This document shows, one piece after another, positions 1 through 64,000 of a DNA stretch of 64,000 bases. The position numbers and the translations under genes are program-made. Each line of letters opens with the position of its first letter. Within the stretch, counting starts at the first letter, position 1. The notes under the pieces are model-generated. The model was not told where the DNA came from and did no database searches. It saw only the letters and a program-made list of their open reading frames with translations. This DNA is from Thermodesulfobacteriota bacterium. GTDB lineage: Bacteria; Desulfobacterota; Desulfobacteria; Desulfobacterales; SURF-7. The stretch covers positions 32,001 through 96,000 of the forward strand of contig JBMORA010000017.1 in assembly GCA_049320885.1 (NCBI GenBank), given 5' to 3'.

Positions 1-2903
1 TTGGCTTTTTTGTAGGGCCGGTCCGAGGCGGTCAGGGCTTCGAAAATGTCGGCAATGGCCATGATGCGGGCCGATACGGACATGTCCTCTTTTTTCAGCC
101 GGCGCGGGTAACCGGTGCCGATCATGGTTTCGTGGTGAGCGCCGGCAACCTCCGCCACGTTCTCCAGGTAGACGGGGAAGGGCAGCCGCTTGAGCATCAG
201 GATGGTCTGGATCATATGCTCGTTGATCTTGAAGCGTTCTTCCTCCGTCAAGGTTCCCCGCCGGATGGACAGATTATACACTTCGCCGAGATCATACAGA
301 TGCGCGGGCACGGTCATCTGGAAACCGAAGGGGTTGCCTTCAAACGGATCGGCTTTCAGGCGCGGGATGACATGTTCGGGTTTGTCGGCCAGCAGGAACT
401 CCGAAACCGGGAGTTGCCCGGCCGGGACCCGGTTCTTCCGTTCCGCTTCTTCCTGGGAAATACCGATGCGGTCATCCAGATGGCGCCGCCATTTCCGGGA
501 GCCGATCGCTTTCAGGCGCTCGATTTCGTCGTCCCCCATGAATTCCCCGCCGACATTGCATTCGGCGACAAACGCATAATCCTCCATGATCGCCCGGCGC
601 TTCTCGCGCAGCTGCTGTTCCAGCAGGCGCTCATCCGTCTGGCCGAGAAGCCGTTTCTGGTAGTAGTCGATTTCCGCGTCCCGCAGCAGCACTTCGAAGC
701 GCATGCGGATTTCATGAATGCGATTGTAAATGGTTTCGAGTTTCGTGGCTTTATCCACCACATATTCCGGCGTGGTCACCTTGCCGCAGTCGTGGAGCCA
801 TGCGGCCACCCGGAATTCCCGCCATTGGTCTTCCGTATGCAGCCGGAAATCGGCGAAGGGGCCTTCCGCGGCGCCGTGGGCGGCCCGGGCCAGCATCACG
901 GCGATTTCGGGCACCCGGGCGCAGTGTCCGCCCGTATACGGGGATTTGGCGTCGATGGCGCCGGCCATCAATCGAATGAAGGCGTCGAACAGTTTCCGCT
1001 GCTCATCCAGGAGTTTCTTGTTGTGCAGGGCCACCGCCGCCTGGGCCGCCAGGGCCTCCACAAACCCCACGATTTCGCTGTCGAAGGCCGTGATGTCGCC
1101 GGTTTCAGCCTTGCGGGCGTTGTACACCTGCATGACGCCGATGGTTTTGCCCTCCCTGGGCTTGAGGGGCACCGTCAGGAAGGTATCGCAGGCCGTGCCG
1201 GCAGCCGCATCCATCCGGCAGGTTTCGGCCAGTCGAAACCGGTTTTCGGTTGCGACGTCGTTGATGACCACCGTCGCGCCGGTCCACACCACGTGGCTTT
1301 CCACGCGGTCATGGTTCTCGGCGCCGCTTTCCGGGTGATACAGGGGGATGCCGGCGATACTTTCGCCGGATTCGCCCCCCGCCGCAGGTTTCAAGATCTC
1401 CCGGGAGGCGGTGCGCATGATCTCGAAGCGCAGGACATCGGCCTCGTCCCGGGTGTACAACGTGCCGCCGTCCGCGTTGGAAAGCTCCTTGGCGGCGTCG
1501 AAAATCAGCTTGAGCAGCTTGTCCATGTCATCCTCGGCGGAAAGGGCGATGCCGCTCTGCACGAGTTTTTCGAGTTTTTTCTGGGTGGCGATCAGCGCGT
1601 CGGTGCGGGCCCGGATGGTGGCCTTCATGATCAGGAAGGCCTGGATGTGGGCATGGATCTCCTTGATCATGGAATCGAAGGGCGCCGATTCGGAAAAATC
1701 GAATTGTTGAATCTTCTCGGATTCTTTTTCCAGCAACACCAGGGAACGGGAAATTTTTCTGGACAGCCAGAAGGCCAGCGGCAGCGCCAATATCAGCAAA
1801 AGGCCGGCAAAAATCGCCGTTCGAATCTGCATCCGCTTTATAAACGCGGTGAAATCCGACAGCGGCGCCACGTTGCCCAGGATCAGATCGAATTTCAAGG
1901 CCGCATCCATGGCGGACAGGTGTACCAGGTGCGGGGCGCCGTTGATATCCACGATGGCGGCGCGCCGGAACAGGTCCTGCCGCCGTTCCTGATACGATCC
2001 GACAATCGCCCGGACCAGCGGGTCCTTCGATTCCGCAGCCTTCGCGAAGTCCAGCGATTCAGTGGCTCGCCCATCGACGGCGCTCACGGTTTTGACCGGC
2101 GCTTCCTTCGGGTGGGCGATCAGCCGTCCCTTTCGATCGAACAGGAACAAGGCGCCGTTTTCCGAAACCCGTTGTCTTTTCAGTGAAAGGGCGAAGCGCT
2201 CCAGGGTGATATCCGCGCCGAAAACCCCCGGGCCGAAATGCAGTTTCCTCGCACAGGTGATTCCGGGAGCTCGCGAGGATTGGAATACATAGGGTTCCGT
2301 GTATATGGCGGTGTCCGATTCGAGCGCCTTTTTGTACCAGGGCCTGGTGGCGGGCGTGAGATCCGGCTCCAGTTCATCCCGGCTACCCACCACCTTCCCG
2401 GAGCGATCCAGGAACCGCCAGTGCTGGCGGAGTTGTCCGCTCCCGTCGCGGGTGATCGCCCGGACGATATGGGCAGTATTCCCGGGCGCGCCATAGCGAT
2501 CCTGGATGTCCGCACGTCCCCGGGGAGCGATGACCTGTAAAAAACCGCCGTCGTCGTATCCGGTGTACAGCGAAAACAGATATTCGTAATGCTCCAGGGC
2601 CTTGAGCATCAGTGGCAGCCCTGGATGGGACAACCCGTCATGGGTCGGTGCCGTCGCCATGCCGGGCATCAGCGCCGCCGATCCGGCCAGAACGGACACG
2701 GATCCCAGGGCATGCCGGTACCGCTCCATGACTTTTTCGTTGATCTCGGCGAACAGCCGGTCCGCCGTGGCGATGGCGGCGGCAGTGCTTTCCCGGTAGC
2801 TGATCCAGAAAAACAGGCCGGTCATGGAAAGGACAATCGATAACACCAGTGACGTAAGACCCACATAAAACGGGAATTTTCGATTGGTCAGATCAAGCCG
2901 CAT
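1..2903 (-). CDS. Membrane Cache-HAMP-GAF-HD-GYP cyclic di-nucleotide phosphodiesterase (3' end runs off window)
   Basis: Missing from the ORF track because it is open at the edge. Manual minus-strand translation gives MRLDLTNRKFPFYVGL..., Cache motif RPWY..YVF..PGIT, KSPYTGGHC, WLHDCGK, HHE..GTGYP and IADIFEALTASDRPYKKA. Confidence 0.9.
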   Translation of the reverse strand, partial: MRLDLTNRKFPFYVGLTSLVLSIVLSMTGLFFWISYRESTAAAIATADRLFAEINEKVMERYRHALGSVSVLAGSAALMPGMATAPTHDGLSHPGLPLMLKALEHYEYLFSLYTGYDDGGFLQVIAPRGRADIQDRYGAPGNTAHIVRAITRDGSGQLRQHWRFLDRSGKVVGSRDELEPDLTPATRPWYKKALESDTAIYTEPYVFQSSRAPGITCARKLHFGPGVFGADITLERFALSLKRQRVSENGALFLFDRKGRLIAHPKEAPVKTVSAVDGRATESLDFAKAAESKDPLVRAIVGSYQERRQDLFRRAAIVDINGAPHLVHLSAMDAALKFDLILGNVAPLSDFTAFIKRMQIRTAIFAGLLLILALPLAFWLSRKISRSLVLLEKESEKIQQFDFSESAPFDSMIKEIHAHIQAFLIMKATIRARTDALIATQKKLEKLVQSGIALSAEDDMDKLLKLIFDAAKELSNADGGTLYTRDEADVLRFEIMRTASREILKPAAGGESGESIAGIPLYHPESGAENHDRVESHVVWTGATVVINDVATENRFRLAETCRMDAAAGTACDTFLTVPLKPREGKTIGVMQVYNARKAETGDITAFDSEIVGFVEALAAQAAVALHNKKLLDEQRKLFDAFIRLMAGAIDAKSPYTGGHCARVPEIAVMLARAAHGAAEGPFADFRLHTEDQWREFRVAAWLHDCGKVTTPEYVVDKATKLETIYNRIHEIRMRFEVLLRDAEIDYYQKRLLGQTDERLLEQQLREKRRAIMEDYAFVAECNVGGEFMGDDEIERLKAIGSRKWRRHLDDRIGISQEEAERKNRVPAGQLPVSEFLLADKPEHVIPRLKADPFEGNPFGFQMTVPAHLYDLGEVYNLSIRRGTLTEEERFKINEHMIQTILMLKRLPFPVYLENVAEVAGAHHETMIGTGYPRRLKKEDMSVSARIMAIADIFEALTASDRPYKKA

Positions 2904-2966
2904 GCGCACTCCGGCAACGATGAGGATCGAGTTGATATGGAAAAATCAGGCGCCATCCGGATGGCT

Positions 2967-3647
2967 TCAATGTTTTTTCCGAATGTTGTCGCCCGATCCC
3001 GCCTGCTGGCCGACCAGGCGGGCGATCAATACGGCCAGGTAGAGCTGCCCCAGGATCGCCTCCAGCACGGCCAGGTTCCGGGACGGCACGGTCACCGGCG
3101 TGATATCGCCGTAACCGAGGGTGCTCAGGGTGACAAAGCTGAAATAACCGAAATGGGACAGCCGCGCCCGTGGCGACAGCAGCGCGAACCGGCCGGCTTC
3201 CATGCCGGGGCCTGAAAACGAGCCGGGCGCAAGCGTTTCCAGGATGGCGTAAACGTCCGCCCACATCAGGCCGATAAAAAAATAGGCGCAGACGGCTCCG
3301 GCGATGGTTTCCCGGGTGACGGTTGGCGACGAAAAGACTTGCGCCAGAATCATGCCGGTTATCAGCAGAATGAATACGAGATCCAGGCTGTTGGCAAGCA
3401 CGAAAAGGCGATTCCCCGGCGCCCAGTGGGAAGCCCAGAGGGCCAGCCCGGCGAGCAGGGCCAGCCCGGCGCAGGCGGTCAACAGTTTCCGGTTCCCGCC
3501 GGCGCTGGGAATGGCGGCGATGAGAATGGACGTTACGGCGATATCGGTCAATAAAGTCCGGTTGAAAAACGGCATCACCGCCATGAAAACCAGCAGAATC
3601 ATCAGCAGCGACTGAAAGCGGTAGTTCAACAGAACTTTTCCATCCAT
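2967..3647 (-). CDS. Potassium channel family membrane protein (Ion_trans_2)
   Basis: Selectivity filter TLSTLGYGD and several TM helices; start moved to MDGKVLL at 3647. Confidence 0.85.
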   Translation of the reverse strand: MDGKVLLNYRFQSLLMILLVFMAVMPFFNRTLLTDIAVTSILIAAIPSAGGNRKLLTACAGLALLAGLALWASHWAPGNRLFVLANSLDLVFILLITGMILAQVFSSPTVTRETIAGAVCAYFFIGLMWADVYAILETLAPGSFSGPGMEAGRFALLSPRARLSHFGYFSFVTLSTLGYGDITPVTVPSRNLAVLEAILGQLYLAVLIARLVGQQAGSGDNIRKKH

Positions 3648-4050
3648 GAGGGGCCTGCTTTTTTCAATGAAAGTAACAATTTCCTTGGGGGGGAGTATAT
3701 TTTTATCCGCTTCCGATGTCAACCATCCATTCCCGGCCATCCATTCCCCGCCCCTGGCTTCGCGGGAAATACGTCTGATTTCATGGCGAATTGCAGTGAG
3801 AATCCATTCAATCGAAGGGATAGGAATTTCCCGGGAGTTGTCGACATTAGAAAAATGCGGCTTGATACTTTCCGGCATTGCTGGTATTCATGGGCTTTCA
3901 AATCCATACACGCATGAACCGTTCGGGAGCCGTGAACACCATGGTCAGGGTGTTCTTTCTGTGCCGGAAGCCATTTTCAGATCGGCGGTCATTTTTTCCC
4001 CGCAAGTCGCTTTTTGCAAAAAACCAGGCTGTTTGCGTAAAGGAGGGATC

Positions 4051-6783
4051 ATGGCGAAACAGGAAATCATCGATGTCGCGGAGCAAAAACGGTTAAACGA
4101 AGCGCGCGAGGCGGGAATCCCATGGAAAAAATGGGGCCCCTACCTCAGCGAAAGACAGTGGGGCACGGTCCGTGAGGACTACAGCGAAAACGGCGACGCC
4201 TGGAATTACTTCACCCATGACCAGTCGCGCTCGCGGGCCTACCGCTGGGGGGAGGACGGGCTCGGCGGGATCTGCGACGACAAACAGCGATTGTGTTTCG
4301 CCCTGGCCTTATGGAACGGAAACGACCCGATCCTGAAGGAGCGCCTCTTCGGACTCACCAACAGCGAGGCGAACCACGGCGAGGATGTCAAGGAGTATTA
4401 CTTCTACATCGACAGCACTCCCACCCACTCCTACATGAAGTATCTCTACAAATACCCGCAGCGGGAGTTCCCTTACCGCGACCTGATCGAAACCAACGGG
4501 CGACGGTCGCGGGAGGAATTGGAGTACGAACTCCTCGATACCGGCGTTTTTGACGACGACAGATACTTTGACGTATTCGTGGAGTATGCCAAGGAGGGCC
4601 CGGAAGATATCCTCATCCGCGTCACGGTTCACAACCGCGGTCCGGAAGCGGCCGGGATTCGGCTGCTGCCGACGCTGTGGTTCCGGAACACCTGGTCGGC
4701 GGATGAAAAGCATCGAAAACCGATGCTCCGGGAGGCGCGACCAGGTTCGATACAGGCTTCCCACCAGGATCTGGGGGATTATTTCCTGCATTGCGACGGA
4801 GACCCGGAATTGTTATTCACGGAAAACGAGACCAACGCGCTGCGGCTCTGGGGCCAGCCCAACGCTTCTCCCTTCGTCAAGGACGCCTTTCACGATTATG
4901 TCATTTCCGGCCGCGCCGAGGCGGTGAATACCGCCAAGACGGGAACCAAGGCGGCCGCCCACTATGCCCTGGAAGTTCCCGGCGGAGGCAGCCGGACGGT
5001 CCGCTTGCGGCTCTCCGCCGCTCCGGCGGGCAATACTTTCAAGGACTTTGAGAAGATCTTCAAAAACCGGATCGCCGATGCCGATGAATTCTTCGAACGG
5101 ATAACGCCCAACTCGCTGAATGAAGATCAGCGCCGGGTGCATCGCCAGGCCCTGGCGGGAATGCTGTGGAGCAAACAGTTCTATTACTTCGATTTGGAGC
5201 TCTGGCTGCGTGAGCACAAAAGCCATCCGCTGCTCGAATCCGCCCGTCCGGGAGTGCGGAACACGGAATGGTTCCATATGCTCAATGCCGATGTGATTTC
5301 CATGCCGGACAAGTGGGAGTATCCGTGGTACGCAGCCTGGGATCTGGCCTTTCACACCATCGCCCTGTCCCTGGTGGATTTCGATTTCGCCAAGGAGCAG
5401 CTGTTGTTGATGCTGCGCAGTCTCTATTTCCATCCCAGCGGGCAGATTCCGGCTTACGAGTGGAACTTCAGCGACGTGAATCCCCCGGTGCACGCCTGGG
5501 CCACGCTTTACCTGTATAAATATGAGCTGTCGCTGGGACGGGCGGACCTGCGCTTCCTGGAGCGGTCGTTTCAGGGGCTCATGCTGAACTTCAACTGGTG
5601 GGTGAACCGGAAGGACCCCGCCGGGCGCAACGTCTTCGCCGGCGGCTTTTTGGGCCTGGACAACATCGGCGTCTTCGACCGGAGCGCCCAGCTTCCCACC
5701 GGCGGCACCCTGGAACAGGCCGACGGTACGGCCTGGATGGCCTTCTACTGCCAGTGCATGCTGGAAATGGCCCTGATCCTGACCGAATACGATACGATGT
5801 ACGAGGAAGTCGCCTTCAAGTTCGTTCAGCATTTCATGTGGATTTCCTACGCCATGGATCGTATCGGCGAACATCACGATGAAATGTGGGATGAGGAAGA
5901 CGGCTTTTTTTACGATCTGTTGCGGCTTCCGGACGGGCAGTCCATGCGCCTGAAAATCCGGTCGATGGTGGGGTTGCTGCCCCTGTGCGCGGCCACGGTA
6001 TTCGAGGCGGAGGCCGTGACGCGGTTTCCCAGGCTGATGGAAATGATGCAGCTGTTCCGCAAACGTCACCCCGAGCTGGTTGCCCATGTGGCCCCCACCG
6101 AGGCGGGCTTCATCGGATACAAAGGCCGGCGGCTGTTGTCGATCCTCAACAAGAAAAAGCTGGAACGGGTGCTGGCCTACCTCCTGGACGAAAACGAATT
6201 TCTGGGGCCTTACGGCATCCGTTCCCTCTCGCGCCATCACCTGGATCATCCCTTCACCTTCCGGGTGGGGCATGAGGAGTACAAGGTCCAGTACCTGCCG
6301 GCGGAATCCAATACCGGGATGTTCGGCGGCAACTCCAACTGGCGGGGCCCGGTGTGGATGCCGGTCAATACCCTGATCGTCCGGGGGTTGTTGAACTTGT
6401 ACAGCTTCTACGGCGACGAATTCACGGTTCAATGCCCCACCGGCTCCGGCCGATACAAGACGCTGTTCGAGGTGGCCAAGGAGATTGTCGACCGGCTGGC
6501 GGGTATTTTCCTGCGCGATGCGAAGGGGCAGCGGCCGGTATACGGAGGGACGGACAAGTTCCAGAAAGATCCCCATTGGCGCGACCTGATCCTGTTTTAT
6601 GAATACTTCCACGGTGACAACGGCGCGGGGCTGGGAGCCAGCCATCAGACGGGGTGGACCGGTCTGATGGCGCCCCTGCTGGACTTTTTCGGCCGTATCG
6701 ACTCCGGAACCCTGCTGGAGAGCGAGCGCGGGCGGCTGGTGGACCGGATCGTCAGGGAGCAGGTGGGAGGAGAGCCGGTGTAG
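4051..6783 (+). CDS. MGH1/GH63-like glycoside hydrolase (glucosidase)
   Basis: RBS AGGAGG before ATG 4051; [57 protein letters not shown]. Confidence 0.9.
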
Positions 6784-6929
6784 CTGCCGAATATCGAATG
6801 CCGAAACAGATTGTTGCCTTTTGGGTCTTCGTTTTCACCCTGGTGGCGACGGGAGAAAGAGAGGCCGCTCGTGTTGTGACGATTCCCACCGGTTAGGCGA
6901 AAAACGTGTATTGCATTAATTTCATCAGC

Positions 6930-8063
6930 ATGTTGCTTGTTATCGGCGGACTAATCGGTCCCGGACGGGCGGAGGCCATGGACTCTCTCAACGGGACTGA
7001 AAAGCCGTCCAAGTTTTGGTCGGGGGAGGATGATTGGCTGGATGTCAGCGAATTCCTGGACGAAAAATACGGGTTTCTGCCGGTGGTTGTGCCCATCACG
7101 GAGCCGGCGGTGGGGTACGGCGGCGCCGGCGGATTGTTGTTCATCAGCAAGCCGCTGGGCAACGTCCGGACAGGATATGAACGCCCCGACCTGACGTTCG
7201 TCGGCGGGGCGGCCACCGAGAACGGCACCCGCGGGGTTGCGGCCGGCGACATGCGCTACTGGATGGACGGTCGGATTCAGTCCCTGGCCGGAGTTGTCTG
7301 CGCCTCCGTGAATCTCGACTTTCACGGTATCGGCGAAGACGGCCGCCTGAATGACCATCCATTGGGCTACACCCTGGAACCCAAAGGCGGCGGGGTGCAG
7401 GGAAAATACCGGATGGGAAATTCACGCCTGTGGCTGGGCCTCAGCTATGTCTACGCCGTCACGAACGTATCCTTCGATGAGCCTGAAAGACCCGGACTGC
7501 CGGAATTCGAGCGCGATTCCGATGTGGGCGGGGTGACGCCTTCCCTGACCTTCGACACCCGCGACAATATCTTTACCCCGAGCTGCGGGACTTATGTGGA
7601 GGCGTCGCTGGGGCTCTTCGGTGCGGCCCTGGGCAGTGACGACTCGTTTCAGCGCGCTCGGCTCATCGCCATGCAATTCATCCCCCTGGGAAAACAGCTT
7701 TTCCTCGGCATCCGCGGCGAGGCGGGGGCCAGTTTCAACGATGCGCCGTTTTACCTGCGGCCGTTCATTTACCTGCGCGGGGCGCCGATCATGCGCTATC
7801 AGGGCGAGGAGGCCGCGCAAATCGAGGCGGAGCTGCGCTGGCAATTCTGGAAGCGATTCAGTCTCGTGGGTTTCTCGGGCTGCGGAGCGGCATGGAACGA
7901 TTTCGAACGAGTTGAATCAGCCCAGTCCATTGTGACCGGAGGGGCCGGCCTGCGCTATGAAATCGCGCGCCAATACGGACTGCATATGGGGTTTGACGTG
8001 GCCTTCGCGCCGGAAAACACCGCTTTCTATATCCAGGTCGGCAGTGCCTGGGCCCGGCCCTAG
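6930..8063 (+). CDS. Omp85/BamA-TamA-like outer membrane beta-barrel protein
   Basis: Signal peptide, FDTRDNIFTP motif, alternating beta strands, aromatic C-terminus; start uncertain (6906 or 6930). Confidence 0.7.
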   Translation: MLLVIGGLIGPGRAEAMDSLNGTEKPSKFWSGEDDWLDVSEFLDEKYGFLPVVVPITEPAVGYGGAGGLLFISKPLGNVRTGYERPDLTFVGGAATENGTRGVAAGDMRYWMDGRIQSLAGVVCASVNLDFHGIGEDGRLNDHPLGYTLEPKGGGVQGKYRMGNSRLWLGLSYVYAVTNVSFDEPERPGLPEFERDSDVGGVTPSLTFDTRDNIFTPSCGTYVEASLGLFGAALGSDDSFQRARLIAMQFIPLGKQLFLGIRGEAGASFNDAPFYLRPFIYLRGAPIMRYQGEEAAQIEAELRWQFWKRFSLVGFSGCGAAWNDFERVESAQSIVTGGAGLRYEIARQYGLHMGFDVAFAPENTAFYIQVGSAWARP

Positions 8064-8233
8064 CTCCGGATGGCATGGACCGTAGCGGATGGATCGGGCT
8101 AAGGCGGGGTTGCGGACCATTCCGCGGCCGGGCGGAAGGGGAATGGAAACGCGGCCAAGTTTTTCATTGATTTTAGTTACGTTTATGAATATGGTTCCGG
8201 ATGGTTGAATAACGATAGGGAGAGGAATCCTGT

Positions 8234-8878
8234 ATGAGAGACCAGTTCACAACTGCCGGCCGTTTGATCCTGATCGCCTTCATTCTATGCCTGGCGTCCT
8301 GCTACGGAGAATCGGGCGACGATTACGAAGATTACGGCCTTGTACTGACCGCGTTCGACAAAGAAACGGATTTTCAGGCCAACCGGACATACGCATTGCC
8401 GAATAGCGTGGAAGTGCTGCCGCCGGAAGACGATTCCGGTGATTCCGACCATGTCTATGACAGCCTGATATTGGCGGAAATCGAGTCCCACATGAACGCC
8501 TATGGATACGTCCGGGAAGAGGATCCTAGAACCAATCCGCCGGATATCTATCTTACCGTATCCCAAAGCACGACGGATTATTTTTACTACTGGGATTATT
8601 ATTCGTACGGCTGGTGGGGGACCGGCTGGTACTGGGGGTATCCCTGCTATGACTGCTATTCCACCATCGAATACGCCTATTCCACGGGAACGATATTCAT
8701 CAATATGGTCAAGACCAGTGAAATCGACGAAGAGAATCAAGTGGTTCCGTCCATCTGGTTCGCGGCCCTCAACGGTGTGCTGAATGCCGGGAAATCCGTC
8801 TCTTCCGGCATTCAAAGCGGCATCAACCAGGCATTCTCGCAGTCGCCTTATTTACGACATCCGTCAGCAACCGAATAG
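8234..8878 (+). CDS. DUF4136-like lipoprotein
   Basis: Lipobox LASC, Tyr/Trp/Gly-rich loop, YSTGTIFINM...SIW...INQAFSQSPYL. Confidence 0.7.
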   Translation: MRDQFTTAGRLILIAFILCLASCYGESGDDYEDYGLVLTAFDKETDFQANRTYALPNSVEVLPPEDDSGDSDHVYDSLILAEIESHMNAYGYVREEDPRTNPPDIYLTVSQSTTDYFYYWDYYSYGWWGTGWYWGYPCYDCYSTIEYAYSTGTIFINMVKTSEIDEENQVVPSIWFAALNGVLNAGKSVSSGIQSGINQAFSQSPYLRHPSATE

Positions 8879-8903
8879 AAGAACAGAAGATCGGGATACA
8901 ACC

Positions 8904-9506
8904 ATGAAATATCTAACCGCAGTGATGCTCCTACTCTTGTCGACCGGATCCGCTTTCGCAAAGGACGGTCTCTTCCATGTGACCTACAGCCTGGCGCAAC
9001 CCTCGGGGGCCATGACCGATGTCGTCGAGGACAAAAGCTATCGAGGTATCGAGTTCGGCTACCGCAAGTTCGCCAAACGCAACATCTCCTTCGGCATCAT
9101 GTCCGGCTGGAATTCCTTCGAGGACCGGTATTCAAATGTTTTTGAAATCCAGAACGGCCATATTTACGGAACGAAACGGACCTATCTGAACGCCTTCCCG
9201 ATCATGGTGAACGGTCACTACTACATCGGCGGCCACGGACCCCGTTTTTATATGGGGCTGAACGCCGGTACCATCAATATCCGCAAGGATGTATATCTCG
9301 GCATCTATACCGTGGACGAAGGCAACTGGCACTGGGCCATGGCGCCGGAAATCGGTTTTATCTATCCGTTCAAGGGGCATGGCATGCCGTGGCGGATAAC
9401 CTCCCTCTTTCTGAATGCCAAATACAATTACGCGTTCCGCGTCGGCGACACCATCGATTATACGTATTGGGGTCTCAATCTGGGTTTTTCCTTCGATGTG
9501 TATTGA
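8904..9506 (+). CDS. Outer membrane beta-barrel protein
   Basis: Signal peptide MKYLTAVMLLLLSTGSAFA, amphipathic strands, C-terminal LNLGFSF. Confidence 0.7.
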   Translation: MKYLTAVMLLLLSTGSAFAKDGLFHVTYSLAQPSGAMTDVVEDKSYRGIEFGYRKFAKRNISFGIMSGWNSFEDRYSNVFEIQNGHIYGTKRTYLNAFPIMVNGHYYIGGHGPRFYMGLNAGTINIRKDVYLGIYTVDEGNWHWAMAPEIGFIYPFKGHGMPWRITSLFLNAKYNYAFRVGDTIDYTYWGLNLGFSFDVY

Positions 9507-9534
9507 AAGCGGATCTCCGGTTCGGGGGAACTTC

Positions 9535-9570
9535 GCGGCGCCGATGGGTATCGGCGCCGCTTTTGTTTTT
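9535..9570 (+). terminator. Intrinsic terminator between convergent genes
   Basis: Perfect 11-bp stem GCGGCGCCGAT-gggt-ATCGGCGCCGC followed by TTTTGTTTTT. Confidence 0.85.
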
Positions 9571-10138
9571 AAAACGCCACGGTCAGGGAGACTTCCGGGT
9601 AGGTCTGGGACCCGTAATCATATTGTTTTTCGTCGCGGTCCAGATACTGCTCGTACACCACGCCCGCCCCGATATACAGGTTCCCTCCCGTGTTGTAATA
9701 CACTCCCGCCCGTAATCCCGCGGAATTGATATCATCGTAGGAGAGACTGATGGCGGTATAGCGGTAGAAGATCCCGGCATACGGTTTCAAGGCGGATTGA
9801 AGGCGCAGGACATAGCGCATTTCCGGGCTCACCTTGTAAATGACGGGGCTGTCGCCGATCCAGTATTCCGCGTCCAGGCCGAGTTCAAGGCAGTCGATGA
9901 TATAATAGCCTACGCCGCCACCGATGATGGTATAGTCGTTCTGGAAGGCGCTGCCCCACCCCACGGAAAGCGAGGTGCGGACCATGCCCTTACCGAAAGG
10001 ATCGGCGGTCGCCTGCTCGGAAGATATCGCCAGCATCGCCGGGATGGCCAGGAAGACCAGGAAAAGGCCGTGAAAAATGTGTTTCGCAACAGTGGGTATC
10101 GGGCGGGAATCGCCTGGTCGGACGGTTTGCGGATTCAT
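9569..10138 (-). CDS. Outer membrane beta-barrel protein
   Basis: Signal peptide, beta-strand periodicity, terminal Phe (VSLTVAF). Confidence 0.65.
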   Translation of the reverse strand: MNPQTVRPGDSRPIPTVAKHIFHGLFLVFLAIPAMLAISSEQATADPFGKGMVRTSLSVGWGSAFQNDYTIIGGGVGYYIIDCLELGLDAEYWIGDSPVIYKVSPEMRYVLRLQSALKPYAGIFYRYTAISLSYDDINSAGLRAGVYYNTGGNLYIGAGVVYEQYLDRDEKQYDYGSQTYPEVSLTVAF

Positions 10139-10222
10139 GTTGTTCCTTTCCTGAAAAGACCTGCCGTTTTGGTTTTCCTCGCGTAAATGGCAGTTTATCA
10201 TATTAGCAGCGGGTTAAATTTG

Positions 10223-11737
10223 TCAAGTTCGAAGGCCCCGCAATCCTTCCCGGACGGCATTTTCCATGTCGGCCAACTCGCCATCGGTCAGAAACCCGAA
10301 ATGCGATTCCCTCTTTCTCGCCGAAAGACGACCATTGTTTTGCAGGCAGAGCTGGAAAAAGAGATCGATAAGGCGGTCAGGCATGTCTACGATCTCCTGA
10401 ATGGCCTGCTTGGTCCTGTCGTAATTCGCCAGAAAATCGAGTTCTTCCACCAGCTCGTGCTCGATGGTGAGTTTGACGAAATCGTACAACGCCTCCGCCT
10501 GAGCGGTCATGTCGATGTATCTGTACAGTGGTCCGGTCTCACCCGGCACGGTCATCTGGCCGAGATCGTCCAGGTCGTATTCAACCAGTCGCATCATCGG
10601 GTTTGAGAACGCCTCCAGGGAGTGATCATAAAGCGCCGGTTTTTTCAGCATGGCGGCGGAGACCGGGAACATGAGTCCCTTCGGGATCTCGCCGCGCAGG
10701 AACAGGATATTGTGAATGAGAAACCGATGAATACGGCCATTGCCGTCCTCGAAGGGATGCATGAAGACGAATCCGTAGGAGATGGCGGCGGCATGGATAA
10801 TGGCGGGAACCGCGCCTTCCTTCATCACCTGGTGGGCGGTGCGCAGTCCCTCCATCAATTCCGGGAGGTCGTCGGGCTTTGGGCAGACATAGTGAATGAG
10901 CCGCTTCTGGTAGGAAACAGTCTGACCGACGTAGTTCTGGTTGGCCCGGTAGTCCGTGTCCCGGAACCGGGGATCGACGATGCTGTTCTGTAAGTCGATC
11001 AGGAGCGGCTTCTCGCAAAAGTCCTTGTGCTCGGCCTTCTCCAGCAAGCCGATGAATTTCTCTGTCCGGGAGGCGCTCGGCTTGATGTGTTCGATCTCGA
11101 ATGAGGACTTGGTCTCTTTGTTATACAGGTAGCTTAGTGCCCGTCTTAGAAGCTCCGGTGGATAGGAGGTCACGACCTCTTCGCATCTTTTCTGCAGGTT
11201 GATCTCTTCCATGGCGGCGAGTTTTTCGGTACGCCGGATGATTGGACAAAAATTTTTCCCGCCAAGCATATTGTCGATGACCCTCTGACGTTGCACGCGA
11301 CGGCCGGGCGCTGCGGTGTAATAACGGTCCGGCTCAAGCAGCTCGATGTAATTTCCCTTGGTCAGATCCGGCAGCGGGAGTTCACGCCCGGTCAGAAATT
11401 CATACAGGAACCAGACCCTGCGGGCGTATTTCCCGGTCGGTTTCGAGCTGACCCAGGCCGCTATCTCGTCAGCCGGGACCACCTTGAAAAGGGCCGACAG
11501 CAGCCCCAAGTTGACGCCATCATATTTGAGGGCGAACTCCAGATGGTCACCTGTCCGGTCTCCAGGCCAATAAGACTGGGGATAGACGGATTCCACCTGC
11601 CCATCCTGAATGGTCGAGCGTAGCGTCCCCGTCGGGCTGACGGAGGACGTGTGCCAGTTTGGCAAAGCGCTCAAGTCGTGTTGCTTTATCAGAAATGCAT
11701 AGCCTGCCAGCCGGTTCTGTGTCGTGTCCAATGTCAT
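10223..11737 (-). CDS. Fic family protein (putative AMPylase)
   Basis: Canonical motif HPFEDGNGRIHR; upstream SFEIE resembles the autoinhibitory (S/T)xxxE motif; RBS GAGG. Confidence 0.9.
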   Translation of the reverse strand: MTLDTTQNRLAGYAFLIKQHDLSALPNWHTSSVSPTGTLRSTIQDGQVESVYPQSYWPGDRTGDHLEFALKYDGVNLGLLSALFKVVPADEIAAWVSSKPTGKYARRVWFLYEFLTGRELPLPDLTKGNYIELLEPDRYYTAAPGRRVQRQRVIDNMLGGKNFCPIIRRTEKLAAMEEINLQKRCEEVVTSYPPELLRRALSYLYNKETKSSFEIEHIKPSASRTEKFIGLLEKAEHKDFCEKPLLIDLQNSIVDPRFRDTDYRANQNYVGQTVSYQKRLIHYVCPKPDDLPELMEGLRTAHQVMKEGAVPAIIHAAAISYGFVFMHPFEDGNGRIHRFLIHNILFLRGEIPKGLMFPVSAAMLKKPALYDHSLEAFSNPMMRLVEYDLDDLGQMTVPGETGPLYRYIDMTAQAEALYDFVKLTIEHELVEELDFLANYDRTKQAIQEIVDMPDRLIDLFFQLCLQNNGRLSARKRESHFGFLTDGELADMENAVREGLRGLRT

Positions 11738-12107
11738 CGCACCTCAAAAAACCGTTACGGATCTCAAAAAATGATTACCAATGGCCATTATTTTATAAAT
11801 ATAATTATATTGGTAGCAATTTTCAAGAGAATTGTTTGTGAGTGGGTGGAATGCGGCCCCCAATGGGGGTGATCCTTAAAAAGCGTGTTTGTCTCTTAAA
11901 ATACGATTACAAATAGGCATTGTTCAAGAGAATCAGTTACCAAAGCGGTCAGGATACCGGTGGACGATGCACAGCCTTACGTGTTAAGGGCTCTTTTTTT
12001 ATTTCGACTGAAACGTGTTGAAATCAAGGCGGGTTTCCAGTAAGGAAAACGATATCCAGTGACAGCGGCAACCGAGCAACGAACCCCATCAGCGAAAGGA
12101 AAGCGGC

Positions 12108-12812
12108 ATGACGAAATCCATTGCAAGCAACCTGACCACCTCCGGTATCATTCTGATTTGTATACTGGCCTGGGCTGCGGTATCCCGGGCCGAATCCGAC
12201 CTGGAAAAGAACATGGCGGTGCAGGTCATGCTGGGGGCGACCAAATACGACGGCCTGGTCTTCGAGGAGCAGAGCGCCCAGGACCCCGCGACAACGGCCG
12301 AGGCGGAATTCACCTGGCTTCCGCTCATCGGCCTCAGCGGCCAGCTGCCGATCCTGAGAAATCGCATGGATTTCGGCCTGGAGGGCGGTCTCATGGGCGG
12401 CTGGAAACGCGACAGCACCTACGCTCACGGCCAGAATGGAAACGTCACCGTGTATTTCAAGAATTCCCTGTGGCTGGTGGATTTGTCCATGGGGCCGTAT
12501 CTCAGCGTGAACGTGAAGGACAAGGTCCGGCTCTACGGCGCCTGCGGCCCCATGCTCATGGGCGGTTCCTATACCCTGGAAGCCGAGGAAACCGACAGCG
12601 TGGAAGAGTACATCGAGGCCCGCAGCGATTCGGACTCGGTATTCGGTCCGGGGTTTTACGGACGGGCCGGGGTTGAATTCCGGCTGCCGGACAATTCCCT
12701 GATGGGTTTCGGCGTTCGCGTGTACACCGTGCAACTGGATTTCGGCAATATCGCCGGCACCCAGGATGTGAAAGCCGTCCAGTTCATGCTGACCTACACA
12801 ATAGGCGCCTGA
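12108..12812 (+). CDS. Outer membrane beta-barrel protein
   Basis: Signal peptide; strands FGLEGG, YGACGP, GFYGRAGVEF. Confidence 0.65.
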   Translation: MTKSIASNLTTSGIILICILAWAAVSRAESDLEKNMAVQVMLGATKYDGLVFEEQSAQDPATTAEAEFTWLPLIGLSGQLPILRNRMDFGLEGGLMGGWKRDSTYAHGQNGNVTVYFKNSLWLVDLSMGPYLSVNVKDKVRLYGACGPMLMGGSYTLEAEETDSVEEYIEARSDSDSVFGPGFYGRAGVEFRLPDNSLMGFGVRVYTVQLDFGNIAGTQDVKAVQFMLTYTIGA

Positions 12813-12883
12813 CCTGCGGGAAACGCATGGGCGGAAAATCCAATAACGCACCGGAGGGTGCAAGAAAAATGCGAGGGGCGACT

Positions 12884-13711
12884 ATGAACATGCGACGAAG
12901 GGCAGTTGTCATCCGGGCCATGACCGTCTTCATGGCCGGAGCGTTGTTATCGGCATGGGGCTGCGGGGCTGTTCAGAAATCCCGGGCGCCGCAGGAAACC
13001 GCCGGGCAGGAAATCCGGGGGCCCATCCGGGCGGGCATCACGCCCACTTATCCCCCCGTGATTTTCCTGGAAAACGGCAAGGTTTCCGGTATCGAGGCGG
13101 ATCTGGCCGAGGCCTTGAGCGCGGAACTGAAAACGCCGGTGGTGTTTGTGGAAAAGCCGTTCCCGGAATTGATCAGCTCCCTGGTCAGGGGGGAAATTGA
13201 CATGATCATGTCCGGCATGTCCGTGACGGCCAAGCGGGAAGCCCTGGTCCGGTTCGTCCGGCCGTATATGCATGTGGGCCAGATGGCCATTATCCGCAAG
13301 GAAGACCGGCAGCGGTTCGCCCAGCCGAAAGAAGCGATCTATGTGAATGGCTTGCGGGTGGGATACCAGAGCGGCACCACCGGCATGGCCTTCGCCGTGG
13401 AGAAATTGCTGCTGGCCGAGCTGGTGAAATTCGATTCGGCCGAATTCGGCCTTACGGCCCTCCGTGACGGCGGTATCGAAGTCTTTATCCATGATTCCCC
13501 CACGGCCTGGCGAATTCCCGCCAATGCGGCCTATTCCGATCTCATGGCGTTGACGGCTCCCCTGACCCGGGAACCGCTTGCCTGGGCCGTCCGCAAGGAC
13601 GACAAAGCCCTTGCCGACCGATTGAACGCCGTGCTGGACGCCTGGAAAAAGAACGGGCGGCTGGATGCCATCATCGGCCGCTGGGTGCCGGTTTCGCTGC
13701 AGATGAAATAA
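12884..13711 (+). CDS. Polar amino acid-type substrate-binding lipoprotein (SBP family 3)
   Basis: Lipobox AWGC; YPP, GIEADLA, IDMIMSGMSVTAKR, LDAIIGRW. Confidence 0.85.
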   Translation: MNMRRRAVVIRAMTVFMAGALLSAWGCGAVQKSRAPQETAGQEIRGPIRAGITPTYPPVIFLENGKVSGIEADLAEALSAELKTPVVFVEKPFPELISSLVRGEIDMIMSGMSVTAKREALVRFVRPYMHVGQMAIIRKEDRQRFAQPKEAIYVNGLRVGYQSGTTGMAFAVEKLLLAELVKFDSAEFGLTALRDGGIEVFIHDSPTAWRIPANAAYSDLMALTAPLTREPLAWAVRKDDKALADRLNAVLDAWKKNGRLDAIIGRWVPVSLQMK

Positions 13712-13730
13712 GCAGCCGATAAGGGTTCCG

Positions 13731-16154
13731 ATGATGAAACGCCGCCGCAATTTGCTTTTTCAGGCCCTGTTTTGGATGGGTTGTTTCGCCGCCACCGGTG
13801 TCGCGGCTGCGGCCGCCGGAAGCGCCGCCGCCGTCAGCGGAGCGCTGATCCCGGACGGGGACGCGGTCCTGGAACTGCCGGAAAACGCCGCGCCGGAACA
13901 GGTGGAGAGAATCCTGGCCGGACTCAGTGACGAACAGGCCCGGCGGCTGCTCCTTGCGGAGCTGCGGAAGGCGACCGACCCGCGCCGGGAGATCGGCCGG
14001 CCGGAAGACACCGGAGGTGGCTCCTATCTGGATCGCATGGAAGGCGCCACGGATCGGATTCGGCGCCGGCTGAAGGAGTTTGTCGCCCATATCCCGCATC
14101 TGCCGAAGGAGCTCGAACAGGCATGGGCGCGTCTGACGGAAGGCGCCGGGTTACCGCGATTCGCAAGTCTGCTGCTGACCGCCATGGTTGCCGTGGCCGC
14201 CGGACTGGGGCTGGAAGCCATCATTTTCCGGAAGGTCTTGCATCATCGCCGGCGCTTCGTTTCCGGTCCGCGGCCCGGCGGATGGCAGAAAATGAGCGTC
14301 CATGGGTTATACGGCCTTTTCGATTTCATGGGTGTCCTGTTGTTCGCCCTGGCGGCATTGCTGGTTTTTCTGGTATTGCCCGGTTCCCGGGTCGCATCCG
14401 CCCGGCTGGTTTTCTTCGGTTTGCTGATCCCCCTGCTGGCCGGCCGGTTCGCGGCCGCTCTTGCCCGCATCTGGTGCTCCCCCGGCCACCCTGAATTACG
14501 TTTTTTGGACATGGACGACGTCACGGCGCGGAATCTGCACCGCTACATCATCGGATTCACTGCTTACACCGCCATGGCCCACACCCTGCATGCCGTTCTG
14601 AATATCCTGGCAGTGCATAAAGATACAAGCGAATTTGTCGTGCTGATCCTGGGGACCGCATTGCTTTTCACCCTTGGCCTGGTGATCGGACATCATCGAG
14701 CCGGCATCACCTCCGCCCTGTTTCCGGAGAGAAGTTCCGGCACGGAAGGAGTTTCGTGGATCCGGCAGCAGCTGGCGGCTGTCTGGCCCTGGCTGACCTA
14801 TGGATATCTGTTTCTGATCTGGCTGCTGGGGATGAACAAATTGATCATTCTGGAGACCCGCGCCAGGGGGGCCTTTTTGATCAGCCTTCTGATCGGCCCC
14901 ATCTATCTGGTATTGGACCAGGCGAGCCAATGGCTGGTCAAGACCACCATCGGCTCGCTGAAACCTGCCGGGGAGGGTGTTCAGCCGCCGCCGTTGGCCG
15001 GGGCGATGACGCCGGCGCCATACGCGGCAGGGGAACCGGAAACCCGCTATGCCCGCAAGGCTTCCATGGCGGTGCGGGTGATTCTCGTCATTTCCCTGGT
15101 TTTTTGGTTGCTGCAACTCTGGGACATGCGGATACCCTTTGGCGCAGCCCTGGTGCGGGCGGCTTTCAATATCTTTGTTACCTTGATATTGGCCCATGTC
15201 GTCTGGGTGGCCGCCGGGCGTTTCATCAACGAGAAGCTCATGGAAAGCGCGCCTCCGGAAACGGATAAAGCCGATTCGGACGTGGATGAGTGGGGCGCCG
15301 CCTCCGCGGCTGACCGCCGCCATACCCTCCTGCCGTTGCTGAAAAAAATTCTGGGCTCCACCATCGTGGTCATTGTTTCCTTGATTGTCCTGTCGTCCAT
15401 CGGCGTGGACATCGGTCCCCTTCTGGCGGGCGCCGGCGTCGTGGGCCTGGCCGTCGGTTTCGGGGCCCAGAAACTGGTCAGCGACGTGCTGTCCGGGGTA
15501 TTCTATCTGCTGGACGATGCCTTCCGCATCGGTGAATACATCGAAGCCGGAGCTGTTTCCGGGGTGGTGGAACAGATCACCCTGCGCAACGTCATGCTGC
15601 GGCATCACCGGGGCATGTTGCAGATCATTCCCTTCAGCGACCTGGGTTCGGTGACCAATTTCATGCGCGGGGGCATCGTGGTCAAATTCGATATCGAACT
15701 GCCCTATGACACGGATATCGAGCAGGTCCGGAAAATCATCAAGAAAGTCGGCGCCGCCATGCAGGAAGACCCGGAAATGGGGCCGGATTTCATCAGGCCG
15801 TTGAAATCCCAGGGGGTCAGGAGCGTGGGGGATTCGGTCATGACCTTCCGGCTGAAATTCACGGCCAAACCCGGCAAGCATTTCATCATCCGCCGGGAGG
15901 CGTTTCGGCGGATCACCGAGGCCCTGGCCAAGAAGGGCATCCATTACGCGCATCGGAAAGTGATCGTGGATTTGCCCGAAGCCCTGAAAGCCGATGGACA
16001 GAAACGGGAAAACGGAAGCAGCCGGACGGATGCCGAAGCCGGTTCCGGCGGTCAGACCCTGACCGCCGCGGGCGCAGCCGCCATTCAAACCATCCTGGCC
16101 GGGGAAAAGAAAGCGTCAGCGGAGAAATCGGACCCCGGTTCCGGCGATTTTTGA
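13731..16154 (+). CDS. Large MscS-family mechanosensitive channel
   Basis: Many TM helices; PLLAGAGVVGLAVGFGAQKLVSD..SG..FRIGEYI motif. Confidence 0.9.
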   Translation: MMKRRRNLLFQALFWMGCFAATGVAAAAAGSAAAVSGALIPDGDAVLELPENAAPEQVERILAGLSDEQARRLLLAELRKATDPRREIGRPEDTGGGSYLDRMEGATDRIRRRLKEFVAHIPHLPKELEQAWARLTEGAGLPRFASLLLTAMVAVAAGLGLEAIIFRKVLHHRRRFVSGPRPGGWQKMSVHGLYGLFDFMGVLLFALAALLVFLVLPGSRVASARLVFFGLLIPLLAGRFAAALARIWCSPGHPELRFLDMDDVTARNLHRYIIGFTAYTAMAHTLHAVLNILAVHKDTSEFVVLILGTALLFTLGLVIGHHRAGITSALFPERSSGTEGVSWIRQQLAAVWPWLTYGYLFLIWLLGMNKLIILETRARGAFLISLLIGPIYLVLDQASQWLVKTTIGSLKPAGEGVQPPPLAGAMTPAPYAAGEPETRYARKASMAVRVILVISLVFWLLQLWDMRIPFGAALVRAAFNIFVTLILAHVVWVAAGRFINEKLMESAPPETDKADSDVDEWGAASAADRRHTLLPLLKKILGSTIVVIVSLIVLSSIGVDIGPLLAGAGVVGLAVGFGAQKLVSDVLSGVFYLLDDAFRIGEYIEAGAVSGVVEQITLRNVMLRHHRGMLQIIPFSDLGSVTNFMRGGIVVKFDIELPYDTDIEQVRKIIKKVGAAMQEDPEMGPDFIRPLKSQGVRSVGDSVMTFRLKFTAKPGKHFIIRREAFRRITEALAKKGIHYAHRKVIVDLPEALKADGQKRENGSSRTDAEAGSGGQTLTAAGAAAIQTILAGEKKASAEKSDPGSGDF

Positions 16155-16178
16155 AACGGGGGATTGGGGAGGAAACGA

Positions 16179-16769
16179 ATGCAAGCGATGGAACCCATGA
16201 AAAGACAATGCCGGCGGTCCTGGCGGATGGCATGGAGTTTCCGGTTGGCCGCGGCGATGCTGCTGCTGATGGGATGCGCCCCGGCGCAAAAGAACTGGTC
16301 CAGCGTCCCGGCCGTGCGGTCGCTGGAAACGCCGTGCATGACCGTCCGGTTGGAGCTTATAAAGGAGAATCAGGCGTTTTTCACCTGGTTTCAATTGGAA
16401 GTGGTCAATCGGTCCGACCGGGACATCGTGATCGACTGGAACCGGACCCGATACATCTATAACGGGAAAGCGGCCGGCGGGTTTGTGTTTTACGGCATGG
16501 ACCCCCGAACCGTCAAGGAACAAACCATCCCGGACGAGGTGGTCGCTCCGGGCCGGAGCCTCACCAAAAAAATCGCGCCCCTGAAACTGGTGGCCTTGGC
16601 CCCCATGCGCGACCGGAACATCGCCCCGGACCAGGGCGGCATCAGCCCGGGGATCGTTCCGGCCGGCATCAACGGCCTGCGTCTTGCGGCAGCCTGCGGG
16701 GGAAAACCCGTCCGGAAAGAGATTGCGGTGACGGTTTCGGATGGTCAGCGGCCGGACCCGGCTCCGTAA
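16179..16769 (+). CDS. Hypothetical lipoprotein
   Basis: RBS GGAGG; lipobox LLMGC. Confidence 0.6.
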   Translation: MQAMEPMKRQCRRSWRMAWSFRLAAAMLLLMGCAPAQKNWSSVPAVRSLETPCMTVRLELIKENQAFFTWFQLEVVNRSDRDIVIDWNRTRYIYNGKAAGGFVFYGMDPRTVKEQTIPDEVVAPGRSLTKKIAPLKLVALAPMRDRNIAPDQGGISPGIVPAGINGLRLAAACGGKPVRKEIAVTVSDGQRPDPAP

Positions 16770-16898
16770 TGTCGACCCGCTCTGGAAAAACATGAGGTTA
16801 TATCAAAACGATCATATCGCGGTAACATGCCCGGTACGGACGGCCTTTCGCCTTGTTTTTCATCACAGCCGATAATATGTTCGATGAATTGAAAAACT

Positions 16899-17324
16899 AT
16901 GAATATCTCCTTCAAATACGGTATTGAAAATATTGATTGGGTGGCATTGTGCGAAATATTCAGGCTTGCGCCCCTCGGCACTCGTGAACCTGATAAATTG
17001 AAGATTGCGGCAGGAAATAGTCACACGGTCTGTTCAGCATATGTTGATCAGAAAATCATTGGTTTTGGACGCGCAATATCAGATAGCCAATATCAATCAG
17101 CCATCTATGATGTAGTCGTATTGCCAGAGTTTCAGAATCAAGGCGTTGGCAAATTAATCATGAAAGCACTTTTAGAGAAGTTACCGAAGAGTGGCCCCGT
17201 GTTGATATACGTTGCACCCGGAAAACAAGATTTTTATCGCAAATTTGGGTTTGGTAACTTAAAAACGGGCATGGGTTTATTCCCAAATCCTGAGATGTCC
17301 AGAGCAAAAGGATATCTGGAATAA
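16899..17324 (+). CDS. GNAT family N-acetyltransferase (integron-cassette-like)
   Basis: IYDVVVLPEFQNQGVGK acetyl-CoA motif and FYRKFGF; AT-rich; followed directly by an attC-like site. Confidence 0.9.
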   Translation: MNISFKYGIENIDWVALCEIFRLAPLGTREPDKLKIAAGNSHTVCSAYVDQKIIGFGRAISDSQYQSAIYDVVVLPEFQNQGVGKLIMKALLEKLPKSGPVLIYVAPGKQDFYRKFGFGNLKTGMGLFPNPEMSRAKGYLE

Positions 17325-17330
17325 TGGAGC

Positions 17331-17401
17331 ATCGAACCATTTTCTGCACCTGACCGGTGTTCCGCTACGCTCCACAACGGCGGGTGAGAAATACGGTATG
17401 C
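17331..17401 (+). mobile_element. Degenerate integron attC site
   Basis: R'' ATCGAAC, 5 nt, L'' TCTGCACC ... L' GGTGAGA, 5 nt, R' GGTATGC (GTT changed to GGT). Folds as a hairpin with unpaired bases; the complementary GTTCGATG lies at 16879-16886 just before the GNAT gene. Confidence 0.75.
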
Positions 17402-17453
17402 CCCAGAAAAATAAACTTAACCCGCAAATTGTTATTATATGTTATTATATGTG

Positions 17454-17483
17454 TTGACATAATGATATATTATGTTATATATT
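17454..17483 (+). promoter_or_regulatory. Sigma70 promoter with overlapping palindromic operator (TA autoregulation)
   Basis: TTGACA at 17454-17459, AT-rich -10 region, inverted repeat ACATAAT-N5-ATTATGT at 17457-17475. Confidence 0.65.
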
Positions 17484-17487
17484 TTCG

Positions 17488-17554
17488 ATGAATGAAATCA
17501 TTAAAATTATAGAGATACAAGAGGTAAAAAAAACGAGATGAGCGTACGTACTGA
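17488..17554 (+). pseudogene. Collapsed RelE/HigB-type toxin (internal deletion plus frameshift)
   Basis: Reads MNEII-KIIEIQEVKK then, after one extra A in an A8 run, RDERTY*. These look like the two termini of a HigB/RelE-like toxin, overlapping the antitoxin start. Confidence 0.7.
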
Positions 17555-17882
17555 TCCTCAAATCATTTCACAAAACGGCAAACCCGCTTTTGCAGTCATT
17601 CCTTGGAGTGAATACCAGGCTCTAATTCATAAACAGGTCGAGCCTGATGAATCCGATGTCTGGTTTCCAAATGAGGTTGTAAAGGCCAATGTTCGAGGTG
17701 AAAGCCTGATCAAGGCATGGCGTGAATATTTCAAGCTTACCCAGGCAGAATTGGCCGCTAAAGCAGGAATGAAACAACCAGCCTTAGCAAGGATAGAAAG
17801 CGGTAATGCCAGCCCAAGAAAAACCACATTGTCAAAACTGGCAGAAGCAATGGGAATTAGTGTCGAGCAATTAATAGATTGA
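17538..17882 (+). CDS. HigA-like XRE HTH antitoxin
   Basis: N-terminal PQIISQNGKPAFAVIP; C-terminal HTH LTQAELAAKAGMKQPALARIESG. Confidence 0.85.
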   Translation: MSVRTDPQIISQNGKPAFAVIPWSEYQALIHKQVEPDESDVWFPNEVVKANVRGESLIKAWREYFKLTQAELAAKAGMKQPALARIESGNASPRKTTLSKLAEAMGISVEQLID

Positions 17883-17941
17883 CAACAACGGCATATCCGG
17901 TCACTGGCGATTTCGGTCGATATTCTTTTCATCTCGAATCG

Positions 17942-18541
17942 CTAAACCGATTTTGGGAAGAGTGAATCCATGATTACCTGGGCCTCATGGAGCCAGTGTT
18001 TTCTTTGCTCCTCTGTGCTGGTGACGACAATGCTGAACGTCCGGCGGTGGAAAGCATTGACACCGCAGAGACCGAAGATACAATTCTTCCAGATCGTTTC
18101 CAGCGGATCCCCGAAAACGTTTTTTTCTCTTTCCGGCTCCGTATTCGATGTATTCAACACAACGGCGGTCCTCGCCCGGAGCAGCCCATTGGGTGTGCCC
18201 TCACCGGAATCGCCTTCCAGAAACTCGTAGGCAATTCCGGGACGAATCACTCGATCGACCCAGCCTTTCAGTATGGCCGGCGGTTGCCCCCACCAGTTCG
18301 GGTGAATGATGACAATGCCATCGGCGGCCGCGATTTCCGCGCAATGGGACCTGATCAGTCGGGGTAGTGGTGCGTCCTTTGGAATCTCCGGCCCGGTAAG
18401 CAACGGATCGAAGTTTTCTCCATACAGATCATGAAAGAAAACGCTGTGCCCGTTCTTCTGGAGCTGTTCGACCGCGGTTCGCGCAAGCGCATGATTGAAA
18501 CTCCCGGGATCGGGATGGGCGAGGATAACGGATATTTTCAT
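17942..18541 (-). CDS. NAD(P)H:quinone oxidoreductase, flavodoxin-2 family
   Basis: ILAHP..SFNHAL, DLY..FDP, HPNWWGQPPAILKGWVDRV. Confidence 0.9.
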   Translation of the reverse strand: MKISVILAHPDPGSFNHALARTAVEQLQKNGHSVFFHDLYGENFDPLLTGPEIPKDAPLPRLIRSHCAEIAAADGIVIIHPNWWGQPPAILKGWVDRVIRPGIAYEFLEGDSGEGTPNGLLRARTAVVLNTSNTEPEREKNVFGDPLETIWKNCIFGLCGVNAFHRRTFSIVVTSTEEQRKHWLHEAQVIMDSLFPKSV

Positions 18542-19112
18542 GGGCACCAATTATTCGGGATCGTTGTTGACAAAATATACAACCATTCATGCCGGATCTC
18601 ATGGCTTTGGTGTTCGGGTTCAGAGGAAGGGCGGCCCATCATGAAAGTGCCGGGCGCGATATGGGTGAATTCCATGTTGATGGATTGACTGCAAATTCAT
18701 TCAGAAGTCGGCGACACTTTTTTTCCTTAGAGGCCACTTTTTACCCCCCCCAAAAGATAGCTCTAGAACTTTTTAGCCCCCAAAAAACCACTCTTTTATT
18801 ATTTTTTCAAGTTTTTACCTCTGTTCGACAAAAAATCCAAGACAAAAAATCCAAAATCTTTATAGAAATTTCGACTTACTTTTTTACGCTTTTTCTATCT
18901 TTCAAGAAAAAATTAATTTAATTTTGCGACTTCCTGCTTTATTATAGATTCAGGTGTCATTATGAAAGAGGAAAAAACTGTTTTGTCATTCGATTTTCCA
19001 GCCAAATTAAGAAAGGTAAGGATCAGGAAACGATAATTTCGTTTCTGGATGCGTTTATCAAGCGCAGAAAGTTTGAATGTGCATGGCTGAAGGCCGGTCA
19101 GGAGGTAACCCG

Positions 19113-19319
19113 ATGAGTACATTTACCGCTGTCGTTTACAAAGAAGACGATCTGTATGTAGCGCAATGCCCTGAGGTGGGGACGGCCAGTCAAGGCGAGA
19201 CCATCGAGGAGGCCGTGGAAAATCTTAAGGAAGCCACGGAGCTGTATCTGGAAGAGTTTCCCATGAAGCAAACCTGCCGCTCCATTCTGACCACCTTCGA
19301 GGTGCCGGTTCATGCCTGA
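19113..19319 (+). CDS. hicB: Short HicB-family antitoxin (no DNA-binding domain)
   Basis: YVAQCPEVGTASQGETIEEAVENLKEATELYLE; RBS GGAGG; overlaps hicA. Confidence 0.85.
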   Translation: MSTFTAVVYKEDDLYVAQCPEVGTASQGETIEEAVENLKEATELYLEEFPMKQTCRSILTTFEVPVHA

Positions 19320-19536
19320 GCTGCCGAGGATTTCTGGCGACGAAGCCATCAAGGTTTTCAAAAGGCTTGGTTTTTATGAGGCCCGTCAGAAAGGCAGCCA
19401 TGTCGTTATGCGCCGGCTTGATAAAGGCTGTGTGATTCCACGACACAAAAGCCTTGCAATTGGAACGCTCAGAAGCGCAATCAAGCAGGCCGGCATCACC
19501 GCTGACGATTTCATTTCCGCCTATGAAGGAAAGTAA
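19312..19536 (+). CDS. hicA: HicA-family toxin
   Basis: LGF..RQKGSHV..IPRH..GTLRSAIKQAGI. Confidence 0.9.
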   Translation: MPELPRISGDEAIKVFKRLGFYEARQKGSHVVMRRLDKGCVIPRHKSLAIGTLRSAIKQAGITADDFISAYEGK

Positions 19537-20030
19537 CAATCCGTATAAAACAATCGGTCAAACACGAACAAAAACAAAAAATGCGGCGCCGCTTGTCAAT
19601 TGAAAAGCCCCGCCCGTCATGCCGCCTGCGTTCTCTTACATAATCCGACCTCAATTATCCGACATTGCAAGCCGCTCCGCGGAAAGACGGCAACATCCGG
19701 TAATTCGGATTATATAATCGAAAGCAAGGATCACGCCGGGCCGGGACTACACTTGCGGTAAGCAGCTGTCTGATTTTGATCGCCGGCTTCTCCGCCGGCT
19801 GCGGGCACTCCGGGAGACTCCGCAGCGAGAAAAGTCGCTCCGTATTATTGGCCGCGGCCGGGGCGTCACGGACCATGCACAAAAGCAAAGCATGGCCCTC
19901 GCCGCCCCGCCGGCCCTGAGCCCAGATTAATACCTCAGGAAGCCGCTTTGATGAGGTGTGTTCCAACGTTCAAGAAATAGTTAAAAGATATCACGCAGGA
20001 TAGTGAGGGGGCAGCCCCGGGCAAGTAATA

Positions 20031-20444
20031 TCATCTCTTCGATAACGCCAAAAATTCGTCAGGGTCGCAGACGGTAAGCGAAGAACCGGCAAAGTCTTTT
20101 GGGTTTCTAGTGATAACAACATCAGCCCCAGCCATCAGACCGGACTCACTCAACACCGCATCCTCAAAATCCTGGATTTTGCTCACGAGCGCCCGTTCGA
20201 TAACCGGTCTGTTTACGGTGGCAATTTCAAACAGGCTGATGAGCCTGTGCAGGGCATTCCGAGCCGTTGATTTCGGAAGAGATTTTACGAGCAGGTAATC
20301 AATGGTGGTGACGGTCGTGGCACAAATGAGGGCCTCCATGCGAGATTCTTCGGCAAGGCTGAAAATCTTGGCGGCCGGTTTTACGAAAGGATCGCGATCC
20401 AACAGAACATCAAGCACAATGTTGGTATCGATGATCGCTCTCAA
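20031..20444 (-). CDS. PIN-domain (VapC-like) toxin
   Basis: IIDTNIVLD, DFEDA, ITRNPKDF; overlaps the upstream antitoxin stop. Confidence 0.9.
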   Translation of the reverse strand: MRAIIDTNIVLDVLLDRDPFVKPAAKIFSLAEESRMEALICATTVTTIDYLLVKSLPKSTARNALHRLISLFEIATVNRPVIERALVSKIQDFEDAVLSESGLMAGADVVITRNPKDFAGSSLTVCDPDEFLALSKR

Positions 20445-20680
20445 AGGTATTTCTCCCGCAGGCGGACCTTGTAATCCTCTTCGGAGATTTCCTTGCCCTT
20501 CAAAATACCGACAAGTGAAGCGGTGGTAGGGGGCAATTCTTTTTCCGCAGCCTGTTCCAGACCAATGGAATCGATAAACTCGGCCACCATGCGAGATACG
20601 GATTTGCCCCTGCGTTTTGCCTCGAACTTGGCCTTCCGCACAATGGATTCATCCATTCGTAATGTCAGTTTCGTATTCAT
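20441..20680 (-). CDS. Ribbon-helix-helix antitoxin (DUF6364-like)
   Basis: MNTKLTLRMD..AK..GKSVSRMV..SLVGIL..EKYL. Confidence 0.85.
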   Translation of the reverse strand: MNTKLTLRMDESIVRKAKFEAKRRGKSVSRMVAEFIDSIGLEQAAEKELPPTTASLVGILKGKEISEEDYKVRLREKYL

Positions 20681-20716
20681 GACGTATAATTTAATATCAT
20701 ATATACGTCAAGTCAA
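20680..20716 (-). promoter_or_regulatory. Operator/promoter of the PIN TA pair, probably leaderless
   Basis: Perfect 9-bp inverted repeat TGACGTATA-N13-TATACGTCA abutting the ATG; TTGACT/TTGACG -35 candidates; no RBS. Confidence 0.6.
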
Positions 20717-20818
20717 GGCTTTTCCGCGAACAACAACGGCAAACGCGATACGCGCGGTGGAAAAACGGTTCTGATGTGATGAAAATCAGTCACCGGTAAA
20801 CGCACAGACCCATGGCGA

Positions 20819-22303
20819 TTATTGGTTCGATTTCAGTTGTTCGCGGGCCTTGGCCTGCTGTTCCTGGGCCTCCAGCGTCAGCTTGTAGGCAATATAGTAC
20901 TTATAGATATTGCGAACGTAAGTGGTGGTCTCCATGCCGACCCGTTTGGCGGTGACTATTTCCACATGGTTGAACCACTGATTGGGGTCGAGCCCTTGCT
21001 TGGCTGCCTCCTTGCGGATTTTGGCGATCCGGTTGGGTCCGGCGTTGTAAGCGGCGAAGGCGAACAGGGTCCGGTCCATCTCACTGAAGGTCGCATCCTG
21101 AAAATACTCTTTCATCAAATGGTCCATGTATTTGGCGCCGGCATGAATGTTGGGTTCCAGCACCCGGACATCGCCGACCTTCATGTACTTACCGGTGGAC
21201 GGCAGCACCTGCATGACCCCGACGGCGCCGCTGGGGCTGCGGGCCTTCTGCTGGAGTCTGGATTCCTGGTATCCCTGGGCCGCGAGCATCAGCGGATCAA
21301 AACCGTATTGATGGCCGTATTTCTGGAACAGGGTCAGCAAGCCGCCAAAACGCTGCCAGTCATTCTTGCCGGTGGAATTGTAAATCTGTTTGATGCGGCG
21401 GTTGTATTGGGCCAGGCGATAGATGATGCTGGCCTGCTTTTTGACGGCCTTGTTGTAAAAATCGTTCAATTCCGCCACAATCCCGGGGTGTTGCTTGCGG
21501 ATGGCCCAGCCGGTCCGCCCGCCGGTGCGGAGCGCCACCTGTTTGTTGACGGTCATGCGGGGCAGGATTTTTTGCCATATCTCGGCCTTCCAGTCGTCCA
21601 CGATGATCACGTTCAGCAGGCCGGCGTTCACCATTTCCATCATGTCCTCGTCCTCAAGGGTGTTGGGCACGGCGACAAGATCCATCTCCGGCTGCTTCTC
21701 CTGGCGAAAACGGTTGTTGAGCTGCACCAGGCTTTCATAATAGCTGGAGGATTTGCGCACATGGACCTGCCGTCCGGCCAGATCCTCCACCCGGGTAACC
21801 GGCTTGGCGTTGGGACCGGTAATAACCACTTCCGCAACCGTCCGGCCAAGATCCGGGGATACAAAATCCACCATCCGGAGGCGTTCATCGGTGACGGTGA
21901 GGTTGCCGGCGGCGATATCCCCCAGGCCGGTGACGACGTTGGGCAGCAATTTGTCGCGGGAGGTGGGAATGATGATGACGGTGATGGGCCGGTTGCCCAG
22001 TTTTTTGCGGTATTTGCGGTTGACGTAGCGTTCGAACTCGCGGACCAGATCCGCGGTGATGCCGCTTTCCTGCCCTTTGTCATTGAAATACAGGGTCCGG
22101 CTGTAGGGCACCAGCACCCGGATGATGCGGCGTGCCATCATCCCGTCGAAGTCCCCTTTCCAGACCTGGGCAGTGGTGGGCAGGGCAGCTGCCGGTTTTC
22201 CCGGGACGGCCGTCCCGGCCGGCTGTGGTTGCTGGGCCGGAGAAGCCGCCATGACCTGCGAAACGGCATGGAACAGGAACACCATCGATAGAAGCCATTT
22301 CAT
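20819..22303 (-). CDS. mltF: MltF-type lytic transglycosylase (SBP + SLT domains)
   Basis: GDIAAGNLTVT SBP part; YQES, GVMQV, AAYNAG, ETTTYV SLT motifs. Confidence 0.85.
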   Translation of the reverse strand: MKWLLSMVFLFHAVSQVMAASPAQQPQPAGTAVPGKPAAALPTTAQVWKGDFDGMMARRIIRVLVPYSRTLYFNDKGQESGITADLVREFERYVNRKYRKKLGNRPITVIIIPTSRDKLLPNVVTGLGDIAAGNLTVTDERLRMVDFVSPDLGRTVAEVVITGPNAKPVTRVEDLAGRQVHVRKSSSYYESLVQLNNRFRQEKQPEMDLVAVPNTLEDEDMMEMVNAGLLNVIIVDDWKAEIWQKILPRMTVNKQVALRTGGRTGWAIRKQHPGIVAELNDFYNKAVKKQASIIYRLAQYNRRIKQIYNSTGKNDWQRFGGLLTLFQKYGHQYGFDPLMLAAQGYQESRLQQKARSPSGAVGVMQVLPSTGKYMKVGDVRVLEPNIHAGAKYMDHLMKEYFQDATFSEMDRTLFAFAAYNAGPNRIAKIRKEAAKQGLDPNQWFNHVEIVTAKRVGMETTTYVRNIYKYYIAYKLTLEAQEQQAKAREQLKSNQ

Positions 22304-22340
22304 ATAACCGCCTTTCCCGATCCCGAAGGGGCCGTAAAAA

Positions 22341-22961
22341 TTATAAAAGATTGTTTTTATTAAGATTTTTCAACACTGCGCGGCACAGGGAGTCCACCAC
22401 TTCCGCAACGTCATCCGGATCCATGATTTCCGAGGAGACCGACCAGATCAGTTTTTCCGTGGCGGTTTCATACAGATTGGTTTCCAGGCGGACAAACACA
22501 TGCTGGCTGTAGTATCCGGGGTAGTGAACGTAATTGTCGACATAGGTGTAATAGGGGCCGAAACCATAGGAAGTCGCGGCCGGGACCCGCTGCATGGTGG
22601 GCGGGGTGTAGACTTCCTCTTCGTCGACTCCCAGCAGATGGGCCACCAGCACTGTATCCGTGCCGAGTTCCAGGGCCTTGGCCTTCAATGTATCCTTGGT
22701 CACTTTTTGATCCGCGGGGATCACCGCCGAACTGGCTGTCGCCGTGACACCTTCGCTGTTCAATTCCCTGGCGAAGGTCTCCTCAAAGAGTTTGCGGTTA
22801 GCGAGGTTGTCGGAAACGCCGACCACCAGGATTTTCTGGATGCGTCCCTTGTAGGCTTCGTCCTTGTACTCGGAAACCAGTTGGGTGGTGGTGCAGGAAG
22901 CCGCCCCCAGCAGAAACAGAAAAAGGAAGGATGAATGGATGAACCTGATTCTTTTACACAT
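22341..22961 (-). CDS. DUF4136-like lipoprotein (paralog of 50736-51362)
   Basis: Lipobox AASC; RLETNLY..ATEKLIWSVSSE; RBS AAGGAG. Confidence 0.75.
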   Translation of the reverse strand: MCKRIRFIHSSFLFLFLLGAASCTTTQLVSEYKDEAYKGRIQKILVVGVSDNLANRKLFEETFARELNSEGVTATASSAVIPADQKVTKDTLKAKALELGTDTVLVAHLLGVDEEEVYTPPTMQRVPAATSYGFGPYYTYVDNYVHYPGYYSQHVFVRLETNLYETATEKLIWSVSSEIMDPDDVAEVVDSLCRAVLKNLNKNNLL

Positions 22962-23198
22962 GAATGGCGTCTCCTTACGGTTAGGATGAAAATGGATATC
23001 CGGCGAACGGTCACCACCCGGCTCCTGTATTCCAACGAACGATCAGGATCAGGTTGCCGAGTTATCAACCGGTATGGCATCAGCGGAACAGTATCTTTCT
23101 ACAGGAACCTGTTTCCCCCGTCAAGGTGCAGCGTGCTTATGCCGCACCGCCGATGGTAATGACCTTCATTTGCCTATCTTCTTATTCATAAATAATGA

Positions 23199-24059
23199 TC
23201 AGTCTGATGTTGCCGCCGGACCCGGTTTGATTTTGAAGAAAGATGATACCGGTATCAGTATCGCCAGCATAAGTATAACCATCGTTGCGATCATCATCAT
23301 CACATTCGGCTGGTCACTAAACGCACTGGTTGCAGCTATTACTGCAACACTGGCATTTCGTGCGCCATGCATGTATCCCATGGCAATCATTGAACCGCGT
23401 TCCGGCCACCCAAGCAGGTAACCGATCCCAAAGGCGACAACGATGTAGATCACTCCTGCAAGAAGTGTATATGTGCCAAACAAACCAATGAATGGCTTAT
23501 AATAAAGCCCGACGAGTGTTAACAGCAGTAAAACCACGAAAAGGCGTGAAATCAGATGCAGGTACTTTTCGGCCTTATGGGCCGCCTTCTCAAAGCGTGA
23601 TCTGATAAAGAGCCCCAGAAGCAACGGCGCCACTATGGTAAGGACCAGCTTCAACACCAGATGCTTTACATCAACTTCAACATCAGGAAGAAATACGCCA
23701 ATCATAACAGGGATGTAGATGATTGTAATGGCAATCGACATGGCAAGTATGCCACCGGCAAGAGAGACATTGGCATTGGATTTGGCCGTAAATATGGGGC
23801 CTATCTCTGCTCCTGCCGCCATGGACAACAATACCAGGCCATATCTCAGCGTCGGATCAAGACCAAAGAGCCTCGCAATGGAGGTGGCAAGAAGCGGAAG
23901 GATGATGTAGCTCGTAACAATCGCTGAGATCGTTAAACGTACATTCGTAAGAGGTTCAATAATCTGTTTGACCGTCTGACTCAATCCCAATGCCAGCATT
24001 CCACTGACCACGTAAATCAGTATGACCGGTGTTAATGCGTGCGATAACAATTCATTCAT
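23199..24059 (-). CDS. Bile acid:sodium symporter (BASS/SBF) family transporter
   Basis: Multi-TM; MLALGL, GYLLG..GARNASVA; RBS GAGG; AT-richer than flanks. Confidence 0.8.
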   Translation of the reverse strand: MNELLSHALTPVILIYVVSGMLALGLSQTVKQIIEPLTNVRLTISAIVTSYIILPLLATSIARLFGLDPTLRYGLVLLSMAAGAEIGPIFTAKSNANVSLAGGILAMSIAITIIYIPVMIGVFLPDVEVDVKHLVLKLVLTIVAPLLLGLFIRSRFEKAAHKAEKYLHLISRLFVVLLLLTLVGLYYKPFIGLFGTYTLLAGVIYIVVAFGIGYLLGWPERGSMIAMGYMHGARNASVAVIAATSAFSDQPNVMMMIATMVILMLAILIPVSSFFKIKPGPAATSD

Positions 24060-24127
24060 TTTTTATTCCTCTTTTTTGGATAGTTACATGAATCAGAAGC
24101 TGACTGACGAAAACAAGCTACACAAAT

Positions 24128-24733
24128 TCATATAAAGCGTACCCGGCCGGTTTCAATCTCGTAGATGGCGCCGACACACTTGATGCGTCCTTCGGCGGCA
24201 CGCGCTTGGCCTTCGGGTGACTCGATGATCGCTTGAACCGTCAAACGGACGTTGCTCTCAACCGCCAGCGTCAGCCGAGTGCGTTTCGGAAGGTCGGGAT
24301 CAACCCCGGCCAGGGCCGGCAGGATGCTGTCCACCAGCAACTGGATCCGGGAAAGTTGTTGAACACCCTCATACTTCATCTGCAGGGCGGCCTGAATGGC
24401 GCCGCACCCTTCGTGGCCGAGCACCACCATCAAAGGGGTTTGCAAATGGCTGCCGGCATATTGCAGGCTGCCCGCCACCTCCGGGGAAAGGACGTTTCCC
24501 GCGACCCGAATCACAAACAATTCACCGATGCCGGCATCGAAAATCCATTCCGGCGGCACGCGTGAATCGCTGCAACCCAGTATCGTCGCAAAGGGCTGCT
24601 GACCCTGGACCAATCCGGCCAAGGTCTCGCGCGGCAGGATAGGCGGACGAGCCTTCCCTTTCAGAAACCGTTCATTGCCGTCGATCAGGCGCTGGAGGGC
24701 TTCGTCGGCGGAAATATCGGGGGGGCTGCTCAT
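24128..24733 (-). CDS. Beta-class carbonic anhydrase
   Basis: GCSDSRV, RVAGN, GHEGCGA zinc motifs; start MSSPPD overlaps the upstream stop (ATGA). Confidence 0.92.
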   Translation of the reverse strand: MSSPPDISADEALQRLIDGNERFLKGKARPPILPRETLAGLVQGQQPFATILGCSDSRVPPEWIFDAGIGELFVIRVAGNVLSPEVAGSLQYAGSHLQTPLMVVLGHEGCGAIQAALQMKYEGVQQLSRIQLLVDSILPALAGVDPDLPKRTRLTLAVESNVRLTVQAIIESPEGQARAAEGRIKCVGAIYEIETGRVRFI

Positions 24734-26331
24734 GATTGCACCCCCATCATCGCCAGCATCACCTGAAGAAGCAGGATCTTCATGATGGTGCCGGTCGGGA
24801 AGGTAAGCGCGTAGGCGATATCCGTGTGGTCGGTGGTCACGAGCTTCGAGGCGAACATCGCGTGGGCGGGGTTGGCGGCCACGCCACAGGTGGTGCCGAG
24901 AAGGTCGTCGATCCGGAACCTGAAAACGAAATGCCCCACGACCAGGTTGAAGAGCACCGCAACGAGAACGATGATAGCCCCCCAAACGAGATAGATCATG
25001 CCGGTTTGCTGCACCGTATCGAGGAAATTCGGACCCGCGGACATGCCGACCTGGGCAAGAAATACCGTGAGGCCGAAATTCCGCAGGATGAGATTGGCGG
25101 AGACGGGCATGGTCCAGACCCACCCGCCGGTTCGTCCCAGCCGTCCCAGGATGAGTCCCACAACGAGCGGTCCACCCGCAACGCCGAGCCGCAGGGGGCC
25201 TAATCCGGGGATAGGGATCGGAAGAATGCCCAGGAGCATGCCAATCGCCATGCCGATTCCGAGCGATACATAGCTGAACTCGGTGGTACCCTTGATAGAG
25301 TCGCCAAAATGCTTGCGGGCGGCCTCGCGATGCTCGCGCCGCATCATCACACCGACGCGGTCGCCGAACTCGAGCACGAGGCCGGGCCGAGGTAGGAGAT
25401 CGGCATCCCCCCGGCGCACATGAATGACGGAGAACTCCCGCACGCCGGGTATCTGGAGATCGACCAGCGAAACGCCGACCACCGCCGGTTTTGAGATGAA
25501 AAACCTGAAATAGTCCATATCTCCCCGGTCAACGGTGATATGGCCGGCAGCGGCTTCACCGATCAGCAGCCGTGCGCCATCGAGCGCCTCCTCAGACTCC
25601 CCTGCCAAAGCCACGACGTCATTATCCGCGAGGACGATATCGGCTGCGGGAACCTTGTTCTGGCTGTCTTGCCGGACGAGGACAATCCGCACACTGGCCG
25701 GCAGCCGGGCGCTTACCTCGGCCAGAGACCGGCCGATGACCTGCCTGTTGCGCACCACGACTTCCCGAAGGTCGAGACCCGTGCCGGTCTGCCCGAGGTC
25801 TTTGGGCTTGAGCCAGAGGTTGGCGAAATACATGCAAAGCAGCGGCGCGATGAAACCGAAGGGATAAGCCACGCTGTAACCAAGGGCCGGATCGTTGTTG
25901 CCGACCGTGCTGATGGCCGCCTGCAGTGCCGGCGTGCTGGTCAACGCACCGCAGAACAACCCGGCGACTGCCGAGGGTGAGACCGAAAACCCGGCGTAAG
26001 CCGCATAGCAGACCCCGATACCGGCAAGGTGAGACATCAGCACCAGCGCGTTCGCCTTTAGCCCGAAAGGGCTGGTCAGGCCGCTGAAGACTTGCTTCCC
26101 ATACATGATCCCTATTCCGTACACAAACAGTATCAGGCCGAGTGATCCCAGCAGGGCAGGCGGGGCGGACTTGGGCGCGAACATCCCCACGCCCAGGCCC
26201 ACGAAGAGCACTGCGCCCGCACCCAGGGAAAAGCCTCGAATGTTCACCCCGCCCAGTGCATATCCAAAGCCGATGACCATGACCATCGATAGCAGCGGCT
26301 GTTGTTCGAGAAAGAGTTTGAGGATATCCAT
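24730..26331 (-). CDS. AspT/YidE/YbjL family antiporter with two TrkA-C domains
   Basis: GLFCGALTSTPALQAA, YSVAYPFG, LGVAGGPLVVGLILG; TM-TrkA_C-TrkA_C-TM layout. Confidence 0.9.
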   Translation of the reverse strand: MDILKLFLEQQPLLSMVMVIGFGYALGGVNIRGFSLGAGAVLFVGLGVGMFAPKSAPPALLGSLGLILFVYGIGIMYGKQVFSGLTSPFGLKANALVLMSHLAGIGVCYAAYAGFSVSPSAVAGLFCGALTSTPALQAAISTVGNNDPALGYSVAYPFGFIAPLLCMYFANLWLKPKDLGQTGTGLDLREVVVRNRQVIGRSLAEVSARLPASVRIVLVRQDSQNKVPAADIVLADNDVVALAGESEEALDGARLLIGEAAAGHITVDRGDMDYFRFFISKPAVVGVSLVDLQIPGVREFSVIHVRRGDADLLPRPGLVLEFGDRVGVMMRREHREAARKHFGDSIKGTTEFSYVSLGIGMAIGMLLGILPIPIPGLGPLRLGVAGGPLVVGLILGRLGRTGGWVWTMPVSANLILRNFGLTVFLAQVGMSAGPNFLDTVQQTGMIYLVWGAIIVLVAVLFNLVVGHFVFRFRIDDLLGTTCGVAANPAHAMFASKLVTTDHTDIAYALTFPTGTIMKILLLQVMLAMMGVQS

Positions 26332-26332
26332 T

Positions 26333-27304
26333 TCAGTTTTCTCCTGGATTCAGCCGGCCAAAGGCCTCGTTGATGATGGCCTGCAGTCGGCTCATGGTTT
26401 CCGGTGCCGGTGGATTGAAATCCCGCATTTCGTATATCCGGCCGAGAAACCCGTATTTGCTCTCGCCGAAACGCATGTAAGGCAGCAGCTCGTAATCAAC
26501 CACGTTTTTATACGGTTTAATGAATGCCAGGGTCGCACGGATATGCTCCTCATCGTCATTGACTCCCGGAATGACCGGCGTGCGGGCAATGAATTTCTTA
26601 TCCGGGAATGTCTCATAGGCCCGTAAAAGGTTTTCCCGGATGCGCATGTTATCCACCCCTGTCCATTTCTTATGCCTGTCCGGATCGGTCAGTTTGATGT
26701 CATGAAGCACGGTATCCACATGCGGCAGGACTTTGGCCATGAACTCCCATGGCACATTGCTCGCCGTCTCGATCGCCGTATTGATCCCGCGCTCATGCGC
26801 CCCTGCCAGCAGCGCCGCCGCAAAATCGGCCTGTAATTGACATTCGCCGCCGGAGAGCGTCATCCCCCCTCCGGATTCACGATAGAAAGCGCTGTCCTGC
26901 TCCACCTCGTCAAGTACCTGGTCCACGGTCATCTTCCGCCCGAACAGGTAAAGGGCATTCGTCGGGCAGACGTCAACACATTTGCCGCAGTTGGTGCAGA
27001 GATCCCAGTTGATCCGGACTTTATCATCCGGCCGGTCGCCGGAGCCGACGATGAATAACGCCAGTTCGGGACAGACATCCTTCAGGCAGAAGCCGCACTG
27101 CTTTTCTCCGATGCAGCTGCCGGGCTTGTATCCGAGTTCCGGTTTCAGATGGATGCTTTCGGGATTCGAACACCATTTGCAGCGCAGGGAACAGCCCTTC
27201 AAAAAAACATTCGTCCGGATACCGGGGCCATCGTGGGTGCAGAAATGCTGGATATTCAAGACGAGCCCTGTCAATGCTCCTGTTTTATCCTGCTGACTGC
27301 TCAT
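26333..27304 (-). CDS. Glycyl-radical enzyme activating enzyme (radical SAM with ferredoxin insert)
   Basis: HDGPGIRT, CSLRCKWC, two ferredoxin-type Cys motifs, GGMTLSGGE. Confidence 0.95.
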   Translation of the reverse strand: MSSQQDKTGALTGLVLNIQHFCTHDGPGIRTNVFLKGCSLRCKWCSNPESIHLKPELGYKPGSCIGEKQCGFCLKDVCPELALFIVGSGDRPDDKVRINWDLCTNCGKCVDVCPTNALYLFGRKMTVDQVLDEVEQDSAFYRESGGGMTLSGGECQLQADFAAALLAGAHERGINTAIETASNVPWEFMAKVLPHVDTVLHDIKLTDPDRHKKWTGVDNMRIRENLLRAYETFPDKKFIARTPVIPGVNDDEEHIRATLAFIKPYKNVVDYELLPYMRFGESKYGFLGRIYEMRDFNPPAPETMSRLQAIINEAFGRLNPGEN

Positions 27305-28473
27305 GGCTTCACCTCCTCGGCTCCAAGCGAGATGCCGAGGGACCGCGCGAGCTTGACGAACTCGCTGTCAGCAGGCACGACCCTGATCTTGTTGATGGCC
27401 TCGGTCATGGGAACGAACTTCAGATCCGGCGGCTGGAAGACCACCATGACACCGCTCTGGCCGGCCTTCAGGGCGCGCACTGCCCCGGCGCCGTATCCCA
27501 GCCCGAGCTGGCGGTCTACGACCGTGGGTGTTCCTCCCCTGGCCAGCTGGCCCAGGACAAGGGGATAGGTTTCCTGGTCGGTCAGTCGCTGGAGTTCAAG
27601 CGCCACCTCGACGGCAATCCGGCCGGATCCTTCAATGACATGAGCGCCTTCGGCGCCGGAGGCTCCCGGAGAGAGTGAGGCCTTCATCTTTGAATCCGAA
27701 GTCCTGGGGGTTGCATCAGTTCCAGTCAATGGTTTCGCTCCTTCGGCCACCACCACCAGCCCGAAGTTTTGCCCCGCCTTCGCCTTTTTCCGTAATTTTT
27801 CCGAAACCTTGCGGAGGTCATAAGGAATCTCCGGGATGAGCACGGCATCGGCGCATACGGCCATGCCCGCCTGCAGGGCCAGCCACCCGGAGTGTTCCCC
27901 CAATACTTCAACCACGCCGATCCGGCGGGCGGACCGGGCTGCCTGCCGAAACCTTTCGAGCATGTCCGCCGTGAAACTCAAGGCGCTGTTGAATCCAAAG
28001 GAAAGGATGGTGGCGGCCACATCATTTTCAACTGATTTCGGCACAGAGACCGTCTGGAGTCCTTTCCGGCTGAGCTTCCAGAGGATGCTCAGCGCCCTGG
28101 AGCCGACCACGGAGACGATGGCATCGATCTTTTCTTTTCTGATGATCTCCAGGAGTTCATCGGACCGGTCCTTCTCCTCCACCATGTTTTCCGCGTTGAC
28201 GGCGCGGACATGGAAAGGGTCGCTTTGGGCCCCGGTGCCTAGGATACAGCCGGCGGCGCCGGCGATGTTTTCCAGGATGGCCGGTGAGAGCCGCATCACT
28301 CCGCCGTCGGGATAGCGGTCGGGAAAGAGCAGCCCTTCAAATCCGTCGCGGATCCCCAGCACTTCCCAGCCCAATTCACTTGCCGCGAGCACCACTCCGG
28401 CAATCACGGCATTGAGTCCCGGGACATAGCCCCCGCCAAAATTGACGGCAATGCGTTTTGCTGCTGTTTGCAT
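27301..28473 (-). CDS. Divergent phosphofructokinase (PfkA)-fold protein
   Basis: PGLNAVI, DGFEGL, VLIPE, VVAEG and RGG.P place it in the PFK fold, but the catalytic motifs are altered. Confidence 0.85.
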   Translation of the reverse strand: MQTAAKRIAVNFGGGYVPGLNAVIAGVVLAASELGWEVLGIRDGFEGLLFPDRYPDGGVMRLSPAILENIAGAAGCILGTGAQSDPFHVRAVNAENMVEEKDRSDELLEIIRKEKIDAIVSVVGSRALSILWKLSRKGLQTVSVPKSVENDVAATILSFGFNSALSFTADMLERFRQAARSARRIGVVEVLGEHSGWLALQAGMAVCADAVLIPEIPYDLRKVSEKLRKKAKAGQNFGLVVVAEGAKPLTGTDATPRTSDSKMKASLSPGASGAEGAHVIEGSGRIAVEVALELQRLTDQETYPLVLGQLARGGTPTVVDRQLGLGYGAGAVRALKAGQSGVMVVFQPPDLKFVPMTEAINKIRVVPADSEFVKLARSLGISLGAEEVKP

Positions 28474-28544
28474 CGATCAACCCCTTTCTTGAAGACGATT
28501 TCTGCTTTCCATTTTTTAGCAATCGTAAAAAATTTTTAAAAGGC

Positions 28545-29651
28545 TTATTTCCTTTTCATTGCAGATGCATGTAATTGATTTGGATCATTTTCGATCCATG
28601 CCGAGAAAATTTTATAAGAAATTGAGAGAACCACCGGACCGAGAAATAAACCGATAGCGCCCGACATTATCATGCCGCCGATAGCGCCAATAAGAATCAC
28701 CAGCATAGGGACTTCGACCCCCCTGCCGAGCAGGAGCGGCTTCAAAATAGCATCACTCAAAGACACAAAAACACTCCAGATCATAAAGACAACAGCCGGT
28801 GTGGTTTCCTGCACAGAAAAGACATAGACGACAATCGGACCCAGAACCAAAAGCGGCGGCAACTGAATAATTGCCAAAAATAAGACGATCAGTGCCCACA
28901 GCCCAGCCGCGGGTACGTTGGCGGCGAGCAGACCAATGCTGGCAAGAATGGCCTGTATCACGGCAATCCCCAAAACTCCCTGGACGACACTTCGTATGGT
29001 ATTGCCTGTGAGGTCTGCGAACACATCTCCTTGTTGTCTTGCCACACGCCGAAAGATCCGATGGGCAGTCTTTACACCGCCGTCTGAATTAACAAGAAAC
29101 AAACCGGCAATAATAATAGAAACAATAAACTGCATGACCGTCATCCCCAGCCCCAGTCCGGCAGAAAAAAGTTTTTTGCCATATGTCATAATATATGGTT
29201 TCAGTTGGTATATCGCTTTTTCCGTATTTTCTGAAGCCAAGCGCCAGAAATTATCGATTGGTTTACCTATCAACGGCCACCCGGCAACTTCATCCGACGG
29301 TGGCGGCACTCGTAATGTGTCGTTTTCAATGCCTGTTTTTAAGGTCTGGATACCGTTAATGGTTGAATCCATCAGCAGGGCCGCTGGGACCATCAACACT
29401 GAAAGTGCAAACAACGTTAACAAAACAGCGGACAGCTTTTTTCGATTGCCCATCATTGAGGAAAGTTTCTGATGCAAGGGGTAAATTCCGATGGCAATGA
29501 TAACACCCCAAAGGACCGGGTTAATAAATGCCCTCACAATCATAAAACTCCATACCACAAGAATTGCGATAAGGGAGATTCGGACAGATGCTTCTATCGA
29601 TTTTCCTATAAAATCGGTATCTCCTCCATTTATTTGATTGAATTTTGTCAT
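28545..29651 (-). CDS. AI-2E family transporter (YdiK-like)
   Basis: DAILKPLLLGRG..GAIGG..GAIGLFLGPVVL; RBS GGAG; AT-richer. Confidence 0.88.
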   Translation of the reverse strand: MTKFNQINGGDTDFIGKSIEASVRISLIAILVVWSFMIVRAFINPVLWGVIIAIGIYPLHQKLSSMMGNRKKLSAVLLTLFALSVLMVPAALLMDSTINGIQTLKTGIENDTLRVPPPSDEVAGWPLIGKPIDNFWRLASENTEKAIYQLKPYIMTYGKKLFSAGLGLGMTVMQFIVSIIIAGLFLVNSDGGVKTAHRIFRRVARQQGDVFADLTGNTIRSVVQGVLGIAVIQAILASIGLLAANVPAAGLWALIVLFLAIIQLPPLLVLGPIVVYVFSVQETTPAVVFMIWSVFVSLSDAILKPLLLGRGVEVPMLVILIGAIGGMIMSGAIGLFLGPVVLSISYKIFSAWIENDPNQLHASAMKRK

Positions 29652-29728
29652 CGCCTTGACTCCATTTTTTACATTTTACCTTTAGGGGTTAAAGTAGCAC
29701 TGCTAGTGCCGTTATCTATTTTGATAGA

Positions 29729-31126
29729 TCACATCTTCGATCCGCGCGATGAGCTCATCATATTGATGATATCTGCTTCTGACATGATGGGACTCTGGTC
29801 TAACCGCAACGCGCCTCCATAGGCATCCTTTGCATCATCCCAGAAGACGGGAATCCCCTTCAGGCTGCCCTCGGATGGCAATCTCAGCAAGGCCTCCCGG
29901 ATAGCGATACGAAGAGTCTCTTCAACAGGCAAGGCCCTGAAAATGGTCCCAAAAACATAATTGATATATTGATGGACATGGACCTTATGTTCTTTTTGAC
30001 TCCACATCGGGGAGATCACCTTCCTCTCAAGGCAGTCCATGAGATGGCTCACAATCGGTTCCAATACGGGCTTCACGTGAATCTGCCGCCACGATCCCGG
30101 GCCGCGGACAGGCTTCTGGACTTCAAGCCTTCTGGTATTGATCCACCTCACGCGTTCACGCGTCTTCCGGGCTCCCAGCCTTTTGACTTGGAAGACTTCG
30201 ATAAAAGCCGTCTCCACTTCGTCCACCTGGACAATAACGATATCCCTTTCCTGCATATTCGCCGCAATCCTGTCGAGTTCGCAGGCCTGCTCATCTTGTG
30301 GATATTGATTCAGAACATTTCCCAAAAACAGGACATTCTGCGTGTTCTTGATCCGTTGAGGAACATCTGTCTTTTGCAAGGTGATTCCGAATTCCGCGAG
30401 ACCTGCCTCCAGAGGATATTTTTCCATCCGGTACCCGTCCCAGGAAAGTCCAGGCTGGCTCGGGTCGCTGTCCTGTTTCTTTTCCAGCTCAATTCCTGCC
30501 TCGATCTTCACCACATCGGGCGCCAGCATTTCGTCCAGTTCCGGGTCGGAGAACTCGACCCGTTCACCTGAGTAGAGGAACGGCCGACCCATGAAATACG
30601 CCTCCCAGACCTCGTTCCCATGCAGATCGTACGAATAGGCGACGGAAGAGACCCGGCCCTTTCGATCCACCACAAAATGCCAGTCCTCCACCTGGCGCAC
30701 AGTCGCCTTGGAAGAGATCATCCGGGACAAGCATCCGCGGATCTGCTCCTCCCTGTCCCCCAGGAGACGGACGTGCGAGTAGGGCACCGCCTCGAGGCGT
30801 TCCGTGGCGACGTAATCCACATCCATCTTGAGGTCACTTGCCAAGAGCCTCTTCAAGGCGGTTGACACTTTGGCACGGGATACGCCGACATCGATGAACG
30901 CAAACCCAGGGTCCAACAGGGGTGGTCCGTCCCGGCCAGGATTTTGAGGATGCTGGAGGTCCCGCAGAAGGCTCCCGATCCCGGCATTCCTGTCAGGGAT
31001 GATGTTGGTGTCGACCAAGGGAACCGAAGTCCGAGCCTTCATGGCCGGAACATCTTCGGGCTGCTCTCGATTTCCCGTGGTGGTGCCTTGAAGCCATGAC
31101 GGGTTCCTTGCCCTCGATATCTTCAC
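29729..31126 (-). CDS. Hypothetical protein, possibly degenerate SAM-dependent methyltransferase fold
   Basis: 465-aa ORF, GTG start with GGAGG; FIDVGVS..YVATE..FLGNVLNQY loosely resemble class I methyltransferase motifs. Confidence 0.5.
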   Translation of the reverse strand: MKISRARNPSWLQGTTTGNREQPEDVPAMKARTSVPLVDTNIIPDRNAGIGSLLRDLQHPQNPGRDGPPLLDPGFAFIDVGVSRAKVSTALKRLLASDLKMDVDYVATERLEAVPYSHVRLLGDREEQIRGCLSRMISSKATVRQVEDWHFVVDRKGRVSSVAYSYDLHGNEVWEAYFMGRPFLYSGERVEFSDPELDEMLAPDVVKIEAGIELEKKQDSDPSQPGLSWDGYRMEKYPLEAGLAEFGITLQKTDVPQRIKNTQNVLFLGNVLNQYPQDEQACELDRIAANMQERDIVIVQVDEVETAFIEVFQVKRLGARKTRERVRWINTRRLEVQKPVRGPGSWRQIHVKPVLEPIVSHLMDCLERKVISPMWSQKEHKVHVHQYINYVFGTIFRALPVEETLRIAIREALLRLPSEGSLKGIPVFWDDAKDAYGGALRLDQSPIMSEADIINMMSSSRGSKM

Positions 31127-31239
31127 CTATCCTCCAAAATCCACTTCTGAAATGCCGAGTTCCGCGCCCGGTTCCGCGAGGGCATTGGTGACGGTGTTTT
31201 GCGGATGGATCATGTTATTCTCCAAGAGTCGGGCGGATT

Positions 31240-31269
31240 CGAACGCCCCCGGCGAACCGGGGGCGTTCG
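31240..31269 (-). other. Strong hairpin downstream of acnX (terminator or mRNA stabiliser)
   Basis: Perfect 13-bp stem CGAACGCCCCCGG with TTCG loop on the minus strand; no U tract. Confidence 0.65.
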
Positions 31270-31295
31270 GCGCTTCTACATACGGAAGATAGTTG

Positions 31296-32786
31296 CTAGT
31301 CGACCATCGGTTTTTCTCCCTGGTACAGCGGGTGTTCCTTTTCGCTGTCTAACCGCTCCTTGCGCGGTTTGCTCCAGTATTCCCAGCGTGCGGTCGGTGT
31401 GAACACGCCGGTCACGGCTGCGTTAACCAGGGCTTCCGGGTTGCCATAGATCCATTTCGGTCCGAAGCCGCCTCCCAGCTTAACGTACTTGAAGCTGTCC
31501 GTCGCGATGACTGTGCCCTTCGGGTAGTGTCGGATCGGGGACATGGCGATGCAGGTCTGGTGGAAGATGTGGCCACCGGCATCCTCGATGATCTTGGTAT
31601 CGCCGTAGTGCTGGGCCATGAAGTACGTGGGCGTGTCGGTCTGCACCCACAGATGTACTCCCTTTTTCACCTTCTTGCCTTTCACCAGGCGCGCAACCTC
31701 GCGGACCTCATCCCAGGTGGCGTGCGGGCAACCGAAGAAGACGATGTCCACCGGCTTCGCCTTTTCAGGTCCGGGCGCCGGCTCGATGGCGTTGAGGTGG
31801 TGGTACATCTCGATGACGTCTTCCATGGTAACCTTATAGCGTTCAGGGTTCTTGGGCATCTTGCCCTTGAAAGCGGCCTCCAGGGTTGGAGACTCCGGTG
31901 TGTAGCCCATGAGGTGCAGCATGGGGTCGTTCATGCCGGGTGAGGCGCAGGAGATCAGATTCTTTGTCGCGCCCGGGCCCATCTTCTTGGGCAGGTTGAG
32001 CACTGCCATGATCCGGTTGCCTGCCTTTTCGGCGATGGCGGCGCCCAGGGCGCCCCAGTCAGCCATACCCTTGATGTTGTCGCGGACCTCGTCAGTCAGC
32101 TCGACGACGCACTTGGCTGCACGATACTCGTCGAGGTGGGTGCCGTACTTCGGCAGGCAGCCGGTGTACGCGCAGTACACCGTGTTGATGGCGGCTTCCC
32201 GGTTGGTCCGGGCGCCCAGGATGGTGTTGATGTAGCAGGCTGCGCTGGACTCGGAGCTGGCGGCATACTCACCCATTTTGGGAATGCGGGTGTTAAAGTA
32301 GGGGTTACACGAGAGCCAGGGAAGCCAGCCATGCTCCATCAGCTTGTCGTACCCCGCCTGGAAGCCATCGACCATTTCCTTGTCGAGTCTGAAGTTTCCT
32401 TTACCCGGAATCTCGAAGTTCCATGGTTTTCCGTTCGGCGGTCCCAGGATCTCGCTGGCCTTGTCCAACTGGCACATGTAGGGATCGTTGCCGCACTCGG
32501 TGCCGGATTCGTCGTGGACATGCGCGTCCTTCATCGCGAAGATCGGATCGTAGAGCGGGCTGTGTCCCAAATCGTATTCATTGAGCTTCGCCAGTCTCTT
32601 CGGCTCCAGACGATCCTTCACATAGATGGGACAGCAGTTGAGCGTGAGGACAAGATCCACCATTTCCGTTGCTTCCACCGCTTTGCCGAAGTCCAAGAGC
32701 TTGTCCATGCAGAACTGTTTGGCTTCGCCATGTTTGCCATCCAGCATTTCCTGTTGGTACGTCGTAAGTTTCATTTTTGCTTTCAT
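31296..32786 (-). CDS. Aconitase X large (catalytic Fe-S) subunit, DUF521
   Basis: LTTYQQEMLDGKHG, SCNPY, SESSA..GARTNRE, GCPH, QTC, TDSFKY. Confidence 0.88.
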   Translation of the reverse strand: MKAKMKLTTYQQEMLDGKHGEAKQFCMDKLLDFGKAVEATEMVDLVLTLNCCPIYVKDRLEPKRLAKLNEYDLGHSPLYDPIFAMKDAHVHDESGTECGNDPYMCQLDKASEILGPPNGKPWNFEIPGKGNFRLDKEMVDGFQAGYDKLMEHGWLPWLSCNPYFNTRIPKMGEYAASSESSAACYINTILGARTNREAAINTVYCAYTGCLPKYGTHLDEYRAAKCVVELTDEVRDNIKGMADWGALGAAIAEKAGNRIMAVLNLPKKMGPGATKNLISCASPGMNDPMLHLMGYTPESPTLEAAFKGKMPKNPERYKVTMEDVIEMYHHLNAIEPAPGPEKAKPVDIVFFGCPHATWDEVREVARLVKGKKVKKGVHLWVQTDTPTYFMAQHYGDTKIIEDAGGHIFHQTCIAMSPIRHYPKGTVIATDSFKYVKLGGGFGPKWIYGNPEALVNAAVTGVFTPTARWEYWSKPRKERLDSEKEHPLYQGEKPMVD

Positions 32787-32833
32787 CGTTTTCTCCCTAT
32801 TTATCTTCTTGTCGTTTAATTCGTTGGAAAAGA

Positions 32834-33271
32834 TTACCCTTTGCGGGTAATTGTTACAGTGGCTTTCTCACCGACTTCGGGCGCGTCGATCTCAACCCAG
32901 TCGCCGGTTCTGATGGTCGTGATCGGGTCCTGGTCCAATTTGTCCACGGCGGGAATTTCACCGGCGATGGCGCCGTTGATATCGATAAAATGAACCTCCT
33001 GGCAGATGAGGCCTGCGGGGCCGTGGTTGGAGACCTTGCACTTGTAGTACAGGCTGAAGGCCCCGCTGGTGGAGCCGGCCGTCGTGGGATAGACGAAGAT
33101 CTTGCCGGTCACGATTTGGCCTTTAGTGTCAGCGCCTGGCGCCATAACCATGCCGTCCTCGTTGCCGACGTGGTTGAACGCCCATCCGATCCGCTGGCGA
33201 TTCACCAACGCTTCGCCTGCCGCTTTTCCTTTAGACCGGGCGATGCCGGTTAAAACGATTTTTTGTTCCAT
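32834..33271 (-). CDS. Aconitase X small (swivel) subunit, DUF126
   Basis: GKAAGEALV, GKIFVYP..GSTSG, GAIAGEIPAVD, TGDWVEIDA; RBS AAGGAG. Confidence 0.88.
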   Translation of the reverse strand: MEQKIVLTGIARSKGKAAGEALVNRQRIGWAFNHVGNEDGMVMAPGADTKGQIVTGKIFVYPTTAGSTSGAFSLYYKCKVSNHGPAGLICQEVHFIDINGAIAGEIPAVDKLDQDPITTIRTGDWVEIDAPEVGEKATVTITRKG

Positions 33272-33423
33272 AATATACTTCTCCTTTACTGTTTGGCGCC
33301 GCTTCCTGGGCAGGGAATGCAGCACATATGTTTTTCCCCGGGGACCGTCCCTGAGTCATCGGGAGCCCTCAAAAAATCGGATAATCCGATCAATCGCTTC
33401 ATCGTTTACAGCCCTCTCTCAAC

Positions 33424-35940
33424 TCAGCCCATGTTCTCTTCCGTCCGGGCGATGATTTCGGCCTGCTGTGAGGGTGACAGGTCGGTGAAATACGCGCAGT
33501 AGCCGGCAACCCGCACGACCAGATCCCGGTACTTTTCCGGGTTCTTCTGTGCGTCCAGCAGGGATTGTCTATTGAGGATATTGAACTGGATGTGGGCATG
33601 CTTCTGGCTGCTCCAGACGCGGATAAGCTGCATGAGCCGGCGCGTCCCTTCCTCTCCGGCCACGTTGGCCGGCGCCATCTTCATGTTGAGCAGGTCTTCC
33701 CGATGCGTTTTGTAGATCTGGCAGGTCGCCCTGGCGATGGACTGGAGGGTCACCGTGGGCCCCTTGGTGTCGCAGCCGTGGGAGGGAACGATGCCATCGG
33801 ATAGATATTCTCCGCCTCTCCGGCCGTTCGGCGTGGCCATGGTCACCCTGCCGGACGGGTTATGAAAGGTGATCGGAATGATGCGCATGTTGGCGCTCTG
33901 GCCATGGGGCCTGGGATGGTTGTGGGCATACTCCATAACGGTTCGCTGGATGTGGTAGCCGATGGTGTCCACCCATTCGATGCCGTTGCCGTACTTGGGG
34001 GCATTGAGGCACATCTGACGAATGGCCTCCATGCCTTCCCAGTCGCACTCCAGGGCATCGAGGAGCTGGCCCCATGTGAGTTTCTTCGTGTCGAAAATGA
34101 GATGCTTGATGGCAGCCAGGGAATCGATGCAGGTCGCGAACCCTCCGAGCCCGTCGATGCAGGAAGCATCCAGCGCCCCCGGGATGTAATCACCGTGGGT
34201 GTGGAGGTCCCGGCCGTGCTCCATGCACAGGTCATGGAGCGTGGAGGCTAGCGGCGCCGCGATATACTTGGGCTTCTGCGCGACCGCTATGTAGTTCTGG
34301 ATCATGATGTGCTTGACGACGTTCTCGAGCTGCATCTTGTAGGCATTCCACACGTCGTCGTAGGTCTTGAACGTCCGCGGATCACCCGTCTTCAGGCCGA
34401 ATTGCTCGTCCTTGTAGATTTTCATCCTGCCGTCCCGGAGCGTCATCTCCATGACCGCGCCGTAATTGATGCCGCCATTGCCGGTCTTGTGGGTCTCGCG
34501 GTTGGGCAGGCGCGATTCCGAGCACCCGGACATGGCGTAATCCAGGGCTTCCCGTTTCACGATCCCGTTGCTCATGAACCACGGCACCTCGAACTCGTCG
34601 TTGATCAGTTTGGGCGAACCCTTGCCGTCCTTGATGGTCTCGGCCACCGCATGCAGGAACTTGTCGGGCGTACCGGCGTGGATCCGGACCCCCAGCTCCG
34701 GGTAGCTGCACTTGAGCGGCCGGGTGGATTCCAGGATCAGGTAAGAGAGTTCGTTAGTGGCGTCGAAACCGTCGGGGGTCTGGCCGCCGATGGTCACCGT
34801 CTCGTGATGGGAGAATCCCTCGCGGCCCTTGGCTGCGGATGGCGACATTTGCGACTCGATGCTCTGCATGATGTGCAGCCAGAGGCACTGGAACAGCTCC
34901 TGGGCCGCTTCCGGCGTGATCCGGCCTTCTTCGAGGTCCTTTTTATAGGTGGGATAGAGATACTGGTCCATCCGGCCCTGATTGACTTGCCCTCCGACCA
35001 TCTCCTCCAGACGCGAGAAAAGCTGGGTGAACCACTGGGCCTGGACCGCTTCCCGGAAGGTGCGCGCCGGGTTCTTCGGAACCCAGGCGCAGACGGCCGC
35101 GATCTCCGCCAATTCCTTCTTGCGCTGGGCATTCGTCTCCTTGGCTGCCATCGCGGCGGCCAATTCGGAGTATCGTTTGGCGAAGAGGCTTAATGCGTCG
35201 CAGGTGATGATGGCCGCTTCGTAGAAGGGCTTCTTGAAAGCCAGGTCGCGCGGATCTTCCAGCGCGGCCAACCGCGCCTGGGCTTCCGCGCGCAGACCCT
35301 TACAGCCGCGCTTCAGCATTTTCTCAAAATCAGGGACCCAGTTCTGGGAATGTCGCATGGTTGAAGTGGAAATGATCACGAACGAAAACGTGGTCCCGAC
35401 ATTCTCGGGGTCAGAACCCCAGAACAAGTGTCGGGTTTCAGGAGGCAGGGCCTTGATGAAGTTTGGGGTAAAGTCCTTGCCTTTCCAATAAGGGAAAAGA
35501 ACCTCGTCAATGATCTTCTTGTCTTCCTCAGTCACGGTAACGGCGTCCGGGGCTCCGGCCTCTTTGGCCGCAATGAACGCTTTTGCTCCCTCTTGGATGA
35601 TCGTGCCGTCAAGCTCCGGGTAAACCAGCGAGTACCGTCCGAACCAGGCGCAGGGCCGGCCCACGATCAGCTCATCGTCGAAGATGGCGACCGAGATCTT
35701 TTCCGCGATGTGTTGCAGGGCTTTGGCCCAGCGCCAGACCAGCGGCTGACCTTCCGTGGCCTTGAAAGACTCCGTGAAGTATACTGCCCGTTCCAGGGCG
35801 ACCCGGGGCGGACCGGAGGAACGAATGGCGTCAAACATTCTGAGAACCCGGTCGGTGGCGGTTCCATGCAATACGTTTTTGCCGTCGGCAATGGCCTGTT
35901 CCTGTGCGGAAAGCACAGATGCAATGTGTTCATTTGTCAT
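33424..35940 (-). CDS. Glycyl radical enzyme, isethionate sulfite-lyase (IslA)-like clade, substrate unknown
   Basis: Gly loop RVAGY, Cys loop SGCSES, GRMDQY, TPNGR; YPELDG and LVWRWAKAL recall IslA/HpsG; RBS AAGGAG. Confidence 0.93.
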   Translation of the reverse strand: MTNEHIASVLSAQEQAIADGKNVLHGTATDRVLRMFDAIRSSGPPRVALERAVYFTESFKATEGQPLVWRWAKALQHIAEKISVAIFDDELIVGRPCAWFGRYSLVYPELDGTIIQEGAKAFIAAKEAGAPDAVTVTEEDKKIIDEVLFPYWKGKDFTPNFIKALPPETRHLFWGSDPENVGTTFSFVIISTSTMRHSQNWVPDFEKMLKRGCKGLRAEAQARLAALEDPRDLAFKKPFYEAAIITCDALSLFAKRYSELAAAMAAKETNAQRKKELAEIAAVCAWVPKNPARTFREAVQAQWFTQLFSRLEEMVGGQVNQGRMDQYLYPTYKKDLEEGRITPEAAQELFQCLWLHIMQSIESQMSPSAAKGREGFSHHETVTIGGQTPDGFDATNELSYLILESTRPLKCSYPELGVRIHAGTPDKFLHAVAETIKDGKGSPKLINDEFEVPWFMSNGIVKREALDYAMSGCSESRLPNRETHKTGNGGINYGAVMEMTLRDGRMKIYKDEQFGLKTGDPRTFKTYDDVWNAYKMQLENVVKHIMIQNYIAVAQKPKYIAAPLASTLHDLCMEHGRDLHTHGDYIPGALDASCIDGLGGFATCIDSLAAIKHLIFDTKKLTWGQLLDALECDWEGMEAIRQMCLNAPKYGNGIEWVDTIGYHIQRTVMEYAHNHPRPHGQSANMRIIPITFHNPSGRVTMATPNGRRGGEYLSDGIVPSHGCDTKGPTVTLQSIARATCQIYKTHREDLLNMKMAPANVAGEEGTRRLMQLIRVWSSQKHAHIQFNILNRQSLLDAQKNPEKYRDLVVRVAGYCAYFTDLSPSQQAEIIARTEENMG

Positions 35941-36033
35941 GGTCGCTTTTGCTCCTTACTATTTTATAAGATCATGATTCAAATAGGTATCCACGCTTTT
36001 TGCTTGCAAAACGGCGCTGAATCTGATTTCCGG

Positions 36034-36435
36034 TCACGACACTCCGTCCATATCCGGCGAAATGTATTTCCGGCCCTCGAGCACTTCGCGGAAAGCCGGA
36101 ATCAAATCAATCGCTGCTCTTCGTTTCAAAACGTAGCCTTCGACTCCTGCGGCCATCACCTCGTCTATTACTGATTGATCATCGTAGAGGCTAAGGATAA
36201 TGATTTTTATTCTAGGAAACTTTTTTTTCAGGGCCCATGCAATGTTTGTTTCCTCTGAATGTGAAAGCGACTGGTCAACCACCACCACATCGGGATGGTG
36301 GGTCTCCAAGGCATGGTAGAGCGACATTTCGTCGGAAACCATTAAAACCGTCTTGACCTCATTTTCAAGAAGTCGGTATATGCCTCCCAACATATTTGTA
36401 TGTTTATCAGCGAGAATAACACGGCTTTTTCGCAT
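36034..36435 (-). CDS. Stand-alone NarL-type receiver-domain protein
   Basis: RVILADKH, PDVVVVD, GYVLK, G.KYISP; ends without an HTH. Confidence 0.8.
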   Translation of the reverse strand: MRKSRVILADKHTNMLGGIYRLLENEVKTVLMVSDEMSLYHALETHHPDVVVVDQSLSHSEETNIAWALKKKFPRIKIIILSLYDDQSVIDEVMAAGVEGYVLKRRAAIDLIPAFREVLEGRKYISPDMDGVS

Positions 36436-36520
36436 ACGCTTTTTACCTTCAATCGGGCAATCCGGGGCAATCAATTTGTGGAATGATGGTCAGGCTATAG
36501 AAAAGGCGATAATAAAACAA

Positions 36521-36559
36521 CTGGGAAAATTACTGGTCCAGGGCTGGGAAATTACTGGT
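36521..36559. promoter_or_regulatory. Tandem direct repeat, candidate response-regulator operator
   Basis: CTGGGAAAATTACTGGT and CTGGGAAATTACTGGT with cores 22 bp apart, upstream of the receiver/GRE genes. Confidence 0.6.
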
Positions 36560-36603
36560 ATGGGTCGGAAGGTTTTTTGTCTGCGGCCTGGTAATCTGGC
36601 GCA

Positions 36604-37245
36604 TTATACGGCGGCAATGCCTTGTTTCACAGCATACTGGATCAATTCGGAACTGGTCTTGATACCGAGTCGTTCCATCATTTTGTATTTGTGAAATTCA
36701 ACAGTCTTTGTTGAAATATCCAAAACGGATGCGATTTCTTTCGCAGACTTCCCTTCAACCAAGAGTTGTAAAACCTCCCGTTGCCGGGGACTTATCTCTT
36801 TCAAACGAATATTATCCGGTGACAACCCTTTCTGATAGGCGTGGATAAGGTCTCCTGCAATCAGGGGAGTTATATACGTTTTCCCTTTCATTGCTTCATG
36901 GATCGCGGAAACCAACTCGGATGGGGCCGAGTGTTTCAAGACGAACCCGCAAGCGCCTGCCTCAAAAGCACTAGCTGCATAGGTTACGTCCGGGTGCATG
37001 GTTAAAAATACAATCTTGATGCTTTTATCGGTTTTTTTAATCTGGCGCACTGCTTCGATTCCATTGAGCTGGGGCATCGAGATATCCGCCACGATCACAT
37101 CAGGATGGAGGGCGGCTGCCTGTTTGACGAGGGCTCGCCCATCCTGCACTGTTCCGACAATTTCAAACTCGCCTTCCAGAAGGCTTTTTAACCCCATGAG
37201 CACGAAGTAATGATCATCCGCTAATAGAACACGTGCCTTTTTCAT
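36604..37245 (-). CDS. NarL/FixJ-family response regulator (REC + LuxR HTH)
   Basis: LADDH, ADISMPQLNG, SPRQREVLQLLVEGKSAKEIA..KTVEFHK. Confidence 0.95.
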   Translation of the reverse strand: MKKARVLLADDHYFVLMGLKSLLEGEFEIVGTVQDGRALVKQAAALHPDVIVADISMPQLNGIEAVRQIKKTDKSIKIVFLTMHPDVTYAASAFEAGACGFVLKHSAPSELVSAIHEAMKGKTYITPLIAGDLIHAYQKGLSPDNIRLKEISPRQREVLQLLVEGKSAKEIASVLDISTKTVEFHKYKMMERLGIKTSSELIQYAVKQGIAAV

Positions 37246-40082
37246 TCTCCCTCCTTCATCAACCCCTGTAGGGGCACCCTGACGGTGATCCGGGTTCCTT
37301 TTCCCGGTTGGGAGTTGATGGAATGTTCTCCTTGGAAAAGTCTGACCCGTTCACGAATACTCGAGAGTCCCAGGCCCGGTTTTGCTTTTACCACCGCCGA
37401 ATCGAATCCAATGCCATCGTCCTGAATAGATAATAAAATGTCATGATCATTACCCGTTAAGGAAATAGAAATATGCTCGGCGCAGGCATGTTTGGAAATG
37501 TTGCTTAGCCCCTCCTGAATCATTCGGTATAATGACAGAGAAATATCTTTAGGGATAACCGAATGGATGTTCTCATGACGGAAGACGACTTCTGTTCCTT
37601 CTCTTTTCGAAAAATTCGTGCATTGCGATTCGATTGCCCTGATTAACCCCAGATCATCCAAGATGGATGGGTGAAGTCGGCGCGAGAGGTTATGGACATC
37701 TCCAGAGATTTTAACCATATCATGTTTCATTTCACTAAGCATTACCTGAACAGAGGCTGGTTGATCCTTCAACTCTAATTCGAGTCTTCCGATGTTAATT
37801 GCAAAGACCGCCAAACGTTGCACCAAATCATCATGGAGTTCACGGGCCAAGCGGCTCCGTTCCTCCTCCTGATTGTGAATCAATCTCCCGGCAAGCAACC
37901 GGAGCTCCTTTTCACTCTGTAGCAGTATCTCATCACTTTTACGAGTTGCCTCAATCACTTGCTTGCGTTCTATTGCATTGGCAAACAGATTGCTGATGAG
38001 TCGAAACCGCTGCAGCAAATGCCTCGGCCAGACCCGCTCCTTAGTGATCGACACAAGGGCGCATGATCCCAAGGTCTTGTGCCCAGCTATCAGGGGCATG
38101 GAAAGAAACGATTTCATACCCTTGGTCAAGCAAAGTCGCCGTTCATTTTGTGCTTCCGGCGGAAAATCATTTACCCGGTTTATCACCACCGTATTCCCTT
38201 GAATCAATTGCTCCATGTACCAAGGCAGTTGTTCGGCCAACAGCAATTTCGGGGCGGGTTCGACCTCTGCCAAATGATAATCAAAGGCTAGAACAAGCTG
38301 AGTTTGGTCCTCGGTAAATATTCCGATGCTGCATCTATCCGCTTTAAAAAATTCGGTGAAGCCCCGGAGCCACTTATTGATTTCGCTGTCGACAGCATCG
38401 ATGGAAAGGTTCATGAAATGACTTAATAGTTCGGAAATCATGCGTTCAAACAGTAACTGCTCTGCCAAGTTCTCCTCGGCCAGTTTACGCTTGGTGATGT
38501 CTTCCAGAAATCCACTATAGTAGAGCGTTTTGCCGTCCGGATCGCATACCTTACGGCCGCTGAGCGATGCCCAAATTCTCGTTCCATCCTGCCGCAGCAT
38601 TTGGCACTCAAAACCATGCACAACATCCTGCTTTTCAATCAACTCCATAAACTCCAAACGCTTATCCGGGTCTGCATATACCTGATTCCCTACATTTCGG
38701 ATTTTCGCAATCAACTCGCCGGGTGAATCATATCCAAGGGTATTCGCCAGGGCGGGGTTAACCGTCAGAGGCTGACCTTGCGTCGAGGTTTCAAAGAGAC
38801 CTTCTACGGCGCCGTCGAAAATGTTTCGGTACTTTTCTACCGCTTTTCTGAGTGAGTCCTCGGCCGATTTCTTCCGGCGCCTCTGGACAACAAGAAAAAT
38901 AATCAGGGCGCTTTCCACCAGACAGAAGCCTATAACCCCAATAATGTAATACTGGAAGTCATAAAAGGTGGACTGCTTATTTTTGATGATGCTCTCCTCG
39001 GGTAAATCGTTTTCGTTCAGGTCCCAATGCCTGAGCTGCGACCAGTCGAATATCGGTATGGGAGGGACATCCAGAATGGCCTGGGTATTTTCTGAAACCC
39101 GGGTGCCTCCAAGGATTTTCAGAACCATTTGGCCCGCATGAACACCGGTTTGTTCAAAGTTTATGAGACGGCCTCCCACCATCACGTCTGATAGATTGTA
39201 GTCGATAAGCCCGAAGATCGGGGCTGCGGAAACCTGGCGCAGCCGTTTAAGCACTATCGGGTTTGTGTAGTTTTTCCCGGTAACATCCTGGGTATACGTC
39301 AAGAAAAGGATAATGGAGTGGGGGGGCACGCTGGATACCATTGCCAGAACATCCTCGAAGGCCAGGTGGCTCAAGTAGATAAACTCCAGCCGGCTCTCCC
39401 ATTTCTTCAAATCGGCTCGAGCCTGCGCTTCTATAGCTCGGTCGACTTCGTGGGCGCCGCCCACCATATAGACTCGTTTTGCCCCCGGAACCAGCTTTAG
39501 CGCAACCTCAAGCGTGCCGGTGATATTTAACCTGGAGAGATGCCGGATGATGCGGGGGTCGGTCCCTGGCACCCCTTGGTTTTGCGGCAGGTACAAGGCA
39601 AGAATGGGGACATGGGGAAGGACATCCTGGCAATCCTTCAGTACGAATTCCAAAGCTTCCGGATACATGGTTATGATCATGTCGAGCTTGCGACGGCCGT
39701 AACGCGCGCGCATCTGCTCGACCAAAAGTTTTCTATACTCGGCGCCGGGGTTCTGCCTCAGATTAAGGGATTCGAAAAACTGATTCAGGCTGGATATCCC
39801 GCCGGACTCCAGCGTTTCCGCGAGTCCCTTGTCGGTCCCCCAAAAAACGGGTGCGTTGGCTTCATGAGAATGCAGGACCAGAATGTTTTTCCCAGCCAGA
39901 CCTGCAGTAGCCTGTATCTGGGCAAAGGCCTGGCCGGCGCCTGGCCTGAAGGCTATCAGGAGGAAAAAACATAAAACAGAATAAACCGTTGTCACTCTGA
40001 TTCGGTGAGCGTGCGGCATTTCTATGAATAAGGCATTGCTGTTCATGACCTGATCTATCCAAGAAATAGTCTTGCATGTCAA
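37242..40082 (-). CDS. Membrane sensor histidine kinase (periplasmic binding domain, PAS, GAF, HisKA_3, HATPase)
   Basis: EERSRLARELHDD, QEGLSNISKH, DDGIGFD, GLGL; overlaps the regulator start; exact start uncertain. Confidence 0.9.
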   Translation of the reverse strand: MTCKTISWIDQVMNSNALFIEMPHAHRIRVTTVYSVLCFFLLIAFRPGAGQAFAQIQATAGLAGKNILVLHSHEANAPVFWGTDKGLAETLESGGISSLNQFFESLNLRQNPGAEYRKLLVEQMRARYGRRKLDMIITMYPEALEFVLKDCQDVLPHVPILALYLPQNQGVPGTDPRIIRHLSRLNITGTLEVALKLVPGAKRVYMVGGAHEVDRAIEAQARADLKKWESRLEFIYLSHLAFEDVLAMVSSVPPHSIILFLTYTQDVTGKNYTNPIVLKRLRQVSAAPIFGLIDYNLSDVMVGGRLINFEQTGVHAGQMVLKILGGTRVSENTQAILDVPPIPIFDWSQLRHWDLNENDLPEESIIKNKQSTFYDFQYYIIGVIGFCLVESALIIFLVVQRRRKKSAEDSLRKAVEKYRNIFDGAVEGLFETSTQGQPLTVNPALANTLGYDSPGELIAKIRNVGNQVYADPDKRLEFMELIEKQDVVHGFECQMLRQDGTRIWASLSGRKVCDPDGKTLYYSGFLEDITKRKLAEENLAEQLLFERMISELLSHFMNLSIDAVDSEINKWLRGFTEFFKADRCSIGIFTEDQTQLVLAFDYHLAEVEPAPKLLLAEQLPWYMEQLIQGNTVVINRVNDFPPEAQNERRLCLTKGMKSFLSMPLIAGHKTLGSCALVSITKERVWPRHLLQRFRLISNLFANAIERKQVIEATRKSDEILLQSEKELRLLAGRLIHNQEEERSRLARELHDDLVQRLAVFAINIGRLELELKDQPASVQVMLSEMKHDMVKISGDVHNLSRRLHPSILDDLGLIRAIESQCTNFSKREGTEVVFRHENIHSVIPKDISLSLYRMIQEGLSNISKHACAEHISISLTGNDHDILLSIQDDGIGFDSAVVKAKPGLGLSSIRERVRLFQGEHSINSQPGKGTRITVRVPLQGLMKEGE

Positions 40083-40093
40083 GTTTCAACGAT

Positions 40094-43000
40094 TCAGCGT
40101 TCTTTCGATCCGGACGAGGGGGAACGGAGCCATTTCCGGAGCGACTTGCCCGGGGTAAATCTGTCAACCATTTTGGACGGCAGTGAAATGGTCTGCTTGA
40201 TCAGATTCCGCAAATACTGCTTATCGTTTTCCAGGGGCCCTCCCTTATGAAAAGCCACCGCGGGTTTGCCGATGGTTCCGGTCAGCCGGATGGGGATCAA
40301 TACGAGACCTTTCTCGCCGCCGCCGAGGTCTTTTCCCACCAGGGGAATGGTGGTGACAACCGAATCAATGGATTTGAACGGTTTTGCATACACGATCAAA
40401 TCCAGGGAGTTATCGCTCAATCCGATGGAACCCTTGATAAAAAAGTCCAGGCCGTCTCCCAGGATGAAGGCTTCCCGGATATGACAGCGGTCGCCGGAAA
40501 TGTCGCCGGTCAGCTTCATGTGGGAATACGGATATCCTTCGGCGAAAATATTGCGGATTTTGGATTTGGAAAACAGGTCGGTGACATTGATGAGGGTGAA
40601 AATTTTCGACAGGGCGGGCATCTGATGCAACACCCCGTTTTCAGCCGACACGGTGACATGACCGTTTTCCCATTTGCCGGGCAGGCCCGTGAGTCGGGCG
40701 TCCAGGGTGCATTGGCCGGTCACATATTTCTGCTCAAGGCCCATGCAGGCAAGCAATTCCCGTATATCCCGCGGGGCCGGCCTGCCGGCTGAAATATTGA
40801 TCAGCAGCGGGTCCGGCGGTTTCTTCAGGACACCTGTGGTGGAAACGCCGCAGATGGTTCCTTCGGTGACGGCGACGGAGGCTTTTCCATCCGGCAGCAG
40901 GGCGATTTTCCCGCGCAGAGCGTCCCACACCAACGGCCGGCCGCCAAGGGAGTTTTCCGGGTTTTCCGGCGTGACCTCGAATTGCGCCAGATCGAAAGCG
41001 ATGGAACCGGCAATGGTTGGCCCGGACGATGCGGTGGATCCCGTGGCAGCCCCCGGGGCCGGGTTTCCGGGCGACGGCTCCCCACCGGCATATTTTTCCG
41101 TAAACGCTCGATACAGTCGTAAGAGGTTGCCGGTGGAGAGAAACGGCGAACCAACGGCCAGATCGGTGGTGAAACCGTTGCCGGACAGGGAAACCAATCC
41201 GTCGGCCGTGACGGTCTCCTCATTGAGCGAAAGGGACGCGTTTTTGATTTCCACAAACGCATCATGGCCGATGAGTTCGGCGCGGTTGACGGCCACGCGC
41301 TGATCGCCGGCATGCACCGCAAAGCCCTGGATCCTGGATTCGCCTTTCCAATAACTGGTTTCCGGCCGGTTGAAAACATACTTGAGCTGGAAATCGCCGG
41401 TGATGTTGCCGGAAAGCAGCTTGTTCTCTTCCAGAACCATGGAAACGGTATCCTGCCGGAGGTTTCCCGCAAAACCGATATCCACGCTGGGCGCGGGGGC
41501 TTGTTCAAAAACAGCCCATAGGGTCGCGCTTTCCTCCGGTCGGGTGACGGAAAGTTTCCGGATGGTGAGGGTCTTGTTTTTGTATTCCAGATCGAGGCCG
41601 GTTTTGATTTCCATTCGGCGGGAGACCGGCGTGACCATGTCGGCTGCCAGCGCGATTCCGGTTTTGTCCAAGGCAATGGTAAGGCGTGAAAACCGGCAGG
41701 GCGTTCTGGGGAAAAACTGCGGGGGCAGCCAGTTTTTGTGTTTGATCCATTGGGCGAGCTGCGCTTCCACATTTCCCTGCATGGCGAGGTCGCCGTTGAA
41801 CTGCTGCCAGGAATCGTGCTTCAGGTCCATGCTGACGAGCCACCGCTGGTTTGCGAGACCGATATTTGCCCGGGAAACGCGGATGCGCCGGTCTCCGACC
41901 TGCGCGGAGAGATCCGTCAGCCGGGCGGGTCCGGGCAGATAGGGGGTGTCGATGTCCAGTTCGTCGCCGGCGAAACCGGCTTCATATTTCCAGTCCGCTG
42001 GCCTTGCGATGGTCCCCATGAATCCTGCGCTACGCACGCGGACCAGTCCCCGGATGGAACGCACCATGGCCGGCAGATGTTCCTGAACGGCCGGCCAGGT
42101 AAGGAGTTCCCTGTACAAGGCCTCGGTCTGGATGTCGGCATCCGCTTTTTTCACCTCCAGCCGGAGGCCGTCCTGCCAGGAAACGGTTCCGTCGGTATGA
42201 TGAATGACATGGGGCCCCAGGGCTGCGTTCACCTGGCTCCAGGAAAAGGCGCCGGGATAAAATTCCAGCGTGCCTTTCTTGATGCTCACCGGATGCTGAA
42301 GACGCCGGTAGACCAGGCGGCTGTTGGACTCGGAAACCAGGACCCTGACGGCCGGCTGCCGCAGCGTATCGCCGATGCTCAGCCGGGCTCTGGCGCGTCC
42401 GCCGGCGTCGTCGATGCGGCCGAGCTCGTCCACGACGGCGGGGTTGTTTTTCAGGATATGGTTTTTAAGGAGGTCCGGCAACTCGGCGATGTCGGCATCG
42501 ATGTCCAGGTCAAGATGAAAGGCGCGATCCTCGCCGAGGAGTCCGAGCCGCAGGGCGCCGTTCCGGCCGAAGGAATTGCCGAGCGTGGCGGACAGGTTCG
42601 CCCCGGTCAGCACCGCGTTTTCGATTGTTATCGGCCCGCTGGCATCCACGAGATCCAGGTCGACCCCCGGAACCTGAACGACGGCGTTTTCGGCCAGGGC
42701 CGTTATCCGCATCCTGCTCAATTTTTTAAAATCCGCCGTATATCCCTGGAAGGCGAATCCCCCGCTTTTCGCGCGGCCGCCCCGGACAATGCCGCAGACC
42801 AGCCCGGCAACCCGGTGGTTTGCGAATACCGAAAGGACCTTCTCCCTTGCCGCGGTGAGATCGATGCCCTCACCCTGGATATCCAGGGTCCAGAATTTCC
42901 CGCTGCGGCCGCCAGCCTCCGTATCCCGGTTTTCCAGGCGGACGGCCGCGGTCAGTCTTTCGATGAAGGGGAGCCGGCAGGCGCCGCGGATATCCACCGC

Positions 43001-43531
43001 GGCCGGGTCGACGGCGACCGTGGCGTCCAGCGCCGCTATTTCCAGCGGCGGGTCCTGACCGGCCAGGCCTGAGAGAAAACCGTCGGACGGCAGAACGATG
43101 CGGCCGTTCCGCACGGTTATGGCCATGCCGGGCAGCGCTTGTTTCCGTTCGGGGCCGGCCGGTTTTTTCCTGGCTGGTTTTTTCCCAAGGGTTTTGATGC
43201 AAAGGGCGGGGGATTGCAGCGTCACCTCGAATGGCGGCCGCCCCGGCGGCGAACCCCAGAGATGATAGCGAGCGGATGCTTCCGGAATGTCTACTGCCAT
43301 CATGTCATTGGATACCCGGACCGCTTCCAGGTCCAGATGCGGTGAGGGCAGCCAGGCCAGCGACGCCGTTTTCACTTGGCAATGCCCGCCAAGAGCCGCA
43401 CCCAGGAAGGCGGTGATCCGGTCCCGCACCGGCGCAAGGGTCAGCAGGCGGGGCGTCGCGAAGCCAAGCAGGGCGATGATCAGCAGGCAGACGGCTGCCG
43501 GAATCAGCATTATTTTGCAGAATCGAACCAT
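40094..43531 (-). CDS. AsmA-like/YhdP-family bridge-like protein
   Basis: N-terminal anchor, long beta-rich body, C-terminal IPLVGKDLGG..IRLTGTIGKP. Confidence 0.75.
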   Translation of the reverse strand: MVRFCKIMLIPAAVCLLIIALLGFATPRLLTLAPVRDRITAFLGAALGGHCQVKTASLAWLPSPHLDLEAVRVSNDMMAVDIPEASARYHLWGSPPGRPPFEVTLQSPALCIKTLGKKPARKKPAGPERKQALPGMAITVRNGRIVLPSDGFLSGLAGQDPPLEIAALDATVAVDPAAVDIRGACRLPFIERLTAAVRLENRDTEAGGRSGKFWTLDIQGEGIDLTAAREKVLSVFANHRVAGLVCGIVRGGRAKSGGFAFQGYTADFKKLSRMRITALAENAVVQVPGVDLDLVDASGPITIENAVLTGANLSATLGNSFGRNGALRLGLLGEDRAFHLDLDIDADIAELPDLLKNHILKNNPAVVDELGRIDDAGGRARARLSIGDTLRQPAVRVLVSESNSRLVYRRLQHPVSIKKGTLEFYPGAFSWSQVNAALGPHVIHHTDGTVSWQDGLRLEVKKADADIQTEALYRELLTWPAVQEHLPAMVRSIRGLVRVRSAGFMGTIARPADWKYEAGFAGDELDIDTPYLPGPARLTDLSAQVGDRRIRVSRANIGLANQRWLVSMDLKHDSWQQFNGDLAMQGNVEAQLAQWIKHKNWLPPQFFPRTPCRFSRLTIALDKTGIALAADMVTPVSRRMEIKTGLDLEYKNKTLTIRKLSVTRPEESATLWAVFEQAPAPSVDIGFAGNLRQDTVSMVLEENKLLSGNITGDFQLKYVFNRPETSYWKGESRIQGFAVHAGDQRVAVNRAELIGHDAFVEIKNASLSLNEETVTADGLVSLSGNGFTTDLAVGSPFLSTGNLLRLYRAFTEKYAGGEPSPGNPAPGAATGSTASSGPTIAGSIAFDLAQFEVTPENPENSLGGRPLVWDALRGKIALLPDGKASVAVTEGTICGVSTTGVLKKPPDPLLINISAGRPAPRDIRELLACMGLEQKYVTGQCTLDARLTGLPGKWENGHVTVSAENGVLHQMPALSKIFTLINVTDLFSKSKIRNIFAEGYPYSHMKLTGDISGDRCHIREAFILGDGLDFFIKGSIGLSDNSLDLIVYAKPFKSIDSVVTTIPLVGKDLGGGEKGLVLIPIRLTGTIGKPAVAFHKGGPLENDKQYLRNLIKQTISLPSKMVDRFTPGKSLRKWLRSPSSGSKER

Positions 43532-43533
43532 AC

Positions 43534-45960
43534 CTACCAGGCCATCCGTTCCGCGTCCCCTTTTTCGCCGATGCGGTGAAACCGGTAGAGGTCGAACACA
43601 CCGCCCTCGACGGGTTCCCGCTCCATGAAGGTGCGGTAATGCCAGTCGGCTTCCTGCCAGAAATCGGGGCTGTTGCGCTGGATCGAATATTTCCGGGCCA
43701 GCATGAAATAATCCACCGGGTCCTTCACCTGCAGATAGATGTCGACAGCCGCTTCCAGTTCCTCGAAGGGGATGCGCGAAAAGGCGTTGGGATAGCTGCC
43801 CATGTGACCTTTCACGACGGTCAGGGTGTCGTCCTCGATACGACGGCGGCGGTCCTCCTGGAACATCATGGAGTTGTTGCTCAGGGCCTTGTTGCGGATG
43901 AGGGTGTAGGCCAGATCCTTCTCCCCGCCGTTCATGACGATATGCATAAACGCCACATCCGGCAGGGGCTGCAAGCGCGCTCCCTTGATTTTCGTCAGCC
44001 GCCGTATCTGCCGGTCCGCGGCCTGTTCCAGGGGACCGGCATCCGGGTCGCGGCAGTCGTCCTGCTCGCAGCGGTTCAGGAAATCATGTTGGACGGCGGC
44101 CGGACCCGCATGGGCCAGCAGTTTACGAAAAAACTCGTTTTGGGGGTCGCGGGTGTGGAAAGCGACGCGGGTGCCGCGTCCGGTGCCGTGAAACTGTTCC
44201 GCGAGGTATTCCCTGGCTTCCTCCCGGGCGCCGCTGTACCAGCCGTCCCAGATTCTCTGGCGGCACTCCGGGGGCAGAAAGGACAGGAAATTGCTCTCGC
44301 CTTCCATGCGCAGGTAGTCCATATGAATCCGCGTTTCGGCCTGGTGGCCGACATTGCCGTACACATTGAAGCCGGCCACCAGCAGATAATGAACGCGCTC
44401 GAAGAGCGGATAATCGATGATCCAACCGGTTTCGGGCAGTTGACCCACAAACCCCTTGACCACGCTGGCGCTGTCGAAATGCCTGAAAATCGTCAGCAGG
44501 GCGTTGTCATTGAACCCGTCGCCGTCCCAGATGAACTCCATTCCCCGGCCCTTGCCGGACGGGTCCAGTTTTGTCAGATAACGGTTCCGGGCCTCCAGAT
44601 ACTGCCGCTGCAACCCGCGGTACTTACGCCAGACCTTCAAAATGCGGATATTGCTTTCTTCTTCCGACGGCAGGCGCAGGAAATCGCTGACTTCGGACAA
44701 AAAGGCCGAATCCGTGCTGATGGCGTCCAATTCCGGATTCGTGAAGGCCACGAAAAAATGATCGTTGATCACATTGAGGGCGATCTGACCGCGGCAGACA
44801 GGCCCTTTGATGAATCCCATCACGAAAAAGGCGGCGTCATCCAGCATGAAGCGGTAGCGGGATTCGGCCGGAATGGCCGCGAATGTCTTGAAGGCGTTGG
44901 CTTTCGTATCGTCGGCATAGCCCGGGAGCCGGTCCACCGCATAGGCGGGCTGGAGGAACAGTTCCCGGTAACGCGCCAACTTTTTCGGGTTCAGGCGATA
45001 GACCGTATGGTCCTTGACCGCCACGACGGCGTCCATCCGCCGGAATCGGTAATAGCATGTCGCTACCCCGGGATCGTCGTAAGGGCGGGTGGTGTTGATT
45101 TCCGCCACCGGCTGCCCCGGGGGCGTTTTGGAACGCACCAGGCGGTAAAACTCCCGGTCCGGCAATCCTTCGAAATGGATCCGGCCGATGAACAAATGCT
45201 CGTAAATATAGCGCGACATCAGCCGCTGTTTGGGGGTGTCGCCGTTCAGAAACGCTTCCCATTCCGCGACAATCCGTTGGGCCTTTGCCGACATGTCCGG
45301 TCCGGGTCCGACCCGGGCTCCTTGCCGCAGCCATTCCACCAGGGTCCGGTGATCCTGTTCGGGTAGACCCGGCAGGGCATAGGGCATGCCCCAGAGCGGG
45401 TATTTCTCTTCGAACTCGGCGAAGTCCTCGACGGTGGTGCAGATGTAGTTGTGATCCAGCCGCAGATCGAAGGTTTCCGACAAAAGTCCCGTTTCCGGCA
45501 GCGGGTTCTTCTGTTTCAATCGCAGCATCCGATAGAGCAGGGAGTTATCCAGATTGGCGTCCGGGTCCTGGCGTCTTTCGTTCAACACCGGATGAAAATC
45601 CAGCCCGCGCCAGGCAGTCGCCGTATCCGCATCAATGGACAGCCGGGTGGGTGGGTCGGCCGTGATCCGGGCGGAATCGTAGACCAGTTTCTTGCTGCCG
45701 CCGCGTTCAATCCCTTCGAAACTGGTCATTTTCAACTGACAGGGAGCGTCGTAACAGCTGTGGCAGACATCGCAGCGCTGCTCCAGTATGGGCTGGACAT
45801 CCTCATGGAACGAAACCAGGTCCGGCGCCTCCCCTGCCATGTTCCGATCAACAGGTGCGGCGGGGCCGTATCGGGCGTTGAATTCCGCCAGGCGGTAGAG
45901 GGTGCATCCGGCAAGAATTGAAAAAGCCAGCAACAGGAAAATCCGATATTTGGTTCTCAT
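43534..45960 (-). CDS. cti: Fatty acid cis/trans isomerase (c-type heme lipoprotein)
   Basis: CDVCHSCYDAPCQLK, WGMPYALP, FIKGPVCRGQIALNVINDHF, FRHFDSASV. Confidence 0.92.
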   Translation of the reverse strand: MRTKYRIFLLLAFSILAGCTLYRLAEFNARYGPAAPVDRNMAGEAPDLVSFHEDVQPILEQRCDVCHSCYDAPCQLKMTSFEGIERGGSKKLVYDSARITADPPTRLSIDADTATAWRGLDFHPVLNERRQDPDANLDNSLLYRMLRLKQKNPLPETGLLSETFDLRLDHNYICTTVEDFAEFEEKYPLWGMPYALPGLPEQDHRTLVEWLRQGARVGPGPDMSAKAQRIVAEWEAFLNGDTPKQRLMSRYIYEHLFIGRIHFEGLPDREFYRLVRSKTPPGQPVAEINTTRPYDDPGVATCYYRFRRMDAVVAVKDHTVYRLNPKKLARYRELFLQPAYAVDRLPGYADDTKANAFKTFAAIPAESRYRFMLDDAAFFVMGFIKGPVCRGQIALNVINDHFFVAFTNPELDAISTDSAFLSEVSDFLRLPSEEESNIRILKVWRKYRGLQRQYLEARNRYLTKLDPSGKGRGMEFIWDGDGFNDNALLTIFRHFDSASVVKGFVGQLPETGWIIDYPLFERVHYLLVAGFNVYGNVGHQAETRIHMDYLRMEGESNFLSFLPPECRQRIWDGWYSGAREEAREYLAEQFHGTGRGTRVAFHTRDPQNEFFRKLLAHAGPAAVQHDFLNRCEQDDCRDPDAGPLEQAADRQIRRLTKIKGARLQPLPDVAFMHIVMNGGEKDLAYTLIRNKALSNNSMMFQEDRRRRIEDDTLTVVKGHMGSYPNAFSRIPFEELEAAVDIYLQVKDPVDYFMLARKYSIQRNSPDFWQEADWHYRTFMEREPVEGGVFDLYRFHRIGEKGDAERMAW

Positions 45961-46007
45961 ACCCACGCTCCATTGAAAGAACTAGTCTCCAGCTCACGGC
46001 ATTTCGA

Positions 46008-47591
46008 TCAATTTTTCAACCGTATGGTTTCCAGCCGGCCCGCCCGGCGATGGACGAACTCCGGCACGTTGGCGGCCATGTCGCCGTCGCTGAAACGGGC
46101 CAGACGGACCGGAGGGGAATCGCTCCCGTTTTCGTCGATATGGGTGATATATATTTCCGTATAAATTGAATTCGCTTTCGAGCTGAAGAGCAGCCATCTG
46201 CCGTTCGGGGACCAGCTGTGCCAGGAGTTGAACTCCTCGCGGTTGCAGCTCATTTTCCGGGCCTCGCCGCCCGTGGAAGGGATCAGAAACAGTTCACTGT
46301 CCGGCTGGAGCATGATGCCCGATCTGCTGCGGGTGTAGACGATCCATCGGCCGTCCGGCGAGAAACGCGGGAAGTAATTGCTCATGCCGTTGGCGGAAGC
46401 CCCGCTCAGCGGCCGGGGCGCGCCGCCCTTTCCGCCGTTGAACGGGAGGGTCCAGATATCGAACTGGATGGGGAACCGCCGGTTGAGTTCCTCGATGCCG
46501 CAGTTTTCCACATGGGTTTTGACGTCGGCGATGTCGTCATGGTAGGCGTTCCTGGTTTCGGCGCGGGCAAAGGCGATTTGCCGTTCATCCGGGCTGAAGG
46601 CCGGGTCGGTCTGAATAGAAGCGGGATCGTCGGCGCCCTTCAGACTCCGGAACTCCCGCTTCTCGATGGCGTAAACGGCCAGAATCCCGTAAGTGGGAAA
46701 GAAAAGCTGGCAATAGGCCGGGTCGTTGGTCAGTGCCATGTAGGAAATTTCATTGACCGTGCCGACCAGATACTTGCCGGATGGCGACAGGCGGGCGAAA
46801 AGCCCCCTGGTTGCGGGAAGGATCTCCGGTTTTGGAAAATCGTTCCAGGTCATGAAATCCGACCCGGACAGGACGATATCCTTCCGGATGTCGGCAATGA
46901 GCTGGGCGCCGGCGTCGTTTCGATAATTCATTTCCATGCTGATGCGGTTGCCGTCGGCCGTCACCTGGTGACAGCTGGCGCACACCGGAATGTCCTCCAT
47001 GACCACGGACGGTTCCCCATAGGCCGCGATATCCCCCAGCCGCCATTTGATTCTGCGGAAATGCTCCTCCCCGACCTGGAAGGGTAGCGGCACCTGACGA
47101 TACAGGATCAGGGCGTCCACGGGATCCGTGGATGTCCGAATGCGGACAGCGCCGTCGGAAACTGGCTGCGGGGAATGGAGATCGGTAAAGCCGGTGATGG
47201 CGATGCGGGCCGGGGTTTCCACGGACTCCTGTTTGATGGTTTCCCACATTTTCCTGGCCGGCGACCAATGCGTTTCCCGGGTCACGTCGGTGACGAGCGG
47301 GCGGCCGCCCGTCTCCACGGCCACCAGCCAAAAACGGGCTTCCGGGTTCGGATCGTTCCAGGCGATCACCGGCGCCGCGATTTCCGGCGGAAACACCGCC
47401 CCATCGCAGGGCGCCGTTATCCTCAGCAAGCCGGCCGGGGCATTCCCCGCTGGAACTTGAAGCTGGCGGGCGATACGGCGGATTTCTTCCTTCCCCGGCG
47501 ACGGAAACGGCAGCGTCCGCTCCTGAAAGCGGCATCCCGCCGCCAGTGCGGCCGTCAGCAGCAAAATGCAATATAGGTTATGGAGGATCAT
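46008..47591 (-). CDS. TolB-like (PD40 repeat) lipoprotein with a CxxCH motif
   Basis: Lipobox AAGC, CASCH, PAFSPD / PRFSPDGRW / SWHSWSPNGRW repeats. Confidence 0.8.
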   Translation of the reverse strand: MILHNLYCILLLTAALAAGCRFQERTLPFPSPGKEEIRRIARQLQVPAGNAPAGLLRITAPCDGAVFPPEIAAPVIAWNDPNPEARFWLVAVETGGRPLVTDVTRETHWSPARKMWETIKQESVETPARIAITGFTDLHSPQPVSDGAVRIRTSTDPVDALILYRQVPLPFQVGEEHFRRIKWRLGDIAAYGEPSVVMEDIPVCASCHQVTADGNRISMEMNYRNDAGAQLIADIRKDIVLSGSDFMTWNDFPKPEILPATRGLFARLSPSGKYLVGTVNEISYMALTNDPAYCQLFFPTYGILAVYAIEKREFRSLKGADDPASIQTDPAFSPDERQIAFARAETRNAYHDDIADVKTHVENCGIEELNRRFPIQFDIWTLPFNGGKGGAPRPLSGASANGMSNYFPRFSPDGRWIVYTRSRSGIMLQPDSELFLIPSTGGEARKMSCNREEFNSWHSWSPNGRWLLFSSKANSIYTEIYITHIDENGSDSPPVRLARFSDGDMAANVPEFVHRRAGRLETIRLKN

Positions 47592-47655
47592 GTCTTTTCA
47601 GAATTCCGGGGCCGGCAGCCGGGATGAGTTGTATCCGGTGTGCGCACGGACGGGT

Positions 47656-48660
47656 TCATCGCGGCGGCAGCGGCAATCCTTCCCTGATTTTTCGAGAGAA
47701 CTCCGGATCATCGCCGACCGCCCTGGCCTGGGGGTTGATGAGGCTCGCCCGCCTCAGTTTTTCAAAGGGCAGCCGGTTGTCCAGTCCTCCGAGTTCATAG
47801 ATGTACTGCGGCGTATATCCACTCAGAAGTATTTTCCAGTTGTAGCGCAGCTGGTCGTTGAAGGTCCTGACATGCATCACCACATTGGTGGTGCAGTTGG
47901 TGGTGAGGGTGTTGTACCAGGCAGGCTGTGTTTTCATGGCGTTGATCTGCCGGATATATTCCATGAAGAGTTTGCGGGCCCTCTCCGGGGGGGACTTGGT
48001 GCGGTACAGATACACATCTTCCGGCGGCCGGCGGTAATCCGTCCGCACCCGGATGAGGTCCCGCTCGTCGCCGGCGATGTAGATGAGCTCATACTGTTTG
48101 AAAAAACCCTTCAGGGTGGAATAGGCTTCGTCTTTCTCCTTGCGGGTCTCGATGGAAAAGGTGAGAAAGTCCTGTTCCTGGAAACCGAAACTGATCATGA
48201 TATGGGCGATGGCGTCGCCCATCCAGTAAACGGCGATCAGATCCAGGGAATCGAGCTTGTCGAGATCGAAGGTCTTGTCGTAATAGTGGACATCGAAATC
48301 GGTTTCGGTGCGGTAGTGGATATTCCGGATATTATGCACCGTCACCCGGGATCCCTGGACGTCGGCATGGGGCAGGACCGCCACATCCGGCTGCCAGTCG
48401 CGGGAATTGGACGGCTCGATGGACGTCCACCCGGCAACCAGCAGGGCGAACACGACCATGAATCCCGCCAGGGCGCGTTTGCGGTTTTTCACCAGGATGA
48501 AGACGGCCAGGGTGCCGGCCGCGAAACCCGTCGCGATGGCGGTCTTGAGTCCGTCTCCGGGCAGGTCCGAATAGACGATCGCCAGGCATGCCCAGATCGT
48601 CGACAGGGTGACGATGGTACCCAGAAAGAGTCGCGCCAGCACTCCCGCCAGCTGTTTCAT
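47656..48660 (-). CDS. DUF4105 / Lnb N-terminal-like protein
   Basis: IAHIMISFGF, SIETRKE, YNTLTTNCTTN; start overlaps the hydrolase stop (ATGA). Confidence 0.82.
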   Translation of the reverse strand: MKQLAGVLARLFLGTIVTLSTIWACLAIVYSDLPGDGLKTAIATGFAAGTLAVFILVKNRKRALAGFMVVFALLVAGWTSIEPSNSRDWQPDVAVLPHADVQGSRVTVHNIRNIHYRTETDFDVHYYDKTFDLDKLDSLDLIAVYWMGDAIAHIMISFGFQEQDFLTFSIETRKEKDEAYSTLKGFFKQYELIYIAGDERDLIRVRTDYRRPPEDVYLYRTKSPPERARKLFMEYIRQINAMKTQPAWYNTLTTNCTTNVVMHVRTFNDQLRYNWKILLSGYTPQYIYELGGLDNRLPFEKLRRASLINPQARAVGDDPEFSRKIREGLPLPPR

Positions 48661-50630
48661 TGCAAGGATTCCTTTGTCTTGTCGAGATGTTCCAGCAAAA
48701 TTCGGCGAACTTCCTCGATGGTGGCCGGATGGTCCTGGGTGGAGTGGCCGGAATGGACGATGAACTCCGAGGCAACTCCTTCCAGGTGGGCGCTGCTGTA
48801 ATCCACCACCCCATCGGTCCATTCTTCCCTGGGATCGTCCGGGTTGTTCACGGCGCAGATGGAATGCGCGGTTATTCCGGGCGAAACGGGCAGGGGCGAC
48901 AGGGTTTTGACGAAAAAGCTGTTCGGATCCATGTTGTCCGTGCTCCGGGCGATCTTGTCGATGGATATGGTCGCTTCCAGTTCGGGATTCTGTTTGACGA
49001 TCTCCTTCATGGTTTTCACCAGACGGTTCGGCAGGGAAATGAATTCCCGCAGGGACCGGGTGACCCAGCCGCCGGCCAGATAACTGCCTTTATGCGGCGT
49101 GGCCAGAAAAACCACCCGCTTGACGGAAGGGATCGGCTTGAAGAAGAGGCTGCGTCGCAGAATCTCCTTGGCCTCCTCCGAGGCCTTCAGTTCCTCAAAG
49201 GGCTTCTGGAAGGCCTTGTCCCATAGAATCGTGCCGTTATCAACGGTCATCAGCTTGGTCAGGAGTCCGCCCTGGCTGTGGCCGATGACCACCATGTGCC
49301 CCAGGGCCGGATCTTCTCCCGAGGGATCCAGCTCTTTCACGATGTTGCGCAACCCATCGGCGAGGATGCCGGCGGAATAGACGATGGGGTTGCCCGTGTT
49401 ATAGGTGAACAACCAGAATTGGTAGCTCCTCCAGAGATGGGGATCATTGGAGAGTTCGTTGAACATTTCCGCCCAGCGGGCCGGACTGGATGCCGTTCCA
49501 TGCACGAACACCACCGGGATGAGTCCCTTGCGGTAGGGCGCCATGAGGAAGAGGTTGTCCCGGAATCTGGCCTTGTCCTTGACCAGGGATAGATTTCCCG
49601 AGAAAAGCGCCGAGAGTTCCACGTCATAGGCCCGCGAGCCCTCGAGGGTGTAGGCCAGGGCGGAACTGCACTCGTATTCGAGGGGCACCTTGTGTTCCTG
49701 AATGTCGACCGTGGTGGCCTCCACGGGGGTGTAGAACTCCAGCGATCCCCGGACCTTGCCGTTTTTGATGCCTTCCGTGGCGTTATCCAGTCTCAGAAAG
49801 GCGGTGACGGGCACCTTGAGTTTCGGCGGAATCCGTCTGTAGGCCGGGTCGTCCACTCCCTTCAGCGGTTTTGTCGAAGCGGCCAGCGGCGCGCCGATGC
49901 CGGGCCAGCGGTACCGATTGCGAAGCCCCCGGACATCGAAATCGGCGGTTGAGACAAAATTCGTCAGTTTGAAAGAACCCCACAGGAATTCTTCCGGCGG
50001 GATCTTTACGGTCAGTTCGCCGAAGGGCAACTGGATTGTCTTTTCATCCGCATCCGGCTGGACGTCACCGATTTTTTTAAAGGACAACGCCGAGGCAATG
50101 CTCAGGTTGTACAGGTCCAATGCGGTGCGCAGGCGGGGGTCGGACGGTTGCGGGGCGGCGGCTCCGTCCTCGGGAAAGAGAAAGGCATAGGCGTATACCG
50201 CCGTGGCGAAAAAATAAGGTTTGGTCCCTTCCCCGATGGCATGGGCGTAGCTGAGCTCGGCGAGAGCGAAGAGCCGGTCGGACTCCGAAGCGGTGGGAAG
50301 CCCCTTGTGAAGAGCGGCGATGACCTCCTCGGGCTGATCCTCGAATTGTTCGTCGAGTCCGGCGCGGTTGAGAATCTGCCGGGTGGTGGCGCTCAACTGG
50401 TCACCCGACAGGATGCTGGCGGTCAGGTTCCGCTGCACCTGCTTCGGATCGATGGACCGCACGCCCACCGGGGTGGCGCATCCGATGAGCAGCAGCGCGA
50501 TCATTGCCGGTATCACCCGGATGCCTGCCCGCCGGAGGCTGCGGGGTATGCGCGGGTCCGCGGAAAGGTTTCTCGACAGGAACTCTCCGGTCAGCTGTTT
50601 CCATGGATTAGCGTGAATTCGATGGCGCAT
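48657..50630 (-). CDS. Alpha/beta-hydrolase (lipase/esterase-like) lipoprotein
   Basis: Lipobox LIGC, FVHGTAS, GHSQGG, ATPHKGS, DGVV, GHS. Confidence 0.88.
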   Translation of the reverse strand: MRHRIHANPWKQLTGEFLSRNLSADPRIPRSLRRAGIRVIPAMIALLLIGCATPVGVRSIDPKQVQRNLTASILSGDQLSATTRQILNRAGLDEQFEDQPEEVIAALHKGLPTASESDRLFALAELSYAHAIGEGTKPYFFATAVYAYAFLFPEDGAAAPQPSDPRLRTALDLYNLSIASALSFKKIGDVQPDADEKTIQLPFGELTVKIPPEEFLWGSFKLTNFVSTADFDVRGLRNRYRWPGIGAPLAASTKPLKGVDDPAYRRIPPKLKVPVTAFLRLDNATEGIKNGKVRGSLEFYTPVEATTVDIQEHKVPLEYECSSALAYTLEGSRAYDVELSALFSGNLSLVKDKARFRDNLFLMAPYRKGLIPVVFVHGTASSPARWAEMFNELSNDPHLWRSYQFWLFTYNTGNPIVYSAGILADGLRNIVKELDPSGEDPALGHMVVIGHSQGGLLTKLMTVDNGTILWDKAFQKPFEELKASEEAKEILRRSLFFKPIPSVKRVVFLATPHKGSYLAGGWVTRSLREFISLPNRLVKTMKEIVKQNPELEATISIDKIARSTDNMDPNSFFVKTLSPLPVSPGITAHSICAVNNPDDPREEWTDGVVDYSSAHLEGVASEFIVHSGHSTQDHPATIEEVRRILLEHLDKTKESLQ

Positions 50631-50735
50631 TGATGACCTCTTGTATGGTTGACGGCTAATTTCCAGGAAGATTCCGATCCATGGACACATCCCGGCCGAT
50701 GCCCGGCAACAGGGTGGTAACCGATGAGATGAACG

Positions 50736-51362
50736 CTACAGCAGGTTATTGTCATGCAGATTCATCAACAGGACCCGGCACATGGGCTCCAGCACCTCGG
50801 CGGCGGTTTTCGGATCCATGGTTTCGGAGGAAACCGACCAGATCAGTTTTTCCGTCGCGGCACTGTAGAGATTGGTCTCCAGGCGCACGAAAACATGCTC
50901 GCTGTAATAATCCGGGTAGTACACATAGGTGGTGACATAGGTATAGTAGGTACCGAAGCCGTAATAATAGCTTCGTGGAATCCACTGATCGCCGGAAGGA
51001 TCGTAGACTTCGTCCTTGTCCACCCCCAACAGATGGGTGACCATCACCGTATCCAGTCCCAACTCCAGGGCTTTGGCTTTCAGGGTTTCCTTGGTTATCT
51101 GTTGATCGAGGGGCATCACCGCCGAGCTGGCCACCGCCGCAACGCCTTCGTTTTTGAATTCCCTGACGAAGGTTTCTTCAAACAGTTTGCGTTTGGCCGG
51201 TTTGTCGAAAATGCCGACGATCAGGAGCTTTTTAACAGGACCGTCTTTGTATTCCGCGTCTTTGTAGACGGAATAGAGCTGGGTGGTGGTGGAACAGCCT
51301 GTGATGCCCGCAACCAACAGGAATACGGCCATCGCCAGCAGGAGGGTGAATCGGCTCAACAT
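50736..51362 (-). CDS. DUF4136-like lipoprotein (paralog of 22341-22961)
   Basis: Lipobox ITGC; HVFVRLETNLY..ATEKLIWSVSSE. Confidence 0.75.
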   Translation of the reverse strand: MLSRFTLLLAMAVFLLVAGITGCSTTTQLYSVYKDAEYKDGPVKKLLIVGIFDKPAKRKLFEETFVREFKNEGVAAVASSAVMPLDQQITKETLKAKALELGLDTVMVTHLLGVDKDEVYDPSGDQWIPRSYYYGFGTYYTYVTTYVYYPDYYSEHVFVRLETNLYSAATEKLIWSVSSETMDPKTAAEVLEPMCRVLLMNLHDNNLL

Positions 51363-51718
51363 GGGCAGGGTCCCCTGAAGTAAAAATGAATTTCAAGCAA
51401 ATCCGGAATATCCGGCGCGCCATCTTCCCGGGCCCGCCGTCTTCTGTGATCAGGAAGAAATTCTCTTGGTCTGACCACCGGTTATGCGTGATTATCCCCG
51501 CTTCTACAATAAACGCCTTACCCCGTCAAGAAATAGAATGGTGGTCTTAGCGGTTGTCAGAAACTCCCGGTTATAGTACAGAGTGCCGGTATGATCCGTG
51601 AGTGGCCCGGCGCTCCGATGCGGGACTGTATGGGATGTGGCCTGAACCGTTTCCCCCCGGCCGGGCGCGGACCTGATGAAATGGATATCAACCCCAGATC
51701 GAGGAGAGCATCACCAAA

Positions 51719-52249
51719 ATGACCAGAAAACATGCATTGTCGTCCATCGTTGCCGTTCTGTTGCTGTCGGCCTGTGCGTCGTTTCCCACCCGGGATATCC
51801 AGGTGGAAGCCCAGGCCGATCCCAAGGCCAATTTCAGCGGGTACAAAACCTATGCCTGGCTGGGGACGGCGGCCATCGTCAATGATCCCCACGGCCAATG
51901 GGAACCCCCCGCCTTTGACGCGGATGCGGAAATCAAATACCTGATCGATAGGGAACTGCGGGCACGCAACATGTCGGAAAGCACCACCAACCCGGATCTG
52001 ATCGTGGCCTTCGCCGCCGGTGTCGATATGGAGGCCCTGGGATTGAAAACCGACCCGGAGACTAAAATGACGCAGGTGACGAATGTTCCCCAGGGTTCCC
52101 TGGTCATCGCGCTGGTGGACAGTGAAACCGGCTTTGCCATCTGGCTTGGAGTGGCCTCGGCGGAGGTTCAGGACAATCCCGATGAGAAAACGGTGAAAGC
52201 GCGCCTGAACTACGCGGTGACCCGCTTGTTCCAGGAAATGCCCCGATAA
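51719..52249 (+). CDS. DUF4136 lipoprotein
   Basis: Lipobox LSAC, NFSGYKTYAW, GSLVIALVD..IWLG; RBS GAGGAG. Confidence 0.82.
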   Translation: MTRKHALSSIVAVLLLSACASFPTRDIQVEAQADPKANFSGYKTYAWLGTAAIVNDPHGQWEPPAFDADAEIKYLIDRELRARNMSESTTNPDLIVAFAAGVDMEALGLKTDPETKMTQVTNVPQGSLVIALVDSETGFAIWLGVASAEVQDNPDEKTVKARLNYAVTRLFQEMPR

Positions 52250-52344
52250 CCATTGAAAAAAAGGATTCCCGGGGGGCGGGGGGCGACGCGCGCCGAAAGA
52301 ATTGTTCCCATCCCGCCACCCCGGAGGTTTCCGCTGCAAGCGCC

Positions 52345-53952
52345 ATGATGCCGAATTCCACTGCCCGTATCCGCAATCCGCTGTTGCTGCACCTTGCCCT
52401 GCTGATTGTTCTGGTCGTCGGGGCCCTTGTCGCGGCGACATTCTGGATCGGCAGGGAGCTCCGCGAAGAGGTGTTCACCCGGTTTGTCACCGTTGCAACG
52501 GAACAGGCCCGCAAAGAATTCCATGCCTGCTTTTCGCCCATGACCGACACGCTGGCCCTGGTGCGGGGCTGGGGCCGGGCCGGGGACCTGGATGTCACCG
52601 ACACGGTCGCCTTGAACGCCCGATTCATGCCATTCCTGGAAATGCATACGGACCTGTCGGCGATTTTGCTGGCCCGTTCGGACGGGGTCCTCTATTTCCT
52701 CCTGCACAACGGCGGCGAATGGCTTACGCGTTCCCAGACAGAGCCGCAGAACCCCGGCGCAGCCGTATGGCGCAGATGGAAAGGTCCCGGGGAAATCCTG
52801 GACGAGCGCCGGGCGGATGACGGCGTCGACCCCAGGCAGCGGCCCTGGTACCAGGGCGCTCTGGAGCAGGGGCAGGGGGGCGGCATCTTCTGGACATCCC
52901 CTTATGTGTTTCAAACCCTGCGGCAGCCGGGCGTCACCCTGGCCGTCAGCTGGAATGACGGGCATCACACCTACGTCGCCGCCTTTGACGTGCTGCTGGA
53001 TCGGATTGCCGAAGCGGTGCGCACCGTGGGGCAGCGCCAGGAGGACAAGGTGTTTCTGGTGACCGACCGATGGACCATTTTCGATGCGTCGGGGCGGCCG
53101 GCTGCCGGAAAGCAACCCGCCCCCGTGGAAGCGTATTTCCATTCGCCGGCCACCTATCCTGCGCCGGGGGTCGCGGCGGCGGTGGCTGCGTGGCAGCAGC
53201 GGGGCAGGCAGGCGGCCGCCGCGTTCCGCTACACCGCCCAAGGGGAGCCGTTCTGGGCCGGATTCCAGTCGCTGGGAGGGCCGGGCCGCCTGTGGCTGGG
53301 CTGCTGCCTGCCGGAGCGCGCGCTTTCGGAAAGCATGGGAAGTCGCCGCGGGCCGTATTTCGTGGCGGTGGGTCTGATCCTGGCGGGCGCCGGAGCCGCG
53401 GCCTGGATGCTGGTCCGCCGCCATAGCCGCCGCCTGCAGCAGATGCCGGCCAGGCTCCTGGAGGGGGCCGACCCGGTCCAGGCCGCCCTGGAAGTGATTC
53501 GTTCCGGGGAAAGCGACACCGTTGAATTCAAATCCACCATGCGCATGAACCTGCATACCGGCAAGCCCGGCAAGGAAATGGAACTGGCCTGGCTGAAAAC
53601 CGTGGCGGCGTTCCTGAATACCAGCGGCGGCATCCTGTTTTTCGGCGTCGGCGATGACGGCGCCGTCCTGGGCATGGAAGCGGACGGATTCCCCAGCGGG
53701 GACAAATGCCGCCTGCATTTCGAGAACCTGATCAGCCAGCACATCGGCATGGAGCATGCCCGCTCCCTCCGATTCACCATCCTGTCCATTGACGGAAAAT
53801 CGGTCGGAGCGGTCGCCTGCGAACGCTCGGACTCCCCGGTTTTTCTGAAAACCTCCAAGGAGGAGGCTTTTTACATCCGCTCCGGGCCGTCCAGCATTCA
53901 GCTGCCGGTCAGCAAGGTCCTGTCGTATTTGAAAAACCCTTCCAATTTTTGA
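52345..53952 (+). CDS. Membrane Cache sensor fused to a Schlafen/AlbA_2 domain
   Basis: TM1, Cache motif DPRQRPWY..WTSPYVF..PGVT..FD, TM2, then ESDTVEFKST..AAFLNTSGG.LFFGVGDDG..FYIRSG. Confidence 0.85.
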   Translation: MMPNSTARIRNPLLLHLALLIVLVVGALVAATFWIGRELREEVFTRFVTVATEQARKEFHACFSPMTDTLALVRGWGRAGDLDVTDTVALNARFMPFLEMHTDLSAILLARSDGVLYFLLHNGGEWLTRSQTEPQNPGAAVWRRWKGPGEILDERRADDGVDPRQRPWYQGALEQGQGGGIFWTSPYVFQTLRQPGVTLAVSWNDGHHTYVAAFDVLLDRIAEAVRTVGQRQEDKVFLVTDRWTIFDASGRPAAGKQPAPVEAYFHSPATYPAPGVAAAVAAWQQRGRQAAAAFRYTAQGEPFWAGFQSLGGPGRLWLGCCLPERALSESMGSRRGPYFVAVGLILAGAGAAAWMLVRRHSRRLQQMPARLLEGADPVQAALEVIRSGESDTVEFKSTMRMNLHTGKPGKEMELAWLKTVAAFLNTSGGILFFGVGDDGAVLGMEADGFPSGDKCRLHFENLISQHIGMEHARSLRFTILSIDGKSVGAVACERSDSPVFLKTSKEEAFYIRSGPSSIQLPVSKVLSYLKNPSNF

Positions 53953-54271
53953 TAATGGCAATGACTTCTCTGATATAGGCGCATTCGCATTCAGCGGGGC
54001 ATGATCGCAGCTCATCTTGGTACAGGCAGTATCCCGGGCATTTTTCCGTATGGGTTGCTTTCACCTGGAAAATCGGACCATCATAGAGGTCAACGAATTC
54101 CGAAGCGGGAATCGTCAACGTGCCTTTACAGGAATGGTTGAAGTAAAGAGAACCGGATTCGAGCCTTTTAAAATTCGCCTGATAACCGATTATGGTAATC
54201 ATGGGATCACGTAAAAACGTATCACGGCAATCCCATTCAAACCCGCAATTGTTGCATTTTTTGAATGGCAT
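53909..54271 (-). CDS. Small cysteine-rich hypothetical protein
   Basis: 120 aa with 9 Cys (CxxC, CxxxC, CxxxCxC); RBS GAGG; AT-richer. Confidence 0.65.
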   Translation of the reverse strand: MPFKKCNNCGFEWDCRDTFLRDPMITIIGYQANFKRLESGSLYFNHSCKGTLTIPASEFVDLYDGPIFQVKATHTEKCPGYCLYQDELRSCPAECECAYIREVIAIIKNWKGFSNTTGPC

Positions 54272-54325
54272 CCGGTTTTCCTCTTTTTTGATTCTTATGG
54301 TTTTGTCACGGATTCCCCTTCTTTC

Positions 54326-54733
54326 CTATGGCAGCATCGCCGGTTTCCGGTCGCTCCAGGGAAGGGCTCTCTCCAGCTGGGCCGCGAGCTGCAGGAGGGT
54401 GGCCTCGCCACCGAAACGGCCGAAGAATTGCACGCCGCAGGGCAGGCCGTCCGCGGTCCAGTGCAGGGGCACGGACATGGCGGGCTGACCGGTGATGTTG
54501 GCGATCATGGTCAGGGGCATCTGGCCCTTCATGGTATTGTGCAGCATCTCCTCCAGAATGGCATAAGTGATTTTCCGGCTGCCTGTCAGAATGCTGCCCA
54601 TCGGCGAAGAAAGGATCCTCATGGCCAGGCGGTCCGTCATTCCCGGTTTTTGGGAGCCCACCGTCACCGGCGGCCTTCCCAGGGTGGGGCAGAGGAGCAT
54701 GTCGAAGCGTTCATACTCGGAAAAAGCGCCCAT
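54326..54733 (-). pseudogene. C-terminal fragment of an amidase-signature enzyme
   Basis: [39 protein letters not shown]; the Lys/Ser/Ser catalytic region is absent. Confidence 0.75.
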
Positions 54734-54954
54734 GGTTCCTCCTGGATGCGGTCAAGGTCGGTTTGATAACCTCTATATCCTGATTTTATTTGAAATTGCA
54801 ACCCCCTATTCCCCCGCCGGGAGAAAATTCCGGTCGGCTTCCGGGGATGAGCCGAAAAACTTTATTCATCTTTGACCTGTTTTTTCCGATTATATGATTA
54901 TGTTGGGGGTAAAGAGGTCCATGCATCAGAACCTTTGCAAAAGGAGGCGGACCC

Positions 54955-55398
54955 ATGCTGAGAAAATGGTTTTCCAAGCGGAAAAAAACGCCCGAATATC
55001 CGGATGAGATGAGTGATATCGCCAGGCGCATCGCCCCGGTCATCGACCGCATGGTCAGCGATCTTTTCCGGAACTATCTGGATTTTTTGATGACCCGTCC
55101 CCCCGGCTATATCGTCACGGCGGTCTGGGCCAACGAGGACAGTGTGGAAATGGATCCGGTCACCCGGGAGATCAGCCATATGGTGGGTCCGACCCTGCAA
55201 ACGGTTTTCTCGGTTCTGGACATGAAAAAACCGAGTCGTTCCCAGGTGTTCGGCATTTCCTATCTGGTCCGCGGTTTGATTATTTCCAAAGTTGCCTTTG
55301 TACTCGAGGCCCTGCGGAATCTGCCGATGAACATCCGGCCCAATGACGGCGAGTCCGCCCATGATTTGCGGAATATGCGTCCCATGGGCGCCGCCTAG
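54955..55398 (+). CDS. Hypothetical protein
   Basis: 147-aa ORF with RBS AGGAGG. Confidence 0.6.
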   Translation: MLRKWFSKRKKTPEYPDEMSDIARRIAPVIDRMVSDLFRNYLDFLMTRPPGYIVTAVWANEDSVEMDPVTREISHMVGPTLQTVFSVLDMKKPSRSQVFGISYLVRGLIISKVAFVLEALRNLPMNIRPNDGESAHDLRNMRPMGAA

Positions 55399-55598
55399 GA
55401 TCCGGGTGAAGGGTTTATTCCGATTGCCCGAGGTTGACACGCGGATTTTCATCTGATAGATTCCATTGAAAATTCCGCGCTTCCATTTGTTTTCAAGACG
55501 CCCCGTCCGGGAGGACGGCCATGGGAAGCCGGTGCGGCTCCCATTTGCCGACGACCCGTCACCCTAGCCCAACCGCCAAGCGATCATCGGGAGGAACC

Positions 55599-56057
55599 AT
55601 GAAATACATTTCTCTTGTGGTGTTATCCGTTGTGTTGGCGTTGTGCCGCACCCCGGACGGCCGGGCTGAATCCGGATTCGTCGGCACGGTGAAGGCGGTC
55701 AAACCCGATGCGTTTCTCATCCGCCGGGGCATGACCATGACCGCCTCGGCCCATATGAAAATCATGATCGGCGACGTGGTCAGAACCGGAGCGAACGGGT
55801 CCGTGGGGTTCATTCTGAAAGACGATACCGTCATATCCATGGGGCCGGACAGTGAGATCGTCATCGATGATTTCGTTTTCGATCCGGCGGGTAAAAAGCT
55901 GTCCTTTATTGCCAGGCTGTACCACGGGACGGTGGCGTATATCTCCGGCCAGATCGCCAAATTATCCCCCGAATCCGTTCGATTCGAAACCCCGGTGGCG
56001 ACCATCGGCATGCGGGGGACGCGCTTTCTCGTCGCCATCGACAAGTCAACACCGTAA
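55599..56057 (+). CDS. FecR-domain secreted protein
   Basis: RBS GGAGG, signal peptide, GDVVRTG..DDT..GPDSE, TPVATIGMRGTRF. Confidence 0.85.
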   Translation: MKYISLVVLSVVLALCRTPDGRAESGFVGTVKAVKPDAFLIRRGMTMTASAHMKIMIGDVVRTGANGSVGFILKDDTVISMGPDSEIVIDDFVFDPAGKKLSFIARLYHGTVAYISGQIAKLSPESVRFETPVATIGMRGTRFLVAIDKSTP

Positions 56058-56123
56058 GCGGCCGGACGGCCAAACCGAAGCCGGAAACCGCGGGATTTCA
56101 CCCGCCATAAGGATGATGTTCCC

Positions 56124-56744
56124 ATGAAGACAAACCAGAACCGGTTGATGCGGCTGCTGTTCTTGCCGCTGTTGTTGCTGATGATGGGGCCCGCCGGATG
56201 CAGCCGCAAAAACATGGTTGTCCTGATGCCGGAAAAAGACGGTTCCAAATCGGGAATCGTGGTCTCCAACCAGGCCGGCAGTGTTGAAATCGATTCCCCC
56301 TATCACGCGACCCGGGTCCAGGGCGCCAATTCCCCACCAGATCCGGCGGCGGCCGTGGATCAACAGGAGATCCAGGCGGTTTTCGGTCAGGCCCTGGCCG
56401 TTCAACCGGAGCCTCCCGTCCATTTTATCCTGTATTTCGAAAGCGTTTCCACGACCCTCACCCCTGAGTCGTTGAAAACCTTGCCGACCATCGTCGAAAC
56501 CATCCACGCCAGGGATTCGGTGGATGTCGGCATCGTGGGACATACCGACACCGCCGGCGACAAGGACTACAACCGGCGCCTGTCCACCCGGCGGGCGGAG
56601 GCGGTGGGCCAATTGCTGGTGGAACGGGGTGTCAGGACGGAATGCCTGGAAATTTCCTCCCACGGCGAGGAAAATCCCATTGTCGTAACCGCGGACGATG
56701 TAAACGAACCCAGAAACCGCAGGGTGGAGGTGGTTGTCCGGTGA
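56124..56744 (+). CDS. OmpA C-terminal-domain lipoprotein
   Basis: Lipobox PAGC, GHTD..YNRRLSTRRA, NRRVEV. Confidence 0.9.
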   Translation: MKTNQNRLMRLLFLPLLLLMMGPAGCSRKNMVVLMPEKDGSKSGIVVSNQAGSVEIDSPYHATRVQGANSPPDPAAAVDQQEIQAVFGQALAVQPEPPVHFILYFESVSTTLTPESLKTLPTIVETIHARDSVDVGIVGHTDTAGDKDYNRRLSTRRAEAVGQLLVERGVRTECLEISSHGEENPIVVTADDVNEPRNRRVEVVVR

Positions 56745-56824
56745 ACCGCCCGTTCCCCTGATTCCAGAGCAGTCATGGCCGGTTCCTTACTTTTACAGGC
56801 GGCGGAAGTTTCTTCCATTCATGT

Positions 56825-59728
56825 ATGGTGCAAGCATCTTTTTCTCACATATCCGATCGAATGCTTTTGGGCCTTGGGTTGGCGTTGACCATCTTCCTGA
56901 TCGGGATATATCTGGCGAACCCCTTTTTCGTCCGTTTCTTCAACCATAGAATCACCGACGTCATGATGGCGTCTTCCCCACCGAAACCCGTTTCCGGAAA
57001 GGTGGTGGTGGTGGATATCGACGGGGAAAGCCTGGCCCGATACGGCCAGTGGCCCTGGTCCAGAGACCGCCTGGCGGAGCTGCTGGAAAAAATCAACGCA
57101 CACGGCGCTGCCAGCATCGCCCTGGACATGATCCTCGCGGAACCCGACAGGACTTCCCCGGTGGTGCGGCATGCCATCCGGCCGGAGGATGACGGCCGGA
57201 ATATGGGGCTGCCGTCCGGCCTTGCCGATCACGATGCGGCTCTGGCCAGGATCTTGGCCGGCGGTCCCTTTGTTCTCGGGTTCGAATTTCTGTTCGGCGA
57301 TGAAAGGGCCGGCGGGGCTTCCTGCCGGCTGCATCCGGTGAACGTGATCTGGGTGGACGATCCGGTCCCAGCGGATTCGTCGGCAGGGTTTTTCACCGCC
57401 GGGGATGTGGATTGCAGTCTCCACCGCCTGGCGGCCGCCGTAACCTATTCCGGATTCCTGAACGCCACACCCGATTCCGACGGCATTCTGCGACGGGCGC
57501 CGCTGCTGATCCGTTATGGAAACCGCCTGTTTCCTTGCCTGGCGCTGGCAAGCCTGCTGCGGTCCGAAGGCGCGGGTCAGATCCGGTACGGGACGGAACG
57601 ATACGGGCGGCGCTATGCGGGTTTGGCCCGTACCCGGATTCCCGTGGACCTGAAAGGGAACATGGCCGTCAATTTCGCCATCAGGACCGGCGATATCCGG
57701 CGGGTTTCGGCGGCGGACATTCTCGGCGGCGGTCTGGGAGCGGATGTCTGCAAGGGCAGGTTCGTTATTGTCGGTTTGTCGGCATCCGGTTTGAAACACA
57801 CCTACCAGACGCCCGTCAACCCTGTTTCCGCCCATGCGGACATCCATGCCCAGGTGTTGGAGACCATCCTGACGGATGCATTCATTGTCCGGGGGCAGGA
57901 TTTCGTCCTTTGGGAGTCGTTGTTCGGCATGGCCATTTCGGTATTGTTCAGCCTGTGCATCCTGAGACTCGGTTTCGCATGGAATGCGGCGATCGCCGTT
58001 GCGGCGGCAGCGGGTATCTGGCAGGGGGCCAACGCGGTCTTCCGGGACACCGGTTTTCTGTTTTCTCCCCTGTTGCCCCTGGCCGTGCTGCCGTTCGATT
58101 ATGCGGTTTTGACAATCGTCAAATACTGGAAAAGCCAGCTCGAAGCCAGGCGGACAACGGAAAATACGCTGGTGCTGCTGAAGGCGAGCGAGCAAAAACT
58201 GAACACCATCATCCAGACCATTCCGGATATCGTTTTCCTGCTGGACCCGGCGGGGCGGATCACTTTTGTCAGCCGGGCGATACGGAAATACGAGACCGAG
58301 CCCGGGGCGTTGATCGGTCAGCCCATTCTGGACCTGATCATCCCCGAGGACAGAACCAGGGCCGTGCACAAGATCACCGAACGGAGAACCGGGGTCAGGG
58401 CCACATCCGCCATGGAGCTGCGCATGGTATGGCGGGAACCCCGGAAGGGTGAGGCCGAATTCCGGTATTTCAGCGTATCGGCCGAGGGGGTGTACCGGGA
58501 AGAAAACAGCGGCAATCGCTTGTTCATCGGGACCCAGGGGATTGCCCGGGACATCACCGACCAGAAGAAGATCGAACACCAGCTCCAGCAGGCCCAGAAA
58601 ATGCAGACCATCGGAAACCTGGCCGCCGGTGTGGCCCATGATCTCAACAATGTCCTCGGGGGCCTGGTCACCTATCCGGAGCTGCTGCTGCTGGAACTGC
58701 CGCCGGACAGTCCCCTGCGCTCCAAAATCGCCCTCATCCAGAGGTCGGGCCAGAAGGCCGCCTCCATGGTGCAGGACCTGCTGACCCTGGCCAGGCGCGG
58801 CGTTTCCGTGGATGAAATCTTCCAGTTGAATACGGTTATCCGGGACTACCTGGCTTCACCGGAATTCGACGCCATCCGGCGCCACAATCCCAAGGTGCGG
58901 GTGGAAACCCGGCTTTCCGATGAACTCCTGAATGTCAAAGGCTCTCCGGTTCATCTGTCCAAGGTGCTGATGAACCTGATCCATAATTCCGTTGAGGCCA
59001 TGCCGGCGGGAGGGTGCATTTTACTTACCACCGACAATATCTATGTGGATGCCCCGGTGACCGCCTATGAAACCATTCCGGAAGGGGAGTATGTCCGTCT
59101 GGGCATCGCCGATGAGGGCGTCGGTATCGCCCGGGAGGATTTGAAACGGATATTCGATCCCTTTTATTCGAAAAAAGTCATGGGTAAAAGCGGAAGCGGT
59201 CTGGGAATGACCGTGGTGTGGGCCTCGGTAAAGGATCATGGCGGGTATATCGATCTCCAGAGCCGTGAAGGCGAGGGGACCCGGTTCGACATTTATCTGC
59301 CGGCGACCCGGCAGGCGGCCGGGGAAAAAAGCCGCCCCATCGTGCTGGAGGACTATGTCGGAACCGAATCGGTCCTGGTCATCGATGACATCCCCGAACA
59401 GCGCGAGATCGCCGCGAAATTTCTCGGCAAGCTCGGCTATCGGGTTGAAACCGCGCCCAGCGGCGAGACCGCCGTCGAGTATCTGAAGGGACATCCCGTT
59501 GATCTGCTGGTGCTGGACATGATCATGCCCGGGGGGATGGACGGCCTGGAAACCTACCGGAAGATCATCGCGAACCACCCGGGACAGAAAGCCATCATCA
59601 CCAGCGGCTATTCCGAATCCGGGCGCGTCAGGGAACTCCAGCAGCTGGGGGCCGGGGACTATGTCCAGAAACCCTATACGCTGGAGAAGATCGGAGTTGC
59701 GGTCCGGGGAGCCCTGGACAGACGGTAG
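56825..59728 (+). CDS. CHASE2-PAS hybrid histidine kinase/response regulator
   Basis: VDID.ESL..YGQWPWSR, DSDGILRR, PAS, AHDLNN, GSGLG, receiver LDMIMP..QKP. Confidence 0.92.
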   Translation: MVQASFSHISDRMLLGLGLALTIFLIGIYLANPFFVRFFNHRITDVMMASSPPKPVSGKVVVVDIDGESLARYGQWPWSRDRLAELLEKINAHGAASIALDMILAEPDRTSPVVRHAIRPEDDGRNMGLPSGLADHDAALARILAGGPFVLGFEFLFGDERAGGASCRLHPVNVIWVDDPVPADSSAGFFTAGDVDCSLHRLAAAVTYSGFLNATPDSDGILRRAPLLIRYGNRLFPCLALASLLRSEGAGQIRYGTERYGRRYAGLARTRIPVDLKGNMAVNFAIRTGDIRRVSAADILGGGLGADVCKGRFVIVGLSASGLKHTYQTPVNPVSAHADIHAQVLETILTDAFIVRGQDFVLWESLFGMAISVLFSLCILRLGFAWNAAIAVAAAAGIWQGANAVFRDTGFLFSPLLPLAVLPFDYAVLTIVKYWKSQLEARRTTENTLVLLKASEQKLNTIIQTIPDIVFLLDPAGRITFVSRAIRKYETEPGALIGQPILDLIIPEDRTRAVHKITERRTGVRATSAMELRMVWREPRKGEAEFRYFSVSAEGVYREENSGNRLFIGTQGIARDITDQKKIEHQLQQAQKMQTIGNLAAGVAHDLNNVLGGLVTYPELLLLELPPDSPLRSKIALIQRSGQKAASMVQDLLTLARRGVSVDEIFQLNTVIRDYLASPEFDAIRRHNPKVRVETRLSDELLNVKGSPVHLSKVLMNLIHNSVEAMPAGGCILLTTDNIYVDAPVTAYETIPEGEYVRLGIADEGVGIAREDLKRIFDPFYSKKVMGKSGSGLGMTVVWASVKDHGGYIDLQSREGEGTRFDIYLPATRQAAGEKSRPIVLEDYVGTESVLVIDDIPEQREIAAKFLGKLGYRVETAPSGETAVEYLKGHPVDLLVLDMIMPGGMDGLETYRKIIANHPGQKAIITSGYSESGRVRELQQLGAGDYVQKPYTLEKIGVAVRGALDRR

Positions 59729-59916
59729 GGATGGGAGATGGGCCTGATGTTGAGACGATATCTTCTGGCTGGGAGAAAGGATTTCATCGGGGTCTCTTTT
59801 GTTGTATCTTGGTGGTAACATTGTGACAACGATTCAGGGGGGCATTGCATGATTGTAACGCTAACCAAGCATGGCAACAGCCTGGCGCTAAGGAGAACGG
59901 CTGAAAACGATACGGA

Positions 59917-60939
59917 ATGAGCGACCTGAAAACCTCCACCATTGTACTGCCCGGCATTATCAACGCGGCCCTTAGGCGCGGAGTGGACATCCAGGGCATT
60001 TTACGGGATCTGGGGATTCAGGTGGATCTGGCCAACATCACCCGGACCACCATCGATCTCACGACGGTCCACGCTGTCGTCACGGCGGTGGAAAAAGCCG
60101 CCGGTTACCCGGCCATGGGGCTGACGGCCGGCGCGGATTTCGATTTCGAATTTCTCCCCCATCTGAAAACCTACTGCATGTCCGCTTCCACCCTCCGGGA
60201 GGCCTATGAAACCACGCGGCAGGCCCGGCAGCTCATTTCGCCGCTTCTGACGTTTCACCTGACGGAGAGCGGCGATGAAGCCGTCCTGAAACTCCGGCCG
60301 GACCCGGTGCTATCCGATGAAGACGACCGCCATTTCACGGAAATGGTTTTCGCCACCGTGAGCACGCTGGTGAGCCGGCTGCTGAAGCGGGGACAGCCGC
60401 CGCGAAGCGTCCGGTTTCGTCACGGCCGCACGGAAATCCGGCCGCTCTATGAAGACTTTTTTCAATGCCCGGTGTTGTTGGGGGCGCCGGAAAACGCCGT
60501 CGTCTACGACCGCCAGCTGATGGATGAGCCGTTGCCCGGGGGATTCCCCGAAATCCGGCGGCAGGCGCGGGAGATCGTCGAACGGCAGACGGCGGACTCC
60601 CCCTTGCAGGCCGGAGTCGCCCGGCGTCTTCGGGACCTGCTGAAGCAGCGTCGGGAGTTGCTGGCCGCGCCGGTGGGGCAGGTGGCCCGCTTGCTGAACA
60701 TCAGCCCCCGCACCCTGCAGCGCCGTCTCTTCCGGGAGAAAACCAGCCTGGGGGAAATCCGCGACCGGATCCGGTTCCAGGCGGCGGCGGAAGCGCTGAA
60801 ATCCTCCGGGGCGAGCATTGAAGAAATCGGGGAAGCAATGGGTTTCTCCGACCGCCACAGTTTCACCCGGGCTTTTCAGCGCTGGGCCGGGGTTTCACCC
60901 AGCGCCTACCGCAAAAAGCAGTCCCCGGCCCGTCCCTGA
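59917..60939 (+). CDS. AraC-family transcriptional regulator
   Basis: SPRTLQRRL, GFSDRHSFTRAFQRWAGVSPSAYR. Confidence 0.92.
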   Translation: MSDLKTSTIVLPGIINAALRRGVDIQGILRDLGIQVDLANITRTTIDLTTVHAVVTAVEKAAGYPAMGLTAGADFDFEFLPHLKTYCMSASTLREAYETTRQARQLISPLLTFHLTESGDEAVLKLRPDPVLSDEDDRHFTEMVFATVSTLVSRLLKRGQPPRSVRFRHGRTEIRPLYEDFFQCPVLLGAPENAVVYDRQLMDEPLPGGFPEIRRQAREIVERQTADSPLQAGVARRLRDLLKQRRELLAAPVGQVARLLNISPRTLQRRLFREKTSLGEIRDRIRFQAAAEALKSSGASIEEIGEAMGFSDRHSFTRAFQRWAGVSPSAYRKKQSPARP

Positions 60940-61341
60940 TCCGGGTGCCTGCCTGGAACCCGGTGCCAGGTCAAACCACTTCCCACCAGGGGACCGCAAA
61001 GACGTCCTCGGAAAGCGTTTGCGCCTTGTCAACCGCGCATATCATGAGACCTTTACTTATGATACCAACACGTATCAAAATTTGAGGTAGACAGAAAGAA
61101 ATACCACTTCCCAACCATCCAGAGGTATGGTCTCCGTTACTCCGCGCGTCGATGCTTCCGTGGCGCGAAATGTTCCTTCTTTGGCATCCGCCGGTATAGC
61201 CATATTTCAGCCGATGGGTATGATGGGGCCTGTCATCCGACAGAGGATGGATAGCCCCCGCTGCCCGGTTTTTCCCGGGAGAAGGGAAGGCCCTGCCGGT
61301 TGTCGGAAGAGCATGGGACGGGATGAAAAAGGAGGAACCAT

Positions 61342-62583
61342 ATGGCTTTGGGAAAATACGCGGTGGATTATGAGGAGAGGGTGAATTACGACCGCCTGCG
61401 GCGGGAGCGGTTGGAACGGGCCAGGGCGCAGCTGAACGAGGCCGGGGTCGGGGCGCTCGTGACCTGGGACGAGGCCAATATCCGCTACCTGACCGGGTAT
61501 TACGTCACCACCCCCATGCGGCCGGCCGAAATTCAATGCGTGTTCCTGCCCAGAAACGGGGGCCCCGTGCTGTTCGGCGGCGGAACCCCTAAGGAGACGG
61601 AGCGGCGGATGCCCTGGATGCGGGGGCGGGTGCGGCCCACGGTGTCGGCCTTCAAACTCAATGCTCTGGATGCGGACGATATTTCCGTGCGGGTGTTCGT
61701 GGACGCCATGGGCCGGCTGATGGCGGAAACCGGTGTGGAAAAGGAGCCCCTGGGCATCGACGGCACCACCTGCGGCCTCCTGCTGGACCGGGCTTTCCGC
61801 AAGGCCGGAATCGAAACGGTCCACGGCAAGCCCCTCTTGGACAAGGCGCGCATGATCAAGACAACGGATGAAATCGAACTCATGCGGATCACCTGCGGAA
61901 ACGCCGAGTCCGCTTTCGCGGCCATCGCCGACGCCATCCGTCCCGGGATCCGCGAATGCGATCTGGTCGGCATCGGCATTCAGGCCCTCTATCGGGAAGG
62001 CGCCGATCATACCGAGGACCTGGTCTGCTGTTCCGGATACAACACCAATCCCTACGGATGGTCCTTCACCGACAAGCCCCTGCGGCCCGGCGATCTCGTC
62101 TATATCGATGTGGACGGCAATTCCTACCAGGGTTACAAATCCTGCGTGTACCGGACATTCTGCTGCGGGAAAGCCACCACCGAACAGAAAGAGCTCTATG
62201 CGGAATGCCTGGAGATGCTTTACGGCGCCATCGCTATCCTCCGGGACGGGGTCACCGACCATGAGATCCTGGAAAAATGGCCCCAGTCACCGTCTTACTG
62301 GGGATATGATTCCTGGGAGGAGGTGTCGCCCTATGTGTTCGGACACGGGATCGGCCTCAGTCTGCATGACCCGCCGGTGATCAGTCCGCTGCGGAAGGCC
62401 TACGGCCTTCCGCCTGTGACCTTGCGGCAGGGCATGGTCATCGCTCTGGAAACCTATGCCGGCCATAAAGGCGGAAAAGACGGGGTGCGGTTGGAGGAGA
62501 ACGTCCTCATCACCAGGGACGGCTATGAAGTCCTGTCTCGCTGGCCGGTAAAGGAGTTGATGGAATGCTGGTTGCCGTATTAA
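61342..62583 (+). CDS. M24 (creatinase/Xaa-Pro peptidase fold) enzyme with an atypical metal ligand
   Basis: NIRYLTG, RMIKT.DEI, IDVD, GHGIG, LET, RLEE; second Asp position reads Cys (YKSCVYRT). Confidence 0.88.
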   Translation: MALGKYAVDYEERVNYDRLRRERLERARAQLNEAGVGALVTWDEANIRYLTGYYVTTPMRPAEIQCVFLPRNGGPVLFGGGTPKETERRMPWMRGRVRPTVSAFKLNALDADDISVRVFVDAMGRLMAETGVEKEPLGIDGTTCGLLLDRAFRKAGIETVHGKPLLDKARMIKTTDEIELMRITCGNAESAFAAIADAIRPGIRECDLVGIGIQALYREGADHTEDLVCCSGYNTNPYGWSFTDKPLRPGDLVYIDVDGNSYQGYKSCVYRTFCCGKATTEQKELYAECLEMLYGAIAILRDGVTDHEILEKWPQSPSYWGYDSWEEVSPYVFGHGIGLSLHDPPVISPLRKAYGLPPVTLRQGMVIALETYAGHKGGKDGVRLEENVLITRDGYEVLSRWPVKELMECWLPY

Positions 62584-62607
62584 CATGAAAATATTTCGGG
62601 AGGCGGT

Positions 62608-63882
62608 ATGACGGAAAAATCCATCGTGTCCATTGCAAAGGGCTTTGACGCAAGGCAGGCGGTGCGCCAGGCCATTGAAAACCTGGGGGGTATCCGGCGT
62701 TTCGTGAAACCCGACACGGTAGTGGTGATCAAACCCAATGCCGGCCATGAAGGCCCGCCGGAAAGCGCCATCAACACCAGCCCGGAAATAGTCGGGGCCG
62801 TGATCCGGGAGGTCAGGCAGGCCGGGCCGCGCAAAATTATTCTGGCCGAGAGTTCCGCCATCGGATGCGACACCATGGCCTGCCTGAAATCCAGCGGCAT
62901 CAAGAAAGCGGCGGAGGAAGCGGGCGTCGACGAAATCCGCGACATCAAAACCGAAAAGGACCTGGTAAAGAAGGAAATCGAACATCCGACTTCGTCCATC
63001 ACTTCCGTGGAACTGCCGCGCTTCCTGCTGGAGGCCGACCACATGATCAACGTGCCGATTTTCAAGTCCCATGTGAGCATGGTCTTTTCCTGCGCCCTGA
63101 AGAACCTGAAGGGCGTGGTCCAGGATATCCATCATTTCGTCATGCACACCACCAACCTGGCCGCGGCCATGATGGATCTGGGCGCGGTGTTCAAGCCGGA
63201 TCTCACCGTGGCCGACATGATCCGCCCCATGGAAGGATTCGGGCCCCATTCGGGAACGCCGGTGGATTTCGGCGTGGTGCTGGCCGGCGTCGACATGGTG
63301 GCGGTGGATGCCACGGCCTGCCGGCTGGCCGGGTTGGATGTGGGCAAGGTGGACTATTTCAGGGCCGCCGGGGAAAAGGGGCTGGGCGTCTTTGATGCCG
63401 ACCGGATCGAAATCCGCGGCGGCTGTATCGAGGAAATGCAAAAACCCTTGTATCTGCCGTATCTCCAGGGGTTCAACGCCTGGCCGGAATATCATTTCCA
63501 TGTGAACATGGCCTGCAGCACCTGCCAGGGACTGGCGGCCTTCACCATGGAGCGGCTCAAGGCCCTGGGGGAATACGAAAAGAACCAGGGCCTGCACATC
63601 GTCCTGGGGCGGCACGCGAAAATCCCCCCGGGCGTTGCATTCGGCGACCGGCTCATCCTCCACGGCGACTGCACCCTGGGGTTGAAGAAGAAAATCGAAA
63701 AAGCCGGCGGGACCTGCCTGCATGTAGCGGGATGTCCGCCCCTGGAATCCTTCCCGGTTTGGACCATCATGGACCGGCAGGAGCAGCCGTCGGAGCGGGC
63801 CAGCCGGGAGCGGCATGTGGCGGAAGACGCGATCTTCAGAGAATGGCTGAAAGCACGCCATCGCAATGAATGGGCGCTGTGA
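62608..63882 (+). CDS. DUF362-family Fe-S protein with a Cys-containing C-terminal domain
   Basis: IKPN, NVPIFKSH, ALKNLKG, DMVAVD, ACSTC..GDC..GCPP. Confidence 0.85.
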   Translation: MTEKSIVSIAKGFDARQAVRQAIENLGGIRRFVKPDTVVVIKPNAGHEGPPESAINTSPEIVGAVIREVRQAGPRKIILAESSAIGCDTMACLKSSGIKKAAEEAGVDEIRDIKTEKDLVKKEIEHPTSSITSVELPRFLLEADHMINVPIFKSHVSMVFSCALKNLKGVVQDIHHFVMHTTNLAAAMMDLGAVFKPDLTVADMIRPMEGFGPHSGTPVDFGVVLAGVDMVAVDATACRLAGLDVGKVDYFRAAGEKGLGVFDADRIEIRGGCIEEMQKPLYLPYLQGFNAWPEYHFHVNMACSTCQGLAAFTMERLKALGEYEKNQGLHIVLGRHAKIPPGVAFGDRLILHGDCTLGLKKKIEKAGGTCLHVAGCPPLESFPVWTIMDRQEQPSERASRERHVAEDAIFREWLKARHRNEWAL

Positions 63883-63980
63883 TGCTTGACATCTGATGTT
63901 TGATGATTTATCAATATGACAAAGCATCCGGCCCCATGGAACCGTATTACAGCTCATGAAAGAATCATCGGGAGACGCCC

Positions 63981-64000
63981 ATGCGAACGACAATCGATAT
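63981..64000 (+). CDS. Start of a possible VapB-like antitoxin (truncated by window)
   Basis: RBS GGGAG then MRTTID, a typical RHH antitoxin N-terminus; TTGACA at 63886. Only 6 codons are visible. Confidence 0.4.

Follow-up and report, generated by a model that had tools for sequence, protein, structure and literature searches.

The gene run considered here raises the question of whether a glycyl radical enzyme (GRE), an aconitase X (AcnX), a PfkA-fold protein, transporters and a carbonic anhydrase (CA) that lie head to tail on one strand form a single anaerobic pathway. The original prediction held that they do, in the catabolism of an anionic hydroxy-acid. Our analysis of the window (the whole 64,000-nucleotide stretch of DNA) and of related loci leads to a different answer: the genes form a mosaic built from modules and do not make up a single pathway. 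The gene set is real and has spread horizontally; it is apparently undescribed, and literature searches for the gene combination returned no relevant paper and no description.

Organization of the locus

Thirteen minus-strand genes follow one another in the order first described, and Pfam (with NCBIfam) profile matches agree with the families then named (Table 1). The predicted junctions are also present: the Pfk-fold and activase genes overlap as ATGA, as do those of AspT and CA (CA starts at 24733, and an upstream GTG is not used), while a single nucleotide separates the activase from AspT. In addition, the sensor kinase and response regulator genes overlap by 4 nt. The AcnX small subunit probably starts somewhat downstream of its ORF start, and the orphan gene has an ATG start at 31042, its longest ORF running from 31126. 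A GC3 of 0.67–0.79 is common to the GRE, AcnX, Pfk-fold, activase, AspT and CA genes. A promoter scan returned 14 sites where 11.5 were expected, a terminator scan 22 where 20.3 were expected, and a repeat search gave no recognisable element ends among the repeat families shown. The reported lack of microcompartment shell and aldehyde or alcohol dehydrogenase genes in the window extends further: the whole genome (98% complete) yielded no BMC shell domain, and none of its 9 aldehyde dehydrogenase and 4 Fe-ADH matches lies on contig C17.

Table 1. Genes of the locus, with the evidence for each assignment; fractions refer to close loci.
Gene product	Coordinates	Strand	Basis and remarks
PAS-GAF-HisKA_3 sensor kinase	37242..40082	-	Pfam; variable; at least 45% identity in 2/22
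NarL/LuxR response regulator	36604..37245	-	Pfam; variable; at least 45% identity in 2/22
Stand-alone receiver domain	36034..36474	-	Pfam; variable; 2/22, one at at least 45% identity
Glycyl radical enzyme (GRE), 838 aa	33424..35940	-	Pfam, PDB matches, HpsG model, tree; C473-S-E475, G813, R196, R686
Aconitase X (AcnX) small (swivel) subunit, catalytic Ser motif	32834..33325	-	PF01989; alignment to 7CNR_B; motif table
AcnX large subunit, type II	31296..32786	-	PF04412; alignments to 7CNR_A; invariant columns
Orphan protein, predicted class I SAM-dependent methyltransferase fold	29729..31042	-	Predicted structure, VIA-align
AI-2E family transporter, variable cargo	28545..29651	-	PF01594; GC3 0.47; 2/22
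PfkA-fold protein, degenerate kinase site, predicted activase partner	27301..28473	-	PF00365; 1ZXX alignment; residue tables; adjacency; complex model
GRE activating enzyme, radical SAM with ferredoxin-like insert	26333..27304	-	TIGR02494 above cut-off; Pfam
AspT/YidE/YbjL antiporter, variable cargo	24730..26331	-	PF06826 and TrkA_C; 4/22
Beta carbonic anhydrase (CA), 201 aa	24128..24733	-	PF00484; 3/22; in relatives only alongside AspT
BASS/SBF transporter	23199..24059	-	PF01758; GC3 0.52; 14/22, 11 at at least 45% identity

A glycyl radical enzyme beside the sulfonate lyases

The GRE has the features of the PFL-like enzymes, namely PF02901 and PF01228, a catalytic cysteine, a C-terminal glycine loop and a cognate activase. 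Its best PDB matches are 5YMR, 6LON and 7KQ3 (808, 769 and 755 bits), and R196, R686, C473, E475 and G813 are invariant in 19/19 aligned relatives. The C473-S-E475 motif provides the glutamate that 1,2-eliminases use for the substrate hydroxyl; as CxE is also common to GRE isomerases and some decarboxylases, it is necessary but not sufficient for that class. By its sequence, the enzyme is a member of an uncharacterised sister group of the IslA/IseG/HpsG sulfonate lyases. Groups are quoted from a FastTree phylogeny without support values, since re-rooting may displace them. A structure model built on a 19-row alignment reached a mean pLDDT of 61, with active-site loops below 50.

The sulfonate in IslA is bound by R189, Q193 and R678, of which Q193 is reported to be essential and R678 is the position reaching the sulfonate (PMC8473560). 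Both arginines are kept here as R196 and R686, while N200 occupies the Q193 position, and asparagine likewise stands at the glutamine of the HpsG set R183/Q187/R672. The arginine at the R189 position is present in HypD as well and is thus no sulfonate marker. IslA Trp374 corresponds to H379, and the IslA/HpsG-like genes of the relatives are 45–49% identical and group apart; functions are separated at about 60% identity in PMC6453916. Against the NCBIfam equivalogs of the HpsG system, the enzyme scores 991.7 bits (cut-off 1000) and the activase 377.1 (cut-off 430). The suggested decarboxylation finds no backing, as the GRE scores 308 and 365.7 bits with the arylacetate decarboxylase models (HPAD, IAD), whose cut-offs are 1150 and 1100. 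The proposal of an anionic hydroxy compound as substrate, on the other hand, is most likely correct, judging by R196, R686, C473-S-E475 and the retained carboxylate/hydroxyl site of AcnX.

Linkage to aconitase X and a methyltransferase fold

The pairing of an uncharacterised GRE with AcnX, the core of the original prediction, is conserved. Among loci found with the GRE as query, AcnX lies beside the GRE in 10 of the 12 informative close ones. In L030 and L038 a distant AcnX (46–48%) replaces the usual one and still adjoins an 89–91% GRE. Two close loci that are cut upstream, L041 and L055, show no AcnX, and in both the Pfk-fold gene comes immediately downstream of the GRE. AcnX accompanies only 1/15 of the more distant loci, and L016 and L020 have AcnX without a nearby GRE. 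The GRE does not belong to a characterised cluster with this same neighbourhood, and its linkage to AcnX is conserved; the opposite of either had been named as an argument against the prediction. The GRE–AcnX and Pfk–activase links are found again in many other genomes and so go beyond what chance would give.

The AcnX itself has the marks of type II, with split subunits, three cluster cysteines, a serine base and Glu/Lys for the C3-hydroxyl (reference PMC8184944). In the large subunit C160, C353, C412, the Glu/Ser pair and K433 are kept, and ligands and base agree with TkAcnX (PMC8184944). The 4Fe-4S/serine site is intact; the N-terminal substrate loops differ. The bacterial types IIc–f have no known function according to the papers.

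The product originally listed as hypothetical has, in its model (pLDDT 89.7), the fold of a class I SAM-dependent methyltransferase. It has no Pfam match. Its top VIA-align hit has a Z of 8.9, only moderately above a background of 7–8, with an rmsd of 3.1 over 131 aligned residues; almost every one of the 50 best hits has a methyltransferase fold, and Foldseek returned nothing at E 0.001. The protein falls in a CheR-like Atlas cluster, 17% of whose members carry a Pfam match. The model is Rossmann-like, with an acidic/Gly motif I and an acidic end of strand 2, and across 115 sequences G53 and E81 are invariant and D51 nearly so.

A kinase fold that accompanies the activase

The idea of a rewired PfkA in the pathway chemistry fares poorly. 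At the GGDG and TIDND aspartates, which we take to be the Mg/ATP site and the catalytic residue, and at the MGR arginine, the protein has S125, E149 and E193, and it scores below every NCBIfam Pfk cut-off. Among 54 relatives the catalytic aspartate at position 149 occurs in none (53 Glu, 1 Tyr), position 125 is S/A/P in 46 and S147 is universal; the catalytic positions are thus lost, and several vary freely. The protein itself is under purifying selection (dN/dS 0.18), and its sugar-phosphate side largely keeps E244, D151 and, at positions 184 and 312, a basic residue. A plasmid search with the protein yielded 84 records, none reaching 60% identity.

What the gene follows is the activase rather than the GRE. 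It lies directly upstream of 29/29 activases at at least 61% identity and of 0/11 at 51% or less. Pairwise distances of the two proteins correlate at 0.92 (18 loci) and, in 12 close loci, at 0.75 against -0.23 for Pfk and GRE, figures to be read with the caveat that neighbouring genes co-vary by linkage alone and that loci, also for the adjacency counts, are not independent. In L076, L098, L099 and L100 the pair adjoins an unrelated GRE (31–33%); in L036 a 63% activase fragment directly follows the GRE with no Pfk between. A model of the Pfk–activase complex scored 0.66 against 0.00 for the best of three controls (at least 42% of contacts common to the runs; partner pLDDT 83 or higher). Of solved pairs 116/157 reached the mark used, and of mismatched pairs 2/215, in a calibration that did not include alignments of this kind. 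The 25-residue modelled interface contains 6 of the 21 activase positions specific to Pfk-linked activases, and conservation of the interface residues as a set does not exceed that of the remaining positions (activase 0.73 versus 0.78; Pfk 0.75 versus 0.73). Given the lost kinase residues, the adjacency, the second GRE family and the complex model, the protein appears to serve as a partner of the activase and not as a kinase of the pathway.

Variable cargo, hosts and habitat

The cargo, made up of AspT, CA, AI-2E and the regulators, is variable. With CA in 3/22 and AspT in 4/22 close loci, these two find no support as integral parts, and their tight overlaps do not bind them to the radical chemistry, as had been argued. 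The AcnX and Pfk–activase links recur; links to CA, AspT, AI-2E and regulator genes for the most part fail to. AspT and CA recur together in L008, L009, L011 and L013; AI-2E occurs at no more than 41% identity in both of its close loci, and BASS is the most frequent transporter of the cassette. Contig C25, considered as a second island copy for its AI-2E beside CA, SLT and an AspT paralogue, was rejected because its GRE is 30% identical and stands among other neighbours.

Sister loci contain SDRs, a beta-keto acid cleavage enzyme (L101/L102) and CMD-family proteins. SulP permeases lie nearby in L001, L011, L014 and L026, and YeiH-like exporters, below the NCBIfam cut-off, in L033, L042 and L043. 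This host has dsrA, which exceeded its cut-off in 3/10 carrier genomes (completeness given for 2); sulfite respiration therefore cannot be the general purpose of the cassette. A GRE query against 401 genomes of the phylum of G458 gave no match at a threshold that likewise missed the positive control, a frameshifted copy. Contigs of relatives were found in soil and rice paddy RNA libraries. In the RNA runs used, four of 16, the regulators and AI-2E are almost without cover; as these genes are not conserved among the relatives, this neither supplies a silent control nor counts as evidence.

Proposed mechanism and alternatives

The reading we prefer, with about an even chance of being right, is a two-module mobile cassette with variable cargo. 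In its activation module, the activase would work together with a bound PfkA-fold protein, which has ceased to be a kinase and whose former ATP-binding face is modelled on the radical-SAM loop and ferredoxin-like insert. The Pfk fold would most likely stabilise the activase or gate its activity, and the pair would be swapped as a unit among different GREs. In the catalytic module, AcnX may interconvert a 3-hydroxy-carboxylate and an enoate by a serine-base/4Fe-4S mechanism, as its site residues suggest. The C473 thiyl radical would abstract the carbinol hydrogen of a hydroxy compound, E475 would deprotonate its hydroxyl and the anionic group held by R196 and R686 would be eliminated, so that a keto acid would form and not a free aldehyde. 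Within this two-module explanation, sulfite is the likeliest leaving group, at slightly less than even odds. The methyltransferase-fold protein may be an optional SAM-binding step and BASS the likeliest transporter, with AspT, CA, AI-2E and regulators interchangeable. Carnitine-type (trimethylamine) elimination, raised by the beta-keto acid cleavage enzyme of L101/L102, was dismissed because two arginines occupy the leaving-group side, and a formate-lyase cleavage of a 3-hydroxy acid on thermodynamic grounds.

The two modules could also act on a hydroxy di- or tricarboxylate that lacks sulfur, an organic acid of the plant type, or else on a phosphate ester, a version we consider possible at perhaps a quarter of our belief. 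The arginines would then bind carboxylate or phosphate, the GRE would be a C–O eliminase, AcnX would hydrate a trans-enoate and the methyltransferase fold would esterify a carboxylate, as trans-aconitate methyltransferase does. Speaking for it are the changes to the sulfonate-lyase residues Q193, W374 and F682 and to the GYFE segment, together with the seven of ten carriers that showed no dsrA, the SDRs, beta-keto acid cleavage enzyme and CMD-family proteins of sister loci and the soil and paddy contigs; yet the nearest characterised enzymes are all C–S lyases, the distinctive second arginine is kept, and SulP permeases and YeiH-like exporters, though common cargo, lie nearby. That the GRE is simply a divergent IslA or HpsG on isethionate or dihydroxypropanesulfonate, with incidental neighbours, seems very improbable: the near-threshold HpsG score, the retained arginines and CxE and the dsrA of this host fit, but the low identity and separate grouping of the true IslA/HpsG-like genes, the loss of Q193 and W374, the activase score below the HpsH cut-off (377 vs 430) and the conserved AcnX linkage do not.

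Two further explanations concern the Pfk fold. It may be a small-molecule sensor or a passenger co-inherited with the activase gene without binding its product, which we regard as rather unlikely; correlated distances can arise from linkage alone and the largely retained residues of the sugar-phosphate side could still bind a ligand, whereas the adjacency contrast across two GRE families, the purifying selection and the complex model, whose best control scored 0.00, oppose it. Distinctly unlikely is the single pathway, in which the Pfk would be a kinase of new specificity working in sequence with AcnX and the GRE, the GRE would decarboxylate, CA would handle CO2 and AspT would swap substrate for product. 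Co-orientation, tight junctions, the common high GC3, Pfk positions fixed in their new state (S147 54/54, E149 53/54) and the joint recurrence of AspT and CA agree with it; the rarity of both genes among close loci, a Pfk that tracks the activase and also accompanies an unrelated GRE family, a former ATP face that forms the modelled interface and GRE scores far under the decarboxylase cut-offs (366 and 308 bits, against 992 with the HpsG model) do not.

Implications

The two-module cassette may have a wider meaning, to which we give somewhat less than an even chance: the whole activase clade would be two-component, a Pfk-derived pseudoenzyme on the auxiliary ferredoxin domain and radical-SAM loop controlling radical installation. 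This portable unit would allow unrelated GREs to spread across phyla, including facultative hosts, and would here serve a new radical reaction coupled to a bacterial AcnX on an abundant anionic hydroxy-acid of anoxic soils. A review describes the role of the auxiliary ferredoxin domain as unknown and full activases of this type as lacking a solved structure, and its section on activases names no partner protein (PMC13450708). Partner docking on that domain would make its role directly testable, and a partner could explain the poor behaviour of some activases alone. With the cassette, two orphan families could also be studied at once in a single assay system, the sulfonate-lyase sister group (four different active-site types) and the bacterial type II AcnX. 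That the cassette has recently spread across phyla and exists in many variants in RNA libraries from soil and paddy suggests that the substrate matters in anoxic soils.

Comparison with known systems

With IslA/IseG (7KQ3, 5YMR) and HpsG (6LON), the GRE shares arginines at the 189 and 678 positions, the CxE cysteine loop, the glycine loop and an activase with a ferredoxin-like insert. Apart from N200 and H379, it differs by I192 to Q, T312 to G, V680 to I, F682 to I (Ile in HpsG too) and SCID in place of the GYFE segment. Further differences are the absence of microcompartment genes from its genome, the linkage to AcnX and to proteins with methyltransferase and Pfk folds, and hosts most of which, among those tested, did not show dsrA. 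The AcnX resembles archaeal phosphomevalonate dehydratase (type IIb; 7CNR/7CNS) and type IIa cis-3-hydroxyproline dehydratase in its two subunits, and its residues match C110/C283/C342, E129, S130 and K361 and small-subunit S62 and T63 of type II AcnX (PMC8184944). In contrast to 7CNR/7CNS, Y365 is Leu and V64 is Ser, and the N-terminal stretch with the phosphate-binding residues for mevalonate 5-phosphate (G48-V49-S50, N53, N79) does not align, which precludes a residue-by-residue comparison there.

The PfkA-fold protein has the fold and length of PfkA-family phosphofructokinases and 31–36% identity to annotated plasmid Pfks, but differs in two phosphate-binding residues and in each of the motifs GGDGS, TIDND and MGR, whereas canonical Pfks from the same searches keep the motifs and have no adjoining activase. 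As in the multi-subunit GREs HPAD, BSS and MASS, an extra protein appears tied to radical installation or stability. The accessory subunits of those enzymes are small Fe-S or rubredoxin-like proteins on the GRE (PMC13450708), while here a 390-aa Pfk fold is predicted to sit on the activase.

Layout of the locus

The thirteen minus-strand genes of the original prediction were all found where it placed them, and family profile searches matched the gene families it named. Its tight junctions are equally real: the genes for the Pfk-fold protein and the activating enzyme (activase) of the glycyl radical enzyme (GRE), and those for the AspT/YidE antiporter (AspT) and the beta carbonic anhydrase (CA), overlap as ATGA, and the activase and AspT genes are 1 nt apart. 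It had also stated that the window holds no microcompartment (BMC) shell gene and no aldehyde or alcohol dehydrogenase gene; BMC shell domains have no match anywhere in the genome (98% complete), and none of the nine Aldedh and four Fe-ADH genome matches lies on the locus contig. The locus is a mosaic, its genes being divided by GC3 into two sets: 0.67-0.79 for GRE, aconitase X (AcnX), the orphan, Pfk, activase, AspT and CA, and 0.47-0.57 for the regulators, AI-2E and the BASS/SBF transporter (BASS).

Features of the window and of related loci (L numbers)
Sequence	Positions	Strand	Feature
Window	23199-40082	-	Thirteen-gene locus
Window	33424-35940	-	GRE
Window	29729-31042	-	Orphan ('hypothetical')
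Window	27301-28473	-	Pfk-fold protein
Window	26333-27304	-	Activase
Window	20819-22961	-	SLT/SBP protein and lipoprotein, beyond BASS
Window	43534-45966		Fatty acid cis/trans isomerase gene
Window	10223-11737		Fic-domain gene
Window	20031-20444		PIN-domain gene
L026	14655-16094		Orphan gene, merged 3' end
L006	2833-4203		Orphan gene, merged 3' end
L027	6301-7635		Orphan gene, merged 3' end
L001	12090-13472		Orphan gene, merged 3' end
L101	9721-19606		Sister-group GRE and neighbours
L044	2154-4144		SAM synthetase and nucleoside phosphorylase

Around the cassette, the SLT/SBP protein and the lipoprotein each have a paralogue of about 61% elsewhere in the genome, the Fic- and PIN-domain genes lie in lower-GC patches on the left, and the fatty acid cis/trans isomerase gene, to our knowledge unusual in a dsrA-bearing host, lies upstream of a YhdP-like gene.

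Recurrence of the GRE-AcnX linkage

The claim that a GRE paired with AcnX is novel holds up, and the linkage recurs. Among 24 loci in named genomes retrieved with AcnX-large, a GRE is present in 16 and a small GRE fragment in 1; three end early, two have a sister-group GRE at 11-12 kb and two have no GRE close by. The GRE query gave 33 metagenome loci, 18 with a GRE of at least 80% identity. AcnX is found in 10 of these 18, Pfk right after the GRE on a contig stopping upstream in 2, and the remaining 6 stop within or just past the GRE or hold only part of it; AcnX occurs in 1 of the 15 more distant loci. Of the loci that have a close GRE, 22 extend over at least 7.5 kb (14 picked by AcnX and 8 by GRE, several of them cut by contig ends). 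An AcnX subunit is present in all 22, Pfk in 17, activase and orphan in 15 each and BASS in 14; AspT (4), CA (3), AI-2E (2, distant) and close regulators (1-2) are rarer. AcnX and Pfk recur in this set, AspT and CA mostly do not, and counting the latter two as core parts is wrong on present evidence. The AcnX beside the GRE (89-91% identity) of L030 and L038 is a distant one (46-48%) that has replaced the usual AcnX, and this substitution argues for a functional link between the two enzymes.

The sister-group GRE of L101 and L102 is accompanied by a 51% activase, no Pfk fold, and an AcnX at 11-12 kb; its neighbours are three SDRs, a beta-keto acid cleavage enzyme, an MFS protein, a CMD-family protein and an AraC protein. 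The L029 GRE has Tyr at the catalytic Cys position, and L003, L021, L022 and L030 contain frameshifted genes; sequencing error or decay may account for these.

Searches of the literature for a GRE paired with aconitase X, Pfk, an accessory protein or carbonic anhydrase turned up nothing relevant, with subscription papers mostly outside their scope and absence from print unproven; others returned the known papers on C-S lyases. The words 'aconitase', 'phosphofructokinase' and 'methyltransferase' are absent from the main text of PMC13450708.

Spread, selection and RNA libraries

AcnX-large is 91-96% identical across records titled Deltaproteobacteria, Verrucomicrobia, Bacteroidales, Nitrospira, Anaerolineales and Binatia, five of them contigs of at least 431 kb. 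The synonymous distance of the GRE is 0.36 to a Verrucomicrobiia locus and 0.42 to a Nitrospira locus, and no GRE more than 49% identical to it was found among 60 relatives of the window genome. These sequence comparisons point to recent horizontal transfer of the cassette, so the loci cannot be treated as independent samples. Cultured candidate carriers are Luteitalea sp. TBR-22 and Sphingomonas limnosediminicola, at 86-87% identity. The six core genes have median dN/dS values of 0.07-0.26, pairs with dS of at least 2 being left out (GRE 1 of 28, AcnX-large 1 of 29, Pfk 8 of 28, activase 13 of 22).

RNA-library contigs fitting the window stretch at 80% or more amount to 2,023-11,734 per run in the four runs analysed out of 16 (three studies, soil and rice paddy); they come from relatives, and DNA may be present. 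Single contigs span AcnX large/small, activase/Pfk and AspT/activase, such bridges not being proof of a single transcript.

The orphan has 161 homologues, and every one among the 120 listed shares at least 59% identity. When its confident structure model (pLDDT 89.7) is compared with known folds, class I SAM methyltransferases fill nearly all of the best 50 rows, the top match reaching Z 8.9 at an rmsd of 3.1 over 131 residues; Foldseek with the same model returned no match at E 0.001. With the motif residues G53 and E81 invariant, the orphan is predicted to have a class I SAM methyltransferase fold. The 3' ends of four orphan genes (table) merge into short pieces of the GRE or activase C-terminus, and L022 contains GRE C-terminal fragments; these are scars of recombination inside the cassette.

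A degenerate Pfk fold as probable activase partner

The Pfk-fold protein had been taken for a pathway kinase, a reading that is wrong on present evidence: its kinase motifs are changed and its gene accompanies that of the activase. In an alignment to solved Pfks, the motifs GGDGS (which holds the Mg-binding position), TIDND (which holds the catalytic Asp) and MGR are replaced by GSRAL, SVEND and LGE. All 54 Pfk-fold relatives lack the catalytic Asp, and 46 of them carry S, A or P at the Mg-binding site. A Pfk fold stands immediately upstream, at a gap of -3 to 108 nt, of all 29 near-complete activases of at least 61% identity (the window, 6 found via the Pfk query and 22 via AcnX or GRE, after removal of 14 duplicate loci), and beside 0 of 11 activases of 51% or less. 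In L036, a partial 63% activase directly follows its GRE. Among 400 genomes of the window phylum there are six Pfk matches, of which the four degenerate ones all precede an activase and neither of the two canonical ones does; among 401 genomes of a second phylum there are ten, five degenerate, each before an activase, and five canonical.

In four loci (L076, L098, L099, L100), the same Pfk and activase accompany a second, unrelated GRE family (31-33% identity; best PDB match HypD, 385 bits) whose CVG Cys loop lacks Glu. A rhodanese is also encoded in L098 and L099, and a protein carrying a ferredoxin domain at its C-terminus in L076 and L098.

Pairwise distances of Pfk and activase correlate at 0.92 (18 loci); over 12 close loci the correlation is 0.75, versus -0.23 for Pfk and GRE, values that linkage could also produce. 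The modelled complex supports binding of the activase by the Pfk-fold protein, with a score of 0.66 versus 0.00 for the best control, a contact agreement between runs of at least 42% and a partner pLDDT of at least 83. The mark for this score, reached by 116 of 157 solved pairs versus 2 of 215 mismatched pairs, is roughly applicable, custom alignments having been used here. In the model, the radical-SAM loop, the ferredoxin-like insert (99-102) and residues 183-185 of the activase lie against the former ATP face of Pfk. Pfk-linked activases have 21 positions specific to them, and six of these fall in this interface, which as a whole is not conserved above average. We know of no comparable solved complex; the only solved GRE activase according to PMC13450708 is E. 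coli PFL-AE.

Active sites of the GRE and AcnX

The solved structures closest to the window GRE are IseG, HpsG and IslA; the enzyme falls below every equivalog cut-off, missing that of HpsG narrowly, and its structure model was of too low quality for use. All 19 aligned GRE relatives share its residues R196, R686, C473, E475 and G813 without change. According to PMC13450708, C-S lyase GREs use two Arg and one Gln, Q193 being essential. Compared with IslA-type lyases, the window GRE has Asn for Q193, Gln for I192, Gly for T312, His for W374 and Ile for F682, and the GYFE segment of sulfonate lyases reads SCID. According to PMC8473560, an Arg at the 189 position also occurs in HypD, and W374 touches the Gly loop, not the substrate.

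A FastTree tree sets the IslA/HpsG-like genes beside a sister group of their own rank, which is marked by an RHSQNW strand and comprises at least four active-site types. The types FSHHE/CSE, FSHHE/CIE, FAHFE/CIE and FSKFE/CCE (tree sequences P0091, P0100, P0103 and P0113; L073, L075, L101, L102) are each candidates for a different substrate. The window genome has five more GRE matches of 27-33% identity (contigs C28, C46, C9, C25, C53), with an aldehyde dehydrogenase gene some 5 kb away from the one on C28, and only three further activase matches to the window activase (C25, C46, C53).

In an alignment to TkAcnX, the window AcnX keeps the three cluster cysteines, Glu/Ser/Lys and the small-subunit serine. 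In TkAcnX, according to PMC8184944, Glu/Ser/Lys bind the carboxylate and C3-OH and the serine is the base. Tyr365 of TkAcnX (Y365) is Leu here, and its phosphate-binding region cannot be aligned. The window AcnX thus probably works as a 3-hydroxy-acid (de)hydratase, on a substrate other than that of TkAcnX. Bacterial AcnX types IIc-f have no known function according to published AcnX papers.

Proposed function and relation to known systems

From these data we infer a scheme in which the Pfk-fold partner would stabilise or gate the activase, AcnX would supply or take away a 3-hydroxy acid, and the GRE would eliminate an anionic group held by arginines, sulfite being the likeliest, and so yield a keto acid. 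With such a product, no microcompartment or aldehyde dehydrogenase would be needed. A sulfur-free organic acid as substrate is a serious rival to a sulfite-releasing one. Of 10 carrier genomes, 3 have a dsrA match above its cut-off, the window genome among them. Nearby genes for SAM synthetase (L005, L014, L030, L044, L099) and NifU-like proteins (L006, L007, L032) fit a support of radical-SAM activation. The SAM synthetase and nucleoside phosphorylase genes of L044 lie immediately before a 58% GRE, an arrangement that fits a role in supplying SAM and removing by-products.

The locus is real and apparently undescribed: a variant of the GRE 1,2-eliminase loci whose activase probably has a partner of a new kind.

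Follow-up and report, generated by a model that had tools for sequence, protein, structure and literature searches.

A glycyl radical enzyme placed beside the IslA/HpsG sulfonate lyases, and its operon with aconitase X and a phosphofructokinase-like protein

The window analysed here, a stretch of 64,000 nt, carries on its minus strand (as do all features below) a gene for an oxygen-sensitive glycyl radical enzyme (GRE; 33424..35940). The open reading frame has no internal stop codon and encodes an intact protein of 838 aa, in which a profile search found PF02901 and PF01228, both above cut-off, and whose structure model has a pLDDT of 86.9. The protein has the hallmarks of its class: a PFL-like barrel, a Gly loop with the radical glycine G813 (33502..33504), a Cys loop (C473-x-E475; 34516..34524) and a cognate activase. 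The intact RVAGY and GCSE loops and all other motifs quoted in a preliminary description of the sequence were found, at residues 195, 316, 371, 472, 486, 684 and 810. The conserved operon around the gene had been missed in that description.

Next to the GRE gene, a two-subunit aconitase X is encoded. The small (swivel) subunit (32834..33271; 145 aa from the ATG used by relatives) keeps the catalytic Ser-Thr column of TkAcnX, and the large subunit (31296..32786) has C160, C353, C412, E179-S180-S181 and K433, invariant in 13/13 aligned sequences and matching the cluster ligands and the carboxylate/C3-OH site of TkAcnX. The three cysteines, Glu-Ser-Ser, Lys and small-subunit Ser are those of aconitase X type II (TkAcnX mevalonate-5-phosphate dehydratase; type IIa C3LHyp dehydratase). 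Unlike these enzymes, the operon's aconitase X scores 146 against the LhpI cut-off of 700, has an extra invariant K436, is linked to a GRE, and has an N-terminal specificity region (where the landmark residues for C3LHyp and mevalonate 5-phosphate reside) that does not align to TkAcnX. Either aconitase X or an SDR is encoded in 39 of the 40 loci that have 3 kb or more of downstream sequence, the basis of all neighbour frequencies per 40, and both also accompany sister GREs that lack R373. No specific family or structure match was found for the SDR; sulfolactate dehydrogenase SlcC is presumably an SDR as well. A literature search with both terms returned nothing joining aconitase X and GREs.

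The operon has further members. An orphan protein (29729..31042) has no Pfam or NCBIfam match and is a lead only: its Atlas cluster contains CheR in 17% of members (score 0.95, with recognition below the tool's mark), and this CheR-like cluster is present at 14 loci by clustering, higher match counts having included spurious short matches. An AI-2E family permease (28545..29651) lies in a lower-GC stretch, recurs in only 4 of 111 other loci and is probably a passenger. These are followed by a phosphofructokinase (PFK)-like protein (27301..28473), the GRE activating enzyme (26333..27304), an AspT/YidE-type antiporter (24730..26331; 7/40 loci), a carbonic anhydrase (24128..24733, with a likely start at 24733; 4/40 loci) and a BASS/SBF-family symporter (23199..24059), the antiporter and the carbonic anhydrase being variable members and the symporter a frequent one. 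The carbonic anhydrase and the antiporter are too sporadic to serve as proof of a decarboxylation. Upstream of the GRE gene, a sensor kinase and two response-regulator genes (36034..40082) are probable regulators. A scan for promoters and terminators stayed at chance level (10 vs 8.7 and 16 vs 15.2).

Among solved enzymes, the closest to the GRE by sequence are IseG, HpsG and IslA (E 1e-242 to 1e-225; the next at 1e-152), and the same three are closest by fold (TM 0.90–0.92). Like IslA and IseG (PDB 7KQ3, 5YMR), the GRE has a long-type activase and retains the columns of IslA R189 (R196), C468 and E470 (C473 and E475), R678 (R686) and G805 (G813); judged from the sequence, the catalytic residues G813, C473, E475, R196 and R686 and the activase are intact. 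The preliminary description, whose remembered IslA segments agree with PDB 7KQ3, had held that both anion-binding arginines are retained in a pocket remodelled relative to IslA, and the alignment bears this out. The arginines lie in the beta1 anion site (R196...Q199-N200; 35341..35355) and on beta8 (R686...I690; 33871..33885), and six substitutions set the GRE apart from IslA and IseG: I192>Q199 and Q193>N200 in the beta1 site, T312>G317 (34990..34992), N368>R373 and W374>H379 in the segment R373...H378-H379 (34804..34824; IslA N368/H373/W374), and F682>I690 on beta8. V680 is replaced as well, by I688. The exchange of Trp for His and the new Arg, to which attention had been drawn, are real, but IslA Trp374 is ~6 Å from the substrate and contacts the Gly loop; the Ile at the F682 column is equally real but not distinctive, as HpsG (PDB 6LON) has Ile there too. 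HpsG shares the two arginines with the GRE; unlike the GRE, it keeps the sulfonate-binding Gln and the Trp, and it has Gln at the R373 column (HpsG substrate contacts as given in a review). The Ile would leave space for a group attached to the carbinol carbon, and by its sequence the pocket may be roomier than that of IslA, as had been proposed. The Cys-x-Glu motif (C473-S474-E475) had been thought to favour an eliminase; it is non-diagnostic, since HPAD, IAD and isomerases have it too, and the eliminase guess therefore rests on phylogeny and not on the motif.

The GRE had also been placed in the IslA clade. Its nearest solved relatives are indeed IseG, HpsG and IslA, but the tree makes its clade a sister group to IslA-type sequences (support 1.0), so by sequence it stands outside the IslA/HpsG clade. 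It is 42–46% identical to these enzymes, for which published groupings use ~60% identity or more or the NCBIfam cut-off (NF048011), and it scores 991.7 against that cut-off of 1000. On this HpsG model, IslA-type sequences score 1498–1557 and the GRE's pocket type 982–999, within 20 bits of the cut-off, which a sister type exceeds. Every listed relative at least 70% identical to the GRE has R373, H378 and H379, so the pocket changes are not drift. Across many phyla, 70 of 111 loci belong to this pocket type; the class is defined by these three columns, and the other columns are independent of the definition. Within it, Q199 and G317 are present in 70/70 loci and N488 in 69/70 (one uncovered), while R686 and Ile or Val at 690 are each found in 63/63 covered sequences. 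Position 200 is N in 64 loci, D in 4 and G in 2.

In IslA, Gln193 is one of three sulfonate ligands and the Q193A variant is inactive; because of this, and because Gln193 is conserved across IslA, IseG and HpsG, the GRE is probably not an ordinary isethionate lyase. The two sulfonate-binding arginines have been described as absent from other GREs; HypD Arg156, at the R196 position, helps to bind a carboxylate, and R196 and R686 are therefore no proof of a sulfonate. The R373 column, which in the alignment is Phe333 in GD and Phe389 in CutC, corresponds to Ser334 of HypD (trans-4-hydroxy-L-proline dehydratase; S334/D339/F340 in this segment), an essential carboxylate ligand, and the I690 column to HypD Thr645, which also binds the carboxylate. 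By analogy, this precedent supports a second-anion site at R373, although HypD is only ~32% identical, uses neutral polar ligands rather than Arg and acts on an amino acid. R373 also co-varies with D596. Among the 70 loci this position is Asp in 59 and Glu in 5 (6 uncovered or gapped), and it is Glu in the sister clades; R373 could instead form a structural salt bridge with D596. The proposal that the substrate has a second anionic group and is not isethionate thus gains from both the lost Gln and the R373 column, but any specific substrate is only a candidate. The IslA authors themselves caution that, because of strand shifts, the substrate of a GRE is difficult to predict.

Our preferred reading, held tentatively and at somewhat less than an even chance, is that the GRE is a radical 1,2-eliminase that releases sulfite from a small hydroxy acid with a sulfonate beside the carbinol carbon. 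Candidate substrates are 3-sulfolactate, which would yield pyruvate and sulfite, and a C4 homologue, for example 3-hydroxy-4-sulfobutyrate, which would yield acetoacetate and sulfite. The G813 radical would be relayed to C473, which would abstract the carbinol hydrogen while E475 takes the hydroxyl proton; the resulting ketyl would then expel the anion held by R196, Q199, N200 and R686. R373 would hold the carboxylate, with room provided by F682>I690. Aconitase X, through (de)hydration of a beta-hydroxy acid, might supply or epimerise the substrate, or the SDR might do so by ketone/alcohol redox. A keto-acid product is fitting because the annotated recurring neighbour clusters included neither an aldehyde dehydrogenase nor a microcompartment gene. 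This reading is favoured by the C-S lyases as nearest relatives, the kept arginines, the R373 column, the dsrA of the host and sulfur-related neighbours. Against it, the Gln193 ligand essential in IslA is never retained (0/70 loci), dsrA carriers are a minority and sulfite-export neighbours are few. Sulfolactate in particular is an alpha-hydroxy acid, whereas the aconitase X site is suited to a beta-hydroxy acid, and for the C4 candidate we know of no abundant natural source. SuyAB already cleaves sulfolactate without radicals.

If the GRE were instead a C-O eliminase (dehydratase) whose substrate is a hydroxy-dicarboxylate or sugar acid without sulfur, for example a tartrate isomer or an aldarate, the loss of Gln193 would be accounted for: the arginines would bind two carboxylates and the keto-acid product would be decarboxylated. 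We regard this as unlikely but well worth keeping in view. The aconitase X site suits beta-hydroxy carboxylates, carbonic anhydrase and YidE antiporter recur, DcaP porins are encoded in loci L002 and L121, and dsrA is missing in most carriers; yet most loci have no carbonic anhydrase nearby and the nearest characterised relatives are all C-S lyases. Hydroxy-dicarboxylates and sugar acids are, moreover, usually handled by acid-base dehydratases. It is improbable that the third arginine is there to bind a single anion of higher charge, either a phosphate ester (by phosphate elimination) or 2-hydroxyethylphosphonate (by 1,2-migration, a C-P chemistry). According to the IslA paper, Gln193 and Thr312 sterically block migration of the latter, and both are shortened in the GRE, to Asn and Gly; the substrate of the closest solved aconitase X is mevalonate 5-phosphate. 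However, N200 and G317 are also present in a sister type without R373, the phosphate-binding segment of TkAcnX falls outside the aconitase X alignment, a scan of 35 + 112 + 14 neighbour proteins (part of 1059 ORFs) revealed no gene of phosphonate or phosphite metabolism, and the PFK-like gene gives no clue to the substrate.

Chemistry without elimination, by a ring-opening isomerase of the YbiW/PflD/HplG type or a decarboxylase, would share the Cys-x-Glu motif and fit the carbonic anhydrase and antiporter of some loci. Known enzymes of these kinds are much less similar in sequence (E 1e-107 or weaker) and both IslA arginines are retained in the GRE, which leaves this reading doubtful, with a small probability. 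That the GRE is an ordinary sulfo-lyase for isethionate or DHPS, its pocket changes being compensated, is very improbable. Such an enzyme would have Q199 in place of Q193, which is conceivable because IslA Ile192, in the Q199 column, is close to the sulfonate; the near-threshold score on the HpsG model and one relative (P0053) labelled isethionate sulfite-lyase by its source point the same way. The gap to IslA-type scores and the low identity argue against it, an arginine by the neutral carbinol end makes little sense, and a conserved aldehyde-processing gene was not found among the annotated neighbours.

The PFK-like gene lies directly before the activase gene and overlaps its start by 4 nt. 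The activase has a radical SAM domain and an auxiliary ferredoxin domain (TIGR02494 above cut-off in a profile search). Its neighbour has no kinase motifs: the catalytic Asp (E149 in its column), the Gly-Gly-Asp-Gly loop and the substrate Arg of 6-phosphofructokinases are missing. The catalytic column is Glu in 61 of 62 cassette copies, and 4/4 ordinary PFK controls keep the motifs. In five loci (L112, L113, L116, L118 and L120) the same gene separates the activase gene from that of an unrelated GRE, which is 31% identical and has no Cys-loop Glu, so that its partners include at least two unrelated GRE clades; four weaker matches (L114, L115, L122, L123) are ordinary PFKs whose genes do not neighbour a GRE. 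We therefore rejected the gene as a sign of a phosphorylated substrate; the protein would be a binding partner of the activase and not a pathway kinase. A complex model of the two scores 0.71 (best of three controls, 0.01), past a mark reached by 116/157 solved complexes and 2/215 mismatched pairs; the runs share at least 44% of contacts, with a partner pLDDT of at least 83. The model supports binding, with predicted docking across the radical-SAM cluster loop (residues 38–41) and the auxiliary ferredoxin domain. Interface conservation was mixed and was set aside as independent support: in 50 PFK-linked activases conservation is no higher in the interface columns than in the other columns (0.69 vs 0.76), and in 12 unlinked activases the interface columns fall more (0.29 vs 0.53), which is confounded by descent.

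Known GRE accessory subunits (HPAD gamma and the small subunits of BSS and MASS) are likewise operon-encoded helpers affecting radical installation, but they are small proteins with Fe-S clusters and bind the GRE itself. In the present operon the predicted partner of the activase is a PFK-fold protein of 390 aa, the like of which does not appear in the GRE review sections consulted. If true, this would be the first accessory protein of an activase; it could act as a gate or a safeguard for radical installation, perhaps under the influence of a metabolite. [quoted passage not shown] The boldest combination, a PFK-fold pseudo-kinase as activase accessory in a mobile soil- and sediment-wide cassette, with the GRE cleaving a dianionic substrate by a new radical reaction (at a sulfolactate-type C-S bond or, boldest of all, at a C-P bond by migration), we hold at somewhat less than an even chance.

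The GRE operon is mobile. No orthologue of the GRE was found in 40 related genomes, two of them of the same genus (best matches 45–49%; some genomes incomplete), and vertical inheritance was rejected on this ground. The host has dsrA but no GRE at the IslA level, its other GREs being at most 34% identical. Hosts of this pocket type, unlike those of IslA and IseG, are mostly non-sulfite-respiring: dsrA scores above cut-off in only 7 of 31 carrier genomes, many of which are incomplete MAGs. Among the carriers are the cultured environmental bacteria Luteitalea sp. TBR-22, Sphingomonas limnosediminicola and Pseudomonas sp. N040. The clade is a large uncharacterised radiation beside the sulfonate lyases, whose members annotation can mislabel, and if the GRE is a C-S lyase, it would give non-sulfate-reducers an oxygen-independent route to sulfonate sulfur. 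Sulfur-handling neighbours are sporadic (TauE in L053; YeiH in L020 and L062; SulP in L005, L022 and L065; rhodanese in L022), and sulfite-export genes flank only a handful of the 111 loci. Aryl- and alkyl-sulfatase genes lie inside the operon in L013, L038 and L117, and RNA libraries from soil and rice paddies contain contigs of GRE relatives.

The glycyl radical enzyme (GRE) at 33424-35940 on the minus strand is called as an intact ORF of 838 residues. IseG (5YMR), HpsG (6LON) and IslA (7KQ3) were the top three of its 37 PDB matches in a sequence search, and the same three led the fold matches of its AlphaFold model (pLDDT 86.9, pTM 0.89; TM 0.90-0.92, identity 42-46%). Alignment to IslA (7KQ3) shows R189, R678, C468, E470 and G805 kept as R196, R686, C473, E475 and G813, and I192, Q193, T312, N368, W374, V680 and F682 altered to Q199, N200, G317, R373, H379, I688 and I690; the comparisons with IslA in the preliminary description all agree with it. 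The conserved residues leave little doubt that the radical relay and its activation are functional, and the mode of action probably resembles that of a sulfonate lyase.

The GRE is a real, conserved and uncharacterised variant outside IslA/HpsG, and its initial assignment to the IslA clade is not borne out. In a midpoint-rooted FastTree of 39 selected GREs, where L126 and L127 stand in for the solved IslA/HpsG enzymes (none included), the entire radiation is sister to IslA/HpsG-type sequences (support 1.0), and the pocket type with Arg, His and His at columns 373, 378 and 379 (R373 type) forms a single clade (support 1.0). The two stand-ins score 1557 and 1498 with the HpsG model, against 982-999 for the R373 type. 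A protein search gave 2392 matches at E<=1e-100 among 7999 scored candidates, with 61-92% identity to the window GRE among the 120 matches listed. The locus set joins 31 genome loci to the best 80 of 136 metagenome matches; these 111 loci, whose counts are not independent because some share a genome or are near-duplicates, comprise 70 of R373 type, 38 of sister types (26 T/K/F, 7 M/H/F, 5 others) and 3 uncovered at these columns. At L064, L067, L068 and L077, an M/H/F sister GRE is followed by activase, BKACE, AraC, MFS and SDR genes, with no PFK-like gene; the L064 enzyme, although without the sulfonate Gln, scores 1056 and so exceeds the NCBIfam HpsG cut-off. A further IslA-adjacent GRE is encoded by two genomes of the host's family (L124:4127-6613, L125:4352-6838), with Ala in the Gln193 column, Ser for Pro on β8 and an HpsG-model score of 1185. 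The host itself (G000) has five or more additional GREs that are only distantly related (27-34% identity; contigs C9, C25, C28, C46 and C53), three of which adjoin activases. No description of the clade or operon was found in mostly open-access literature, including sections 2, 4.2, 5.4, 5.6, 5.7 and 7 of review PMC13450708; supplementary similarity-network tables might list these proteins.

Carriers at 86-94% GRE identity include Verrucomicrobia, Bacteroidales, Ignavibacteria, Nitrospira, cyanobacteria, Planctomycetales, Anaerolineales and Deltaproteobacteria, with Pseudomonas and Rubrivivax at 61-63%. This distribution across phyla, together with the lack of an orthologue in all 40 genomes of host relatives searched, points to horizontal spread. 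In four of four RNA runs from three studies (soil, rice paddy), contigs of relatives (80-99% alike) span the GRE gene as well as those of aconitase X, with nearly no cover of the upstream regulator and AI-2E genes; such contigs show neither strand nor level, and the libraries may contain DNA.

The Arg/Gln/Arg triad common to IslA, IseG and HpsG (PMC13450708; PMC6453916) is broken in the window GRE because Q193 has become N200, and alignment with IslA and HpsG, proposed earlier as a check, finds several pocket residues changed and the sulfonate Gln lost. IslA variants Q193A, R189E, R678E, E470Q and V680A are inactive (PMC8473560). R373, where HpsG has Gln instead, falls in the column of GD Phe333 and CutC Phe389, corresponding to HypD Ser334, which is essential and binds the substrate carboxylate (PMC7077986). 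IslA Phe682 occupies this space, whereas the window GRE has Ile; with R373 in the Ser334 column, a second site of cationic character can reasonably be inferred from sequence. R373 might, however, pair with D596 instead of substrate. The suggestion of a pocket remodelled for a second anionic group gains from the position of R373, and is tempered by this possible pairing. Two other changes adduced for it, Trp to His and Phe to Ile, are present in the alignment but carry less weight: Trp374 lies ~6 Å from the substrate, W374, F682 and I192 variants are still active (PMC8473560), and HpsG has the same Ile.

In the window the operon runs from the GRE through the small and then the large aconitase X subunit to orphan, AI-2E permease, PFK-like, activase, YidE, carbonic anhydrase and BASS symporter. 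Forty R373-type loci extend 3 kb or more downstream; among these (matches anywhere in the locus, either strand), aconitase X occurs in 27, SDR in 16 and either in 39, the PFK-like gene in 34 and activase in 33. Aconitase X is present in all 23 loci with GRE identity of at least 82%, and SDR in 14 of the 17 below it. The window aconitase X retains by alignment the cluster ligands and the carboxylate- and C3-OH-binding residues of TkAcnX, a mevalonate-5-phosphate dehydratase (as defined in PMC8184944, where types IIc-f are listed as uncharacterised), so the pathway likely includes a beta-hydroxy acid. A literature search found no paper on a glycyl radical enzyme together with aconitase X. Near-identical GREs (93%) have beside them two aconitase X subtypes that are ~48% identical (L001:13079-14482 and window 31296-32786), which implies that the aconitase X pair has been exchanged; the orphan gene accompanies the window's subtype. 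Family III CoA-transferases lie between aconitase X and BASS genes at L119:2154-3659 and L121:9223-10644, and at the latter a similar N-terminal piece is apparently fused to the orphan protein.

By descent from C-S lyases, the GRE would likely eliminate at a carbinol carbon. The Cys-x-Glu motif, first taken as pointing to eliminase chemistry, does not separate GRE classes, according to sections 5.4 and 5.7 of PMC13450708. Isomerase or decarboxylase chemistry seems improbable. We tentatively favour, at somewhat below even confidence, a carboxylated hydroxysulfonate, with sulfolactate or a C4 homologue as candidate: sulfolactate differs from the substrate of HpsG by one step (CH2OH to COO-), matching the Gln to Arg change. 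The C4 homologue suits aconitase X and SDR better, and (R)-sulfolactate is already cleaved by SuyAB (PMC12890257; PMC12421959). A sulfur-free dehydration, the foremost rival, is less likely. Sulfur-handling neighbours are sporadic. Of the 31 carrier genomes, 7, host included, have a dsrA match above the cut-off, against 0 of 14 controls. In two proteobacteria (L020:1998-6615, L062:159-4621), genes for a GFA-family protein, YeiH exporter, MFS transporter and glutathione reductase lie upstream of aconitase X and GRE.

Gln193 and Thr312, named as blocks to phosphonate migration in IslA (PMC8473560), are both shortened here, to Asn and Gly, which keeps a phosphate or phosphonate substrate alive, if with a low probability. 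Ordinary IslA/HpsG activity, in an enzyme without the sulfonate Gln, is very doubtful.

The predicted activase partner stands out as both the most novel element and the one most open to test. The PFK-like gene (27301..28473, minus strand) directly precedes that of the activase (26333..27304, minus strand), with a gap of at most 26 nt in 27 of 28 loci chosen for having both genes whole. Its catalytic Asp column holds Glu in 61 of 62 cassette copies and the Gly-Gly-Asp-Gly loop is lost; four of four ordinary PFKs compared have both kinase motifs intact. The gene also precedes the activase of an unrelated GRE at five further loci. Activases beside that GRE are 58-64% identical to the window activase, whereas those of the closer M/H/F sister GRE, with no PFK-like gene, are only 50-52% identical, so the PFK-like gene follows the activase lineage, not the GRE. 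Binding of the PFK-like protein to the activase is supported by an ESMFold2 model scoring 0.71 (best of three controls, 0.01). Among solved complexes 116 of 157 attained the mark set for support, as did 2 of the 215 mismatched pairs, counts that hold only roughly because our own alignments were used. Runs share at least 44% of contacts, with partner pLDDT of at least 83, and the predicted interface joins PFK-like residues 85-100, 126-133 and 360-368 to residues 38-41, 81-102, 183-185 and 216-221 of the activase. All 50 PFK-linked activases have N183 and none of the 12 unlinked ones does, a split confounded by descent; the activase interface columns overall show no enrichment in conservation. 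L024, whose genome has no PFK-like match, carries a linked-lineage activase with L102 and N183 changed. A PDB search with the PFK-like protein matched PFKs only, and a literature search found no paper in which a PFK-like protein or pseudokinase partners an activase. No solved complex of this sort is known to us.

Genes for SAM synthetase, NifU/Fe-S biogenesis or ferredoxin recur within the cassette (L007, L009, L013, L038, L073; L006, L030, L040, L074; L096, L101, L106), consistent with support of the activase. Downstream of the operon at L025, a locus with many frameshifts, two short additional GRE C-termini (glycyl-radical domain; 16282-16465, 20597-20773) are spare-part proteins or remnants. 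The unrelated second GRE clade (L112:9318-11753, L113:11039-13504, L116:4034-6496, L118:3545-5995, L120:3923-6343) has 31% identity, a Cys loop without Glu and rhodanese or pyridine-nucleotide-disulfide reductase neighbours, and both cassettes occur together in the genomes of L006, L012, L017, L025 and L027.

Follow-up and report, generated by a model that had tools for sequence, protein, structure and literature searches.

The nearest described counterparts of the protein considered here are RorSlfn5 (PMC13056530), CbCash (PMC13462974) and RzAgo (bioRxiv 10.64898/2026.05.29.728809). As these sources describe them, all three are soluble, proven defence effectors that sense a phage protein, cA4 or target DNA. 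Each fuses a sensor to a single-lobe Schlafen domain, whose Ex4(E/D)xK-type motif is required for cleavage. The mechanistic model for them is activation that depends on oligomers, and in CbCash (PMC13462974) and RorSlfn5 the oligomers are switched by the sensor. In RzAgo the single-lobe Schlafen domains pair, rebuilding a two-lobed tRNA cleft to which one lobe brings the site of catalysis and its partner a basic patch (bioRxiv 10.64898/2026.05.29.728809). The survey of prokaryotic Schlafens (pSlfns) by Perez Taboada et al. (Nat Microbiol 2026, PMC13056530) places ∼30% of them outside defence islands and leaves non-immune roles open.

The combination of a Cache sensor with a Schlafen output has been catalogued twice. 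Supplementary Table 2 of the 2026 survey lists Cache.pSlfn as pSlfn12 (25 of 5,930 proteins), a composition of Cache and pSlfn only that is shared with the protein described below; among our homologs, L041 from Desulfoluna limicola (NZ_AP024488.1, ORF 4451), with 34% identity over residues 1-531, appears there under pSlfn12, and two others are filed as ‘unannotated fusion’. A tractable sulfate reducer, NC_007519.1, is also among the carriers of pSlfn12. In that paper pSlfn12 is a table entry outside the four architectures tested, and its main text uses none of the words ‘cache’, ‘membrane’ and ‘periplasm’ (PMC13056530). Dataset S2 of Gumerov et al. (PNAS 2022, PMC8915833) lists ‘AlbA_2,dCache_1’ for 11 proteins carrying the amino-acid motif, five of which are also in our set (L056, L014, L059, L046, P0064); the pocket motif is thus shared, and the main text there is without mention of AlbA or Schlafen. 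Searches of mainly open-access literature returned no paper on the Cache-Schlafen fusion; the census in the RzAgo preprint may also list it. The sequence-only reading had asked for an architecture search on Cache plus AlbA_2: the architecture is already present in these two supplementary tables, but tested in neither. The protein is a new member of a catalogued class, as an untested membrane-receptor variant of the sensor-gated Schlafens.

On the sensor side, fold and motif are shared with one-component dCache_1 receptors, which have SpoIIE, cyclase, HD-GYP or kinase outputs, and with PctA and Mlp24. Unlike these receptors, the protein has a nuclease-type output domain and a short tether in which HAMP was not detected. 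From RorSlfn5, CbCash and RzAgo it differs in being membrane-anchored, in its nutrient-type outer sensor and in belonging to another Schlafen subfamily. For the layout as a whole there is an analogue in eukaryotic IRE1, where a luminal sensor, a membrane helix and a cytoplasmic RNase are joined in one protein and the RNase is switched by oligomerisation. The analogy is functional only: the folds are unrelated (IRE1 has a KEN RNase plus kinase), and no homology is claimed.

The gene lies in a 64,000-nucleotide stretch, called the window here, of a Thermodesulfobacteriota genome (Table 1). Its reading frame opens with ATG codons at both 52345 and 52348. Two transmembrane segments are found in 113/120 aligned proteins (the best 120 of 255 homologs), and basic residues are bunched ahead of TM1 and behind TM2. 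This pattern matches a topology with the N-terminus inside, the sensor outside and the Schlafen domain inside, which we infer for the protein. The tether from the end of TM2 to E389 has nearly constant length, with 31 residues in 70/98 sequences and 26-32 in 93/98; a Pfam scan of the protein detected no HAMP domain, and an NCBIfam scan gave no match. The AlphaFold2 (AF2) model of the whole protein has pLDDT 91 and pTM 0.69. The transmembrane scan, Pfam and the AF2 fold matches agree on the layout first read from the letters, TM-Cache-TM with Schlafen/AlbA_2 as the sole cytoplasmic output. An assembly artefact was considered and ruled out, because the full-length fusion recurs in many genomes; in addition, a single contig from run X1, which may be the source sample, spans the entire stretch with zero differences. 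Variants called from low-depth contigs were uninformative, and a look-up of RNA data sets carrying the sequence listed none.

Table 1. Features of the Cache-Schlafen gene and of other genes in the window (positions are those of the window).
Feature	Position	Strand	Basis or remark
Whole ORF, 535 aa, TM-dCache-TM-Schlafen	52345..53952	+	full-length homologs at 32-46% identity
TM1, residues 13-31	52381..52437	+	hydropathy scan
Extracytoplasmic double-Cache (dCache_1-like) domain, residues ~33-334	52441..53346	+	Pfam, profile, AF2 superposition
Distal-pocket motif V161 (family Tyr), R166, W168, Y187, D215	52825..52989	+	alignment to PctA
TM2, residues 339-357, then basic RRHSRR stretch	53359..53415	+	hydropathy scan
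Short helical tether without HAMP, TM2 to E389	53416..53508	+	AF2 model, homolog alignment
Single-lobe Schlafen/AlbA_2 domain, residues ~381-532, reaching the C-terminus	53485..53940	+	Pfam, isolated-domain model
Catalytic-type Ex4ExK motif, E389-E394-K396	53509..53532	+	alignment
Cys-rich ORF, 120 aa, CxxC, CxxxC-like spacing, lower GC	53909-54271	-	
Amidase C-terminal fragment, 135 aa, apparently truncated gene	54326-54733	-	downstream of the Cache-Schlafen gene
DUF4136-like lipoprotein genes	50736-51362, 51719-52249, 22341-22961		flank the Cache-Schlafen gene; same-contig paralogs, 71-74% DNA identity
dCache-GAF-HD-GYP protein	3..2909	-	open at window edge; distantly related sensor, context not partner
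Fic-domain gene	10223-11737	-	
Glycyl-radical enzyme (PFL-like) catabolic cluster, uncharacterised	26333-35940	-	
Fatty-acid cis/trans isomerase (CTI) gene	43534-45966	-	

Pfam SLFN_AlbA_2 (PF04326) matches residues 389-520 with E 3.2e-19 and a score of 70.1 bits, where the cut-off is 25.3. A model of the isolated domain (pLDDT 96.5) superposes on DIP2311 (3lmm) and the hSAMD9 tRNase domain with Z 13.2 and rmsd 3.4-3.6 Å over 140-153 aligned residues. Matches to SLFN5/11/12/14 mostly have Z 8-10, and unrelated folds score at most 6.2. Both motifs named in the original reading are in place: ESDTVEFK at 389-396 and, for the claimed GVxDDG, GVGDDG at 434-439. The family motif aligns with the active-site motif of SLFN11/SLFN14. 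The triad E389/E394/K396 is invariant in 120/120 of the best 120 of 255 homologs and in 98/98 genome-derived sequences, query included, both sets having been gathered by similarity to the query. Median identity to the query is 56% in the Schlafen part and 26% in the sensor. An HMM match above cut-off and homologs that keep the catalytic Glu/Lys, together with a Cache domain recognised by fold, bear out both domains.

The subfamily has features of its own. W416, H458, R512 and P515 are invariant, and an extra, subfamily-specific basic loop (R400, K407, K410, K418) follows the Ex4ExK motif. The subfamily profile matches CbCash weakly (E 0.005). Kinship to the phage-tested EcoSlfn7 was rejected, this protein not being matched by the profile. 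The next-closest Schlafen domains, at 38-45% identity, are DUF262 fusions beside restriction systems.

The domain could instead have an output that is not destructive and act as a regulator without cutting tRNA in bulk: it would bind or process one particular RNA or DNA at the membrane, or its triad would be kept for binding metal or nucleic acid. The invariant loop and the four invariant residues suggest a specific partner, REC fusions of this subfamily (below) imply graded, reversible control, and no antitoxin-like neighbour was seen; among mammalian SLFNs several are non-catalytic (PMC13462974). As that source describes them, however, the non-catalytic SLFNs have lost the catalytic residues; in the Cache-Schlafen family the triad never varies, even though overall identity is 32-46%. 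Such an output seems unlikely.

The sensor is recognised more readily by fold than by Pfam, where dCache_1 (PF02743) matches residues 97-248 weakly (E 2.7e-6, 27.5 bits, under the cut-off of 45). The family profile matches PctA at E 2.6e-16. The AF2 model shows the double-PDC fold that defines dCache_1, with a long N-terminal helix, between the two transmembrane segments. Residues ∼33-334 superpose on Mlp24, PctA and PctB with Z 19.2-19.3 and rmsd 2.9-3.2 Å over 227-233 aligned residues, Mlp24 being the best (Z 19.3, 2.9 Å, 233 aligned). These top structural matches are amino-acid chemoreceptors, but amine receptors match nearly as well (McpX, Z 18.1), so the ligand cannot be read from the fold by itself. 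The likeness noted earlier between this Cache motif and that of the HD-GYP protein in the window holds, but the relationship is remote: 30% over 158 columns, with a pairwise E of 9e-13.

The amino-acid motif of dCache_1AA corresponds to PctA Y121, R126, W128, Y144 and D173, as given by Gumerov et al. (PMC8915833). In the best 120 of 255 homologs the aligned positions are Y161 in 104/120, R166 in 116/120, W168 in 120/120, Y187 in 117/120 and D215 in 118/120; the Tyr-bearing homologs include L014 (Marichromatium gracile) and L041. The full Y-R-W-Y-D motif is present in 99/120 of these and in 57/98 genome-derived sequences; the R-W-Y-D core is present in 114/120 and 87/98. The remaining 11/98 genome-derived sequences are without the core and nonetheless retain the triad. 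According to the published class definitions, dCache_1AM does not conserve the R126 position and dCache_1PU is without the D173 position, so that at these two positions the conserved R166 and D215 fit the amino-acid class better. As the family aligns to the amino-acid motif, it is predicted to sense amino acids; the ligand is probably an amino acid or a close relative. The sub-lineages L091-L097, in which the Cache pocket has lost the motif and the Schlafen triad is kept, suggest that other ligands are used there.

The window's own copy has Val at the first motif position and so falls outside the strict dCache_1AA pattern [YFL]x4RxW..Y..D. The V....R.W variant has 0 occurrences in Gumerov Dataset S1 (PMC8915833), where Tyr, Phe and Leu variants occur. 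Neither the motif in the family nor this departure from it figured in the earlier reading. Ligand binding by the V161 copy may be weaker or altered. In the Schlafen domain the same copy carries K460E at a 96%-conserved lysine. The two substitutions might signal a gene that is decaying, or that has lost sensing, after recent transfer; a search of 17 further genomes from the host's taxonomic family, some of them incomplete, did not find the gene, and an amidase fragment lies nearby. The reading frame is intact, however. The copy deviates at 3/76 conserved positions, and 31/119 homologs deviate equally or more; the triad is complete, and the pocket departs from the motif at a single one of its five positions. 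Decay is a very improbable explanation.

Of 8000 candidates scored in the homolog search, 255 proteins reached E ≤ 0.001, and a genome scan retained 80 loci. Their hosts are Chromatiaceae, other Gammaproteobacteria, Thermodesulfobacteriota, Kiritimatiellota, Verrucomicrobiota, Calditrichota, Bacteroidota, Planctomycetota and Myxococcota. The ESM Atlas contains clusters of 52, 336 and 55 members (score 0.99). Within the window's order the full-length fusion is present in 12/201 genomes, the source genome counted. One tight starred clade of Schlafen domains joins three phyla. Neither 72,556 plasmids nor the viral contigs searched, in both of which the hosts are probably under-sampled, yielded a full-length copy. 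At L011/L116 (19,294 b) the sensor part of the homolog is broken into two reading frames that overlap, by either a frameshift or an assembly error.

In the window the gene sits in a patchwork region. An operon with its neighbours was considered and is unsupported, the flanking genes matching separate contigs in two same-genus genomes; a promoter and terminator scan stayed at shuffle level. The Cys-rich ORF is convergent with the gene, overlaps its 3′ end by 44 nt and has no match in Pfam, NCBIfam or PADLOC. A DUF4136 gene also adjoins homolog L030. The glycyl-radical cluster includes aconitase X subunit(s), a probable activating enzyme and a phosphofructokinase-like gene, and a 465-aa ORF at 29729-31126 has no Pfam match.

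Both halves of the protein are exchanged with other modules. Elsewhere in the order the sensor half alone precedes outputs of other kinds, namely histidine kinase, HD-GYP, adenylate cyclase and SpoIIE (9/9 sensor-only loci scanned), and in the quick tree the nearest sampled sensors are dCache-SpoIIE proteins. The same Schlafen subfamily occurs behind receiver (REC) domains (L099, L101, L102, P0204), behind a cNMP-binding domain (P0205, one protein), behind TM-only N-termini (L103, L131, L132) and in an SBP_bac_3-TM-Schlafen protein (L107:1258-2631, minus strand), a second, independent fusion to an extracellular sensor. L099, L101 and L102 are ORFs of 331-397 aa, REC-Schlafen fusions with the triad intact and a domain close to that of the Cache family; they are candidates for a phosphorylation-gated RNase. 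The 2026 table lists ‘CheY.pSlfn’ as pSlfn18, and SBP fusions are unnamed among the 55 pSlfn compositions inspected there (PMC13056530). Two membrane-anchored Schlafens, L133:5992-6993 (minus strand) and L134:5152-6495 (plus strand), form a divergent branch whose extracytoplasmic region has no Pfam match. The Schlafen half also stands behind defence-type modules: DUF262/GmrSD, TRD-like and HsdR. Among 287 candidates for longer fusions, >937 aa, there was one match, an HsdR-Schlafen, which is weak evidence.

Domain trees, all unrooted, were built with every one of the 66 rows (quick tree) and with 59 domains after seven long-branch rows were dropped (careful tree). In the careful tree the Cache family and three REC fusions make up one side, with support of 86/85 that is not starred; eight DUF262 fusions form a starred clade. 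That the REC-Schlafen fusions arose within the Cache family is what the best tree shows, but this is not established: the Cache proteins as one clade are not rejected (p-AU 0.365).

A sensor that heads kinases, cyclases and phosphatases, and a Schlafen domain that follows REC, cNMP and SBP inputs, are evidence for physiological signalling. The failure to find the gene in the 17 family relatives, the patchwork region and the three-phylum clade speak against a core role; patchiness and a clade across phyla are also what mobile defence genes show.

Gene neighbourhoods are lineage-dependent and consist mostly of housekeeping genes, with synteny maintained across Chromatiaceae genera. Across the 80 loci, and among 64 neighbours scanned with Pfam, no conserved partner or inhibitor gene emerged. 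In 14/80 loci (L002-L004, L006, L007, L009, L016, L021, L022, L032, L042, L045, L053, L074) the gene of a CCA-adding enzyme with an HD domain runs convergently, either directly next to the Cache-Schlafen gene or no more than 1.2 kb away, placing a tRNA-end repair enzyme beside a putative tRNase. Because all 14 loci are gammaproteobacterial, the adjacency is treated as what may be simple clade synteny. In Kiritimatiellae/Verrucomicrobiota, eight loci (L025, L027, L035, L049, L051, L056, L061, L064) have a co-directional trio of phospholipase D-like, Cache-Schlafen and TatD genes.

The defence scan covered 36 loci with up to two genes per side (142 proteins from crude gene calls; L008 and L029 were dropped for size). 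Raw PADLOC matches occur in 15/36 Cache loci, 14 of which were judged to be housekeeping folds, chiefly on Pfam evidence and in a few cases from clusters or inference: PLD, TatD, SAM methyltransferases, sigma-54 AAA, OmpA, ABC, aspartyl protease and helicase. The TatD/QatD and protease/PDC-M08B matches cover whole profiles and are ambiguous. After curation, 1/36 loci has a clear defence gene within two genes (Cas3, L014), compared with restriction or candidate defence genes in 4/7 DUF262/TRD-Schlafen controls; these seven had adequate flanks, and four more had flanks too short to judge. The Cache-Schlafen protein itself matches 0 PADLOC families at E ≤ 0.1, and the 64-kb window holds no defence gene except an OmpA/ZorB cross-match. 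The survey's published defence scores are 0.36 for pSlfn12, 0.5 for CheY fusions and 0.16 for pSlfn10, compared with 0.76 and 0.69 for proven groups and an authors' cut-off of 0.5 (PMC13056530). The first reading had named translation control, dormancy and defence together as options; of these, phage defence is the one least supported by gene context and by the published score.

A defensive function would have the Cache domain detect molecules from lysing neighbours or a damaged envelope, and the Schlafen domain cut tRNA to bring on dormancy or abortive infection. The characterised prokaryotic Schlafens considered here are, as their sources describe them, defence tRNases, and the patchy distribution, the cross-phylum transfer and the kinship to DUF262-, TRD- and HsdR-fused domains fit such a danger sensor. 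So do the PLD-receptor-TatD trio in Kiritimatiellae and scattered neighbours: besides the Cas3, a TIR (L057), a PIN (L072) and an integrase (L055). The sensor, however, belongs to an ordinary nutrient class, the housekeeping synteny in Chromatiaceae is stable, clear defence neighbours are all but missing from the scanned loci and the window, and the pSlfn12 score lies under the cut-off of the survey's authors (PMC13056530). On balance, danger sensing is an improbable role for the family.

We put at an even chance the reading that the protein is a ligand-gated RNase receptor that tunes translation as part of ordinary physiology and not of phage defence. A one-component Cache-to-Schlafen receptor, as proposed earlier, agrees with the architecture and the conserved triad; its ligand-gated RNase activity stays an inference. 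The RNA substrate would most likely be tRNA. dCache receptors dimerise, and the Cache-Schlafen receptor would do so too. Gated RNase activity is favoured because a dimeric receptor would hold two Schlafen lobes on a short, fixed tether. A ligand in the distal pocket would shift TM2 and the fixed-length tether, and this shift would move the two lobes into or out of a paired tRNA cleft of the kind formed by RzAgo and SLFN11, with the conserved basic loop (R400, K407, K410, K418) as a possible RNA-binding patch. The sign of the switch is weakly constrained, with a slight lean towards a receptor that is off when ligand is bound and on when it is free; if on without ligand, it would let scarcity slow translation.

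That a branch of the immune Schlafen tRNases has been domesticated as a general signalling output, ranking with kinases, cyclases and phosphatases and fed by Cache, solute-binding, receiver and cNMP inputs, falls somewhat short of an even chance; it would give receptor ribonucleases of an IRE1 type that link an extracellular amino acid to tRNA cleavage and translation straight across the membrane. The characterised prokaryotic Schlafens considered here are, in the sources cited, soluble immune tRNases, and the Cache-Schlafen family makes the question of a non-immune role testable: its ligand class is predicted, and both the pocket (at R166 and D215) and the active site (at E389 and E394) can be mutated. 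If the reading is true, RNA cleavage would join the outputs of bacterial transmembrane receptors, and slow-growing sediment anaerobes and purple sulfur bacteria would gain a one-protein route from nutrient to translation.
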